Shown here: positions 1 through 64,000 of the stretch, one piece after another
Numbering within the stretch: the first letter of the stretch is position 1
Layout: each line of letters begins with the position of its first letter
Assembly (NCBI GenBank): GCA_964247055.1
Contig: OZ176054.1
Location: 1,426,001 to 1,490,000 of the forward strand
Length of the DNA: 64,000 nt
Reading direction: 5' to 3'
Source: Paragordius varius
Taxonomy: Eukaryota; Animalia; Nematomorpha
Translations under genes and position numbers: made by a program
The notes under the pieces: model-generated
Database searches by the model: none
What the model was told of the DNA's origin: nothing
The model's input: only the letters and a program-made list of their open reading frames with translations

Positions 1-1306
1 GTCTGCGTACTTTTCGTTGACGTTTTCTTTTAGTTACGTAATGCCTTATGGCTACATAAGTAATTATATGATGATTAAGATAAAAATTAAAATCTTTTAC
101 CGCTTAATAGCATTTTTTATCCAAATTTGACATCAAAGTGCAATTTAATTTTTAATGAGTCTTTAAATGACCTTTCAAAATTTTTTTATCGATATTAATT
201 TGCTTTAATAAATTAACTTTAGGATACTATTTAAATATAAAATTTAGTAGGCGCGTTTTCATCTACTTGATTTTCTTCCAAATAGGTGATAAAAATGCGA
301 TTTTTAGATTTTGGCTAATGCAGAAAAAAATTTCTTTTCAAGTATTCTGAAGCTTTCAATTATTAACTGATATCCGATTTATGCCCGTTTTGCTGAACGA
401 TGTTATAAATCAAAAATGTACCTAGATTATTTCTTTACTGTAATATAATATCAATAATAAATTTGAATTTATCCACAATTCAAGACTCGGAATATTTTAA
501 GAATATGATTTCAATAAATTTAAATAATTTAAATGTTATATATGTCATTTCATTTTGAACCGCTTCAACTGGGAAAAACAGAACCGATAATTATAAATTA
601 CGCGTTTTGCATTAGATTAATATTGGCCGGTGTTTAATTTCAAAATAGGGAATGTGCAATTTTTGGTTCAACACTGATTTAACTAATGTACCCGATATAA
701 GTTATTATTGCAAATAATTTTTTAATAAACTATGTAAAAAACTGCTTTTAAGAATATTACAAAATTAATTCAAACATTGATAACGATCGTTAATATTTAA
801 ACTTTTAATTTAATAAGGATGCCCTTTCCCCGATTTAAAATGTTTACGTTAAAAATTTTTTATAAAAAATTAAGCTTGACCATTCTTATAATTTTCAATA
901 TCATTAACATAAATTCAATTAATTTACATTTTTAATTTTTTTGTAAGATGTATAACAATTAAAGTACTTAAACAAGCGACCATGTGTTGCTATCAATTCC
1001 TCTTAATTATTAACAAATATTTTTGATTCTTATGAGCAGCCAGATCAAATCGAATTTCCACTTATTAAATCAATACTTAATGGATTTAATTGAGATTGAT
1101 TAAAACCGTTTTTTTAAACAAAATTTATCCTTTAAGGAACACTTTAAATGCTATAAATTATAATAATCAATTATGTGGCTAATAAGTTATCAAATTAATT
1201 AACAATAATCAAATTTTTTGCAATTGTGATCGATCGATTCCTCACTAAAACAAAGAAAAGAAAGTCTGAGTTATTTAACACATTAGGCAATAAAACAAAA
1301 CTCCAG

Positions 1307-3569
1307 ATAATTTAATATTTGGAAAGATAGCAGAAACGTTTTTGACATCCTGTAATTTCAAATATTTTTTATATATCTATTTTAACTAGGTCCAACCAAT
1401 ATTGCCAAACCGCTCTTAAAATTAACTGGTAAGAAGTATACCAAAATTTATAATGAAATACCCGTAACCACCATTCAATTTAAGTGTCACTTGGACCTAG
1501 AATACTCGATACCAGACAATAAAGTTCCCATTAATATCTCTATGAAAGACAGCAAATTTAGGCGACAGCTAAAACGTATCGCTAAAGTCCGTGATATTAA
1601 ATGGTTTTTGAATCACAAACAAATACCGTTCTTTGATCAAATCACATACGCCGTTTGGAATAAATCTTCAAAATCGATTTCAGTAAAACACCATCAACAG
1701 TCCTCATCAATCCCTAACACTCAACTTTCAACCCAAAAATTAGATGTGGGTAAAGGGATTCAATATCACAGCAAATCCATGCAAAATAATCACAAACCTA
1801 TTGTTCGCCTCTATTACCAGTAAAACCTCATTTTTTTCTATTAATCACTCATTCATTTTACAAATATGGATAATATATCCTACGTCACTTGATGATTATT
1901 TTGTGGCATTAATTGGAAAAATAAATTAAATTTAAATAATGCATCACACCTTATTTATTCCAATTGGGTATAGTTCCACCTAGTGCTAAAAGATCCACTT
2001 ACTCAGTATAAAACCTAGGAAGCTTTAAGACTTATCTTCCACCAGGGCTTATAGTGTAATTTTTGTTACTTAGAATAAGTACGAAGTTTAATTGTTAAAA
2101 GAACGATTTACCAATCGTGATGGTTGTAATTATCGAAACTTTATGACCAGAAACGATTATATAATTATAATAATAAAATGTTTGCCAAAAGTTCCTTATA
2201 CAATGGATAAACTGTATATGTGAACTTATGAAAGCCTATAAGCTGCAATGCTGATAAAAAACATTCTTAAATTTCTTGAAATAATTTAAATTTGTTAAAT
2301 TTTCAATTAATATGTGTTTATTAATTTTTATAAAAATGAACACCAGGTTAACAGTCATAGACATTTTCATAATATTTCTTTGATAGTAATAATTTAGCGA
2401 AAATCTGGAACATAATTTAATGTTTGATTGGGATTAGAACCGACTGACTATTTCAATTTTTGTTTCACAAATTATATTTTTGGATACATAAGAACTTTTT
2501 ATATATTTATTAGTACATTTTCCATGTTACACATCATAAATCCCAATGCCGATAACATTGGATACTATGAATGCAGACTGAAAACTTTATGCGGGGAGTT
2601 GACATCCTCCAAACTGTTTTACACGCAACGTGATCATATTCTCGATTTTGATTCCGGTAAAATTTATCCAATATTTTAATAACATAAATTTATAAAAATA
2701 GGAGATACAAACTAGTTGACTAAAGCTAGTCATATGTTGTCGTAATCACTAGTTTTAATTAAATTGTGTATTACCCTTGTTTGGTATTTTGAAGCCATCA
2801 TTTTCTTTTAAAACATGAATAATTATATATACATAAAACGGATTATTTGGTAAAAGTTTTTTTTGCTAAAGGGGGCGTATGCAAATTCAAAAATATTTGC
2901 TATCGACTTTACTAACGATAAATATATATTATGCTCAATTTTTCAGATTTTTAATTGTATTTTTTAGGAAACAAACTGCGAAACTCAATGTTGCATTCAA
3001 CTAGTAAGTTTTAAAATTGTCTATTTTTTTATAAGAAATATAAGTAATTTTGATTTTATAGGTCAAAAATGTAACATCAATCTATGTATGCATGATGGTA
3101 ATTGTGAAATCGATACATTTGGCCAACCATATTGCACGTAATTAAATTTTTTATTTATTGAAGTCGCAAAAAGATCAACTAGGGAAACCGAGACGGTTTT
3201 TTCACGGTTTTAATTAATTGGTTCTAAGCACTTTTGTTTTTTTAATTTATAACCCAATTTTCTATATTATGCTTGAGAACCAAAATATTAGGATATTGTG
3301 TCAAAAATTGATAAATTATTGAAAATTTTAAACCGTTTCTGAATTTTGTGATACCTGTTCTACATAATCGAGTTATGAGCTCACATGTTTTAATCATTCC
3401 GACAATTAGAGTCCGCGCCCTACATACTATACCATCACGCCTTATTTAAGATAATATAATCAAATTTTGGGAGATATATAAATTATTTGTCTAAATTTTG
3501 TTTTATCATTTTTAGTTGTCCCGAGAGATATACTGGAAGATTTTGCCAAAAGAAAATAGAAACACGCAA
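1307..3569 (+). CDS. vn: Vein/neuregulin-like EGFR ligand (Ig domain + EGF domain); partial, 5' and 3' ends unresolved
   Basis: GT-AG exons 1307-1351, 1390-1819, 2514-2656, 2968-3003, 3062-3137 and 3516-3569 join in one open frame. Ig motifs: IQFKC...IKWFLNHKQI...SMLHIINPNADNIGYYECR. The EGF motif is C-NINL-C-MHDGN-C-EIDTFGQPY-C-T-C-PERYTGRF-C (spacing 4,5,9,1,8, close to Drosophila Vein as I recall it). An intron falls between Cys4 and Cys5, which is typical of ErbB ligands. The symbol is by similarity only; orthology was not tested. Confidence 0.8.
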
Positions 3570-6013
3570 GTAAGGAGCTGTACGTACATCAACTTTGTTG
3601 TTTGGTACAATGAACGAAATGGACGATTGACATTAAATACTCAGGAGAATTTACAAAACATTTATATTTGCAATATATCTTTCTTTCTTACTGACTTTGT
3701 AAATATTGAAAAATCAATCTAATTTTTATTGTCTCGCAATACTGAAATTCTTTGCTACCTATCTGAGTCAATCATTTTACTATTAAATGACTTTCATTTG
3801 AAAAAAGTAGAGAACACAATAGTACAGTCTCTAGTTTAAGTTCAATATAATTAATATAGCCATATGCTGAAATTTATATTAAATATTGTTATTACTTTCA
3901 AATTCATTTACGGTTATAAATTATGTATTATTGTAAATAAATATAATAAATGATAAAAAAATATTTGCTTTTTTTCGGATACTTAACCACAAAAAGCTAG
4001 ATTTTTTTGAAAATTGGGATAAATAGTATTTTTATTTTTGTACAACACATTAAAAGTAGGGCATTTTTTTAAAAGTCATTCCTTATATGTGCATCGCAAA
4101 ATAATGGTAAACGATTAGTAAATATTGATACCGTAATAATGAAAATTATAAATATAAAATAAACAAAATATTTTTTAAAAGAATGTAGCCTTGCTTGATC
4201 CCACATAATCTATATATTTTTTGAGTTATATAGTTGCGTGCGATGCCAATTTACATCTCTTTTTTTATTTTGCGAATTTTCAAAGTTTGAACAATTAGTT
4301 GTCTTTTAGAAAAAAATATTTGTCTTTTAATTGTTACATTTTGTCTGCATAGTTTTATTTAGTGGTAATAATAATGTATTAAGTTAATTTATATATAAAT
4401 AATTTAAATTTGTTATATAAACCACAAATTTGGTAAAAATTTATTTGGTGTTTCTGTTAATTTAATGTGTGTCCGTATAATTACATAAATAATTTTCATA
4501 ATTAATTAAAAATGTATCAAAAATATAATCACATATTTATGTTTTATATACAATTGATTGAGCTTTTTTGTATCTTCTCGAAGTTTTTGCGGATAAAAAT
4601 AATCCTGAGTATCTATAATTTTAATATATATTTTGAAGTAAAATCATTCCTGACTCTCTATCGTGGGCCCTTCCTTGCTAAAAATTTTTGTTTAAAAATT
4701 ATAATACTCATAGGATCTAATTTGAAGCAAAACACTCCCAACGCATCTGGCTTTAAGCCTATCGACTAAATTGTTCCGTTGGACCTTGTCATCATAATAG
4801 CACACGCTAAATACATATAAAAAAATTTAAGATATGACATGACATCTAAGTTAACAAAAGGCAAATTCCAAAATTATCCGGATAACAAGCAATAAATATA
4901 AGTTATGAAGAGTTAAGATTTGTACAAAATGGTTTCTGTATAAATCGACAAGGAAAACAATTTAAGAATTTAATGGTTTTAGCTAAATCGACAAATACGG
5001 ATAGGATGGATTTTACTGTTAAGGTTAAGAGAAAATGATTATCATAGGCCTATCTTCGTTTGCCAAGCAATGTTTTTTAATTCAAATTAACAATTATAGA
5101 TTACAGAATCGATAATTTATTTTACTTTATGAAATCAAACTAATTTTCTACATGTTAAAACAATAGTCCGTCCGGAAAGTTAGTGTGGAGGTTTAAATTA
5201 AATATGAAGACGTAAAAGTCAATAAAGTATAAAAATATAACTAAAATCTGTTTAATCTCATTAGTTTTAAAATTTAATAATATAAATTATTTATACTAAT
5301 TTATGTTCATTTTAAATATTCGACGGTAAATTATAAGAGAGATTTTAAAAAGGGTAATGTTAAAAGTTCAAGGGTTTTTTAAAGGAAAAACGGAAGACTT
5401 CGAGGGTAAATACAAAGGCCAAATGTGAAAGTAAATGATATAGTCAAGGGTAAATTTATTAGTGGGGTTAGTATACTTGTTTAAGTGTTAATTAGTAATG
5501 ATCAATGGCAATTTTAAATATTGTAAAGTCTGAAAGCAAAGTTTAAGAGAGAGGGAAAGTGTGTTCGAAATGTTTAAGGGTCATGAAGTTAAGGGAGGCA
5601 AATAAAAATGGGTTATCGATGCCCATTAAAACTGTTTCATCCATATATAATAAGCTAGGCTTGATGATAAATTCAGAAGTTCAACATCATAAAATTTTAA
5701 AGGGAAAAAAGTAAGAAAACAAATCAATTTTGAGACTACATTTTTAAAAAATGGAAAAAGATTAGATAAGAAATGTGACTACAAAAATAGATAAAAATAT
5801 ATATACCCAAATAAAAATGGGCAAAAATAAATTATATGATGTACAATATATATATTGTATTTCAGATAAAGCTAGAGACATTTTTATTAAATAATATTCA
5901 AACATCTTAACTATATATCCATATTATGAGTCAGAATATAAAATAAAAAACTATATTGTAAATGTATTTTTAATATATAAATTGCATAAAAAATTAACAT
6001 ATTGGTTAACAAG

Positions 6014-6312
6014 CTAGTAATTCGGTAAAACATATTGAAGAAAGTTCCAACCTGAGTTACTGTTAATAAAAAAGCAGTTAACAAATATAAAGCCTTACAT
6101 TGAATCATTGGTAATAAAATATTCTGGTTCGATCACACCAATATTCTTCAAAAAGACTTTAAATGCGGCCTAAATTAAAAGAAGTATATTTACTTCATCA
6201 AAGGGAAAATTTAAAATTTTGGCGATATATTTCATTATTTGAAATAACCGTACAAAATCATTGGCAACCAACTGTGAAAATAAGATCACATGTAATCTAT
6301 GGTGTATCAACA
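6014..6312 (-). CDS. 3' exons of an unidentified protein-coding gene
   Basis: Minus-strand exons 6312(or 6271)-6194, 6169-6099 and 6059-6014, with GT-AG introns of 24 and 39 nt, give ...LVANDFVRLFQIMKYIAKILNFPFDE|AAFKVFLKNIGVIEPEYFITNDSI|NSGWNFLQYVLPNY*. Upstream exons were not resolved. Confidence 0.6.
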
Positions 6313-6637
6313 CTAAGATTAATTAGGTAATTAGTATCCCATATCATTTTTGATATTATTGATAAAAAATATTTAAATTATAATTCTTACTTTTTATCAA
6401 TCAAAATAATTAAAATAGACAAATATCTATATATATTTATAAACATAAAGTATGGTATTTAAAGTTGTTTGGGGAAAATGTCTAAGCCCATTCAATAATT
6501 ATGTGATCATTTATAAAAATGCTGACAGTGACAGGGCCCTTTTTCAAAACTAGCCCATTTTGGCTCTCTAAATTGTTAAAACATGATAAGAAGATTTTAT
6601 TGAAGGACCTTTCTTAATAACGTGTGTTTTTTTAATA

Positions 6638-6886
6638 TACCATTTACTATTCAAATTCACCAAAATATATTATGAGTTTTTGAAATAATATAACTCATTA
6701 TTAATACAAATTATATCTTAATGGTTTAGTTTTTTATCTTTTCAGTATTATTTTAATTTTAAACAAAATTTCCTTTTTTAAATATGTAAAAAATATTATC
6801 TTAATAAACACATATTATAGAGTGAATTTGAATTGTTCAAGGGTATATTTGAATTTTTCGAGGAAGAATTCGAACTACTAATCGTA
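6638..6886. mobile_element. MITE family B, degenerate copy
   Basis: Left end TA-CCATTTACTATTCAAATTCACC; right arm GTGAATTTGAATTGTTCAAGGG; matches the copy at 17634-18008. Confidence 0.7.
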
Positions 6887-7290
6887 TAGTATAATTTGTA
6901 TTTGTTAAACTGCGCCGATTATGAATGTGATTTTAATTAAACTTTCAATTCAGCCTCATGCTTTATGAAAATATTTTTTTATTAATTGTTAGCTTTGAAA
7001 ATTTCGAAAAATATCACATGGAAGGTCTGTCAATTTAATAATAAATTTATTATTTCACAAACGCTGAAAGTTTTAAGACTTACATTGAATTGGCCCTCAG
7101 TTCAGCCCAACTTACTGTAAAGAGACTTTAAAAAATGGTTTTTTTTAAAAAATGTATTACTATAAATATTTGAAAAAAAATGGCAGTAAAGCAACTTTCT
7201 GCAAAACGTTTAGGCCTTTATAAAGTTTTTAATGTTTTAAAAGTCCCGACTTGCGCTCTTAATTAATCTCTCCAACTTGAGTTTCTAAAA

Positions 7291-10200
7291 TTGGCTTTGA
7301 AGCAATTTTCTGACTCACGTGCAGTCCCCATTCGTCGAAAGTTCTATTTTTATAAATGGACTGAAGATGAAATCATTTTTATATTAGCCCCTCAGTTCTC
7401 CCACCAGTGTAATATGGAAATTTTTGTTTCAAGCATGTTTAAAAACATTCAGGTTAGTCGAAATAATAATTGTTTTACAAATATGCCGAATGACTGAGCC
7501 CTTTTTAAATATCCTCAGTTCACCGCCCGTATCCGTTAAGTTCAGTTAAAAAAATAGCTTGAATAAGGGACAATAAAATAAAGCAATTTTCTGTTAAAGG
7601 TACAATTTGGAGACTGGAAACTCCGTAAGATAATGGGGTTAAAGATATTCCCATTGAAATATGATTAAATTAATTTTTATTTTCTCCTTTTTCTATGTTT
7701 AAAAATTTTCAATAGGTGGTTTCATTGGCGAGGCTCCTTTACAGCGATTATAGAAACTCAACTAGTATTTGGATAAATTTAGTTTTGAAACAATTCATAT
7801 GAATCAATTCTATTTTTTAAAAAATATTTTGGGAAACGATCCTGCTTTGTTGGATACAGCTTAAAATTTAAATATGTTTTTTAACAATTCATACTTTACA
7901 GAGCATTTAATTATAAAAATATTTTTTACATAACCCGAGAACGTAATTATTTAATTGAAAGTTAAATTTTGTAATTTATTTACATTCGGAACAAATACTG
8001 GTAACGCGAAAACTCTTGAATTAAGATCTGAGGGGATAGAGATTTCAAACATTTGATAAATTCTAGCTTTCGTTAGAACCCCTTATAAATGGGTAGATTT
8101 TGGTCTATCGGCTAATTATAATTTTTAATTCCAAAAATCCTTTTTGTTTATAAAAAATTAAAGCTCAAAAATTGGTCTAAATTACAAATAATATTTTGTG
8201 ATAATAAATAAAACATATTTGATGCGTTTTAATTTAATTTTGAATGTTGGATTTTTTCGGAAATCAAATGGATTCATTTAAATTAAAATGGTTTTTCTTA
8301 CTATAAAGCGAAAAAGGTTATCTTAAAAATTTTCTGTTAGCCCTCGGTTAAACTACCCGCGTGGAAAAGTGTTAATTGTGATTGAGTAATGACCACGCTG
8401 AATTAAATGCGCCGCAATATTAAAAAAATTTTTAACCATATGGATGCTGATATATACCTCATACAGTGGCGTAACGAGCATTTGCGGCGCCCGGGGCTTG
8501 AACTCTTATGGCGCCCCATCCTCTTTTTGAAATTCAATAAAACAATTTTTTAAAAAAATAATACCAACGTCGCAACCTAAACACCATAGATAAGACCGGC
8601 TTATACAATCATATGCCTTTAAAACCTAATTAAATTTATTCATATTCAAATACATACATATAAATATCCTAATAAATTCGGTAACAAAGAAATTCATAAA
8701 AATAAACAGCGGATAATGGGGAATTTCAATAATGATATAAAAATTATTGTAAATCTAGGAGAATGTTGCAATACAGATTTTAATGGAAATTTTAAGTTTC
8801 ATGATAATTTATGGTAAGCAGTCGATTTAATCCCTAAAATAACAGGTTTATAAATGAGATTTTACTACTTGGAAAGAGGAAAAATGAACGCTTCAAAATA
8901 AAACAGTTATTTGTTAAAGATAAAAGGTGTATTATAAACTCATTTTGAATTTTGGGTAAAACATAGGATAAAATGTTAGGAGATTTAAGTTCTCATACGA
9001 TCTCCCATTATTGGGACGAACAAAGCTAAGTTTAGTAAAGATAGGAGTTTTCCAGGATTTGATGCTGAGTCATCTAGATACGTTAAGCTTTCCAACAAAT
9101 TCTCAAAAAGGGAGATTTCGGGGGATATTAGATATTTCATGCTAATATTTGTTGTAAAATATTTCGTCATAGATCTTTTTCCGAAATTATATGAGCTTCC
9201 AGAGCTGAATCAATTGCTATTTATTGTCAATTTTCTGCCTCTTTCCAAATAGTAAATGCTTACGATCTGCCTCTTTCCAAATAGTAAATGCTTACGATGA
9301 TTTGGCATTTTCTCATTATGGATTAATTTTCCTCCATTTATACCAAGCGTAGTTGAGAAAAATCATGGTAAAGAATTAGATCCATCAAAAAGTAGGCAAT
9401 AAAATTTATACCAAACTGTTCTTTGTACATAAAAGCCAACACCTCTAAACCTTCTTCTACCGAGTCGAAAAAACCAAGATTGGGGCATAGAACGATAGTT
9501 TTTGTTTAAAAGAGATTGCATTTATTAAATCATCATGAATAATTCTTTCTGTGCGAAGTTGATCTGATATTATGAGAATATTATTATTTGTAAATTTTTA
9601 AAAGATACACCATATGTATGGATTTACTAATGCTGTATTTGTAGTTTTCTGATCCCTATTTTTAGAAACAATAACTAGGGTTTCAGGTGTGTTTATTATA
9701 ATTATTAAGGGAACGTGTTTGCATCGCATACACTTTTTTCCATGTTAAGATCAGAATTTATTTTCGTTAAATAAAATTGCATGGTTATTCTCTCCCTGGA
9801 TTTTGCTCTATTTGCGTAAGCGCTGAATTCAGACATTTAGTATTTGATGACAATGAAAGTAATTATAAAAGGGATAGGGCTATATTAATAATAAAAACTT
9901 ACCTTGCTAGACATGGGATCTTGGAGATTAAAATAAAAAAATTTGGGTATTGGTTTGTTATTTAATGATTACGTTTGAACGGACAAACAAGTTAAAATAT
10001 TTCAATTTAAGGCAGTAGAGAATTAGCAATATAATAGTGCCTGATAGAGAAATGTTTTTTTATTAAATAAATTCACACATGTTACAAAGGAATATACTCC
10101 TACATGAATGTTAATATTTGCATAATGTTTGCTCCTGATCACATTTATATATATTTTATATTATTTTAGGGATTATGTGCCAAAAAATTTAAAATTTTTA

Positions 10201-12033
10201 TAAAAAAATATAAATAGGCGCCCCTATTGCACATGTTTGAGGAATATTTACATGAAATTTGTTATTATTAAAATTTAAAAAAAATCTTAAACCCCCCTCG
10301 TTACGCCACTGACCTCAAAGAAAGGTAAAATTTTAAGAGCGCTCCGCAAAGAGTCTCTTACATATGATCCACTACAACTAAAATTTACGTAATAAGTTTG
10401 TAAAGTATAACTGGCTTCGAAATCAAATTGCTGTCTGTATTTTTTGAATTTGAACATAATGAAACCTCTATTATTGAATTCATAAAACAAAACACTCATT
10501 TGAAAAATAATATTATACCATATATTATGGTTGGATTTTATTAACATGGTATCTAAATTTGTATAACACTTTTTTTCTTGATCAGCACATATATTTTATT
10601 ATATACAATTTGCACTTCAAGAGTGTCCTTGAACACTTCAAGTTGGTCATTTCTAATCGTAAATAATTCATCCATTTTATTGTTTTTAACCTATTTTCTA
10701 TAATTTAACATAAGTTTTAAATCGATATCAACTTTTAATCTTTGAGAAACCGTATATAATTATTTATTTCTTAAAATAATTTTGGATATTTATAAGATTT
10801 TTAACACGAAATAAAAATTATATAAGTTTTCTGGGTTACTAATTAAAATTTTTCATCAAACATTTAAAAGTCAATAATTTTGTTCAATTGAAAAAAAATA
10901 GTTTTAAACAAAAAAGTGGTTTTTCAATAAAATATTTTATTTTTAAATGAATAAATATATAATAAATAAACAAAATTAGGTTAATAAATAATTAAATAAA
11001 ATAATAAATGCAAAAACTATGGTTAAATCAAAATTTATCAACTTGAAGTGTTCAAGGACCAACTTGAACTGTTCAAGGACCAACTTGAATTGTTCAAGGA
11101 CCAACTTGAAGTGTTCAAGGACACTCTTGAAGTGCAAATGGTATATAAGGAGTGCGTTTGATTCAATCACACCAATAATATAGTTTACCTTGCATTTATA
11201 CTGAAAAGAGAGTAGTATTTAAAGGATTCTTATGATAAGAAATATAATATGTCGGTGAATACTTAGAACAATCTAACATTTTTAATTGCTACTTAAATGT
11301 GTTTAGTTATGAAGAAATATTTTGGTGATCATACAGTTGGAAATAACAGTTATATTTAAAATCAAAAGATGATCTTTTGGACCCCTTACTTTGTCCCAGT
11401 ATTTAGCAGATATGAACCAAAATAAGGCAATGTTTTTATCCGCTAAAACCACCTTAAAAATGATTGGACCGTTTTAAATCAAAGAATTACGATTTTGATT
11501 AAACCTAACTGTTCTGAGCATCAAATGCTGTTAACAATTTTGAAATGTCATAAACTCCTAAATTAAATAGCCTTATTATTAACGACCTTTTAACTTTTTT
11601 GTCCTAGTTGACATATTAAGTTGGTAAAATGTAGCCAGCTTTTTAAAGTTCTTTAATTCCATTTTTTAATAATATATACATTTATTTTTCTGTTGAATAT
11701 TTTAAAAAATTATAAAGAAAAAAAAATGGCTGCAAAAATGTTTGAGATAAGGATTTTTTTTAAAGTTTTGCATTTTTAAAAATTTTTGTATAATGCGCCT
11801 AAAAGGCTGAAAAAAGTATATTTGAATTCGGTTACTGATATCATTTTTAGGATGCTCGAATTCACTAGGAGACTAAATTACTTAAAAGGCCATGGTAAGT
11901 TAATAAACACATTCTTTATCATTTTGTTCGTCTCTAGGTGATATCTGCGTCAATATAAGGTTTTTTAAAATATAAATATAAATGCTTTTAATTTTCTTGC
12001 AAACACGCCAGGATGCTCGTGATAAATCCTTGA
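7291..12033 (+). CDS. Candidate unidentified spliced gene with the hAT element and a MITE-A copy inside its span
   Basis: Phase-compatible GT-AG exons ~7291-7452, 7519-7534, 7600-7624 and 7716-7764 give ...KWTEDEIIFILAPQ...KNIQ FTARI RTIWRLETP WFHWRGSFTAIIETQL. Exons 11608-11623, 11851-11894, 11938-11959 and 12012-12033 give VDILSWMLEFTRRLNYLKGHGDICVNIRMLVINP*. The start codon, the middle exons and the link between the two blocks are unproven. Confidence 0.35.
8800..9170 (-). pseudogene. Decayed hAT transposase C-terminal dimerisation-domain remnant
   Basis: The minus strand, read through stops and frameshifts, gives FYPKFKMSL*..ITVLF..RSFSSFQVVKSHL*T. This resembles the hATC motif YPNL...LTIPvTva..ERSFS.LK.IK..LRST. 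Confidence 0.45.
9234..9297. repeat. Perfect 32-bp tandem duplication
   Basis: TCTGCCTCTTTCCAAATAGTAAATGCTTACGA x2, inside the hAT element. Confidence 0.9.
10604..11143. mobile_element. MITE family A (TA-CCATTTGCACTTCAAGAGTGTCC TIR, 21-bp subterminal repeats)
   Basis: Inverted ends TACAATTTGCACTTCAAGAGTGTCCTTGAACACTTCAAGTTGGTC / GACCAACTTGAAGTGTTCAAGGACACTCTTGAAGTGCAAATGGTA. The internal AT-rich region is shared with the copies at 45801 and 46491. Confidence 0.88.
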
Positions 12034-12776
12034 AAAATCGTGTTTGTCTGTTTAATAGATTATATCTATTTATGTTTAAAGTTCTAAAAATTTTTTATCA
12101 CAAACTATCAGAAATTTTAAAAGAAACTTCTATCCGATCCTCTAACAATATTGTAGTTATCATGACACGATTAATATTTAATATAATAAATTATCCCGCC
12201 CCCCTTGACTCATCCTAATGCGTTTAATTATATTATATATATATATACAGTATTTTAGCTAAAATCAAATATTTTGCTATGAAAAACTCTACCATATACA
12301 TCTTCTCTATTAAACTATAAAGCTACTATTAAATATCAGTGAAGATTCTAAGTAAGGAAAATCATCTTTCAAAGCAATATCAATATTAATTATCAATACA
12401 TATACATTTGAAAATGTATAATTAATTTATAACAAAAATATATTCTATTTTTAGCGTATAAAAATTCTTGAAATCGTTTATAAATCAAAACAATACAACA
12501 CATTACTAAAATCATATTTTTGTAAATTGGTAGGGATGATATATTTATATACTTTTCATAAAATATTTGCTATTTATGATAATAAAAATCCAAAATTTCT
12601 AAATATAGAATTTTTTAATCAAACTTAAATTTAACAATAAGGGGGTAGGTACATTTTTAAAAAAAATATTTCAATACTTCTTTTCTTACATCTTATAAAT
12701 TAACTTAAACCTATATTCAATTTCATTTTTGTATTTTTTTCACTTTTAATAGCAAATTATTATTTTTTTTAAAACA

Positions 12777-15700
12777 ATGGCTAGTAACTTAGTTCTTCAT
12801 ATATTTGCCTTGATATGTTTCACCGAATTAATGATACCGGGATTGTCGGAATTTGTCGGTAAATACGAAATTCGTCAAATTTTTAAATCATAAATATAAT
12901 GTTTTTTTACTTTCTAGTTTATACCGACTTGGATGCTGGAACCTTTAAATCTATTCCAACGAGTACATCTATCACTTTAATTTTCATATCTTATGTTTTC
13001 TGATTAATATATTACTGATTATTTATAGCACTGCAATTGTATGAAAATCAAAAAGGTAAACAAATGTGTAAAACTTGAAATAATTTGAAACATTGCATTA
13101 AATTCCGTTTTTTCTCGAATACTGTTAAAATGAAGCGTACAAATCGTGAAATATAATAGACAAAACGATTAAAAAATATTAATAACATCAAAATAAATTT
13201 ACACCTTATATGAAACGAACGGCAGATTTGTTCCATTAATAAGTATTTTATAATAGGAATGTTAGGCCAAATATTAATTTATCAAACCATATTTTTAGTA
13301 AAAAATTATTTGAACGAACAAATATAAACTTAGCGATAGAAAAAAATCTTAGCTGGCAGTATACTTGTATAAATTATATATACTATTAAAACCAAAATAT
13401 GAAAAACAGTTAGGTACAAAAAATAATTCATAATGGTGTGAACCAATCATTTTAATCATGTTTACACATTTACAAATATAATTTTTTCATAATCTGAATG
13501 ATGATAAAATAACTAATTAAATATCAATATAAATTTTAGTTTTTTTTATATTGAAAATTATAGATAAAAGTCGTAATATAACCCCATTTCCCAAAAATAC
13601 AAATATAAATCAATCATTTTTTAGATATTATAATGGCAAAAAATTCATTTCAGTGTTGTTAAAATATTTTCCAGCCCGTTGCAAACTTAAAATGCGCATA
13701 CATATTTTTAAAACACCGATTTTTTTCCAATTATATTTTAACGTGTCCCTAACACTCAATCTATCAATGAAACATTGTGTGACAAAATATTTTCAAATGT
13801 TTTCAAAAATACAAGATAATTTTTTAATTTGTCCGATTTGTAGAACATATGTTAAAATGCTTTATCAATTAATATCGCGATGAGTTGGAATTATTTAAAC
13901 AAAATCTAACTATCAATGGTTATAATTGCATTTTATTTAGCATTTTAAAAACAAAATTTTGAAATATATTTGATAACTTAAACGTTTTTTAAGACTTAAT
14001 TTTCAATATATATATTATAGAGTTAATGGAAAAAGGTAATGTTATCTCTTAATTTTTTTCTTAAATAAAAATTAAAATACGGACAAAACGTGATAATTTT
14101 TTTCAAAAGACAACCCTATTTTTTTAAACCAAAATTTATCCATTAAAAATCATTTAATCACAATCAAAAATATAATTGATTGTGTTACCAATTTACATGT
14201 CTATTTTATGCAATTTAAAACAATTGAATAAAACAAACATTTATTATGGTTGTCTTTTATTAAAATATTATTTTACGTTTTGTCCGTATAATTTTTACTG
14301 TAAAATATAATTTTATATTATAGTCGATCAATGGAACACTTCTCTCAAAAGTATGTTATATTATTGCTAATTGAAAATTAAATATTTGCCGTAGTTATAA
14401 ATTTAATAAATTTATTTAAATTAGTAAACGAGGATTACATTATGCCCCTTCGTTATGAGATTTATTCACTCGAAAATCGAAGTAGATTTTTTCTTTTTCA
14501 AATTATTTTTAATTATTTAAAATTTTATATATTTTTTATTTAATTAATTTTTCCTCAAAAAAAGATATACAATGGTTTCCGAATCAGGTATAAACTTATA
14601 ATTTCAGGATACTCCTTGCTAAATTATTGTTTTAAATTTATTTTAAATTGTTAATGATGAGTTTTTGTTCCAACAATATATGTGATATTCTATGGCAAAT
14701 AATTTAACATATAATTTTCTAGTCCATTATTCAATCAAGTTTATTTTATTTTTTATTTTAAATTCTTTTAAATAATAAATAGATATTTATGATTGATTAA
14801 TACGTTTTAATTATAATTATCTAGTTTACAATTATTCCGATGCCGTTTTGGATGATTTAAGTAAAAATTGGGTTTTAGATATAAGTTGAGCAAATATTAA
14901 ATATAGTAAAAATTTAAATTATACAGACAAAATGTAAAAACATCGAAAGACTATTTCATACTTTTTAAACCCAAATTTTTCCTATAAAATTAATTGTTTA
15001 CAATTGTAATTTAGATCTTATTTCATACTTTGCGCAGTATAATGGTTTAAAAAGTAGAAGCGGTTTTAAAAAAATATTTGTCTTTATGTTTTTACGTTTT
15101 GCCTGGATAATTTCAAATTTTAATTTGTAATTTAACTAGTTGAAGATCGGCACAAACTGAAAAGAAAATCACGTTGTCGAACTTACACGTTTGAAAGTAA
15201 ATATTAATACCATTTACAGCTCAAATTCACCCTCGAACAATTCAAATTGTCCCCTAAAATAAATTGTGTGGTTTTGAATATTAATAATTGCCTATATTAT
15301 TTTACATTTTTATCAAATGAAATTTCGTTTAAAATTAACGTATTACTGAAAAAATAATAAACTATGCTACAAAGAAAAATATTTCATATTAATAATTCTT
15401 ACCCCGACACATAAATATTTTTAGGGTGAATATGAATTGTTCGAGCGCGAATTTGAATTGTTCAGAAAATTATGGTGTATCTGAACATTGATTTTTGCGC
15501 CATCCATATACCTATAAATTATTTTTTAATTTTTGATTTTTATATTAATTTTTTGCGCATAACTTTAAATTAGCATTGCATACAAAAATTTTTTTAATAC
15601 ATTTTAATTATGATGGGATATCTCGATAAATAAATTTGTATACTATAAATTTTTTAGAAAATCTAACCAGTGAGGGAATGATTAATGGCTCCCTTGGTAA

Positions 15701-18700
15701 ATAATTATTATTTTCCCAAAATTTAAACAATACCTATTGAAATATTTTAATTTTTGAATATAGTTAAAGAAATATGGAGCAGATACACTTTAGGTAAATA
15801 TTGGTGAAAAAATATTTTAATTTTAATTTTAATTGTGCAGGAATCCCTGATGTCAGCAAGAACAAAGCTGGTCTCGAAAATAAAACATGCTATTATTTAG
15901 CTATCGGCGAATACGCTGAAAAGAAAATACCTAAAAAATTCGATTTAAGTATAAATATATTTTTATTTTTTAAAGTGAAATTCAAATGGCAATATTCATA
16001 TATATTTACTTCAAATTTAGTATCCTATAAAGCTAACTTAGACATTGAAAATGGTATCTATTTTCTTATACAGTAAAGCAATTAAAATTATACTGACAAA
16101 ACGTAAAAATTAAAAGATAATATTTTTTATAAAAAGACAACCATACTTTTTTAACCGTTATTATTCCCGCATAACGTATTTAATTACCATTTTGAATTAT
16201 ATAATTCAGTGTTTTAACGATTTGCAACTCTATTACTTATTTTAAACAGATTAATTATATCAAAAAATGATGATTGAAAAAAATAATTTTCTGATAAAAA
16301 TTTTTTGTCCTTAAAATTTTAAATTTCGTCTGCGTAACTATCTTTATTTAATAAATAATTATTTTATCATTCGTTTTCTGCCAATAGATAGGGAATATCA
16401 CTACATGATTCGCAATTTTACATATTTGGGTAAAATAATTAATCATTTTTATCAAACATTTTATTTCCAACATTTTTAAAAATGTATATATTATAGATTA
16501 TCCACACCGAGCCAATATATGTCCTATTACACAATCTCCATTGGATTACACAACTTTTGGTATTTAAATTTTTGTGCCAATGTTCAAAATTTTTTACGAT
16601 GTTTAAATTGCCTTAAATATTTTTTTAGTTAACAGGAATTCAATGAAAAACAAGCACCATCCTACAATTCGGAACAGGGGTAAACCTCAATCTAATTTTG
16701 TTAATATTAGTTATACGACTGGGTCTTCCTTTTTTTAAAAAAATAAGCTAAGGTCAAAAAAAATTGAAGTAGCTACATTATTATAATAAATCTAAATCGA
16801 GATGCGCCATCTGCCTAGTAACATCTTATATTAGTTTTTATGGATATGATTTCCGCTAAAATATAATTGATTTTGTTTATTTTTTTGTCAAAATATATAA
16901 ATTATAAAAGTTTAGACCATTGTTAAATATCGGCCCCTGGGTTTTAATCAATTAATTATATTGTATTCAGTGTTTTTAATTTGTTGTAAACTACATAACA
17001 ATGGGAACATGTGAACGTGCTAAAAATTATTATCATTTCAAGATTTTTGGATTATCCCACACTTGAATTATTTATAAATATATTTTTGAAATAATTAATA
17101 TATAATTACGATAGATTATAATGCATTGATGGGACTGAGAGGTAATGCCATATATTTTTTCATTAATTTTTTTCTATAAAATAAAATATTTATTTATCTT
17201 GTCAATAGAACGATTGATTAGAGGTATGTATGTTTAATAATAAAATAATGACACATAAATGTCGCCTCTTTTATATTAGTTTTTGAATATAACATAATAT
17301 TATATAGGAAATAATTGGAAAAATTCGTCAAGAGGTAATCTAAAATATATGGACCTAATGTTTCGATTATTTACTAATATAATTAAATATTTTTAGCATT
17401 TCCAAGCGAAAATTTTGAGATAACTCTCTTTTACAATCTGCATTACTTTGCACATCAAGGTATTACATAATTTTCTTATATAAACTTTCATGATATATAT
17501 ATATATATATATATATTCCTTATCAGAAATGTTACCCGATTTTAAGGTAAAATTCGCAATTTGAATTATTTAAAATATATATTATAACAGTCAAGTTATG
17601 AAACACGTATGTATCTGACCCTATTTTTATATATACCATTTACAGTTCAAATTCCCCCTTGAACAATTCAAATTCACCGTTGAACAATTCAAATTCACCC
17701 TTGAACAATTCAAACTTACCTTTGAACAATTCAAATTCACCCTAAAAATAAATTATGTATTTTCGAACTAATATAACTCATTATTAATATGAAATATATG
17801 TTTATGTTATAGTTAATTATTTTACAGTATTATTTTAATTTAAAACAAAATTTTTATTTTTTAAAAATATATGAAAATAAGGGTAATTTATAATCTTAAA
17901 AAATTTATATTTTATTTGAGGGGTGAATTTGAATTGTTCGAGGGTGAATTTGAATTGTTCAAGGGTGAATTTGAATTGTTCAAGGGTGAAATTGAAATGT
18001 AATTGGTATATTTGATTTTTTATTATATATATATATATATACTTTGTGAAAAAAGAGGGTCATTTTGATTTAACGAAATATTTTTTTCTCATGAGATAGC
18101 TTATGACCAGCGTATTCATTTGCCGCAAAAATTTTTATTTGTTGGCAACAGTTTTTGAAATATTGAGAGAAAATCGAAATCGGGCAAAAAGTGAAAATAA
18201 AGGATAATTTTCAAAAAATAATGATAAAATCTGAAATATTATCGTTTATTTTCATTTTAGGAGATATTTTCAATATATAAATAGCCTAAAATCATATAGT
18301 TAGGGTTTCTATAAAATTTCAGGTCAAAAGATGGCGTTTTTCTTTTATCGCACTTAAAAGACAAAAAAATTAATGACACTATATTAAAATAATTTTTTAT
18401 ATGCTAACTAACACAATTAAAATTTTAACATTCATATATTCAGTAAAATAAACTTCTAAATCAAAATAAAACCAGAAATATTGTTTTTATATTTTTGCAT
18501 TTTTTTGTTATCTGGTTTATGAGTATATAAAAAAATTTATACTGTTTTATTTTGGATTCTTACATGATTAAGCATTATTAAGTATGAAAATAGGATTTAA
18601 AAGTAGTAAAATATCAACCAACAATCCTCACAACTTCCTGTAACAAGTCTGTTTTATGACAAATTAATATTTGTATTGGGATTTGTACGGATTGTTGGTT

Positions 18701-21700
18701 GATATTCCACTAATTTTCAATCCTATTTTGCATAAATTATATACTTAATAATTCCCACTCATTTAAGAATCCAAAATAAAACAGTATAAATTTTTTAACT
18801 CATAAACCCGATGACAAAAAATGCAAAAATAAAAAACAAAATTTTTGGTTTTATTTTGATATAGACTTTATTTTCCTGAATAAAATATGAATGTTAAGAT
18901 TTTAATAGTGAGTTTAGGTAGTAAATAATTAAAAAAAAATATAATATAGTTTCATTAAATTTTTTTGTCTTTTAGTATAAAAGAAAAACGCCATCTTTTG
19001 ACCTGAAATTTTATAGAAACCCCAACTATATCATTTTAAACTTTTATATATCGAAAATATCTCCTAAAATGATGATAAACGATAATATTTCATATTTTAT
19101 CATTATTTTTTGAATTATCCTTAATTATCCTTAATTTTCACTTTTTGCCCGATTTCGATTTTCTCTCAATATTTCAAAACCTAGGTTGTCAACAAATAAA
19201 AATTTGCGGCAAATGAATACGCTGGTCATAAGCTATCTCATGAAAAAAAAAATTTTTGCACACTGTGTATATACACCATTACAATTTTGGATTTAATTAA
19301 AACCCCTAGGGACCACCTTAATTTTAGATAATGCTTTAATGCTCTGAAAATTTATTTACCCTTATAAGCTTATTTAATGAAATTACTAGATCCAGAAAAT
19401 GATATATTTTTTCAAATTCATATTTTTATTTAAAGTTGGTTAATTTTATAAAATTCATGATGTATAAAGAGAATATTTTTAACGAATTCCCTTTTATAAC
19501 CTGCGCATTTTAAAACAACAATTTTTTATGTAATTTCAAGTTTAACTATTTCAAAAAACCTGATTGATAAAAAATATAGATATTTTAGTTCTATCAAAAC
19601 CAACTATTGCCAAAATTGTATTATTAATTGTACTTAGTTATCAATTATACGGAATCCGCTATGACGAATCTCAGTAATTTGAAATAATTTTATTATTAAT
19701 TTCAAAAATTATATCTTATTTACATATAGCGAAACATTCACATTCACCCTACTTTCAAAGCTATTATTTCGCAAGTAATTTAAATTTTAACCATTAATGT
19801 GCTATTTTACCCAAAATTAACCCTTAACATACTTTGCAGAACGTTTTCCTTCCCATGGGAAATTGAATGGATCACAAAGTAATATAGATTGATTTTTAAT
19901 AAAATCAAAGTTGAGAGATTTTATTACAATAATTCTTTTTACTTATCATTATAGTACAAGAAATATCGCAATTATATGGTAAACTATTGAAATTTTATAT
20001 CTAAATCTATCAACTATCAATGCTTTTCATTCGCTATTTAGATATGTTTGCTAATGAGCGAGAAGAATTTACAGAAACTCCAAACGCACAAAATTCAGAA
20101 AACAGAACATGTTATTATATAACATTTGGGCGGAGCCTTGATTACCCCTTACTTAAATATTTTTCCAACCGTAGAGGTATATTTATATTTAAATAGTCGT
20201 CATAATTGAGTAAAATAAGTTTTATAAAAAAATATTTATAAACGCATTCGCGTCTTATGAAAAAAAACCAATTCAAATTTTAATATAATCTTTTCTTACA
20301 AAAACCATTAATCAATGTTAATAATTTTACCCGATTAATTTAATTATTTGACTCGTCATCATTTTTTGACTAATAATAATATTAAATAACATTCATCTGC
20401 AGATCTTGTCAATAAATTGTCGGAATTGCGGACCGAATCTCTTAAAAAAGGTATAATATTATATTAATGTCCTTTCTTCAAAAAAATATAAATATATTAT
20501 AAAATTTGTATAGATACCCCTTACGATTACATTGTTAGGAAAACGACATATCTTGGTAAATGTTTTAAATCAACATATATCTATTTCGAAATTTTATTCA
20601 TTTGCATTATGTAAATTTAACATAAAAAATATTTTTTTTAATTTCAAACAATATCAATTTTACAGAAGAAACACATATGCCAAAATTGTGCCCAATCTTA
20701 TTGTCAACCAATATCAATAATTCAAATAAAGGTATAATTTATTTATTTAAAATCAATATTTGAAAAATAATATATTATAACCGCCTTGAACTTGAATTTC
20801 AAACTAAGATTTTTATACCATACATAATATAATTTTTAAATCCGTAATATTTATTTAAAATATATTTTTCCTTTTAAAAAGATATTTGCATAAATCAGTG
20901 CCCCATGGCTACATTACCACATTTTCAGAAAATAAGGAAATATAATATACGAAATACTACACACTATTATTTTCCATTTATTACTGGTTATTCCGTTGCC
21001 AAAAACGTCTTAAATGAAAATATTTACCTTTAAAAACCAACTATATTACTTTAAATTCAATCAATAAAATTTATATAAATATTTAAAATTTGACCCTTTA
21101 TCGAACAACCAATGGTCTTCTTAGAATCCAAGCAATAGATATTCGGGCTTTTGCAATTTACAAAATTTTGATTTTTCTCTTTTTAACGCATTGGACACTG
21201 CTTACAGTTTGCGCATAGAAAAATACTTTAGCCTGCTACCTTTGGGTTAATAATTGGCTTCGTTACAAAATTATATATATATATATTTTTCAAATTGTCA
21301 TCGAAATTTAAAGCATAAATTTTCATAATTAATTGTTATATTTATGTATGCTATGTTAGATAATGTGAAAATACATTTAAAAACAAATATATTGCCGACA
21401 ATGCGTCCCAGTGCCAAAGCACATGGTAAGTATTTAAAAGTTTGAACTTCAAAAAAAATTAAAAATTTATGTTATAAAGAATTATTAAACACATTACGGG
21501 AAATTATATCACATCTATTAGAGTAAACCGCTAATAATAAATTTAATTACGTTATACGGCCAATATTAGGCATTTAGGCCCCCATTAATGCGGTTTATAG
21601 CCTAATGTCTGGCGCTTATTTTAAGAATCATTTTCCCATTTTTTTAAAAAAGAATTTAATACAATGTATTCACTCTACCATAAAAAAATATACATATATA

Positions 21701-24195
21701 CATTTTTGATTATCTTTTAAACCAAATATCCATAATTCATATAAATGATAATTTATATTCATAGAAATGGACGAAAATTTAAATTTAACCCAGATTCATT
21801 TTAAATTATAAATATATATTTTAGATTCCAAGGAACTTAGAAATCTTAAAGGTAATCAATTTTTGAATTTTTAAATATATATATATATATTAAAAAAAAT
21901 AATTTAGAACGTCTAATTACAGGTAAAAAATATATTCAAATGGAATTCTTTTCTAATTTTTCGTATTATAATGTTATGTAATTATACAATAAAAATCGTG
22001 ATAATCCTAATAATTATTTTGACACTATGAATGCTTCTGTGATAGGAAATAATTGGAAAAATCAATCAAAAGGTATTATATTTTTAATTAAAAAAATTTT
22101 ATATGAGGACTGTTTTTATGATATAAAATAAAATATTTTCAATATTATCTCTCTCTAAATATATATATATATATACTTTAAAGCTTCACCCAACGTAAAT
22201 TATGTAATAACCCTGGCCTACAATATGCATTACTTTGATAACCAAGGTATAAATACCGTCATTTTTTTCATTTTGTCGCGATTTTATGCCATATTTTTTT
22301 TATTTACCCTTTCTAGCACCCTTGCCTAAATTTGACGTAAGATTAAATAAATTTATCTAAAATAATTTTAAATTTATGTCCCTGCAGTCTAGTTATGAAA
22401 CACGTACGTATCTTAAAATAATTAATTTTTTTAAAGTAGCCAATTAATTTCGTCAAACATATAAAATGAAATGTTTCGTCAATTTTAAGTTATGCGAATC
22501 TTGGGGTCCTCCCAATTTTACTATTTAGAGCTTATATCTAGCATTCAGACTTTTTATCCCCCAATATATTTTCAATAATTGAAATAAAAACATGGGTTTA
22601 AATGATTTGAGTTTCAATATTCTTGAAGCATTTGGCATTATACCTGTTTAGCAACTTATTTAATACTCTAATTTGCAAATAAAAGAAGAGCTTAATGTTT
22701 TCTTTTACGCTTTTTTGGAACCTAAATATGTCATTGTTTTAAATTAAATTGTTTTGCTCCGCTGTTCTCTAGTTAATACATATAAAATAAAAATTTAGAT
22801 ATATTTTTTTACATTGCCCATTGAAATTTTTTTCCGCCCTTCAATATTTAAAAAATAAAAAAAGAGCTGTTTAATTGGACTTTGGCAAATTGTTGTTTCG
22901 CTTAAAATTGGGATATCTAAATACCCTGAACTAAATTTAAGTTGGTATTTTCAAAAAACAACTGAATAAAACGGCCTAATTTATAATTAAACTTGTATCC
23001 TAATAAACAGTATATAAACGAAATATCTAAGAAAAATTTAGTTTTGAAAAACATATAAAACTACTTATACGCCATTTTTATTTAACAATATTTAACAAGT
23101 TTATATGTTATAGCTAAAATCAAGGCTATTATATTGAAACAAATATGAAAAGTGGTTTGTTTGTATTATTTTTAAATTAAATTTATGCACACATGCCATG
23201 TTGACTTAATTTTCACCTTTAAGTATTACCTTAAAATATGTAATTTCAAGTATTTTAAAATGATATTTTTGTTTTATAAGTATGGCTTCAATTCATTTAA
23301 ACAAGTTTGGGGTATCCAACTACCCCAATTTTATGAAATGACTCTGTAAGTGTTAATAAATTCGTATCAATTAAATACGATGTTTTTGTTATTAGCAAAG
23401 AATGTTTACGGTTAAACATATCCAGAATAGAATTTTTAATATAAAATAATGATATACATCTTTTAACCGTTTTAGTTATCAACTATACGGATACAATTAT
23501 GCCAAACATAAGTAATATCAATATATATAATAAATTGTTATTTATTTTATGTATATATATATATATATATATTTAGACGATCAATCAGTTTGGATCTATT
23601 ATCAAACCTATTATTTTCAAAGTAATTAAATTATTTTTTCCCATAATTTATTACGAATATAACACGATCTTTTTATAGAACGCTTTCCCTCTCAAGGAAT
23701 ACTCAACGGTTCTCAAAGTAAGAAAATTTTATTAAATTATAAAAAATTTAACAACTGTTTTATGCTATAAAATCAAGGGTTTATTTTTCGTTTTTTGAAT
23801 AGTATGTTCACAAAAATTCGCAGAACCAACTTGATGATAAATATAACATGATTTACTTAAGCGCCAAAAATACTAATAATTTTTATCAATAGACTTATTT
23901 GTTGGCTGAACCTAGAGTTAATTATTTAAACGAAATCAATAAGCTTCCAAAACATACAAACGGACATAATATATACCATTTGCACTTCAAGAGTCTACTT
24001 CGATACTTCTAATACGCCCTCGAACAATTCAAATTCACCCTGAAAATAATTTAAGTTTTTTGGGCAGTTCATAAAATCATAGTATAAAATATATTCTTAT
24101 GGCATAATTTATTATTTTTTCAGTACTATATTAATTTTAAATAATTTCATTTTTTATTTTAAGATAAATTTGAATTGTTCACGGGTAAATTAAAT

Positions 24196-24230
<35 letters not shown>

Positions 24231-24685
24231 TTTGCACTTCAAGAGTTTCTTTCCTTCAATACTTCAAGTTGTCCTTAAACATTTAATTTGAATTCAATCA
24301 TAAATTTTGCATGTATTATTTAATATCTTGTCCTAACTTTCTCGATCATTATATACACATTTAAAATTGATATTTTTAATTTAATTCCCGTTTTTCTTTT
24401 GGACTATTTTTTTTTCCAATTTTGATAAATTTTATTCAATTAAAAAATTCTTGAGCGAAAAATTGTTGTAATTATAACTCAGAAAACCTTATATTTTGTT
24501 AAGTCTTATTAATTTTAGATTATTTTTTAATAATTAAATAAAGGGATACGGTTTCTGAATAAAAGAGTTGATGTAGATTATATGGTTAGATCAAGAGAAT
24601 AGGTGAAAATATGTATATGAATGATCACGGTTTAAAAACAAATTAAAAAAGTAAAGGACCATGAAGTGGAATTCGCAATTGGTTC

Positions 24686-24721
<36 letters not shown>

Positions 24722-27700
24722 AAATGTCACTAATACAATTTATGTCATTACTCATTCGAGATTAGGAAAAAAGAGACTTTAAATACTATAATATTTACCT
24801 GAATAATTATTTTTTTTTATTGTTATTTAGTAAACGAAATCTCGCTACTATATGGTAATATAATATATTTTTAAATAAATATCTCATGTAAATATACCTA
24901 AATGACAACAATATATAGATTATAATGCTGACATGCAAAAGGAATATGATCTCTTGATCAAATACCCCAACCCTCAAAGTACAGAAAACAAAACTTGTTA
25001 TTATATGACGTTTGGGCGCAACATTAACAAATCATTGCCTAACTATATTTCCAAACGTGATGGTTAGATTTTTACATTAACTTTTGCTGCTTTGAAAAAA
25101 GATTAGATAATATTGAATTGAAAATTAAATTTATCGAAATTTTAAAAATTCTATAAATTTTCCATTAAATCCCCAAAAAATGTATCCTACATCGTAATTA
25201 AAAACCTTTTTTTATTAAAAAAATATTTTAAACCAAAATTCGATTATTTGATAAAGTTTTCATATAATAATTATATTTTTTTGTGTAGATCTTCTTGCCA
25301 GTTTACGAGAACTACGCACTGAAACTCTTAAAAAAGGTATGCTCTTATTTTTGTTTTAAAATTAACTAAATATTTTAATTTATTGTCAATATTGTAGAAT
25401 TACCCTATAATTATATGGTTCGACAAACGACCTATCTCGGTAAAAATTTAAATTTTAGATAAACTTTTTTCAAAAATTAATTTTGTGCATATTAATAGAT
25501 CAATCCTTACCCAATCTTTGCCCCATTCAAGCTATTGAAGAGATACTGCCATCGAATAAGACATCAAATAAAGGTATGTTCATTCACTTTTTCTTCACTT
25601 TTGAATAATTTAAATTTTTTTGTTCAGGACTTAAATTCTTCTTATATATCTAATAAAGTAGTTTCAGAAAAACCAGCAGCTCAAAACATAAATGTCACTG
25701 TGAATTCCACAAAAGGTCCATATAATTTGGATCCAATACCCGAACCTCATATACTTAGTAAGATACTAACTGGAATATTTTTTATTAAATTTGCAGAACT
25801 GCGCAGTTTGTACTATTTAATTAATATTTATAGAAAGTTAAATAATTAACTGATAAAAATATGATTATGTTTATATAAACTATTGTCCAGCTTTTTTACC
25901 AATTGTTGTACTTGAAACTAAGTGTATGTTCAGTTTAATTTATTTTCCCGATCGATATTTAGATGGTCCAATTGAATCAAAAACTACGGTAGCCTTGCCA
26001 TCTATATTACCAAAAGACCAAGCACGGAGTAATATTATAGTATAAACAATTTTAAGAGTCTTGGTTTTCTAATAAATATCAAAAGTTCCCAAACCATTTT
26101 TGTAGTTATAACAGGGCAATAGGACGTTTAATAACTTTTCATTATAAATTAAGTCGAAAACTATGTTTATGTAGTTTATTTAAAAAGTATAAACATAATT
26201 AGTATTTTTCCTGGGGATTTTAACCTGTCAAAAGACGGTATGACTCTTATCAATAATGTCCTCTACGGTCAAACCAATCAATTATAAGACAAAAAAAATC
26301 CATTTTTCTATTAAATGTGTTTATCTTCTTAATTCAAAAATTATTTGAAATATCTCCTTCTGGAAATTTAGCCATAATTATTCCTTAATTTTTGATCCTT
26401 TTATTAGTTTAAGTTATGTTAAATTTCTACGTTTATTCGTTTAGTTGTGATTGCCGGTAATTTGAATCAGATTATATTATGTTGTCGTTTAGAATTATAA
26501 TTGAATGTCACTCTACTAATAAATAAATTTCTTTATTTTCCAGGGGCGACGCTTACAGGCATAGCTGGTAAATACTATTTTTTGCTCTATATTCCTAACA
26601 ATTACATAACAGCATTGCACTATATTTATGAATATGGAATAGAGATGTACAGTCATGTAGACTTTATATTGTTAAAGATTTACTTTTTTTCGTTAATTGG
26701 GTATTAATATTTGGTAAAGAATATAAAAACAAGAGCAATATGGTATTACCATATCATATTCTTTAAAAAAGTAAAAAATGAAGGGGAAGGGCGTCGGAAA
26801 TCTTTGGTAAAAATGAAAATACACTAACTACTAACCCTTCACTTAAATTTGATGGATATTTTTAATGTTAAATTTTGAGAATATCATAGCAATTTATGTT
26901 AACATTTGGAATATTGTTGTTACGTAATTAGATGCGGAATTTTGTGGGTTTTTATCTTTAATAATAATTTAATAAATTGTAAAATGGGTATTTTATTATT
27001 TATGTTAAATTCAATAATTACTATTTTTCAACATGATAAATACCTGTATTAATCGATATTGGTATTTTATATGGTTGTTATTAGTAATTAAAATACAGGT
27101 TATATATTTGTTAAAATTTAAGTAGATTTTGGATTGTTTTTGTTTTTATGTTATTCATTGTCAATTTTTATCTATTGACATTTTAATCAGGTAAAATTGC
27201 GGTTTTTAAATTTAGTCAAATTTAATTTTTTTGTTTTTTATTTAACATTGTTAATTGTAATTAATTACATATTGTGATTTTAAAATTACAGGTGAAAATT
27301 GTGGTTTTTAATAAATTTAGTAAAATTGAATTTTTTTGTTTAGGATTTGCATTGTAATTTCAAAAAAACTGGTAAAAATGGCGGTTTCAAAATTTTTTTT
27401 ATTGTTAATTGTAATTAATTACATATTGTGGACATTTTAATAATTACAGGTAAAAATTGCAGTTTTTAATAAATTTAATAAAAATTGAGTTTTTGTTTTT
27501 TAGGATTTGCATTGTTAATTGTAATTAATTTATTTGGTCATTTTAATAAATACAGGTAAAAATTGCGGTTTTTATTACTAATTGAATAGCAATAAATGTC
27601 GATATCTGTATATCCCAATTTTTACTGTAATATTTATGTATATATAGGTGTGGGTGTGGCAATCGGGACAGCGACCGGAACGGCTGCAGCCTCAGCTGGA

Positions 27701-28859
27701 ACCGGTCTTGTGGTTGAAGGGGGAACTGCTTTGGCCGCTGGGGCTGAGACCGCTTTTGAATCTCTCACAGCTGGAAGTGAGACCTCTTTAGAATCTTTAA
27801 CGGCTTCTTCAAGTTCTTCAAGTTCATCCTCTTCCTTTACGGCGGCACTACAAGCCAACAGAGTCATCAGCAAAGGAACTGCCAAAGCAGTTGCATCTTT
27901 CGCCGTGCCCCCGACTGCGTATGGGGCTTATCGAGCCTCCGCTCATTCCTCCCATTCTGAAGGCGGTCCTTCTCATATCAGTAGTTCGGATGTACATACC
28001 CATATTCACACTGAAGTACACGAGGAACAACCTGAGGGCCCTGTCACCATTAGCAAGTTACAACCTAACCCAAATTCTATACGGATTGAACATGAAAGAC
28101 TGCTTGGTGGAGGGACAGACGGTCCCAGTTCTCCGAGCAGTGAAAGTCACTCATCGGATTCTTCGCAAACTCAGCATCAATTCAATGTTCCTTCCAAAAA
28201 ACGACCAGCTGAGGACAGACCACAAGGACGTAAGTCATTTTGAAATAATATTTTGAAAATTTCATTAATATTTTTTATACCCTTTTAGCTGAACCGAAAT
28301 CACAAAGATCAGGTAAAATTTTGTTAAACTGGAAAATTTAGTTGTGAAAAAAAATTAAGAGTTATACTCAATTAATTACTAAACATAAAATACCAATTAT
28401 TTTATAGATTCCGAATTATTGGAATCCTTACTTTCCCGAAAAAGATCCCGGACTCCAGTTAAAGCCCCTAAAAAAACTGTTAACCCTGCCTCTGCCCCCA
28501 CCCAAATACATGAGCCTTCGACATCTTCCGTTGTCCAACCCTCTCATCCTAATGCTGCGTCTAAACAGTTTGAGAGGCCTGCACAATCTACTCGAGATTC
28601 CAATAAACCCAGACAACAGGTATCGAAACTTTTGCAACAACCAAATGTTTTAAAAGCCTCTAAACCAAGGCGGCCACCAACCTCAAATCGTGTCATTCCT
28701 GAAACTGTGGAGTCACCGAGCATCCCAGACACGCCTGATACACCAAGAACCCTTTCCTCGAATCCAGGTTTATTTTATAATAAAATAATATGGCTTATTA
28801 CAGGGGTCTCCAACATGGGTCTGACAAAAATAGAAAATATGATCACCAAGAAAATTTGA
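12777..28859 (+). CDS. Secreted/surface multi-repeat protein built from symmetric phase-1 small exons (5' part of the MEG-like locus)
   Basis: Exon 12777-12858 encodes the signal peptide MASNLVLHIFALICFTELMIPGLSEFV. About 45 GT-AG exons follow, mostly multiples of 3 (e.g. 12918-12962, 13029-13055, 15841-15948, 20042-20176, 24919-25062, 25662-25757, 25963-26028, 27648-28229, 28289-28312, 28408-28767). Three domain copies carry EN(K/R)TCYY, Y.Y..R..TYLG and CPI motifs, followed by a Gly/Ala hydrophobic stretch and a Ser/Pro-rich region. A possible stop lies at 28857-28859 with AATAAA at 28911. A few junctions (14.4-14.6 kb, 26.0-26.4 kb) are unresolved. Confidence 0.8.
14062..14300. mobile_element. 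MITE family D (pogo/Tc1-like, TA-CAGTAAA...TACGGACAAAACG TIR)
   Basis: Inverted ends AATACGGACAAAACGTGA / TTACGTTTTGTCCGTATAATTTTTACTG-TA, with an internal AAAAGACAACC / GGTTGTCTTTT pair. Confidence 0.75.
14904..15128. mobile_element. MITE family D, degenerate
   Basis: TAGTAAAAATTTAAATTATACAGACAAAATG ... TTTACGTTTTGCCTGGATAATTTC. Confidence 0.6.
15208..15477. mobile_element. MITE family B
   Basis: TA-CCATTTACAGCTCAAATTCACCCTCGAACAATTCAAA ... GGGTGAATATGAATTGTTCGAG...ATGG. Confidence 0.75.
16071..16345. mobile_element. MITE family D
   Basis: TA-CAGTAAAGCAATTAAAATTATACTGACAAAACGTAAAAAT left end; degenerate right end ...TTTCGTCTGCGTAA. Confidence 0.65.
17634..18008. mobile_element. MITE family B (TA-CCATTTACAGTTCAAATTC TIR; 21-bp repeat TTGAACAATTCAAATTCACCC)
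   Basis: About 5 tandem 21-mers on the left arm, about 3-4 inverted 21-mers on the right arm, TA-flanked. Confidence 0.85.
18042..19267. mobile_element. ~1.2-kb foldback (near-complete palindrome) element, Tc1-like right terminus
   Basis: Arms ~18081-18632 and ~18685-19250 are reverse complements (e.g. CTCATGAGATAGCTTATGACCAGCGTATTCATTTGCCGC / GCGGCAAATGAATACGCTGGTCATAAGCTATCTCATG) around a ~50-bp spacer. The right end reads TA-CACAGTGTGCAAAAA on the minus strand. Confidence 0.85.
23974..24199. mobile_element. Chimeric A/B MITE
   Basis: The left end is family-A TA-CCATTTGCACTTCAAGAG. It is followed by the family-B repeat CGAACAATTCAAATTCACCC and a B-type right end TTTGAATTGTTCACGGG...AAATGG-TA. 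Confidence 0.6.
24228..24690. mobile_element. MITE family A, degenerate
   Basis: TCATTTGCACTTCAAGAG left end after a (TA)n tract. The internal GATACGGTTTC...AGTTGATG...AATAGGT matches the 45801 copy. Confidence 0.55.
27085..27575 (+). repeat. Intronic tandem repeat, ~6 units of 78-106 bp, each centred on (T)ACAG|GTAAAAATTGCGGTTTTT
   Basis: AG|GT junctions with GT at 27099, 27191, 27292, 27450 and 27556; a TG|GT variant at 27372. Confidence 0.8.
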
Positions 28860-29129
28860 ATCTTAAAAAATTAAAAAAGTCTCTTTTCATGTGGCAAAGT
28901 ACTCAAGTGTAATAAAAATTATAGTCATAATTTTTTTATTTTATTACAGTTTTATGTTTGAAATCTAATTAAATATTTAATAATGATCATGATTTTCAAA
29001 GGCGGCCCGCCGGATATGTTGGTCAACCTTTCTGTATAAGATAATGAGTGTCAACCCATATATATCCTTATATGAGTATTATTGGCAAATGCTTACTGAT
29101 CGTTAATTTTAACCCTAAATAAAACGTAG

Positions 29130-30131
29130 ATGAGAACTTGCGTCCTGTGGAAATTTTAGAAGAATCAAACCAGCCTGGAAGTATGCTATAATTCTAGTTA
29201 AATGACTTATCACATTATAATACTTCCCGAATATATAAAACGTAAACGAATTAAATACAAAGAGTCTCTATATTATCCACATTTATTTGCTTTATAGAAC
29301 ACCAAAACGTTAAAGATTGTAAGACTTTCATATATTAATTATTTTGTTTAGAGTATCAATTATTTGTATAAATAGTTTTAAAAATGTTAAAATATTTAAA
29401 ATTAAAAGTTGATCCTATATATATATATATATTGGCTTAAAACCAACATTTTTCCAAGCAAACGCAACATTATTTCAAGCAAGCTTATTTTTTCATTCAA
29501 ACGTACTTTTTCAAGAAAGGACAATTGAATTGTCTTGAAATAATGTTGGGTTTGCTTGAAAAAATGTTGCTGTTGACTGAAAAATGGTATGTATGTCATT
29601 AATTTTTAATAACTATGAAAAAATTTTTCAGAATTTTTGAAAATTAATTATTAATACTTGAGTGCCTATTACTAAATGGTTGTATTTTATATATTTCATA
29701 TATTATTTTTTATATACATTCAAGGGCTAAGAAGTAATTATTACTGCTAATATATTTGTGATGGATACAGTAACGAGAGCTATTAATAATTTCAGCTTTT
29801 ATAAATAGCTTAAACTTAAAGTGTAAAATGTATTAAATGTCAGTTGTCATGTATATTTTTATTTTCAATATTTGAATTGATAAATAAAATTATTGCAACA
29901 TGACAATGCAAATAAAAAACCCTTTTACCCATTTAAAATTCTGAACATGCCAATAATATCTCTCGTTAAATTTTACACAGATTGAATTTTGATAGAAAAT
30001 CAATTTTAAATAATTTTTTAATTCAAATATAGTAAAATTTATTTTCATATTAATTAACTTTATATTAATGTTTTACGAAATCCAAATATACAGGATCTCA
30101 CGGTATTCCTGGTAAGTCACCGTTAAATATA

Positions 30132-30168
<37 letters not shown>

Positions 30169-33100
30169 GTAATAAATATTTAATAAATATCCCTTTGACT
30201 AATTAATTTTCATTTCACAAAACCAGTATCTGATGAAATTTTACCCACCGAAAACGGTAATTTTACAATAAATATTGTATTCATCTTATATAGAGTAAAA
30301 ATTGAAATTATACGGACAAAACGTAAAATATAAAATATTGTTTCTAAAAGTAATCATATTTTTTAAAAACTTTATTTATTTAAACAAAACTCATTGTTTT
30401 AAAATGCAAAATATTTAATAAAAATGTATATTAGTAACACATCAAGTAATATTGTGCAATCGTAATTAAATTATAAAAAATAATGGTTTAAAAAAGTATG
30501 GTTGTCTTTTGAAAAAAGATATTAGTCTTATATTTTCCGTTTTATCCGTATTCAATTTTTATGTATTTTTGTGACATCATTTGTTATAATGAAAATTCAG
30601 CTAAAGCATTTAAAATTGTTCCACTTTTTTTACAAAATGCATAGTTCAACGTCAGGAATCAGCCATACACAGCGATAATGGTATTTTTTATAATTTTGAA
30701 ATTTTCCAAAATAGGTTCTCATTACTTATTTTTGCTTATTTAGGAGGATCACCTTCAAGTATTTATTATTAACAACAACAGCACGAATATCCCAAATCTA
30801 ATGATCAATAATTTGATATATTAATTATATTAAATATAGAGATTTGATTAGCTACATTTTACAAATAATATAAAAATGCCCAGGTGTCGTTTTAATTAAA
30901 GTGCCTTTTGTTTGATCAAAAAAATTCATTTTTCTTGGAAACCGTTTTTAACAATGAATAAGGCATATATTTTGTGTGACTCTTCCGTGCCGCATCAAAT
31001 ATTTATAAAATAAGTGGTTTAAATATTTGTTAAATACCTAAAATGCTACACATGGCTAACAGGAGCGACGCACTGTTTTGACGATTAACAATCACTAATG
31101 TTTATTTAATCTTGATAAGTAAAAAGTAAATACTCTAAAATTAATTTTACATGGTTATTTTAGCAATTGAATTGGAATCACAATCGAATTCCCATTCTAC
31201 AAGTATAGCTGATTATTTTATATCTTATTTGTGATCGATAAATAATTATTTTATTTAACTTATTTAACAATGAACCTCAGCTCTCTTTTAATTTCATATA
31301 TTTTTGCAAAAATTTTAAATTTTATTTATATATCTTATACTCCTTATTTAGTGGTCGTTTCATCAGATCCTGGTAAATATTCTTCTTTGAATAATATTAT
31401 CATAACCTCTACAGATCCTTGCAAGCGATTCTATTAAAACTCCATTTAATATATAATAACCTTTATCATTAAAAATATTATATAAATGTACTAATCACAC
31501 AATCTGGAGTCATAGTAAATGTATATTTTTGAACTATAATACTAAGATCCCCATACTTTAGGTTAAAGGGTATACGATATACATTAATAATTTAAATTAC
31601 ACAAACAAAACGTAAAAATTAAAAAATATATTTCATAAAAAGACAACCATATTTTTAAACCTTTATTTTTAATACTCGTTTGGTACAATTGTATCACACT
31701 CTGTTGTTTGTTAACACATACATAATATCACAATCGTTAGCATAAACATTATTTAGAAAATTTAAAATATGGCTCTCTTTTCATAAACCATATTTATTCT
31801 TTTAATTTTATGTTTGTCTAAAAATAATTTTGATTTTTAATTTACAATTAATTGTATAAAGAATAAAGGGATATTGTTTTAGATCGCTAATTTTGTAAGG
31901 AAATAATTTATTTTGTCTAAATAACAATTATAAAACATATGCAATTATGATTAAAAAATTACTTCCATTACACTTTTCAAAAATAACATATACAGTTTTG
32001 AATTCCATTTAAAACAAATAAATGATTTTAAAGGTCATTAATTGGCCAATTTTGTTGTAACAACATTATAAAATTCGTTTAGAATAATAAAACATATGTT
32101 TGGCCGCATTGAGATGATAATTATATCAAGTTTTAAATTCCTTTTTGGGTCCAATACTCCAAAAAAATAAAGTATTATGCAAGTATAATCTTTTATTGCC
32201 GAATTGCATAGAGCATCACATAAATTCCAATTGAATCATAGTTGATTTATATGGTATTTTGAAAGCAACAATGTTTGAGAATCAGGAAACTAAAATATTA
32301 GTTACTACTCCGGTTTCAAGTCAAATTTATAGCTCTTGTTTTTCGCATACAAGGAATTTTTCTTGAAACAGGGATGGACTGTATCACTATGGGTTTCGAT
32401 AATTTTAAACCATTTAATTTTAAACAACTACTGGTTTTCCTTTATTAATCGTACGGTCCATTCTCAAAAGGACCATAAAATCCTGATAAATTTTTGCGTT
32501 TGATGTATTAATCTTTATCGCTACCTTATAAATGAATGATTTAAAAAAATTTCTTTTAAAAAATACAGATGGAAATCCCGATTCCATTCAAAGTACTGAC
32601 ACAATCACACAAATTCATTCGCAGGATAGTAAGAATATATCTAATTTTTTTAGCAGTCAGACTCTCAGATACAAATTCCCCACGCGGTATTTTTAAAAAA
32701 ACTAAACATATTTATACATATATATAATGTGCAATATAGGTTCAATGTTTATAATTTGCTTATATTAGCATGCATAGGAAATTTACCAGTTTTCACCGAA
32801 AAAAAATTGACAGCTAAATTAGAACTAAACTAAAATATTATAGCAGTCAGCAGTTTCGAAAATAGTAATAAAAATTTATTGGTGAATATGGCTCAATCTT
32901 TCGAACAGGGGTGCATAAATATCGGCTTCTTTTATAATTTCTGGTTTTTTAAGCCCACTACATCTTCTGAATAATGGTAAATTTTGGATTAAAATTCTTT
33001 TTTTAACATTTTTAGAGCACTTTTGCATACCAAAAAAGCGTGTTGAGCATCCCTACTTTAAATAAAATATGGTGTTTTTAATAGTTTAGGCATAAAAATA

Positions 33101-34268
33101 TGTTAATTTTAATAATAAAGTTTTTAACATGATGAGTTTATCTACTAAACCATATATTTTATTTCTCCCATCTCAGAAACCAAACAAATTAATCATATGT
33201 AATAATATTCGCCGGATTTTTCAGTCAAGAGTGCGACCGCTAATAAATTTTGAATATTTTTAACACTTTATTACGTTTTCAAGTTTGTATTTTGGGGGGA
33301 GTTTTATCCTAAGAGCCATACTAAATAAGCTATTTGGAAAAATGTTTTTTTAAATTTCTGACAACTGTATCAAAAAAAAGTTAAATTTTAAAGTGTTCTT
33401 ACACTTGGAGCTTACCAACGGTTAAAAAACGCTAGCATTTAAAAAATTTACTATATTGTTCAAAAAACTAAGGTTAAATATTTACTTAATTTTCATAAAA
33501 TTGATTGCGATTTCTGTTTTAGAAATTTAAAAAAACACGAAAAAAAATTGGTTATAGTGTAATATCCACAATACATTTTATTTAAAATAAATGAATATTT
33601 TAGAGATCGGTCCAATATCTTATATATATTATGTTATTCAAAAGCTAGGAAAATTTTTATCTTATTTTCTTTAAAAACATCTGATTTTTATATTTCGGTT
33701 AACTTTACAAAAATAAATTTTTTATTACCTCTAATATATCATTTAAACTTCAAATTGACCGTTGTTCACCCTTGAACAATTTAATTTCACCGTATAAATT
33801 TCTATTTTAATATTAAAATTTACCTATATTTTTTTAAAAAAACTTTGTTTAACATTAAAATGATAGTACTGAAAAAATAATAAACTCATAAATTATTTGT
33901 CGAACACAATTTTTTTAATTTAAATTGCTCAAGGTGAACTCTGATTGTTTAAGGGTGAATTGGAATCGTAAATGGTATTAAAGGTTTAACCATTTTAATT
34001 AAACGAAAATTCTATAAACAATTCCTAAAAACAATTGACGAATCAGTTTATTATTCTACTTTGAAACAAACGCCTAAAATTATTTGGAATAACTGGTAGA
34101 TTTCCTATTTGAATAATATAAATTTACTATTTATTAATGCAACTATATTATGATAGATTCATCTGTATCCATACACTCGCAACAAAGTAGAAATAAAAAT
34201 AATAATAAAAATATTAATTATAAAAACTTAGCTGAAATCGTGGCATCACCAGCTCAAGGTTAGTGTTT

Positions 34269-34324
<56 letters not shown>

Positions 34325-37016
34325 TTTAAAAATTGGGAAATTATTTTTTTATCAGTAAATTTGGCCGTATACTTTATATTTTTATTTAAATTGAGGAAAA
34401 ATTATTTATTTATTAAAATTTTTTTCTATCCATAAATTATTTTTAATGGTGTCTATAGATAAAAATAAAATATACATAACATTATCGGTAGGTCTCCAAG
34501 ATCCCCCCAATCAAATCAAATATATGTCTATATAAAAAATTCTTTTTTTAGAAAATTACAATTTTATAATTTTTATATAATTTTTTTGGCTATACAGCAA
34601 ATAACCAGCATTCACGTGATGTTGCAGATCCCCTACAAAATATCCAGTCTATAGAAAGTTGCATTTTCATATTTTAATCTTAATTAGCTCTGATAATATC
34701 TGATACCGATTCACCACGTCGTAATATTTTTTATATATTCAAACATATTTTATTGGAAAATCTAATATTTTCTCCTATTAGTTCCGTCATACCCATCTAT
34801 TCACTCGCAACAAAGTAGAAATTAACTATTTTTTTACTTTTAACAATAAATTAAAATTATATACTATTTAGCCTTGATCAGGGAGTCACCAGCTCATGGT
34901 AAACTTTTGAATCCAATATTATATTATTTGGTACAGGTTATTATATAAAAAACGATCAGACATTTATGAGAAAGAATATTTAACACAACAAAATTACAAA
35001 TAAGATTTGACTTAGAGTGGTTAGGTTTTTCTTTGTGGAATAGTGTCCTTAAAAGTAAATAATTTGAAATTGATTGCGCGATGAATCTCTTATATGTTAC
35101 AGCATGCTATTTTTATTTTTTGTTGAAGCGTACATCTGATTATTATGCCAAAAGAATCTTACAAAATTCATTGAAATTTAAACAGTTGTGGCTTTAAGTA
35201 TATATGTATATGATAGATAGCATAATTACGAATTAATTTTAGCATTTTAATTAAGTTATGAGCTAAAAAGATACATTATCAATAGATAAGCCTTTATAGA
35301 TACGCATTGGGGGAAGAATAATATCATTTTTAGAAAAATAGTTTCTATAATCGTATAAATTGCCAAATAGATTATATAGCTAAAATTTGTTGATTATAAT
35401 TTTTGCAGATAAAAAATCGCAAAAACGGGTCAAACCACGCTGCTCGTCAAACATATTTTTTTGGTAAAAGAGTAGTATTTAAAACATATATTTTAAAAAA
35501 GTTCTGTCTTTTCGAAATAAGTCATTGCTTTATTTAACCAAAATAGAAAAGTTAATATATTTTAATCATGAATTTATGTATATATTATAAATTTACAGCA
35601 AGTAATATCCCTTCGCTTCAAGGCTCAGATATACCAGACATTAATTCGATAGAAAGTTGCATTTTCATATTTTAACCTTTATTAGCTCAAAGAATATCTG
35701 ATACGAATTCACCACATCGTAATATTTTCGATATTTTCAAAATTATTTTATGAACTAATCTTTTCTCCTATTAGTTCCATCCTACCCATCTTCTATCCAT
35801 TCGCAACAAAGTAAAACTTAGACTATTTTTTTCTCTTTTAATAAATTATTACTCATTATAATTTTAGCCCTAATCAGGGATTCCCCAGCTCATGGTAAAT
35901 TTTCAACAAAATATTTTATTTTATTCTAAACAATAAAAATCGATCAGATATTTAAGAACGCGACCGACTTTCAATGAAAATCAAAATAATTTTAACAACA
36001 TTTTACACAATAATCTGAATGACATTTAAAATTTTTTTTTTAATAATTTAAAAAATGTAATTTAAAAATTATTATTCAGCTATAAAAATATAATTGATAC
36101 TTCAAAAATAATAAAAAATTGGTAAAAGTATTTGTAAGGACAATGTGTGTCGACAAATTTAAGATATGTCTTATAAAATATATGTATTATAATATTAAAT
36201 AGTTGCCAAATGTCAAAAACATACATTTTCAGTAGATATATTGACGTCATATAGCGCACAGGATATAATGTATCATTTTAAAAATATATTCTCTTTAATC
36301 TTATAAATTTGCTAAAATTTTTCAGATTTAAATTTAACTGCTACATGTGAAAAAACGAAAAAACAGTTGTTTCACATTTAAAACAAGTGTGCCCAATTTA
36401 AATTTTCCTTCTATACATTATAAAATCATCACATTCTGTGCTTTTGAAGTCGGGTGCATATAACCTTATTTACCCAAAATAAAGCGTATAGCAATCAAAT
36501 TAATAAAACGATATATTTAAATTATACAGCAGGTAATATCCCTTCGCTTCAAGGTTCAGATATACCAAACATTCACTCGGTAGAAAGTATACATTTCCAT
36601 TTTTAACCTTTTTTAGCTATAAGGAATTCGGGTATTGATTCAAGTCTTAAAATTTTTTATATATTTAAAATTATTAATCTAATCTTTCTCCTATTAGTTT
36701 CATCCCCATCTATTCACTCACAACAAAGTAGAACTTAAACTATTTCTTCATTCAAAAATAAATTATTAATCAATATAATTTTAGCCTTAATCAGGGATTC
36801 ACCAGCTCATGGTAAATTTTCAACAAAATTCCATTTTATTATAAACAATAAAAATTGATCAGACATTTATGGACGCGACCGACTTTCAACAAGAATCAAA
36901 ATAATTTTAGCGATAGGTCCAAATTTTAGTCAAATTATTTAACTTATTGAAATTATAATCTTTAATTCGTAGCAGTCCACACAAAATAAATATCTTGATG
37001 AAATAAAATTTAGCAT

Positions 37017-37047
<31 letters not shown>

Positions 37048-40000
37048 TCCCTAATCTTATAACAAACTTGTACCATTTTTTGATTAACAGATAGAGTAAA
37101 GCTGGAAATTATACGGACAAAACGTAAAAATAAAACGACAAATATTTTTTCTGAAAGAAAACCCTACCTTTTTGTCGTTGTAGGGATAATTAAGAAAGTA
37201 ACAAAAGTAAAAATAGATAAAGTTATTTATTCGTTTTCTAGTCTTTATATAATATTTTTGTGTAAACATAATTTGCATGATTAAAACATCAAGAAACTAA
37301 TGGATATTTTATTTACATAATACAAAAATATAAAAACATAGACTATGCAAATATCACTAAAATTTATATCATACATAAAAAATATAATTAAAATTTGTAT
37401 ATATACACTTGAAGACCCTAATTTTTCCTACACCATTATAATTTTAATTAATACAATTGGTGTTAATAACACTGGACAACAAATTTTTCTGCCACTCGAG
37501 TTTTTTGCATATTACCATCTTTTAACAGTTAATCAGAATTAAATTATAATTTCACCTAAAAATTTTTGAACTTGATTTTTCTGATTATGCGTCCTCTTTA
37601 TCAAAATTTTACTAAAAAATGTTTTGCTTTGAAAATATACAAGAAATGCTGTTTGTAATACATCATTCGAAAGAGTAATAAATACTCTACAAAATGTTTA
37701 CTAAAAGTTTTACCAACAGTTAATATTGGAGTTAAGAAGCGACAAACTTACAAAGCGAGAGCGTTTTCCTAATTAAAATACTTTTAAAAATATTGGATGA
37801 AAATAGCGCCAACTTTTTCTAGATGGCAATGAGTGTTCAAAAACGACAAAAGAAAGTTTTTTTGATTAAATTATTTATTGCTTGTATGTCATTCAAACAG
37901 CCATTTTAAAATTTGTATTTTAAAAAATTACCATCTCATCAATATTATTTTATTTACTTTATTAGGCTTAAAATTTCGAAATTTTAAGACTAAATAAAGT
38001 TTAAGGTGTTCTATAATTTTTTCAACGAATATTTAAATTTACATTTTTAACGATGCATTTTATTATCCACTTCTATAAATATGATAATATAATTTTTATT
38101 AAAAAAGCAAACCAAAAGCTTTTTTTAAAAATTGTTATAAATTTTTATGTGTAACCCTAATAATTATATTAAAATAATTTCTATAATTTTCAAATTTGTT
38201 ACTCTGTAAAAATTATTGACTTATTTAAGGGTTGAAAATATGAACCCAAATAACTTTTAAATCAGATTGATTTGAATAAGAGTTTTTCGCGCTCTTCGAA
38301 TGATATAAAATATAAGGCTCTATATTTAAAACTTTTAATTTTGAAAATTTCATGTTAAATCGGAGATCGATAAATCCTAATAAAATTCTTAGGTGCTAGA
38401 CCAATTTTTTTAAGATATACTATTTATGTACTTTAATGACATAATTTAAATTTACAAGAATGGTAGTTAAAAAAGTCAAATGTTGTCTAGTATAATTTAC
38501 AGATCTATTCCTTGTTAACCACAACAATAAAACATTGAATGGATTGCCTTTGAAAAGTGTGTCTATTTAAAAAATATTTTTCTTTATATTTTTAGGATTT
38601 GTTCGTATAATTTTAATACTGTAATAAAAAATTTAAGATTTTACTGTATGATCTGAATGATACAAAAAAATGTAATTAAAAAATTAATATTCTAGCGATG
38701 AAAAATTAAATTGGTACTTAAAAAATTGGTAAAAATAAGGTAAATGTGTGTCGACAAATTTAACATATGTTTCATAAAATATATGTATAGTACTATATTT
38801 CAATATTTGCTAAATTCCAAAAGCATACATATTCAATAAGGGATTATTCAGGTCAGATGGCGGGTAGGGGCATAAATGTAAAATTATAAATTCTCTATAA
38901 ACTTATAGAATTGCATTATAAAAAAAGAAACAGTTGTTTTACGATTAAAACAAGTGTGCCCAATTTAACTTTTGGCTCTAATCAACATTATTGAATCATT
39001 ACCTTTTGTGCTTTTGAAGTCGGGTGCATATAACCTTATATACCCAAAATAGTAAAGCGTATGCTATATTACCAACAAATTAATAAACGATATATTTATA
39101 TTACAACAGCAAGTAATATCCCTTCGCTTCAAGGTTCGGATACACAAGACATTTATTCGATGGAAAGTTTGAATTTTCATTTTTAACCTTTTTAGCTATA
39201 AGAAATTCGGATATCGATTCACCACGTAAATTTTGATATTCATGTTATAATTACAAATAAATATATTTTTGTCAGATCCCTCAAACAACCCATCTATTCA
39301 CTCGCAACAAAGTAAAAATTGAATTGTTTTATTGTATCTGAATTAATTAATAATAAAAAATTATTTTAGCCGAGATCTTAGATTCACCTTCGCATGGTAA
39401 GTAATTGCTTTCAAAAATATAACTATTTTATATTTTAATTGATGAACATATCTTAAAAAATTATCATCAGATGTTTTTGAATATGGACATTCTAACACAA
39501 AAGTGATAAATGGTTTAAAATATAAGACATTTCAAAATCAGCATCAGATAACTGCAAATATATCACAAAAATATTAATAATGTCCCTGTTTTAATGGATG
39601 CAAAATCCATAAAAAAGACTTATTAGTTAGCACTCCATTATCCTTTAAGGTGGTTATATATCCCGAGCGATTTGAAATTCGAATATCTTAAAAAATATAT
39701 AAGGTATTATAAGCCGAATTTAAAAATAGTTTTTATGGAACATTATACAAAAAAATTTAAAATTTTGAAAAAATTCTCATCTCAAACTTTTTTGCGGCCG
39801 TTTTTTTTCTAAAAATTTTTGCTGGCTAAGTGCAACAGGCAAATATATGTATATGAAAACAAGAAAATGTAAACAATTAACTTTCAGAATATTTTGGCTT
39901 CATTTTACCAGGAAAACTTTATTTTGTGTTGTAACCGTGTTTTGGAGCTGTCCCAGTTTTCGGCTCTACAAGTCACAAAAAATATTAGTTTTTTTCTCAT

Positions 40001-43000
40001 AAATGAGAAAATTTTTGATTGTCATAAAGTTCCTTAAGATTTTATGACGGAAAACGCCATCTTTATATTTAATAACAACATAATATGGAGATTATTATTA
40101 TTAGACTACCTTGGCAATTAAAGTTATAGTACCTTCTATCAAGCAATAGGCGGCTTTAAGAAACTGTCATCTTAAAATTTTTGTTTAATAAATCACGTAT
40201 TGTGTCTTCTAATTGCAAAGGTAGCTGAATTGTATTAATCTCCATATTATGTTGTTATTAAATAAAATTTTTAACTTTTATAACTGTTTTTTTTTTACCG
40301 AAATTAAAACTATTACAAAAGGTAAACTGACACAAAATGAAAGGGTAAAGTTTTAAAATGTAGCCCCACCTTTGAGTTATAAGAATATATAAAATTTAAA
40401 TCCCGTGACCTATTACTAAAATTTGAAATTAAACAGCAAAACTAAAAATAAACAAAAATACAATCATATATCATAATTTTGAATAAGGTCGAAAATAGGA
40501 ATTCGACATCTAAATTAGAAATACCCTTAAAAAATAATAAAATTGTTATTATATAGTTAATGTTGCAAAATTTAGATTTTAAAAAATGTGGTCGTCTTTT
40601 CTAAAACGTTGCCTTTATACTAATAACTGTTTAATTCTCTAATCTAAACAACGAAAAATTTGTATATTCAATAATAATATTGGAATATAAATAAGTAACC
40701 CCAAATATCACCTCAATAATTTAACTTACTTTTTAATGCGTTATAGATTTTAATGAATTTGATTATTATTAATATAACTTATATTTTATAAATTATTATA
40801 AACTTTTTGTGCTCTTTAGAAATTAATTTAAATAAATAACATAATATATAATACTTGATCTTCTATAATATACAATTATAGATATTGGACCTAGCACAAG
40901 TAACAGTTTAATATCTAAAAATAAATTTTCTATTTTCTATTCATAATTAATTAGGTCGACAAAATCAACACGTTTCACACCGCATTCAAACGGAAAATTC
41001 AGGTAATGTATAGTCGCAAAAGATACTAATATTTTTATTAAAATTAATATCTATTTTTAATTTTTGTAGAGCCTCAACCAAGCACAAGTAAGACATCTAA
41101 TTAATTATTTTTAAACATTTGTTTGATGATTACAATATTTTTTTAGGTCAACAAAACGCCGAAATTCAGGAAGAAAATAGGGAGACGGCACGAACATGTT
41201 ATTTTTGTTTAATTACTAGCTCAATTTTTAAATATAAATGATTTAAATTATAATAATAATCTAATTTTCATTTAGTCCGAACAAACATAGATGAAAACGG
41301 TTTGACATATATTATTGATATGTAAAAAAAGATATAACAATATTACATAATTTTCTCTTCATTAATGTCTATTTTAATATTAAAATAATTGGGCTCTATG
41401 ATTATCGGAAAATACCGATATTCAAGGGTGCAATTCGGATTTTGCCAAATTTTTTTAAGCTTATCAATATATTAGGAAAAATGGGTTAGAAATAGGCTAA
41501 ACGTCCATTATTGTCATTAAAAAATTTCCATTCAAAATCTAAAAATGGCAAATTAGAATTAAACGTAAAAAAAACTGAAAATCGATCGACTTTTAAAATT
41601 TTTCACAAATTCAGACCTGGTTATATAAAATAAAAAAATATATATGAGCTTTTATTAGCATATAATACCCAAAAAATTTTTATTAAATGTGATTCGTTTG
41701 CCTATAAATATAAAGTATTTAAAGCATATTATTTTACAAATTGTTCCCTATAATATCATATAAATATATATTACCGTTTTTGGGTCTAAATATTTAGAAT
41801 TAATGGCTCAAGCTTACCGAGAGTTTGAACAAATGAGGACTAACAGTAACTTTTAAATAACTAAACTATATTTATACAATCCTTGGAAAAGCGAATAAAC
41901 CTATTAATATTATGCGCATTTAGTATACAATAGAATCAAAATCAAAATGGATGAATGCATGATTGGTAATTATAATCATGTGTAATGATCACCAACCAAT
42001 ATATCTAAATTAATTTTATAATTTAGAATTGCAAGATTGGATGAGAAGTACATCATATATTTCTAAAGCAAACTCTTGTATTATAGTGTGTAATAGGGGT
42101 TAGCCCTTGTACGTTTTGGCAAACTCAATTGTTTCATAGAGATGATGATGGGCTCTTTTAAAGTCCGAATAAAATTAGGTGTCAAACACGCCATATAAGA
42201 GAAATAAATATAAAAAACAAAAGAAAAAACAGCGGTATAGTTTTTTGGCTCTACCTTTACAACCAAAAAGCGAAAACGCTAAAATACCATATGTTTGTAT
42301 TATCAGCCAGCAAATATTTTGTATAACCATTTTTCTAATCCAAACCTAAAACCCGATAAAACTCCAAAACACTAATTTAAATTTTTGCATATCATTAAGT
42401 TTTGAATTTATCATAAAAACAATAAATAATTTAGCTCACAAAGAAAATTTTTGAATTGAGAGTTAATTTGTGTATCATATAATCCATTCAACATTACGAG
42501 GTACATCTTACACCTGATATACTATTTATAGAATTGAAAAATAAAAATACACAAAAGTTTTTCTATCGGGAAGTTTTTGATGATTTTAACATGTTAAAAT
42601 TAAGCATACCACAAAATCGGTCTCTTTCAAAAATTTAAATTTTTAAAGCGAGCTCTCTTAATATCATGAATTTAATACAAACATATGGTGCATTATTAGT
42701 ATTTTGAATCAAAATTTATAGCCAAAATAAAAACTGTTTTAAAATTTTTATTGTAAAACATTTATTTCTCCATCTGATTTCCATTTTTTGCCTTTAGAGC
42801 ACATCTACTTTATTTGAAAATTGAGTTTCCAACGCGAGATATTCTTGGAAGGGACAAATTAGTTGTCGTTGATCTTTTAAATTTAAATCCGATAAAAATT
42901 GGCGGGCTTATGTGAAAAATAACAAAAGTCGGTTAAAAACTAAGTTGTTTAAAAAACTGCCATTATATATTTTATTAAATAAAAAAATTGTCAAAGTGAG

Positions 43001-44539
43001 ATAATATAAATAAATTTAGATGTTTGGGTTTAATTAATTATGTATTTTAAAAGTATACTAAATTATGTAAAAATCTTGTTATAGGGTTAAAATACTGAAA
43101 TATCGCCCCATTTCAAAATTTTAATTTACTTTAAAGTTTAAAAATATATATATATATATATATATATCGATATAAGCTTACTAGAAAAAAAAATTTCTCC
43201 AACTCACCATGTGAAATATAGTTATTTACAATAGGAAGGAATCAATTCTTTACTTTATATAATTAGCACCATTTCACTATTTTTACTGATATTTATCAAA
43301 AAATATAAATTATTATTTTAAAATTTACTAAAATGCCATTTTTTATATTATGAAAGCTGATTTCGCAAAAAGCCAAAATCTTTGATGTTATAATATGTTA
43401 AAAATTGTAAATTATTCCATAGATTTAGCCCTAAACATTCGGGATATTCCAAGTAAATAATTAAAACTTATTCTATTTAATTTTGTTATCTGGTTTAATA
43501 TATGATTTACTTTTGAATTTTTAAAATAAAATAATAATAATAATAATAACCTTAACAATCACTTTTTATCGATGATATATTTATTGGGGTTTTTAGTTTA
43601 ATAATTTAAAATATTTTTTCTATTAGGATTGAAAAGCATTCTACAAAGTACGTAACACCTAATATTTTTTTATATAATACTTTTGTAATTTTTTTCACGA
43701 GTGAATCAACAATTCTATTAGTAAACTAAAAATAAACTGATTTTTCAACATTTTTTCCGCCCTATAATTTTTATCTGAATTAACCTGTTACATCCCAAAA
43801 TATTTTTAACTGTTTCTATTTAATAATTAAATGTATTTTTTAGCATTGAAATATCTCTTTTTTTTGTCTTGTTCGCATAGACTCGATATAATTAATCTGT
43901 TTAAAAATGATTTAATTCTTTCATAAGCTTTATTTCCAACAAATTATAAAATTCTGTTCATATAAAAATTATTTAAATTTTTGAAATTACCCATTTTTCC
44001 ATCAAATTCCATTATATATATATATATAATATTTATGTGTTCAAGAATATAAGCAATTGATAGAGGGTAAAATAATTTTGTAATTTCTTTCCATGAGATG
44101 GAATAATAAAATCTTTAATTTTTAGAATTGCATGTCTCTGAATTACCATTTCCACGTATATAATGCCATTTGTATAATTCTAATTCAAAATTTATAACAT
44201 CTATTATATATATCTGATAGAATACAATAATTATGGTATTAATATAATTTTGCTATACATACAACATACAAATTTCAAAAGTTTTATGACTGTATGGTAT
44301 AAAATAATTTTTTTAGAATATACAGGATTCCTAAATTGGCTAACGGGTAACATCAATACTATTTAAGATAAAAATTTTTACAAATTAATTTAAAAAGCCA
44401 AAATTAATGAAATTTCTTTTGGAATTTATTAGAGGCCGAACGCATGGAACTCGGACGTAAAAATACCTTTTTTAATTATTTCTGCCGAAATTGTAATATT
44501 TTAAATATTTTAGCCGTTACCGCATTTAACATTCATTGA
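29130..44539 (+). CDS. Micro-exon-rich coding region (3' part of the MEG-like locus or a separate gene)
   Basis: About 40 GT-AG exons of 15-60 bp, all multiples of 3 and open in phase 1. Examples: 29130-29180, 30094-30111, 30227-30256, 30645-30680, 30744-30758, 32569-32628, 32654-32686, 34157-34186, 34232-34258, 34598-34657, 35599-35655, 36530-36586, 39110-39166, 39370-39396, 41798-41845 and terminal 44514-44539. The C-terminus reads ELMAQAYREFEQMRTNIYNRIKIKMDECMIELQDWMRNLALNIRDIP...RFLNWLTEAERMELGPVTAFNIH*. Confidence 0.78.
29430..29590. mobile_element. Short degenerate MITE family C copy
   Basis: CAACATTTTTCCAAGCAAACGCAACATTATTTCAAGC ... GTTTGCTTGAAAAAATGTTGC...AAAAATGG-TA. Confidence 0.6.
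30293..30562. mobile_element. MITE family D
   Basis: TA-GAGTAAAAATTGAAATTATACGGACAAAACG ... GGTTGTCTTTT...CCGTTTTATCCGTA. Confidence 0.7.
31582..31845. mobile_element. MITE family D, degenerate
   Basis: AAATTACACAAACAAAACGTAAAAATT...AAAAGACAACC left arm; TTTTATGTTTGTC right arm. Confidence 0.55.
33737..33977. mobile_element. MITE family B, degenerate
   Basis: TCATTTAAACTTCAAATTGACC...CCCTTGAACAATTT ... AAGGGTGAATTGGAATCGTAAATGG-TA. Confidence 0.6.
34269..34321. repeat. Compound (CA)n(TA)n microsatellite
   Basis: Directly visible. Many other (TA)n tracts occur in introns (e.g. ~17492, 23550, 24198, 24688, 30136, 43144, 44668, 63022). Confidence 0.95.
37094..38621. mobile_element. ~1.5-kb insertion bounded by family-D termini
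   Basis: Left TA-GAGTAAAGCTGGAAATTATACGGACAAAACG; right TTTGTTCGTATAATTTTAATACTG-TA. It interrupts the intron of cassette copy 4, whose flanks match the uninterrupted intron of copy 3. Confidence 0.6.
40066..40264. repeat. Small inverted-repeat element
   Basis: TTTAATAACAACATAATATGGAGATTA...CTACCTTGGCAATTA / TAATTGCAAAGGTAG...TAATCTCCATATTATGTTGTTATTAAA. Confidence 0.7.
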
Positions 44540-44667
44540 TGTGTCCGTATATCGATGGGATTATATTAATACTTTTCTATCAATGCATTTTTTTGTTGAT
44601 ACAACATGTTGCGGGTTACTACAGGGATTTTTTGTCATCTAACATGAAATAAATTTTGTTATTCATC

Positions 44668-44700
<33 letters not shown>

Positions 44701-44730
44701 AGGATAGTTTAAAGACTGTAAAAAATATAG

Positions 44731-45247
44731 ATGACTGCAAACATTTCAAAATTAATACAAAATATGACGCTCGCTAGGTCGGAATATCGTAAAATGCCTT
44801 CTAAAAATATCTTGCTAAAGAAAGTATTTATCCTGTATCGTGGCATTTATCAAATAAGATCAACGATTCATGGAATCCAAATAATTTTACATAAGGCAAA
44901 CATGCACATCACTAAAACCATTCGGTTTTTTTCGGACCCAAAGTTTAAGCAGAAACTATGTCATGTTGAAAAATAATTCAAATAAATGCTATGAAATACA
45001 CGAGGATCTTAAAAACGTATTTTATTTACCGGAATCTAATAAGATTTTTTCTCAAAACCAGACATTAAAAACCGAAAATTTAAAATTAATGCCTCCTTCA
45101 AACATTTCATTCAATGATCATTATGATACAATTTGTAACATAGTACTGTCACAAAGTGAATTCATTAAACATTTAGAATTAGAAGTTGAACGATTAATGA
45201 ATGAAATTAATAGGTTCCAAGAACTACTTTTAGCCGACAATATATAA
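44731..45247 (+). CDS. Two-exon small protein (~148 aa) with C-terminal coiled coil
   Basis: Exon 44731-44822 plus a 73-nt GT-AG intron plus exon 44896-45247 fuses the two listed ORFs in frame. The C-terminus is TICNIVLSQSEFIKHLELEVERLMNEINRFQ. Confidence 0.55.
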
Positions 45248-45800
45248 ATTAAGTAGGAACATATATTAATTTTTCAAATCTTACAAATGGCAATAAATCT
45301 GGTTTATATTTATTTTTTATTTAACTCTTTATTTAAATGTACTTTTTATACCTCAAATTTACTCTCGAACAGTTTATTTTAAGTTTACCCATAAATATTT
45401 TAGAGTTATCTAAACATTACAAGTTCCTATAATTGCCTTTCTGAAAGTCAAAATTTACCAATATTTTTTTATAAACAAAATTTTGTTTGAATCAACATAA
45501 TAGAGAAAAAAATAATAAAATAGGCTATCCCATGACCAATTATTTCATATCAATAATGAGCTAGATTCGCCTAAAACACGTAATAAATTAGTAAGATGAG
45601 TCCAATATATTGAGTAAATAAAAATGTTTGAGGTGGGGAATTTAAAATTTATTAAGGGGAAATTGGAGGTTTAAATGGTATAGAAAGTTTTAAAATGAAT
45701 AAATATACCAGATGGTGTCACTAATTTATGGTGAAATAATGGATTAAAAAAAAACGATAATATATTAAAATTACAACATGGTAGCTCTTTTTAAATATAA

Positions 45801-46371
45801 TACCATTTGCACTTCAAGAGTGTCCTTGAACACTTCAAGTTGGTCCTTAAAATTTATAAATTTTGATTTAACCATAATTTTTGCATTTATTTTTTTATTT
45901 TATTATTTATTAACCTAGTTTTCTTTATTTATTATATATTTATTCATTTAAAAATATTTTTTATATAAAAACCACTTTTTTTCAAATTATTTTTTTATTG
46001 AACAGAATTATTGACTTTTAAATGTTTTTAATGAAAAATTTGAATTAATAACCCAGAAAAATTATATATTTTTTCATTTCGTGTTAAAATCTTATAAATA
46101 TCCAAAATTATTTTAGGAAATTAATAAATATATACGGTTTCACAAAGATTAAAAGTTGATATCGATTTAAAATTTATGATAATAATAGAAAATAGGTTAA
46201 AAACAATAAAATAGATGAATTACTTAAGATTTGATTGATAAAACCAAAACAAAAAAGTAAAAAGACCAACTTAAAATGTTCAAGGACCAACTTGAATTGT
46301 TCAAGGACCAACTTGAAATGTTTTAAGACCAACTTGAAGTGTCCAAGGACACTCTTGAAGTGCAAATGGTA
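45801..46371 (-). mobile_element. MITE family A (opposite orientation to the 10604 copy)
   Basis: TA-CCATTTGCACTTCAAGAGTGTCC ... GGACACTCTTGAAGTGCAAATGG-TA; the internal region is the reverse complement of 10604-11143. Confidence 0.88.
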
Positions 46372-46490
46372 AATCTAAAATTATGTGTTTTGAAAAAAAT
46401 TGGCTACATTCATAAATTTTAGATTGGCTAATAACCAAACAGTTATATTTTCCTGTATAAAATATCAATATTGTTAAAAAATCTAATATA

Positions 46491-47311
46491 TATCATTTGC
46501 ACTTAAAGAGTGTCCTTGAACACTTCAAGTTGGTCTTTGAACATTACAAGTTGATCCTTGAACAGTTCAAGTTGGTCCTTAAACAATTCAAGTTGTCCTT
46601 GAACAATTCAAGTTCCTTGAACATTTCAAGTTGGTCCTTTGACTTTTTTGTTTTGTTTTTAACTTTTATCAATCAAATCGTAAAAAATTCATCTATTTAT
46701 TGTTTTTAACCTATTTTCTATTATTTATCATAAATTTTAAATCGATATCAACTTTTATGAGAAACCGTATATCTTTATTAATTTCTTAAAATAATTTTGG
46801 ATATTTATAAGATTTTTACACGAAATGAAAAAATTATAAGTTTTCTGCGTTATTAAATAAAGTTTTTCCTTAAAAACATTTAAAAGTCAATAATTTTGTT
46901 CAATTGAAAAAAAATAGTTTGAAACAAAAAAGTGGTTTTTCAATAAAATTTTTTATTTAAAAATGAAATATTATAAATAAAGAAAATTAGGTTAATAAAT
47001 AATAAAATAAAAAAATAAATGCAAAAATTATGGTTAACTCAGCATATATAAATTTTAAGGACCAACATGAAATGTTCAAGGACCAATTTGAAATGTTCAA
47101 GGACCAACTTGAACTGTTTAATGACCAACTTGAACTGTTCAAGGGCCAACTTGAACTGTTCAAGGGCCAACTTGAACTGTTTAAGGACCAACTTGAATTG
47201 TTTAAGGACCAACTTGAACTGTTTAAGGACCAACTTAAACTGTTTAAGGACTAACTTGAAATGTTCAAGGACCAACTTGAAATGTTGGACACTCTTGAAG
47301 TGCAAATTGTA
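46491..47311 (+). mobile_element. MITE family A with expanded 21-bp repeats
   Basis: Same TIRs; about 11-12 copies of the 21-mer GTTCAAGGACCAACTTGAACT in the right arm (47055-47290). Confidence 0.88.
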
Positions 47312-48687
47312 TACCTTAGCCCATTTTAGATGCCGGAAGATATGATATAAAATATAATATTTCGATTTCGATTTAAATAATTTATGGACAGTATCAAAGT
47401 ATCGTTTTAACCCAGAAAATCATGAATAAATAAAAAAGTCAAAAACGGCGTCTACCAAAGAGATAAGACGGTATAATTGTAAATTATTGTGTGTTTTAGC
47501 CACGGCATAAATTATTGTGATTAACAAAGTTGATGAATATTGAAATTAAAAGTGATTGATTATTTCAATAATAAGCCTTAAATAGATTCAATATACTATG
47601 CTGGTCAAATTCATTATGTATTTTTATCATTACTTTTGGAAGACAATTTTCAAGATTTTATAGGTTTTTGTTACAATTGTAGCCGTTTGTAATAATTTGT
47701 TAATAAACACAATCCATTACATTTTTTATCAAATATTTTTTTAAAGTTAAGAAAATTATTGAACATTTTAATCTAATCAATGATGGTATAATTTCTAGGG
47801 GTGAATCTCTAAACAAAAATAAGGCCAGCCATCTGTTGCACCATGAAACGATTAAAAATAATGTTGTATGTTTTGTCGGCGTAAATGTCGGTTTACTATA
47901 TAATCATTTGAAGACAAAAATTAACCATAATATAGTCGAACCTTAATACTTAATTTTTATGTCGAATTAAATATGGTCATTGTGATGTGTCCGTAGACTG
48001 TTATATGTGGTGAGACTAGGTGTCTTGACTTTATTAGGTGTATGCATTTCATTATATAACTTATAAAGCTGCCCCACAATGAGAAAATGTCTTGAGGAAA
48101 TCTTAAAAACGTTATTGACAAATTAAGAAGGTTGCCCTGGCATGGTACAGGCAGTAAAAAACGATAATCAATTAATTTTTTCCAAAGTAGGGAGAATTGA
48201 AAATAGTGTATTGCATATCAAGAGGAGTATATCATAAGTTATACAGTCTCGATTAACTTAATACCAAATTGTAGCAGGCTTTACATTTAATTTTTTTTAT
48301 AAATATTGATATTTAAAAAGTTTTGATTAAACATTCCCACCAAATTGAGTGTCAATGTTTCTGAAAAAAAATCAATTGAATTATACCAGATAATTATTGG
48401 TTTAGAACAGGCCAGGATGAGTGAGTTATCAACAAGATTTTTAAAGGATTACTAAATATACGCTTTATGTAGCCATGCTCTAGAAAGCTTTAAATCAATG
48501 AAAAAAAATAAAATGCTAAACTTATTAAAAAATTAAAAAAATCATTATCAATGAGATCCTTGTATCTATAATCGCTGAAATATTTTCTGCATATCGGGGG
48601 CAAATATTGATAAATTATACATGAGATCTTTATTAAGCTACAATTTGCTTCTAGTTATATCCTACATATAAATTCTCCAAATTTTTT

Positions 48688-48723
48688 GCGGCCCCTCGGG
48701 GGGCCCCCTGTTGGAAACCACCG
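48688..48723. mobile_element. Orphan hAT (Buster/Charlie-like) terminus
   Basis: The reverse complement reads CGGTGGTTTCCAACAGGGGGCCCCCCGAGGGGCCGC, resembling CAGTGGTTxCCAACCTGGGG termini. No partner end or TSD was found. Confidence 0.35.
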
Positions 48724-49570
48724 GTTAAAAATAGAAAAATTTCTCATAAAAAATTGGGATTAAGGAAGTTTTGGCCACCATTTTTATGCCTCAAGAAAAT
48801 TTTAAAATCTATCACTCACCTCATAATTATATACAAAGAATTATGTATGTGTTTTTCGCCATTTCTTTTTATTTAGAAATCACAATAATCAGTCATATTT
48901 GTTTATAGTCTTTTATATTAATAGAGATTTGGATTTAGTGTAATAAGGAAGTATAATGTTTTAACTTTAATTTTTCTAAGAAAGAGGCGCCTTATCAAAT
49001 ATAAAAATTTGGTATTTTAAAGAAATACGGATTTTAATAATTTCCGAAAATATGCTATTCGAATTTAATGGTAATGTAAATATAAATCGGAATAAAATTT
49101 TCTAAAATAGCAGTTTGATTAAATTATGATTTTTTTACAGTTCTAAGTTTGAACAATAAAATTTTAATAAAGACTTTATTTTTACAAATGTGGTCCGTCG
49201 GTTTTCCAGAATATTCTGCCCTCCAAACTTATTGATATGGGCATTACTGTTAAGGGTGATTCTTTGGAGAAAAATGTATAAATTAAGATGTTAAATTATT
49301 AGTAATAAAATAAAAATTATGCTAATATATAGGCAAATATGATCTCGACGGACCACTATCGAAGGGCTCTTTTAATAAACAGCGTCCTATACCAATTAAC
49401 TCATGCTAATTATTATTCACCTATCTAATTTATAAATAGACCCTAGTTTTTAAATTATAATTTTTCAAAGTGTGAATAAGGAAAATAATAAGCATAAAAA
49501 AAATCATTTTATTTAAATTTATTTAAATTATTTTTTTTATTATATTATTCAGTAATTTAAATTATTTTAA

Positions 49571-49772
49571 CCAAAAGGTTTTTTTAATATTTTACAAAAA
49601 GGTCGTTATGCGGATATTGACCCTTTTGATTCCGATCGGTGAGGGAAAGATGGGTGCCTTTAAACACCTAACCTTGTGTATTAGACAAATATCTATATTG
49701 TACTTTCACCCATAGTATTTCGACAATGGGGGAAAGGTATGGGCCATTATCCGCATAGTAACCCTTTTGTAA
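49571..49772. mobile_element. Small inverted-repeat element whose right arm hosts the Helitron insertion
   Basis: TACAAAAAGGTCGTTATGCGGATATTGACCC / GGGCCATTATCCGCATAGTAACCCTTTTGTA. Possible TTAA-CC (49567) and GG-TTAA (59943) outer ends. Confidence 0.5.
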
Positions 49773-52700
49773 TCTATATACATTTTTAAAAATGAAAAAT
49801 GCTGGCTTTGTGATCTGTTCCCGGATAACCGGTAGACTTATTCAAATCCAAATGTCAAAAAATATAATTAATAATGAATGCCCCGACAATAACTTGGTCC
49901 TTTTTTGAATTAAGCAGCCAGTCTAAGCCCACCCCGTGTAAAAAACGGTTTTTATGAAAACAGAAGTCCACAAAAATCGTGTCTTTGAGACGATTTTTCG
50001 GAACACGTGTTGGACCATTCAATTTTAAATATGATTTTTGTTACCTTATTTTTGATCGCGCCGAACATGGTCGACTCACTTTTTTGATTTAGGCCCTGTT
50101 TTTACCCGCTACCCCCGTAAAATGCCATTTATTTAAAAAAAAACAAAGTCCACAAAAATAATTTTTTGATTGTATTTTTTTGCCCAAGGTATGAGACTGT
50201 AAAAATTAGATAAGGATTTTTCGTATTCCCGTTTAAAAACAAAAATTTTAATCAAGCTTTTGTTTGATGATAGCTGCTGAGTAAGGAGTATCTATCATAT
50301 GCATAGAATGTTAAAAAATATATGGATATTAAAATATTATTTATGGTAATCTATATATTTATAAAAATGGAAAATGCTGGCTTTGTGATCTGGTACCGGA
50401 AAACCGGTAGACCCATTCAAATTCAAACTTCGAAAAAATATAATCATTATTGAATGCCCCGACAATAGCTTCGCCCTTTTTTGAAATAGGCCCCCAGTTC
50501 GGGCTCACGCCGTGTGAAAAACGGGTTTTTTTGAAAAGAGAGTACACAAAAATCGTGTCTTTGAGACAATTTTCTGGAGAACGTTTTGGATCATTCAATT
50601 TCAAATATGATTTTTGTTTACTTATTTTCGATTGCGCCGAACATAGTCGTCTCGCTTTTTTGATTTAGGCCCTCTTTTTACCCGTTACCCCCGTAAAATG
50701 CCATTTTTTTTAAAAAAAACAAAGTCCACAAAAATAATTTTTTGATTGTATTTTTTTACCCAAGGTATGAGACTGTAAAAATTCAATATTCCCTGTTAAA
50801 ACGCAAAAATTTTAGTCAAGCGTTTCTTTGATAATAGCTGCTGAATAAGGAGTATCTATTATATGCATAGGATTTTAAAAAATATATGGATAATAAAATA
50901 TTATTTATGGTAATCTATATATTAAAAATGGAAAATGCTCGCTTTGTGATCTGGTACCGGAAAACCGGTAGACCCATCCAAATTTAATCGAATAATCATT
51001 ATTGAATGCCCCGACAATAGCTCTCCCTTTTTTGAAATAGGCCCCCAGTTCGGGCTCACGCCGTGTAAAAAACGGGTTTTTTTGAAAACAGAGTCCACAA
51101 AAATCGTGTCTTTGAGACAATTTTCTGGAGAACGTTTTGGATTATTCAATTTCATTATTTTTGTTTACTTATTTTCGATTGCGCCGAACATAGTCGTCTC
51201 GCTTTTTTAATTTAGGCCCTCTTTTTACCCGCTCCCCCCCTTAAAATGCCTTTTGTCAAAAAAAATAAAGTCCACGAAAATAATTTTTTAAATCTATTTT
51301 TCGCCCTTGGTATGATTTCACGTATTCCCTGTTAAAAGGCAAAAATTTTATTCCAGCGTTTCTATGATGATAGCTGCTGGGCAAGGAACTACACGCTAAA
51401 AACTGATTTTTCATTTAACTTTGTGATCTGCCTTCGGAAAACCGGTGAACCCAATCAAATCCAAACATCGAAAAAATATAATCTTTAATTAATGCCCCGA
51501 CAATAGCTTCGCCCTTTTTTTGAAATATCCCCAGAGTGGGCCCACCCCTGTTAGAAAAACGGGTTGAGACAATTTTCGGGAGAACGTGTTGGACCATTCA
51601 ATTTCAAATATGATTTTTGTTTTATTTTTGATCGCGCCGAACATAGTCGTCTCACTTTTTTGATTTAGGCCCTCTTTTTATCCGCTACCCCCGTAAAATG
51701 CCATTTTTTTCAAAAAAAACAGTCCACAAATATAATTTTTGATTTTATTTTTTTGCCCAAAGTATGAGACTGTAAAAATTCAATAAGGATTTTTCGTATT
51801 CCCGTTTAAAAACAAAAATTTTTGTCAAGCGTTTGTTAGATGATAGCTGCTGAGTATGGAGTATCGATCATATGTATAGGATGTTAAAAAATATATGTAT
51901 AATAAAATATTATTTATGGTAATCTATATATTTATAAAATTGGAAAATGCAGGATTTGTAATCTGCTACCGGAAAACCGGTAGACCCATTCAAATCCAAA
52001 CTTCAAAAAAATATAATCATTATTGAATGCCCCCACAATTACTTCGCCCGTGTTTTGAAATAGGCCCCCAGTTCGGGCTCACCCCGTGTGAAAAACGGGA
52101 GACAATTTTCCGGAGAACGTGTTGGACCATTCAATTTCAAATAAGTTTGGTTTACTTATTTTTGATTGCGCCAAACATAGTTGTCTCACTTTTTTGATTT
52201 AGGCCCTCTTTTTACCCGCTACCCCCGTAAAATGCCATTTTTTTCAAAAAACAAAGTAATAATATTTTAATTGTATTTTTGCCCAAGGTATGAGACTGTA
52301 AAAATTCATTAAAGATTTTTCGTATTCCCTGTTAAAAGGCAAAAATTTTAGTCAAGCGTTTCTTTGATGATAGCTGCTGAGTAAGGAGTATCTATCATAT
52401 GCATAGGATGTTAAAAATTATAAAATAAAACATTATTTATGGTAATCTATATATTTATAATAATGGAAAATGCTGGCTTTTTTGATCTGGTACCGGAAAA
52501 CCGGTAGCCCTATTCAAATTTAAACTTCGAAAAAATATAATTATTATTTAATGCCCCGACAATAGATTCGCCCTTTTTAATAGGCCCCCAGTTAGGGCCC
52601 ACCCCGTGTGAAAAACGGGTTTTTTTGAAAATAGAAGTCCACAAAAATCGTGTCTTTGAGACAATTTTCTGGAGAACGTGTTGGATCATTCAATTTCAAA

Positions 52701-55700
52701 TATGATTTTTGTTTACTTATTTTTGACCGCGCCGAACATGGTCGACTCGCTTTTTTGATTTAGGCCCTCTTTTTACCCGCTACCCCCGTAAAATGCCATT
52801 TTTTTAAAAAAAACAAAGTCCACAAAAATAATTTTTTGATTGTATTTTTTTGCCCAAGGTATGAGATTGTAAAAATTAGATAAGGATTTTTCGTATTCCC
52901 GTTTAAAAACAAAAATTTTAATCAAGCTTTTGTTTGATGATAGCTGCTGAGTAAGGAGTATCTATCATATGCATAGGATGTTAACAAATATATGGATATT
53001 AAAACATTATTTATGGTAATCTATATATTTATAATAATGGAAAATGCTGGCTTTTTTGATCTGGTACCGGAAAACCGGTAGCCCTATTCAAATTTAAACT
53101 TCGAAAAAATATAATTATTATTTAATGCCCCGACAATAGATTCGCCCTTTTTAATAGGCCCCCAGTTCGGGCCCACCCCGTGTGAAAAACGGGTTTTTTT
53201 GAAAACAGAGTCCACAAAAATCGTGTCTTTGAGACAATTTTCTGGAGAACGTGTTGGATAATTCAATTCAAATATGATTTTTGTTTACTAATTTTTGATC
53301 GCGCCGAACATGGTCGACTCACTTTTTTGATTTAGGCCCTCTTTTTATCCGCTACCCCCGTAAAATGCTATTTTTTTCTAAAAAACAAAGTCGACAAAAA
53401 TAATTTTTTAAATCTATTTTTCGCCCGAGGTATGAGGCCGTAAAAATGCATTATTGCTTCCCGTATTCCCTGTTAAAAGGCAAAAAATTTAGTCAAGCGT
53501 TTCTTTGATGATAGCTGCTGGGTAAGGAGCTACCCGCTAAAAACTGATTTGTCATATAACTTTGTGATCTGTTTCCGGAAAACCGGTGTACCCAATCAAA
53601 TCCAAATTTTCGCAAAATTATAATCATTAATAAATGTCCCGACAATAACTTCGCCCTTTTTTGGAATTAGGTGGCCAGTTCGGGCCTACCCCGTGTTAAA
53701 AATGGGTTAAGTCAATTTTCCGGAGAGCGGTTGGACCATTCAATTTCAAATATGATTTTTGTTTACTTATTTTTGATCGCGCCAAACATAGTCGTCTCAC
53801 TTTTTTGATTTAGGCCCTCGTTTTACCCGCTACCCCCGCAAATTGCCATTTTTTTCAAAAAACAAAGTCCAAAAAAATAATTATAATCTATTTTTTGCCC
53901 TAGGTATGAGACCGTAAAGATTCAATATTGATTCCACGTGTTACCTGTTAAAAGGCAAAAATTTTAGTCAAACGTTTCTTTGATGATAGCTGCTGAGTAA
54001 AGAGTATCTATCATATGCATAGGATGTTAAAAATTATAAAATAAAACATTATTTATGGTAATCTATATATTTATAAAAATGGAAATGGCTGGCTTTGTGA
54101 TCTGGTCCCGGAAGACCGGGAGACCCATTCAAATTCAAACTTCGAAAAAATATAATCATTATTGAATGCCCCGACAATAGCTTCGCTCTTTTTTTGAAAT
54201 AGGCCCCCAGTTCAAGCCCACCCCGTGATAAAAACGGGTTTTGAAAACAGTCCACAAATATTGTGTCTTTGAGACAATTTTCTGGAGAATGTGTTGGATC
54301 ATTCAATTTTAACTATGATTTTTGTTTACTTATTTTCGATTGCGCCGAACATAGTCGTCTCGCTTTTTTGATTTAAGCCCTCTTTTTACCCGCTACCCCC
54401 GGAAAATGCCATTTTTTCAAAAAAAACAAAGTCCACAAATATAATTTTTTGATTGTATTTTTTTGCCCAAGGTATGAGACTGTAAAAATTTAATATGGAT
54501 TCCACTTATTCCCTGTTAAAAGGGAAAAATTTTAGTCAAGCGTTTCTTTGATGATAGTTGCTGAGTAAGGAGTAGCTATCATATGCATAGGATGTTAAAA
54601 AATATATGGATAATAAAACATTATTTATGGTAATCTATATATTTATAAAAATGGAAAATGCTGACTTTGTGATCTGGTACCGGAAAACCGGTAGACTCAT
54701 TCAAATTCCAACTTCGAAAAAATATAATCATTATTGAATGCCCCGACAATAGCTTCGCCCTTTTTTTAAAATAAGCCCCTAATTCGGGCCCACCCCGTGA
54801 CAAAAACGGGTTTTTTTGAAAACAGAGTCCACAAAAATCGTGTAGCTGAGACAATTTTCTGGAGAACGTGTTGGATCATTCAATTTTGATTTTAGTTTAC
54901 TAATTTTCGATAGTCGTCTCGGTTTTGGGTTTAAGCCCTCTTTTTACCCGCTTCCACCCCTAAAATGCCATTTTTTTCAAAAAACAAAGTCCAAAAAAAT
55001 AATTTTTTGATTAAATTTTTTGCCCAAGGTATGAGACTGTAAAAATTCAATATGGATTCCACGTATTCCCTGGTAATTAAATGGCAAAAGTTTTAGTCAA
55101 GCGTTTCTTTGATGATAGCTGCTGACTATGGAGTATCTATCATATGTATAGGATGTTAAAAAATATATGTATAATAAAACATTATTTATGGTAATCTATA
55201 TATTTATAAAAATGGAAAATGCTGGCTTTGTGATCTGATACCGAAAACCGGTAGACCCATTCAAATCCAAACTTAGAAAAAATATAATCATTAATGAATG
55301 CCCCGACAATAGCTTCGCCCGATTTTTGAAATAGGCCCCTAGTTCGGGCCCACCCCGTGAGAAAAACGGTTTTTTTTAAAACAGAGTCAACAAAAATCGT
55401 GTCTTTTTGTACAATTTTCTGGAGAACGTGTTGGATCATTTATTTTTGATTTTTGTTTACTTTTCGATAGTGCTGAACAGAGTCGTCTCGCTTTTATGAT
55501 TTAGGCCCTGTTACCCGTTCCCCCCGTAAAATCCCATTTTTTTCAAAATCAAAGTCCACAAAAATAATTTTTCAAATCTATTTTTCGCCCTAAGTATGAG
55601 ACCGTACAAATGCAATATTGATTCCACGTATTCCCTGTTAAAAGGCAAAAATTTTAGTCAAGCGTTTCTTTGATGATAGCTGCTGGGTATGGAGCTACCC

Positions 55701-58700
55701 GCTAAAAAGTGATTTGCCATGTAACTTTCCTTATCTGTTTCCGGAAAACCGGAGGACCCAATCAAATCCAAATATCGCAAAATAATCATCAATAAATGTT
55801 CCGACAATAGATTCTCACTTTTTTGGAATTAGGTCCCCAGTTCGGGCCTACCCCGTGTGAAAAATGTGTTAAGACAATTTTCCGGAGAACGCTTGGACCA
55901 TTCAATTTCAAATACGATTTCTGTTTACTTATTTTCGATTGCGCTAAACATAGTCGTCTCGCTTTTTTGATTTAGGCCTATTTTTACCCGCTTACCCCGT
56001 ATGCCATTTTTTTCAAAAAAAATAGCGTCCACGAAATTTTTTAAATCTATTTTTCGCCTTTGGTATGAGACCGTAAAAATGCAATATTGATTCCAGGTAT
56101 TCCCCGTTATAGGGCAAAAATTTTACTCAAGCGTTTCTATGATGATAGCTGCTGGGTAAGGAGCTACCCGTTAAAAACTGATTCGTCATGTAACTTTGTG
56201 ATCTGTTTCCGGAAAACCGGTTGAGCCAATCAAATCCAAATATCGCAAAATTACAATCATTAATAAATGTCCCGACAATACCTTCTCCCTTTTTTGGAAT
56301 TAGGTCTCCGGTTCGGGCCTACCCCGTGTGAAAAACGGGTTGAGACAATTTTCTGGAGAACGGGTTGGATCATTCAATTTTGATTTTAGTTTACTAATTT
56401 TCGATTGCGCTGAACATAGTCGTCTGGCTTTTTGGATTTAAGCCCTATTTTACCCGCTTCCTCCCGTAAAATGCCATTTTTTACAAAAAATAAAGTCCAA
56501 AAAAATGATTTTTATTGTATTTTTTTGCCCAAGGTATGAGACCGGAAAGATTCAATATGGATTCCACGTATTCCCTGTTAAATGGCAAAAATTTTAGTCA
56601 AGCGTTTCTTTGATGATAATTGCTGAGTAAGGAGTATCTATCATATTCATAGGATGTTAAAAAATATATGGATAATAAAACATTATTTATGGTAATCTAT
56701 ATAATTATAAAAATGGAAAATGCTGGCTTTGTGATCTGGTACCGGAAAATCGGTAGTTCAAATTCAAACTTCGCAAATAATCATTAAATGCCCCGACAAT
56801 AGCTTCGCCCATTTTTTGAAATAGGCCCCCTGTTCGGGCTCACCCCATGTAAAAAACGGGTTTTATTTGAAAACAACGTCCACAAAAATCGTGTCTTTGA
56901 GACAATTTCTTGAGAACGTTTTGGATTATTCAATTTCAAATATGATTTTTGTTTACTAATTTTCGATTGCGCTGAACATAGTCGTCTCGCTTTTTATATT
57001 TAGGCCCTCTTTTTACCTGCTCCCCCCGTAAAATGCCATTTTTTTCAAAAAACAAAGTCCACAAAAATAATTTTTTGATTGTATTTTTTCGCCCAAGGTA
57101 TGAGACTGTAAAAATTCAATAGGGATTTTTCGTATTCCCTGTTAAAAGGCAAAAATTTTAGTCAAGCGTTTCTTTGATGATAGTTGCTGAGTAAGGAGTA
57201 TCTATCATATGCATAGGATGTTAAAAAATATATGGATAATAAAACATTATTTATGGTAATCTATATATTTATAAAAATGGAAAATGCTGGCTTTGTGATC
57301 TGGTACCGGAAAATCGGTAGTTCAAATTCAAACTTCGCAAATAATCATTAAATGCCCCGACAATACCTTCGCCCATTTTTTGAAATAGGCCCCCTGTTCG
57401 GGCCCACGTGTGAAAAACGGGTTTTTTTGAAAACAGAGTCCACAAAAATTGTGTCTTTGAGACAATTTTCTGGAGAACGTGTTGAACCATTCAATTTAAA
57501 TTTTAATTTTTGTTTCCTAATTTTCGATTGCGTTGAACATAGTCGTCTCACTTTTTGAATTTAGGCCCTCTTCTTACCCGCTCCCCCCGTAAAATGCTAT
57601 TTTTTACAAAAAATAAAGTCAAAATAATGATTTTTATTGTATTTTTTTGCCCAAGGTATGAGACTGTAAAAATTCAATAAGGATTTTTTGTATTCCCTGT
57701 TAAATGGCAAAAATTTTAGTCAAGCGTTTCTTTGATGATAGTTGCTGAGTAAGGAGTATCTATCATATGCATAGGATGTTAAAAAATATATAGATAATAA
57801 AACATTATTTATGGTAATCTATATATTTATAAAAATGGAAAATGCTGGCTTTGTGATCTGGTACCGGAAAATCGGTAGTTCAAATTCCAACTTCGCAAAT
57901 AATCATTAAATGCCCCGACAATAGCTTCGCCCATTTTTTGAAATAGACCCCCTGTTCGGGCCCACGTGTGAAAAACGGGTTTTTTTGAAAACAGAGTCCA
58001 CAAAAATTGTGTCTTTGAGACAATTTTCTGGAGAACGTGTTGAACCATTCAATTTCAATTTTGATTTTTGTTTCCTATATCTCGATTGCGCTGAACATAG
58101 TCGTCTCGCTTTTTATATTTAGGCCCTCTTCTTACCGGCTCCCCCCGTAAAATGCTATTTTTTACAAAAAATAAAGTCCAAAAAAATGATTTTTATTGTA
58201 TTTTTTTGCCCAAGGTATGAGACCGGAAAGATTCAATATGGATTCCACGTATTCCCTGTTAAATGGCAAAAATTTTAGTCAAGCGTTTCTTTGATGATAA
58301 TTGCTGAGTAAGGAGTATCTATCATATTCATAGGATGTTAAAAAATATATGGATAATAAAACATTATTTATGGTAATCTATATAATTATAAAAATGGAAA
58401 ATGCTGGCTTTGTGATCTGGTACCGGAAAATCGGTAGTTCAAATTCAAACTTCGCAAATAATCATTAAATGCCCCGACAATAGCTTCGCCCATTTTTTGA
58501 AATAGGCCCCCTGTTCGGGCTCACCCCATGTAAAAAACGGGTTTTATTTGAAAACAACGTCCACAAAAATCGTGTCTTTGAGACAATTTCTTGAGAACGT
58601 TTTGGATCATTCAATTTCAAATATGATTTTTGTTTACTAATTTTCGATTGCGCTGAACATAGTCGTCTCGCTTTTTATATTTAGGCCCTCTTCTTACCCG

Positions 58701-59840
58701 CTCCCCCCGTAAAATGCTATTTTTTACAAAAAATAAAGTCCAAAAAAATGATTTTTATTGTATTTTTTTGCCCAAGGTATGAGACCGGAAAGATTCAATA
58801 TGGATTCCACGTATTCCCTGTTAAATGGCAAAAATTTTAGTCAAGCGTTTCTTTGATGATAGTTGCTGAGTAAGGAGTATCTATCATATGCATAGGATGT
58901 TAAAAAATATATGGATAATAAAACATTATTTATGGTAATCTATATATTTATAAAAATGGAAAATGCTGGCTTTGTGATCTGGTACCGGAAAATCGGTAGT
59001 TCAAATTCAAACTTCGTAAATAATCATTAAATGCCTCGACAATAGCTTCGCCCATTTTTTGAAATAGGCCCCCTGTTCGGGCTCACCCCATGTAAAAAAC
59101 GGGTTTTATTTGAAAACAACGTCCACAAAAATCGTGTCTTTGAGACAATTTCTTGAGAACGTTTTGGATCATTCAATTTCAAATATGATTTTTGTTTACT
59201 AATTTTCGATTGCGCTGAACATAGTCGTCTCGCTTTTTATATTTAGGCACTCTTTTTACCTGCTCCCCCCGTAAAATGCCATTTTTTTCAAAAAACAAAG
59301 TCCACAAAAATAATTTTTTGATTGTATTTTTTCGCCCAAGGTATGAGACTGTAAAAATTCAATAAGGATTTTTCGTATTCCCTGTTAAAAGGCAAAAATT
59401 TTAGTCAAGCGTTTCTTTGATGATAGTTGCTGAGTAAGGAGTATCTATCATATGCATAGGATGTTAAAAAATATATGGATAATAAAACATTATTTATGGT
59501 AATCTATATATTTATAAAAATGGAAAATGCTGGCTTTGTGATCTGGTACCGGAAAATCGGTAGTTCAAATTCAAACTTCGTAAATAATCATTAAATGCCT
59601 CGACAATAGCTTCGCCCATTTTTTGAAATAGGCCCCCTGTTCGGGCTCACCCCGTGTGAAAAACGGGTTTTTTTGAAAACAGAGTCTACAAAATCGCTTT
59701 GAGACAATTTTCTGAACGTGTTGGGTCATTCAATTTCAAATATGATTTTTGTTTACTTATTTTCGATCGCCGAACATAGTCGTATCGCTTTTTTAATTTA
59801 GTCCCTATTTTTACTAGCTCCCCCCGTAAAATGCCATTTT
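49773..59840 (+). repeat. Satellite-like tandem array, 19 units of ~430-580 bp (mostly ~560)
   Basis: A-type unit starts (TCTATA) at 49773, 50350, 50914, 51923, 52446, 53020, 54062, 54634, 55195, 56696, 57260, 57818, 58377, 58939 and 59503. B-type junctions lie near 51390, 53530, 55690 and 56260. Confidence 0.95.
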
Positions 59841-59857
59841 TCCTCCCCCACCCCCCA

Positions 59858-59908
59858 GAAGTCCGAAGGACTTCCTCGGGCTGCGTAGCTGCACGAGATT
59901 TACGCTAG
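59858..59908 (+). terminator. Double hairpin + CTAG (Helitron-type 3' termination signal)
   Basis: GAAGTCC-GAA-GGACTTC (59858-59874, perfect 7-bp stem), then a 10-bp stem with 2 mismatches (59875-59897), then CTAG. Confidence 0.7.
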
Positions 59909-60170
59909 TATATCATAAATTATATTTTTTTAGTTTCGTGGTGGTTAAATACTATATATGTTGTGAAATTAAAGTATTATTTAATAATTATTTTAAATGT
60001 TTGATCAGAGCGCCATGGCTGTTTGGAATCGGAAAAATTGAATATAACTATCACTTTTTCTGCTAATGTCATAAATTTAAACCTTTGCACATGAAATGTT
60101 TGAAAAACTTTATTTTGAAATATATTTTTTACAGTGTATATTGACCTATCTGCACTATTATTTAATAGTA

Positions 60171-61637
60171 TACCATTTTTCATGCAAAAACATTTTTTCA
60201 ACCAAATGCAACATTTTTTCAAGCAAACGCAACATTTTTCATGCAAAAACATCATTTTTTCAACCAAATGCAACATTTTTTCAAGCAAACGCAACATTTT
60301 TTCAAGCAAAGACAACATTTTTTCAAGCAAACGCAACATTTTTTCAAGCAAAGACAACAATTTTTCAAGCAAACGCAACATTTTTTCAAGCAAACGCAAC
60401 ATTTTTTCATCCAAATGCAACATTTTTTCAACCAAACGCAACATTTTTTCAACCAAAGACAACATTTTTTCAAGCAAAAACAACAATTTTTAAATATTAA
60501 AAATATTTTTTATTTTAGGACATATTAAATTTAAAGTTAATGCAAATTAATTTTAGCGTAGAATTATGATTTTTATTATTTTATCATCAATATGTGATGG
60601 TATGATTGATTTTCAAACATAATTTTGCCCATAAATTGCATTGTTTATATTATTTTTTTTCTTTTACAACAGTTTCACTTAATCAATAAATACAACTTGC
60701 GCTTAAATAGTGTCTTGTTTAAAGTTTCTTTCATTTTTTTGCAAACAACCGTTTTTGTATGTTATCTATTTTTTTAAATTTTAACTAATATCTTTATTTA
60801 TTAGTATTTGAATCAAAAATAATATTTTTATAGTAAAAACATCTTTATTTGTTTCGAACTAATTTCTTTAAATCCATATTATTAACTTATTAATGTTTTA
60901 AACTAAATATTACGATTAATAACCCACAAATCCTAGATGTTTAATAATGTTAAATTTTTTATAAAAAATAATATTGGTATACGGTTCTTATGAAAGAAAT
61001 GGTATTCCCTTAAAAGTTTAGGAAATAAAGAAAATAGGTTAATGATAGGATAGATGAATATAATATTACTTGATTAATAAAAGTTAGGATCAAAATTAAA
61101 ATATTGAAGACCAAATTAAAGTGTTCTAGGACCAACTTTAAATTTTCAAGGACAATCTTGAAGCGCAAAATGTATAGACTGATAAGGTTAAACTAAAGTT
61201 GTAAAAGAAAAAATAATATAAATAATGCAATTTATGGGCAAAATTTTGTTTGAAAATCAATCATACCATCACATATTGATGATAAAATAATAAAAATCAT
61301 AATTCTAAGCTAAAATTAATTTGCATTAACTTTAAATTTAATATGTCTTAAAATAAAAAAATGGTTTTTAATATTTAAAAATTGTTGTTTTTGCTTGAAA
61401 AAATGTTGTCTTTGGTTGAAAAAATGTTGCGTTTGGTTGAAAAAATGTTGCATTTGGATGAAAAAATGTTGCGTTTGCTTGAAAAATGTTGCGTTTGCTT
61501 GAAAAATTGTTGTCTTTGCTTGAAAAAATGTTGCGTTTGCTTGAAAAAATGTTGTCTTTGCTTGAAAAAATGTTGCGTTTGGTTGAAAAAATGTTGCATT
61601 TGGTTGAAAAAATGATGTTTTTGCATGAAAAATGGTA
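60171..61637. mobile_element. MITE/foldback family C (TA-CCATTTTTCATGCAAAAAC TIR; 21-bp repeat TTTTTTCAAGCAAACGCAACA)
   Basis: Inverted arms ~60171-60680 and ~61190-61637, including the 21-mer arrays and AT-rich inner parts; TA-flanked. Confidence 0.88.
60690..61176 (-). mobile_element. Degenerate MITE family A nested at the centre of the family C element
   Basis: TACAACTTGCGCTTAAATAGTGTCTTG ... GACCAACTTTAAATTTTCAAGGACAATCTTGAAGCGCAAAATGTA; the internal TATACGGTT...AAAATAGGTTAA matches the 45801 copy. Confidence 0.6.
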
Positions 61638-64000
61638 TATATATTTCATTTAGCGTTTGCACCTAATAATTTTACATCATTTATTTGGAATTTCAAGTTA
61701 TATTTCAAGAAAAGCAAATGACAATTCATTTAATTGTGATGGATGAATTATTTGACTAGTGACTGATATAGTTTACGTAATCGCTTTCTTTGATACGATT
61801 TCCCTAGGTTAACACTTTACAATTTTAAACGTTTTTATAATAAAAATTTATTAATTTAAATTATTGTTTACCATTTCTGATATCTCCAATATGGTTTTAA
61901 GGAAAAATAGTTATTGTACCTATTGATTCTAATATTCTATTGTTGTTTGAAATCATCTATGGATAAATGCGTCTATCATATATAAACTATTCAATAAGGT
62001 GGTTTTTATATTTTATATGTACGATTCGAAATTATTGGGTAATGTATCATTTTGCAAATTGTTTGAGCCATATATATTTATGTTATTAACATATTAAAGC
62101 TTAAAGTTGCTTTGGTTTAGCATACTTTCAGATTGCTGTTTTTAAATTATAAAAAAACTAATTAACCTTAACAAATTATTTTTGTCAATTACTTATAGAC
62201 TTAAAATTATCCAAGTTATCATCTTTTTTCCGTATCTTCAGCCGACAACTTCTTATTAGTTTTTTTTAAAATTACTTTACCTATATTATGAGTGAGCGGT
62301 ATCAGCGTAATAAACTACATTATGACTGCGACAGATTATGTCAAACACCAAACGAGAGCCGTATACGAAGACACACAATGCAAAGTATTCCAAAATATAT
62401 CCTTTCAGGTTTTCGGCTAAAATTTTAATTGTCAGATGCTTAGATCATAGTTAAATTTTCGTATAAACAATGAAGAATTAATTCTCTAGCCACAACTTTT
62501 CTGGAATTCTTAGCTCCATTTTACTATTTGATAATTATTGAGTAGGTCTATTTTTTATAATATATATATAAAGTTTTTCGTTTTGACATTTGCTTGTTTC
62601 CGACACACTAATAATACTACAGGATAATGATACCATTCTTGTGGCATATCTCATGCTGATGGGGGTTTATTATACTTTATACTTGCTTTTTAAAGGATGA
62701 CCAAATGTCATATTGTATTGTATTCATAATTAAACTAACTGAAAGTGTCGTATAATTAATGTTCATATTTTTATACAAAAATTACAGCAAAAAGCTTTCT
62801 GTCATATACCATCCATGCTATTCCTGTTCTCTTCTGACATTCGGATTTATATTAAAGAATTACTCATTCTGTTGCAAATCAAAGTCTCCTATTCTTTTTA
62901 CATAGGCAAGTTGAGTCAATATAAAGAATTTTTTATTTTGAAAAGATAGATATCGGGACACAAAGGTTAATAAATTATGCAATTATGGTAATTTTACTTC
63001 ACATAATGTAGCGTTAGTTTGTATATATATATATATATATATATAATAACTTAGTAAATATGATTGGCTAATTGATTGTATGATATAGAGACCTGTTTTT
63101 AACGATAGAGTAAATTGCTATTGATGTTTATCAAGGTCCTGTAATTGTTCGAATCTTTAAAAAATATGGGTGATCAAGTGAATGTCCATTATATTTTTAG
63201 GCATTTTATTTTTTCTCTATTCAGCAAATAAAATAAATAATAATAATACACGTCATGGAATTAAAACCAAACCCCCTTGAAAAAATTGTTGAATATTTAA
63301 ATTTATACTACAATTCTTAATATTGATTTGTTGTTACTTAGTCAATAATTATGCAAAAAAATGAAAATTTGTCGTTGAAGTGTTTTAGAGATAGTTGACA
63401 AAAATATGCAAATAATATAAAACACTCATGTATGGTGATGGTCTTACTTACGAATTAGCGTGTTATGTAATGACAAGTTTTTAATTAAAAAATGTCAGCA
63501 AATAAAAATAAGATTTGCTCAGCTTTTACACATTCAAGCATACCATCAATTCTCGCTATATATTTATAACAAGATTTATTGGATTCATATTTTACTATCA
63601 ATATTGTGTTTGTCTTCATGAGAAAACACTTTAAAAAACTTTTTTGCCAATTAAATTTCCAAATTTATTTTATCGAAAGTTTTATATTTTTATAATATCA
63701 TAAAACATACGCATGTATGAACTGGGATAAATTTTAAATTCTTTTAGAACTTTGTTGTCAATTTTTTTTAAAAGGATATGTAGATTAGACATTTTAAGTG
63801 AATGGCAAATCTGTTTACCAGACAACCCAAAATAAAATTGGATAGAATAAATCTTTAAATGGAAATTTTTATTATCTCTTAAAAGCATGTAAACAGGTTT
63901 TCGGTATTATCCTCAAGATAAAACCTTTTGATAACTATATTACGATTGCACTTTAAGATAATTAATGGTACTATTTTACAATAACGCCGAAAGTTTTAAG

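Follow-up and report, generated by a model that had tools for sequence, protein, structure and literature searches.

A predicted 93-exon gene with near-uniform phase-1 micro-exons in the hairworm Paragordius varius

Described micro-exon genes and the Paragordius locus

Schistosome micro-exon genes (MEGs) comprise 10-20 exons separated by introns of 0.1-5 kb, encode secreted products of which the longest has 189 aa, and are documented to undergo exon skipping. The aphid megacycle gene, which belongs to the bicycle superfamily (Stern and Han 2022), combines 118 exons with a product of 2,092 aa, and no orthologues of it have been found outside aphids (PMC9168663).

We analyzed a stretch of 64,000 nt from Paragordius varius (Nematomorpha; GCA_964247055.1, contig OZ176054.1, 1,426,001-1,490,000, forward strand), here called the window, whose first letter is position 1 of all gene coordinates given below. 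Using a dynamic-programming exon chainer, which combined splice PWMs with codon log-odds and had no phase preference, followed by curation, we obtained a model of 93 GT-AG exons on the + strand that joins 4,509 coding nt (1,502 codons) over ~32 kb in one open frame, from an ATG at 12777 to a TGA at 44537-44539. The original prediction of roughly 85-90 small exons, nearly all symmetric in phase 1, was thereby borne out: 87 of the 91 internal exons were phase 1-1, and the exon chain reproduced the predicted end points, 12777 and 44539, exactly. The four other internal exons formed two paralogous 20 + 16-nt pairs, the complementary pairs that had likewise been foreseen, at 17527-17546 + 17591-17606, with a 44-nt intron between them, and at 22317-22336 + 22388-22403. 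Internal exons measured 12-66 nt in 84 of 91 cases (median exon, 33 nt), and introns showed a bimodal size distribution with a median of 75 nt, 55 of the 92 being shorter than 100 nt. GC content was 0.40 in exons versus 0.22 in introns, splice sites were uniformly strong across the model, and intron density amounted to ~20 per kb of CDS, of which intron-rich animals reach roughly one third. The frame remained unbroken over all 93 exons, with no well-scoring in-frame terminal exon before 44514. About 8-10 of the weakest micro-exons, called from splice and codon scores alone, are uncertain, and the true exon count is probably roughly 85-100. Candidate exons at 18100-18190, 24164-24184, 26784-26806 + 27344-27371, 32844-32976, 35186-35445 and 38596-38604, as well as downstream of 44539, were rejected, as they lay in high-copy repeats, were without paralogue support, or appeared at low penalty only.

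The locus is very probably a real ~32-kb protein-coding gene, judging from its sequence. Upon training on one half of the gene, 37 of 44 and 21 of 27 predicted exons in the other half were phase 1-1; reverse-complement and block-shuffle controls of this cross-validation yielded 0-4 such exons, and control chains reached only 2-24 exons without any phase preference. Variants of the second haplotype were synonymous in the predicted frame in 9 of 15 cases, versus 3/15 and 2/15 in the other frames (P = 0.008), including 3/3 in the 24-nt exon 24831-24854. Together with the exon-for-exon repeats described below, for which pN is lower than pS, these results argue that the exon chain did not arise by chance. 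The sequencing runs that cover the locus (X1 and X5) were genomic, and X5, listed under a second organism, was identical in sequence there and hence offers no comparison between species. Two small runs from the same species that are labelled as RNA (X6 and X7) placed no reads on 23400-29399.

The likeness to schistosome MEGs that had been claimed holds for the architecture and fails for the product. As in MEGs, the exon for the signal peptide (a signal peptide by hydropathy, residues 1-25) ends in phase 1 and is followed by a long run of symmetric phase-1 micro-exons, the lengths of which are multiples of 3 with occasional exceptions, and the orphan product is encoded by a gene of the kind that gene finders miss. 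MEGs carry most of their CDS in symmetric micro-exons of 6-81 nt; here, likewise, internal exons of <=81 nt (n = 85) hold 66% of the CDS, with 87/91 internal exons symmetric. By contrast, the 93 exons, the mostly short introns, and a membrane-anchored 1,502-aa product with a transmembrane (TM) segment and folded-looking conserved repeats depart from the small secreted products of MEGs (10-20 exons, <=189 aa). With separate exons as queries, neither the largest exons nor an exon profile matched a MEG family, of the flatworm lineage.

The gene resembles megacycle in its N-terminal signal peptide, its ~100 micro-exons (about 16-18 aa per exon in both), its internal exons, nearly all of which start at codon position 2 and hence have intron phase 1, and its internal tandem duplications with common intron positions (here the repeats R1-R3 and the cassettes c1-c5). 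It differs in having a TM helix, a 750-aa tail and a median intron of 75 nt, in containing no CYC motif, and in residing in a hairworm genome. Bicycle genes are, in addition, hemipteran genes expressed in the salivary gland. The model has 9 Cys, with C-Y-C absent and C-Y-Y occurring three times. The prediction that this system would be much larger than known ones did not survive the comparison, as megacycle is bigger (118 exons, 2,092 aa) and of the same phase (PMC9168663). No sequence similarity to megacycle was detectable.

Uniform exon phase also occurs in extracellular proteins of other kinds. In elastin-type genes, every exon splits a codon in the same way, and hydrophobic exons alternate with cross-linking ones to encode a matrix protein that is secreted. 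The present gene shares with them the uniform 1-1 phase, the possibility of adding, duplicating or skipping cassettes in frame, and the one motif per exon in low-complexity repeats, albeit without any sequence or domain relationship to elastin. Following Patthy's rule, modular extracellular proteins are built by shuffling of 1-1 exons, where one or a few exons make up one known domain. A phase-1 intron after the signal peptide and extracellular 1-1 modules are found here as well, whereas a single repeat of ~230 aa is split into 15 pieces and corresponds to no known domain.

Layout of the predicted protein

Exon 1 (12777-12858, 82 nt), read directly, carries the start codon and the predicted signal peptide and, as had been claimed, ends in phase 1, with the donor G/GTAAAT; no other 19-residue window in the protein is as hydrophobic as its residues 5-23 (KD 2.06). 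It is followed by five N-terminal micro-exons, all phase 1-1 and retained at every chainer penalty (12918-12962, 13029-13055, 14021-14035, 14324-14350 and 14425-14481), among which the intron 14036-14323 is 81% repeat, a short intron that received a MITE.

Three ectodomain repeats come next, each of ~230 aa with two Cys, in which sequons and cysteines are conserved. R1 (14825-17606) has 15 exons of 36, 57, 39, 30, 108, 33, 42, 63, 51, 27, 15, 27, 63, 20 and 16 nt, and aligns exon by exon to R2 (19638-22403), whose 15 exons of 36, 45, 39, 24, 135, 48, 42, 66, 66, 27, 15, 27, 63, 20 and 16 nt have the same boundaries as those of R1 and R3. R3 (23476-25573), identified by paralogue alignment with pN<pS, contains only the first half of the unit, in 8 exons of 36, 45, 39, 24, 144, 48, 42 and 75 nt. 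Amino acid identity among the three ranged from 33 to 54% (39% for R1-R2, 54% for R2-R3), with pN at 0.29-0.47 versus pS at 0.67-0.76 (0.41 versus 0.72 for R1-R2). DNA similarity between R2 and R3 was restricted to exons, and the introns of the repeats could not be aligned. At the level of sequence, these comparisons show the ectodomain exons to be under purifying selection. The exon chain continues with two phase 1-1 stalk exons, 25662-25757 (96 nt) and 25963-26028 (66 nt), which carry the last two N-glycosylation sequons.

Only two hydrophobic segments were found in the protein, at residues 1-25 and 720-745, and the sole internal one (residues 722-740, KD 2.01) is predicted to form a TM helix. 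It is encoded jointly by two GC-rich micro-exons of 12 and 24 nt (26445-26567), which start the helix and have strong splice sites (TAG with GTAATT, CAG with GTAAAT), and by the beginning of a large internal phase 1-1 exon of 582 nt (27648-28229), which has in-phase AG/GT flanks and contains the end of the helix and a Gly/Ala/Ser-rich part of the tail. This exon has a GC content of 0.51 and 193 open codons with no Met. Unusually, the basic residues next to this helix are found on its outer side. The 20 sequons of the ectodomain, versus 9.2 expected, all precede the helix, while the tail has 0 versus 9.4 expected, a deficit that a cytoplasmic location does not explain. A signal-peptide-like segment, a single TM segment and exclusively N-terminal sequons, the general hallmarks of type I membrane glycoproteins, are all present.

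The tail totals ~750 aa, is Ser/Pro-rich, and contains five tandem 4-exon cassettes. In the exon chain it continues after the 582-nt exon with two basic Ser/Pro-rich phase 1-1 exons, 28289-28312 (24 nt) and 28408-28767 (360 nt), followed by seven phase 1-1 micro-exons that were retained at all penalties (29130-29180, 29298-29318, 30227-30256, 30645-30680, 30744-30758, 31164-31202 and 31352-31372). Cassette c1 (32569-32592, 32654-32686, 34157-34186 and 34232-34258) is an older copy that keeps the motif order of c2-c5 and is split by a 1.47-kb intron. The others were delineated by cassette alignment: c2 (34598-34898; exons of 60, 33, 33 and 27 nt) with a 30-nt intron at 34658-34687; c3 (35599-35894; 57, 33, 36 and 27 nt) with a 30-nt intron at 35656-35685; c4 (36530-36811; 57, 15, 30 and 27 nt) with a 30-nt intron at 36587-36616; and c5 (39110-39396; 57, 30, 36 and 27 nt) with a 29-nt intron at 39167-39195. 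As c3 has no upstream alternative donor, the 57-nt exon and 30-nt intron are its only consistent reading, and in c5 the intron differs by 1 nt from its paralogues and reading through it gives a stop. The second exon of c4 was shortened via a shifted donor and is still a multiple of 3; alternative in-frame donors are present among the duplicated cassettes. Identity in the cassette alignment was 0.72-0.82 for exons versus 0.58-0.75 for introns, and gaps within exons measured 3 or 6 nt; one of 5 nt fell on a shifted donor boundary in c5.

Downstream of the cassettes, the chain has five further tail micro-exons (40882-40899, 40955-41002, 41070-41087, 41147-41197 and 41276-41299), the first of which was dropped at the highest penalty and is less certain. 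Nine micro-exons then form a C-terminal region of less biased, helix-like composition (41798-44456), with exons at 41798-41845, 41924-41965, 42027-42047, 43429-43452, 43627-43647, 44126-44155, 44221-44235, 44326-44346 and 44433-44456, of which 43627-43647, 44221-44235 and 44326-44346 are the weakest. The 26-nt terminal coding exon (44514-44539), read directly, is entered in phase 1 and ends in the TGA.

The claim that the product belongs to no recognizable family stood up to Pfam, homologue and profile searches with individual exons. Pfam returned no family for the six largest exons, and a homologous-protein search with the 193-aa exon 27648-28229 found none. A profile of three paralogous ~45-aa exons, run against 1.84 billion representatives, had an unrelated FNIP-repeat protein as its lone match, through a short motif, and was discarded. 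For exon 27648-28229, the ESM Atlas gave only glycine-zipper-like noise (best score 0.74). A metagenome scan recovered no related loci, and Pfam on exons of the upstream neighbour yielded nothing significant.

Alternative readings of the locus

Overall, we consider the best explanation to be a single gene whose orphan product is a type I membrane glycoprotein of 1,502 aa, at a probability of roughly 0.6 for the whole, including the mode of growth set out in the final section. From N to C terminus, the product would consist of a signal peptide, three ~230-aa N-glycosylated two-Cys repeats, a stalk, a Gly/Ala-rich TM helix, and the ~750-aa tail, which includes a short C-terminal region of more ordinary composition. 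It may act in reception or adhesion at the surface, with the tail as a scaffold open to phosphorylation.

The uniform phase might instead serve a regulated or stochastic skipping of exons, as in MEGs, which would generate many variants, perhaps at a host interface. Loss of any 1-1 exon would preserve the frame, and among the 4,005 conceivable skip junctions, 3,989 (99.6%) contain no stop; yet this stop freedom follows from the donor consensus, as only 2 exons end in T. The tail, with its motif-per-exon modules and its duplicated cassettes with alternative in-frame donors, would suit such a system, and MEGs of the same design are variably spliced. However, the ectodomain exons are probably constitutively included, because each of them has been preserved through three old repeats, and skipping under such purifying selection would break the domain. 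As the splice sites are moreover uniformly strong and the product is membrane-anchored and 1,502 aa long rather than a short secreted peptide, we regard diversification by skipping as rather unlikely, and a host or immune role as pure conjecture. A broader version, which we consider unlikely and offer as speculation, is that a parasite lineage outside flatworms and insects, probably Nematomorpha, independently evolved a large class of uniform phase-1 micro-exon genes, with this gene as its extreme member. Combinatorial splicing of the tail, and perhaps of the ectodomain, would then yield many variants of a receptor or surface protein, and the MEG/bicycle design would have originated convergently for a third time, now in a membrane-anchored protein.

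It is improbable that the region holds two or more adjacent genes, for example one for the ectodomain and one for the tail, or a partly decayed gene with unused distal exons. No transcript spans the region, exon GC changes sharply from 0.37 to ~0.5 at 27648, and a 1.1-kb repeat-filled intron precedes that exon, all of which would be compatible with a gene boundary. The exon itself, however, lacks a Met and has phase 1 at both of its boundaries, the TM helix becomes complete only upon joining exons 26445, 26544 and 27648, and one frame stays open across 93 exons with no good earlier in-frame terminal exon.

An untranscribed gene-finder artefact in AT-rich DNA, conceivable since chance-open short AG..GT intervals are abundant and the lowest-penalty chainer runs insert clearly false exons inside transposons, is largely refuted and thus highly improbable, given the short, phase-indifferent control chains and the paralogue conservation, pN<pS, in-frame indels and frame-specific synonymous variants, all of which are independent of the finder. 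Equally remote is homology to the aphid bicycle/megacycle family, which exon phase, signal peptide, ~100 micro-exons and repeats with common intron positions would suggest, and against which stand the missing CYC motif with only 9 Cys, the TM helix and long tail, introns that are short and not long, and the failure to find megacycle orthologues outside aphids (PMC9168663).

Proposed growth of the gene and what it means

Returning to the single-gene reading, we suggest that the gene grew inside a phase-1 frame, by exon addition and by tandem duplication of exon blocks (3x for the ectodomain, 5x for the cassette), which would account for the near-uniform phase-1 introns. The frame survives the entry or copying of an exon only if that exon is 1-1 or belongs to a compensating pair such as 20 + 16 nt. 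Most introns are 45-100 nt long, with strong GTA(A/T) donors and T-rich TAG/CAG acceptors, and exons of <=30 nt have a flanking intron below 100 nt in 36 of 43 cases; the micro-exons are most likely recognized by intron definition. Several long introns are largely repeats, and the longer introns would be short ones that received transposon insertions. An origin of the introns from MITEs acting as introners was rejected: the introns that contain MITEs would be short without them and have 26-29 nt of unique sequence on either side of the element, and the short introns are for the most part not similar to one another.

The design itself was already known, and what is new is its variant, a large membrane protein from 93 exons. 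Its intron density and its 29-30-nt introns make the gene a good test case for the recognition of very small exons. Genes of this kind will be overlooked or broken up by standard annotation, and this may contribute to low gene counts and BUSCO values in hairworms, as in the Gordionus genome with 10,320 genes and a BUSCO of 71.6%. If the animal is a horsehair worm, the combination of a signal peptide with uniform phase-1 micro-exons would have arisen three times, in flatworm MEGs, in hemipteran bicycle genes and here; each of these origins would then lie in parasites, with the design here building a large membrane protein.

A probable micro-exon gene in a nearly uniform phase

Using a phase-neutral exon chainer that combined donor and acceptor weight matrices with codon log-odds and was run at several exon penalties, we obtained, after curation, a forward-strand model of 93 exons, 4,509 coding nt and 1,502 codons, which runs from an ATG at 12777 to a TGA at 44537-44539 and recovers both end points of the original prediction (12777 and 44539). 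Curation dropped exons that lay in high-copy repeats or appeared at low penalty only, and added four on paralogue support or that of a 29-nt intron; the exon total could be off by about ten. Exon 1 (82 nt) encodes a hydrophobic leader and ends in phase 1 at the donor G/GTAAAT, after which follow small AG..GT exons that are open in phase 1 alone. The expected series of small, nearly all frame-symmetric exons was indeed found: 87/91 internal exons are entered and left in phase 1 (phase 1-1), and the other four form the two complementary 20+16-nt pairs that had been described, located at 17527-17606 (17527-17546 and 17591-17606) and 22317-22403 (22317-22336 and 22388-22403), which are one exon pair in two repeat copies. 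Internal exons measure 12-66 nt in 84 of 91 cases, with a median of 33 nt and 43 at or below 30 nt, giving about 20 introns per kb of coding sequence and 16 aa per exon.

The locus is, with high probability, a real gene, because four independent lines of evidence (cross-validation, composition, paralogy and polymorphism) support it. When a model parameterised on the exons of either half was run on the opposite half, with start and phase left free, 37/44 and 21/27 exons in the held-out halves were phase 1-1; the reverse-complement and block-shuffled controls gave chains of 2-24 exons, 0-4 of them phase 1-1, with no phase preferred. GC is 0.40 in exons versus 0.22 in introns and declines from codon position 1 to 3. 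Three ectodomain repeats, R1 (14825-17606), R2 (19638-22403) and R3 (23476-25573), align exon for exon at 33-54% amino-acid identity, with three sequons and two cysteines conserved. The exons of R1 measure 36/57/39/30/108/33/42/63/51/27/15/27/63/20/16 nt and those of R2 36/45/39/24/135/48/42/66/66/27/15/27/63/20/16 nt, while R3 holds the first eight exons of the unit only. Alignment was lost in the introns compared among these repeats, and their pN was 0.29-0.47 versus a pS of 0.67-0.76. The younger tail cassettes c2-c5 (34598-34898, 35599-35894, 36530-36811 and 39110-39396) can be aligned through their introns, with an identity of 0.72-0.82 in exons versus 0.58-0.75 in introns; gaps within exons are of 3 or 6 nt, and a single 5-nt gap falls where the donor boundary of c5 has shifted. 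A second haplotype, present in the genomic contigs from public runs, has 15 listed variants inside whole codons; the predicted frame makes 9 of them synonymous, versus 3 and 2 in the other frames (27% expected, P = 0.008). In the 24-nt exon at 24831-24854, all three variants are synonymous. The DNA runs also contain a second haplotype or copy that diverges by about 4-5% in short stretches (24750-25027 and 27633-27742) and carries intron indels. Heterozygosity seems high.

Predicted protein and its tail

Only two hydrophobic segments occur in the model. The first is the leader (residues 1-25); the second, at residues 720-745, is pieced together from two micro-exons of 12 and 24 nt and the first part of a 582-nt exon (27648-28229). 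N-x-S/T sequons number 20 before the predicted transmembrane helix (9.2 expected) and 0 in the 746 residues after it (9.4 expected from shuffles). The layout predicted from sequence begins with a signal peptide and a short N-terminal region; three two-cysteine repeats of ~230 aa follow, the last of them truncated, and then come a stalk, the transmembrane helix and a tail. The tail (17% Ser, 9% Pro) includes two unusually large GC-rich exons of 582 and 360 nt (the latter at 28408-28767) and a four-exon cassette in five tandem copies with one short motif per exon, c1 (32569-34258) being the older copy, beyond which the composition of the C-terminal region is more ordinary. Across the Ser/Thr/Asn-rich residues 757-1502 (27750-44539, exons only), the sequon count is zero, in a sample effectively reduced by cassette repetition; a cytoplasmic location does not explain this avoidance.

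In line with the earlier statement, which recognised no family for the product, exon-level searches gave no true match: Pfam queried with the largest exons, a word-indexed homologue search with the 193-aa exon, and an ESM Atlas and metagenome scan for relatives found nothing, and the sole match of an exhaustive profile search with the paralogous ectodomain exons, an FNIP-repeat protein, was spurious.

Introns, splicing and surrounding repeats

Intron sizes are bimodal, with 55/92 below 100 nt and a mode at 60-80 nt. Several long introns are largely repeats present elsewhere in the window, and two are clear MITE insertions in otherwise ~55-130-nt introns. Splice signals are uniformly strong (donor +3 is A in 84/92; acceptor -3 is T or C in 91/92, with a T-rich tract upstream), and 36 of the 43 exons of at most 30 nt adjoin at least one intron below 100 nt. 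The micro-exons are thus most likely recognised by intron definition, which would avoid the problem that tiny exons usually pose. Four paralogous cassette introns (34658-34687, 35656-35685, 36587-36616 and 39167-39195) are only 29-30 nt long, one copy differing by 1 nt. The GT and AG do not vary among the copies, the AG is preceded at a distance of about 10 nt by a TTAAC-like branch motif, and read-through leads to a stop. Cassette c3 has no alternative donor for its ultra-short intron.

The window is very AT-rich (GC 0.22-0.26 across the gene), with abundant DNA-transposon debris and a satellite of ~10 kb at about 49.8-59.9 kb; a published hairworm genome is comparable, with 26.9% GC and 64% repeats, DNA transposons predominating. 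Several introns of the locus contain, in both orientations, members of a MITE family that is about 230-260 nt long and has terminal inverted repeats (14062-14294, 30305-30565, 16067-16165, 31578-31670 and 37091-37173). Two related families of 21-bp tandem repeats form arrays, often as inverted, foldback-like pairs (17631-18011, 15207-15464, 11039-11134, 46264-47286, 60189-60491 and 61377-61632), and one copy takes up much of the 2-kb R1-R2 intron. Near-identical ~30-nt palindromic (TA)n-type microsatellites lie in introns (24198-24228, 24689-24717, 30135-30166, 34288-34321) and just past the 3' end (44667-44700). The stretches 24000-24200 and 26600-27600 are extremely high-copy in genomic runs, where contig depths sum to as much as about 9e5, versus about 400 in unique sequence. 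The second stretch, within the intron preceding the 582-nt exon, is internally repetitive (repeats of ~100-260 nt) and has many rearranged joints.

No conserved gene was found within the 64-kb window. The end of an upstream gene lies at 2514-3569 on the forward strand. One of its exons bears an Ig-like Y-x-C motif, while two others (3062-3137, 76 nt, phase 1-2; 3516-3569, 54 nt, phase 2-2) share a split EGF-like domain; these short pieces had no significant Pfam match. Hence, uniform phase is not universal among genes here.

Origin, exon skipping and known counterparts

The best explanation for the uniform phase is the history of the gene. A phase-1 intron behind the leader would have come first, and later additions or duplications in frame would have been limited to 1-1 exons or compensating pairs; block duplication in the locus took two rounds. 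Introns gained at random by a pre-existing domain could not have ended up with 13/15 in one phase.

By its design, the gene certainly permits exon skipping: 3,989/4,005 conceivable skip junctions are stop-free, owing to a donor consensus that leaves only two exons ending in T. What speaks against free exon shuffling within the ectodomain is the retention of each exon in all the old repeats, where purifying selection acts. Splice variation appears more likely in the tail, because of its motif-per-exon modules and in-frame alternative donors. Two tiny RNA-labelled runs of the species (24-30 million letters) aligned nowhere on 23400-29399, and the public runs X1 and X5 include introns of the locus and are genomic. 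The observation in the original prediction is confirmed and its interpretation is partly supported: the architecture is as claimed, and the proposed diversification and host-interface role are not supported.

Schistosome micro-exon genes (MEGs) comprise 10-20 exons, which measure 6-81 nt (15 nt in most cases) and are separated by long introns; they make products of up to 189 aa, and exon skipping is documented in them. Aphid bicycle genes contain 5-25 micro-exons, almost all beginning at codon position 2 (PMC9168663), a phase identical to that of our locus. The closest published analogue is the aphid megacycle gene, with 118 exons, 2,092 aa, a signal peptide and 15 internal repeats with common intron positions (PMC9168663); a claim of unprecedented size for our locus therefore falls away. 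On micro-exon genes in hairworms, searches of an open-access library brought up no paper. Unlike MEGs, bicycle genes and megacycle, the locus has short introns, lacks CYC motifs, probably comes from a different phylum, and has a predicted membrane anchor and a long tail. Overall, it follows a known micro-exon design and matters mainly as the extreme, membrane-anchored example of what seems to be a class shared across its lineage.

Follow-up and report, generated by a model that had tools for sequence, protein, structure and literature searches.

Layout of the gene and its cassettes

The window is a 64,000-nucleotide stretch of the Paragordius varius genome (contig OZ176054.1, positions 1,426,001 to 1,490,000), and all coordinates are positions within it. 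Taking our best explanation of the locus as a whole, the region studied here is probably the repetitive middle of one long plus-strand protein-coding gene extending from ~12777 to ~44537. The gene has a first exon resembling a signal peptide, three modules in its N-terminal part and a region rich in Ser and Pro, and most of its coding length lies in symmetric micro-exons (6-81 nt class) behind the signal-peptide-like exon, the exceptions being exons of 582 and 360 nt that contribute 193 and 119 complete codons. Every placed intron of the gene is phase 1, and all placed exons between 12858 and 44514 begin at the second base of a codon. Enumeration of exons with AG/GT flanks, a length divisible by 3 and a phase-1 frame free of stops identified, at 32569-39396, a tandem array of five diverged cassettes, each made up of four micro-exons (A to D); 20 of 20 exons are AG/GT-flanked and phase 1-1. 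The features of the locus are as follows, with cassette introns given in the order A-B, B-C, C-D.

12777..12858, plus strand: probable first exon, with an ATG start, a hydrophobic signal-peptide-like peptide and a phase-1 donor (GTAAAT)
27648-28229 (582 nt), 28289-28312 (24 nt) and 28408-28767 (360 nt), plus strand: upstream exons of the same gene, all phase 1-1
30645..30758, plus strand: probable older degenerate half cassette; C-like exon 30645-30680 (36 nt), shortened D-like exon 30744-30758 (15 nt), 63-nt intron; splice sites and frame kept in the paralog
32569..34258, plus strand: cassette 1, the copy that has diverged the most; A 32569-32628 (60 nt), B 32654-32686 (33), C 34157-34186 (30), D 34232-34258 (27); introns 25, 1470 and 45 nt
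34598..34898, plus strand: cassette 2; A 34598-34657 (60), B 34688-34720 (33), C 34782-34814 (33), D 34872-34898 (27); introns 30, 61 and 57 nt
35599..35894, plus strand: cassette 3; A 35599-35655 (57), B 35686-35718 (33), C 35775-35810 (36), D 35868-35894 (27); introns 30, 56 and 57 nt
36530..36811, plus strand: cassette 4, the recombinant copy; A 36530-36586 (57), B 36617-36643 (27, donor GTCTTA), C 36698-36727 (30), D 36785-36811 (27); introns 30, 54 and 57 nt
37106..38613, strand not applicable: 1.5-kb insertion with 45-nt inverted repeats at its ends, within the intron that separates cassettes 4 and 5; arms 37106-37150 and 38569-38613, 87% complementary
39110..39396, plus strand: cassette 5; A 39110-39166 (57), B 39196-39225 (30), C 39276-39311 (36), D 39370-39396 (27, donor GTAAGT); introns 29, 50 and 58 nt
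40882-40899, 40955-41002, 41070-41087, 41147-41197, 41813-41845 and 42027-42047, plus strand: downstream micro-exons of the same gene, first part; AG/GT and frame kept in the paralog
43423-43452, 43627-43647, 44126-44155, 44317-44346 and 44433-44456, plus strand: downstream micro-exons, second part; AG/GT and frame kept in the paralog except for 44317-44346, where the matching paralog position lacks the AG
From 44514 (gene end ~44537), plus strand: terminal exon, with a stop after 7 codons (after 6 in the paralog)

The exon lengths claimed in the earlier note were recovered exactly (A 60/60/57/57/57, B 33/33/33/27 or 15/30, C 30/33/36/30/36 and D 27 in all five copies); an alternative donor in exon B of cassette 2 would give 30 nt. 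The peptide unit quoted in that note is the one encoded by cassette 3. Cassette 1 retains the family motifs SD-T-N-SP, SIHSQQ and SP-x-Q, and its exons A and D are matched in the paralog. The half-cassette reading of 30645..30758 is tentative because the similarity is weak, although alignment with the C-D segments shows common exon ends.

A paralogous copy of the gene, 36 kb long and 61 kb downstream, carries a different cassette set, with one full and three partial cassettes as compared with five full ones here (one with just A and D, the complete one, one whose A is shortened to 33 nt, and one with just C and D). Its 13 cassette exons are likewise phase 1-1 and multiples of 3 (A 60, 60 and 33 nt; B 33 and 30; C 33, 36 and 36; D 27, 27, 27 and 24), so that here, too, the reading frame survives every length change. 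Exons B and C are gone without trace from paralog cassette 1', and A and B are lost from cassette pY, while AG/GT is kept in every retained exon of both paralogs. The ATG, peptide and donor of the first exon are all kept in the paralog as well. The upstream exons at 27648..28767, which encode an uncharged Gly/Ala/Thr-rich stretch followed by Ser/Pro/Thr-rich sequence, are 92-97% identical between the two copies, with flanking introns at ~78%.

A Pfam search with these upstream exons returned no family, and the 193-residue exon had no match, itself included, among 1.84 billion representative proteins and none in the Atlas; overall, the searched exons of at least 21 codons had no detectable relative and no Pfam family. 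The ORF listing contained no meaningful ORF across the cassettes. The gene is thus invisible to ordinary ORF calling, and a model able to reveal it must allow exons of 27-60 nt and introns of 25-30 nt.

Duplication, recombination and selection on the cassettes

Cassette-to-cassette blastn comparisons gave E-values of 1e-24 to 1e-80, a homology far above chance that supports growth by tandem duplication of a four-micro-exon cassette, as the earlier note had proposed. The measured start-to-start periods were ~996 (about 1000), 931/917 and 2580 nt, and the spacers are homologous between units. Most of the extra length in the 2580-nt spacing comes from the insertion at 37106..38613, whose arm has further copies elsewhere in the locus. 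Trees of the A-B and C-D segments place cassette 4 differently: it is like cassette 5 in its upstream spacer and exon B and like cassette 3 from the B-C intron onward and in its downstream flank, and the best breakpoint is 36637-36645. Cassette 4 is a 5/3 hybrid of the kind that one unequal crossover would yield, leaving the cassettes in the order 3, 5/3 hybrid, 5. The A-B half of cassette 2 is 89% identical to paralog cassette p2 (pairing support 100/99) and the C-D half of cassette 5 groups with paralog cassettes pX and pY (support 93/93). These alignments show an array that changes through recombination between genomic repeats of ~0.93-1.0 kb, each a cassette with its spacer, and the copy-swapping that the earlier note proposed for splicing is seen at the DNA level instead, as the recombinant cassette 4.

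The acceptors of all four exons and the donors of A, C and D fall at aligned positions common to the copies, indicating that the length differences of these exons are internal indels of 3 or 6 nt; exon B differs in length because its donor has moved by 3 or 6 nt. Intron gaps, in contrast, are 1, 2, 5, 8, 9 and 11 nt long, and in a hand tally from the cassette alignments the gap events that are multiples of 3 numbered 6 of 6 in exons and 2 of 12 in introns (Fisher p = 0.0015). At least seven independent exon length changes over the two paralogs all keep the frame, in agreement with the claim that every such change is a multiple of 3. The further claim that introns drift freely was borne out for length and not for sequence, which diverges no faster in introns than in exons: among copies 2-4, identity is 75-82% in exons and 73-79% in short introns, about equal overall. 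What distinguishes the exons is the codon-position pattern, with 18/15/31 and 29/20/51 changes at the three positions (p = 0.0005 for the latter) and a flat distribution in introns. Among copies, NG86 dN/dS is 0.25-0.5; for the paired cassettes of the two paralogs, dN is 0.114, dS is 0.534 and dN/dS is 0.21, with a synonymous to nonsynonymous ratio (Sd:Nd) of 27:25 observed as compared with 12:40 expected (p = 6e-7). At synonymous sites these pairs are much further apart (0.53) than the two copies are over the remainder of the gene (0.14), so that some 'orthologous' pairs may be mis-paired, or the remainder may have been homogenised.

The similar divergence of exons and introns among copies 2-4, in a very AT-rich genome (~25% GC) where dispersed and tandem repeats are abundant, would suit a segmental repeat lying in a long intron or in intergenic DNA, with an open frame that is a leftover or due to chance. 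This reading is nevertheless very improbable. Of the six frames only phase 1 is open, with no stops in 229 codons as compared with 11-21 stops in each of the other five, and GC content steps sharply at the predicted boundaries, from 41.6% in exons to 16.1% in short introns. A non-coding repeat would also leave unexplained the third-position excess with an overall dN/dS of 0.2-0.5, the frame-keeping length changes and conserved AG/GT sites of both paralogs, and a peptide that lacks Lys and Phe despite the low GC content of the genome. The same open frame, third-position excess, dN/dS and multiple-of-3 changes in the paralog uphold the earlier proposal that selection keeps the frame, and they show that the predicted cassettes are real coding sequence under purifying selection on the peptide.

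Encoded peptide, topology and splicing

Each cassette encodes ~47-51 residues, and the array totals 249 residues (747 nt). The peptide is rich in Ser, Ile, Pro, Gln and Asp (Ser, Thr and Pro making up 35%) and contains no Lys, Phe, Cys or Trp; from this composition it is most likely disordered. Short motifs are kept in each unit (S-D-[TI]-[DN]-S-P, P-S-I-[HQ]-S-Q-Q and S-P-x-H), ten Ser-Pro dipeptides occur in the 229 cassette codons, and an S-x-x-x-S-P spacing recurs in the B exons. By its composition, the repeat may serve as a flexible spacer displaying repeated Ser-Pro motifs, with cassette number setting its length and valency. Because exon 1 is signal-peptide-like and no stretch stands out convincingly as a membrane span, an extracellular repeat is, by our estimate, somewhat more likely than a cytoplasmic one. 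The competing arrangement, possible though doubtful, is that the repeat forms the cytoplasmic tail of a type I membrane protein, with the Gly/Ala/Thr-rich stretch (26544-26567 plus 27648-27720) as its span and the cassettes as an array of proline-directed phosphorylation or docking motifs, a role for which the number and spacing of the Ser-Pro dipeptides would be well suited. The stretch between 26544 and 27720 could act as a weak membrane span, placing ~30 uncharged residues between an Arg and a Glu; it is the best-conserved part of the gene between the paralogs (95-98% identity), and basic clusters lie further downstream. However, its Kyte-Doolittle 19-residue hydropathy reaches a maximum of only ~1.2 (partly a hand sum across the junction), under the usual threshold of 1.6, and acidic residues follow directly, contrary to the positive-inside rule. 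The extracellular and cytoplasmic arrangements differ in topology and role only.

The earlier note described the donors as often weak, and the examples it gave (GTTGCA, GTAGAA, GTTTGA and GTCTTA) are present, but donors in the cassettes fall only a little below those elsewhere in the gene, with a mean of 2.7 of 6 matches to AG|GTRAGT as compared with 3.36 for 22 other exons (p = 0.04). The weak ones belong to exons A, B and C (1-4 of 6), ahead of the internal introns of 25-61 nt (one of 1470 nt), and the D donors, which leave each cassette, are the strongest of the array (3-5 of 6; GTAAGT, GTTAGT and GTAAAT). Retention of the A-B intron would introduce an in-frame stop in six of seven cassettes and a frameshift in the seventh. 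An HSP70 gene of the same genome requires a 28-nt GT-AG intron (L013 1479-1506); the 25-30-nt A-B introns may likewise be spliced out as tiny introns, with intron definition serving for the remaining short ones. The cassettes are probably, for the most part, included constitutively.

Alternatively, as the earlier note inferred, weak donors on homologous cassettes might let the spliceosome skip cassettes or exons, or join different copies. One gene would then yield many variants of length and sequence, as in the schistosome micro-exon genes (MEGs), for which transcript variation of this kind is reported (10.1101/2023.06.21.545858). All 20 exons being phase 1-1, any skip or cross-copy join would keep the frame, and the exon losses tolerated in paralog cassettes 1' and pY indicate that single exons are dispensable. 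The poor match of the A, B and C donors to the consensus, the internal alternative donor that shortens B of cassette 4 to 15 nt, and the 54-nt B-C intron of that cassette, which could stay in with the frame kept, point the same way. We nonetheless consider such diversification unlikely, given that the D donors, which would govern cassette skipping, are the strongest, that the weak donors mostly precede introns so short that cross-intron pairing leaves little choice, and that weak donors are usual throughout the gene. In the improbable case that the array is a regulated splicing module, cassettes and micro-exons would be used in stage- or tissue-specific combinations to produce graded spacer lengths and motif numbers from the gene and its paralog. 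MEG-like combinatorial splicing would then extend to a large modular secretory protein in a third animal lineage, in which introns of 25-30 nt are also used, and the array would be a compact system for studying spliceosome choice among near-identical micro-exons with minimal donor signals.

Comparable systems and significance

Symmetric exons for disordered regions that have multiplied by tandem duplication within a gene are known from textbook cases, the PEVK exons of titin and the super-repeat exon blocks of nebulin. Multi-exon cassettes that vary in copy number include the two-exon kringle IV-2 unit of human LPA and the Olduvai exon doublets of NBPF. These share with the present array a head-to-tail block of several exons and their introns within one gene, a summed exon length that is a multiple of 3 and unequal recombination; however, their units are kilobases long and encode folded domains, whereas here ~0.3 kb of exons and short introns with a ~0.65-kb spacer encodes a motif-bearing linker, and the copy-number variation seen is between two paralogs of one assembly.

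In exon layout, the gene resembles two groups of micro-exon genes. MEG proteins are small (up to ~190 residues), specific to the Schistosomatidae and subject to documented splice variation (10.1101/2023.06.21.545858). Their many very short symmetric exons after a signal-peptide exon, missed by ordinary ORF finding, are paralleled here, but the cassette array by itself exceeds the MEG size limit and belongs to a large multi-module protein that has no detectable relatives. Nearly all internal exons of the aphid bicycle genes start at codon position 2 and many are micro-exons, and the 'megacycle' gene has >100 micro-exons and ~2000 residues (PMC9168663). Their many small internal exons are of the same phase class as those described here, although the cassettes lack Cys and the N-terminal modules carry Cys-Tyr-Tyr, not Cys-Tyr-Cys; the likeness is one of exon layout.

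Symmetric exons that encode disordered sequence often arise through internal tandem duplication (Schad et al. 2013, PMC3632108). The array follows this pattern in its adjacent homologous exons of one symmetric phase class, its low-complexity and probably disordered product and the inclusion of introns in the duplicated segments. It departs from it in that the unit is four micro-exons of 27-60 nt with introns mostly of 25-61 nt in a very AT-rich genome, that one duplication event is directly readable as a crossover hybrid, and that disorder is judged from composition. On present evidence, the locus is therefore a clear but ordinary example of a known principle of repeat-protein growth, in which a large secretory-pathway gene has probably lengthened a floppy Ser/Pro-rich middle through five copies of four tiny frame-neutral exons. 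Its value is as a small and clean example: the sequence itself reveals the repeat unit, the rule that the frame is kept, the selection acting on the peptide and one product of crossover.

Cassette exons and their coding character

Exons were enumerated as AG...GT intervals with a length divisible by 3 that are open when read from the third base, and this recovered exactly the lengths given in the earlier note for five tandem cassettes of four micro-exons each (B4, for example, denotes exon B of cassette 4).

Cassette exons at 32569-39396, + strand, recovered by AG...GT enumeration (lengths in cassettes 1-5)
Exon A, + strand: 60/60/57/57/57 nt
Exon B, + strand: 33/33/33/27 (or 15)/30 nt
Exon C, + strand: 30/33/36/30/36 nt
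Exon D, + strand: 27 nt in all five

The cassette copies are clearly homologous (blastn E-values of 1e-24 to 1e-80), and the repeated genomic unit consists of a cassette (~0.3 kb) and a spacer (~0.65 kb). Tandem Repeats Finder did not report the cassettes because this period exceeds its limit, and Rfam and ARAGORN identified no structured RNA or tRNA in the window. From cassette 2 onward, the start-to-start spacing of successive copies is 996, 931/917 and 2580 nt, the last interval being long mostly because of a 1.5-kb insertion at 37106-38613. This inserted element, which carries 45-nt terminal inverted repeats, occupies part of the intron that separates cassettes 4 and 5; copies of its arms are present at ~15064-15121, at ~30286-30350 and in a downstream paralog.

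Five independent lines of evidence agree that the cassette exons are real. Only the phase-1 frame, one of six, is open across all 20 exons, with no stop in 229 codons compared with 11-21 stops in each of the other five frames. In a window with a GC content of ~25%, GC is 41.6% in the cassette exons versus 16.1% in the short introns separating these, with the step falling at the predicted boundaries. The minimum numbers of changes at the three codon positions were 18/15/31 among copies 2-5 (chi-square p = 0.034) and 29/20/51 among all five (chi-square p = 0.0005), a periodicity that was not found in the cassette introns, and Nei-Gojobori dN/dS among copies was 0.25-0.5. Gaps in the exon alignment were of 3 or 6 nt only, whereas those in the cassette introns were of 1, 2, 5, 8, 9 and 11 nt; by a hand tally, 6/6 exon gap events but 2/12 intron events were multiples of 3 (p = 0.0015). 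Splice sites fall at aligned positions at both ends of A, C and D, so the length differences of these exons are internal indels and not a choice of boundaries; in exon B the acceptor is aligned too, but the donor is shifted by 3 or 6 nt.

The frame-neutral exon gaps bear out one part of the contrast that the earlier note drew between constrained exons and freely drifting introns, but slower overall divergence of exons does not hold, because nucleotide identity among copies 2-4 is about equal in exons (75-82%) and short introns (73-79%). Exon changes have been pushed onto synonymous sites without an overall slowing.

The surrounding gene and its downstream paralog

A search of the whole assembly (110.6 Mb in 44 contigs) with cassette DNA matched only the array and a paralog 61 kb downstream. 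Window positions 12100-48400 are collinear with this second copy at G000:C5 1,501,376-1,532,449 (loci L008-L012), and the whole 36-kb gene has been duplicated in tandem with open frames kept in both copies. The second copy lies 61-63 kb downstream, at a start-to-start offset of ~63 kb that shrinks to ~58 kb toward the 3' end, and identity between the copies is ~70-84% in introns and 92-97% in long exons. Each exon placed outward from the cassettes is phase 1-1, with splice sites and frame conserved in the paralog.

Exons placed around the cassettes
12777-12858, + strand: first exon, with ATG and a hydrophobic, signal-peptide-like start
N-terminal modules: three, repeated, with conserved Cys and many N-x-S/T sites and lacking a hydrophobic exon
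26544-26567, + strand: 24-nt exon
27648-28767, + strand: exons of 582, 24 and 360 nt
29130-31372: a few candidate micro-exons, including a C-D-like pair at 30645-30758
From 40882 onward: eleven further micro-exons
From 44514: terminal exon, with a stop after 7 codons (after 6 in the paralog counterpart)

Because the interval from the N-terminal modules to the first cassette revealed neither a terminal exon nor a new start, the locus was treated as one gene. Candidate exons at 26235-26267 and 41276-41299 were dropped since the AG or the frame is missing in the paralog, as were two candidates placed only roughly, at ~25629-25759 and ~44061-44081, where no valid AG/GT pair was found. Separated by 63 nt, the C-like exon (30645-30680, 36 nt) and D-like exon (30744-30758, 15 nt) precede cassette 1 by 1.8 kb, and both are conserved in the paralog; they look like an older, eroded and shortened C-D half cassette. 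The last ~85 residues (41813-44537) come from nine exons, each 21-33 nt long, and the 7-codon terminal exon; with their many Leu, Trp and charged residues they look like a small helical domain and may resemble small helical interaction domains. Just downstream of the stop, an ORF of 94 codons whose end is coiled-coil-like (44963-45247) lies within a paralog-conserved stretch (44606-45261) and may be a separate small gene or a piece of the 3' UTR.

Pfam returned no family for the five exon translations searched (21-193 codons), and for the 193-aa exon a search of 1.84 billion representative proteins yielded 0 matches at E <= 0.001 and the Atlas no usable neighbour. These searches used single exons rather than the joined protein, and the cassette exons, at 9-19 complete codons each, are below protein-search length limits.

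Cassettes of the downstream paralog
1': A (60 nt) and D (27 nt) only
2': A 60, B 33, C 33 and D 27 nt, with a 21-bp-repeat element in the B-C intron
X': new acceptor that shortens A to 33 nt; B 30, C 36 and D 27 nt
Y': C (36 nt) and D (24 nt) only

No trace of B or C above chance was found in cassette 1'. Length changes in the paralog are multiples of 3 throughout, and AG and GT are kept in each retained exon. Across both loci, at least 7 independent exon length changes are frame-neutral without exception (chance ~5e-4). For cassette pairs matched between the loci, dN was 0.114 and dS 0.534 (ratio 0.21), with 27 synonymous changes versus 12 expected if unconstrained (p = 6e-7); their short introns differ at 16% of sites, equal to the exons overall.

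The dS of paired cassettes (0.53) is almost fourfold that of non-repeat exons (0.14; window versus L010/L011), reflecting either mis-paired cassette counterparts or a homogenised non-repeat part. A GC-rich (55-60%) stretch encoding Gly/Ala/Thr-rich sequence (27651-27846) shows 95-98% identity between the paralogs, a figure that covers synonymous sites as well and far exceeds the rest of the gene; gene conversion or an extra sequence constraint could account for it. The element in the 2' B-C intron (L011 809-1147, window-extended 94809-95147) consists of inverted arrays of the 21-bp repeat; this element type recurs several times in the window, for example at 17621-18026, and 21-bp arrays at 46.3-47.3 and 60.2-61.6 kb may be related to it.

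Array growth and the hybrid cassette 4

Trees built from the A-B and C-D halves of the cassettes conflict over cassette 4. In the A-B tree, cassette 4 falls outside a clade of cassettes 3, 2 and 2' (support 92/89), in an unresolved group with cassettes 5 and X', and in the C-D tree it is excluded from a clade of cassettes 5, X' and Y' (93/93). Consistent with a hybrid whose 5' part is cassette 5-like and whose 3' part is cassette 3-like, cassette 4 is closer to cassette 5 than to cassette 3 in the upstream spacer and exon B (0.85-0.89 versus 0.59-0.80), and closer to cassette 3 than to cassette 5 from the B-C intron through the downstream flank (0.79-0.93 versus 0.67-0.81). Of the sites that distinguish cassettes 3 and 5, cassette 4 agrees with one or the other at 169; these favor cassette 5 over cassette 3 by 62:39 left of ~36640, whereas the split is 17:51 to its right (Fisher p = 4e-6 for a breakpoint placed post hoc). 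A single unequal crossover, with cassettes 5 and 3 misaligned, would produce the order 3, 5/3 hybrid, 5. The breakpoint coincides with the 3' end of B4, the odd 27-nt B with donor GTCTTA, and we infer that this unusual end may be a crossover scar. The proposal that the protein grew through duplication of cassettes whose frame and peptide are constrained is supported, and can be extended to a specific crossover event.

Splicing and the repeat peptide

The earlier note further proposed that weak donors on homologous cassettes would permit skipping or copy-swapping. The donors that it quoted are present, and donors were scored against AG|GTRAGT by counting agreement at its six variable positions. 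The mean score was 2.7 for cassettes versus 3.36 for 22 other exons of the gene (p = 0.04), so that cassette donors are just slightly weaker in a gene with generally loose donors. How the scores are distributed within a cassette carries more weight than this difference. The donors of A, B and C score 1-4 and lead into internal introns of 25-61 nt, except for the 1470-nt B-C intron of cassette 1, whereas D donors score 3-5 (GTAAGT, GTTAGT, GTAAAT) and begin the 339-2298-nt introns to the next cassette. Since D donors are strong, the signals deciding whole-cassette skipping are the good ones, and the donor pattern does not favor skipping or swapping enabled by weak donors. Skipping itself would be harmless by frame symmetry, and single exons have been lost during evolution of the paralog.

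Retention of the A-B introns (25-30 nt) introduces a stop in 6/7 cassettes, at a conserved TAA within a branch-site-like TTAAC/T, and a frameshift rather than a stop in cassette 1, indicating that these introns must be removed. An HSP70 gene on another contig, an independent housekeeping case of a sub-30-nt intron in this genome, contains a 28-nt GT-AG intron with donor GTTAAA (L013 1479-1506 = G000:C4:12482546-12482573); the conserved F-P-Y-T / I-K-E-K-N-G-K-P is readable only once this intron is removed, showing that such introns work in the genome. The B-C intron of cassette 4 (36644-36697), with a length of 54 nt that is divisible by 3, lacks a stop in frame, such that its retention would keep the frame; of the short cassette introns checked, 17 in all from the two paralogs, no other combines these properties.

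The 229 complete cassette codons encode Ser (22%), Ile (13.5%), Pro (10%), Gln (9.6%), Asp (8.7%), Asn (6.6%) and His (5.7%) and include ten Ser-Pro dipeptides. Lys, Phe, Cys and Trp are absent altogether, a striking lack given the AT-rich genome. A consensus drawn from nine cassettes of both loci shows conserved S-D-[TI]-[DN]-S-P in B, P-S-I-[HQ]-S-Q-Q in C and S-P-x-H in D, with a looser pattern in A (N-x-P-S-[LI]-Q-x-S-D-...-I-x-S-x-E).

The signal-peptide-like exon 1 points to a predicted entry into the secretory pathway. The sole uncharged stretch, ~30 Gly/Ala/Thr/Val/Ile residues encoded at 26544-27720, is followed by acidic residues, and was considered as a membrane span but has a Kyte-Doolittle mean of only ~1.2 (partly a hand sum), too low to call. 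Given exon 1, this low hydropathy and the acidic residues that follow, the repeat would somewhat more probably be extracellular than a cytoplasmic tail.

Genes for largely disordered proteins typically have symmetric exons born by internal tandem duplication (PMC3632108), and this locus, whose repeat is probably disordered, belongs to that class, with four micro-exons as its unit. Schistosome MEGs (10.1101/2023.06.21.545858) share its gene design of short symmetric exons behind a signal peptide, but the locus lies outside the small-protein definition of MEGs and MEG-style variant splicing is only putative here. Aphid bicycle genes and the megacycle gene have the same exon phase class and micro-exon load (PMC9168663). 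The repeat would serve as a flexible acidic spacer displaying repeated short motifs, in which the number of cassettes would set both length and valency.
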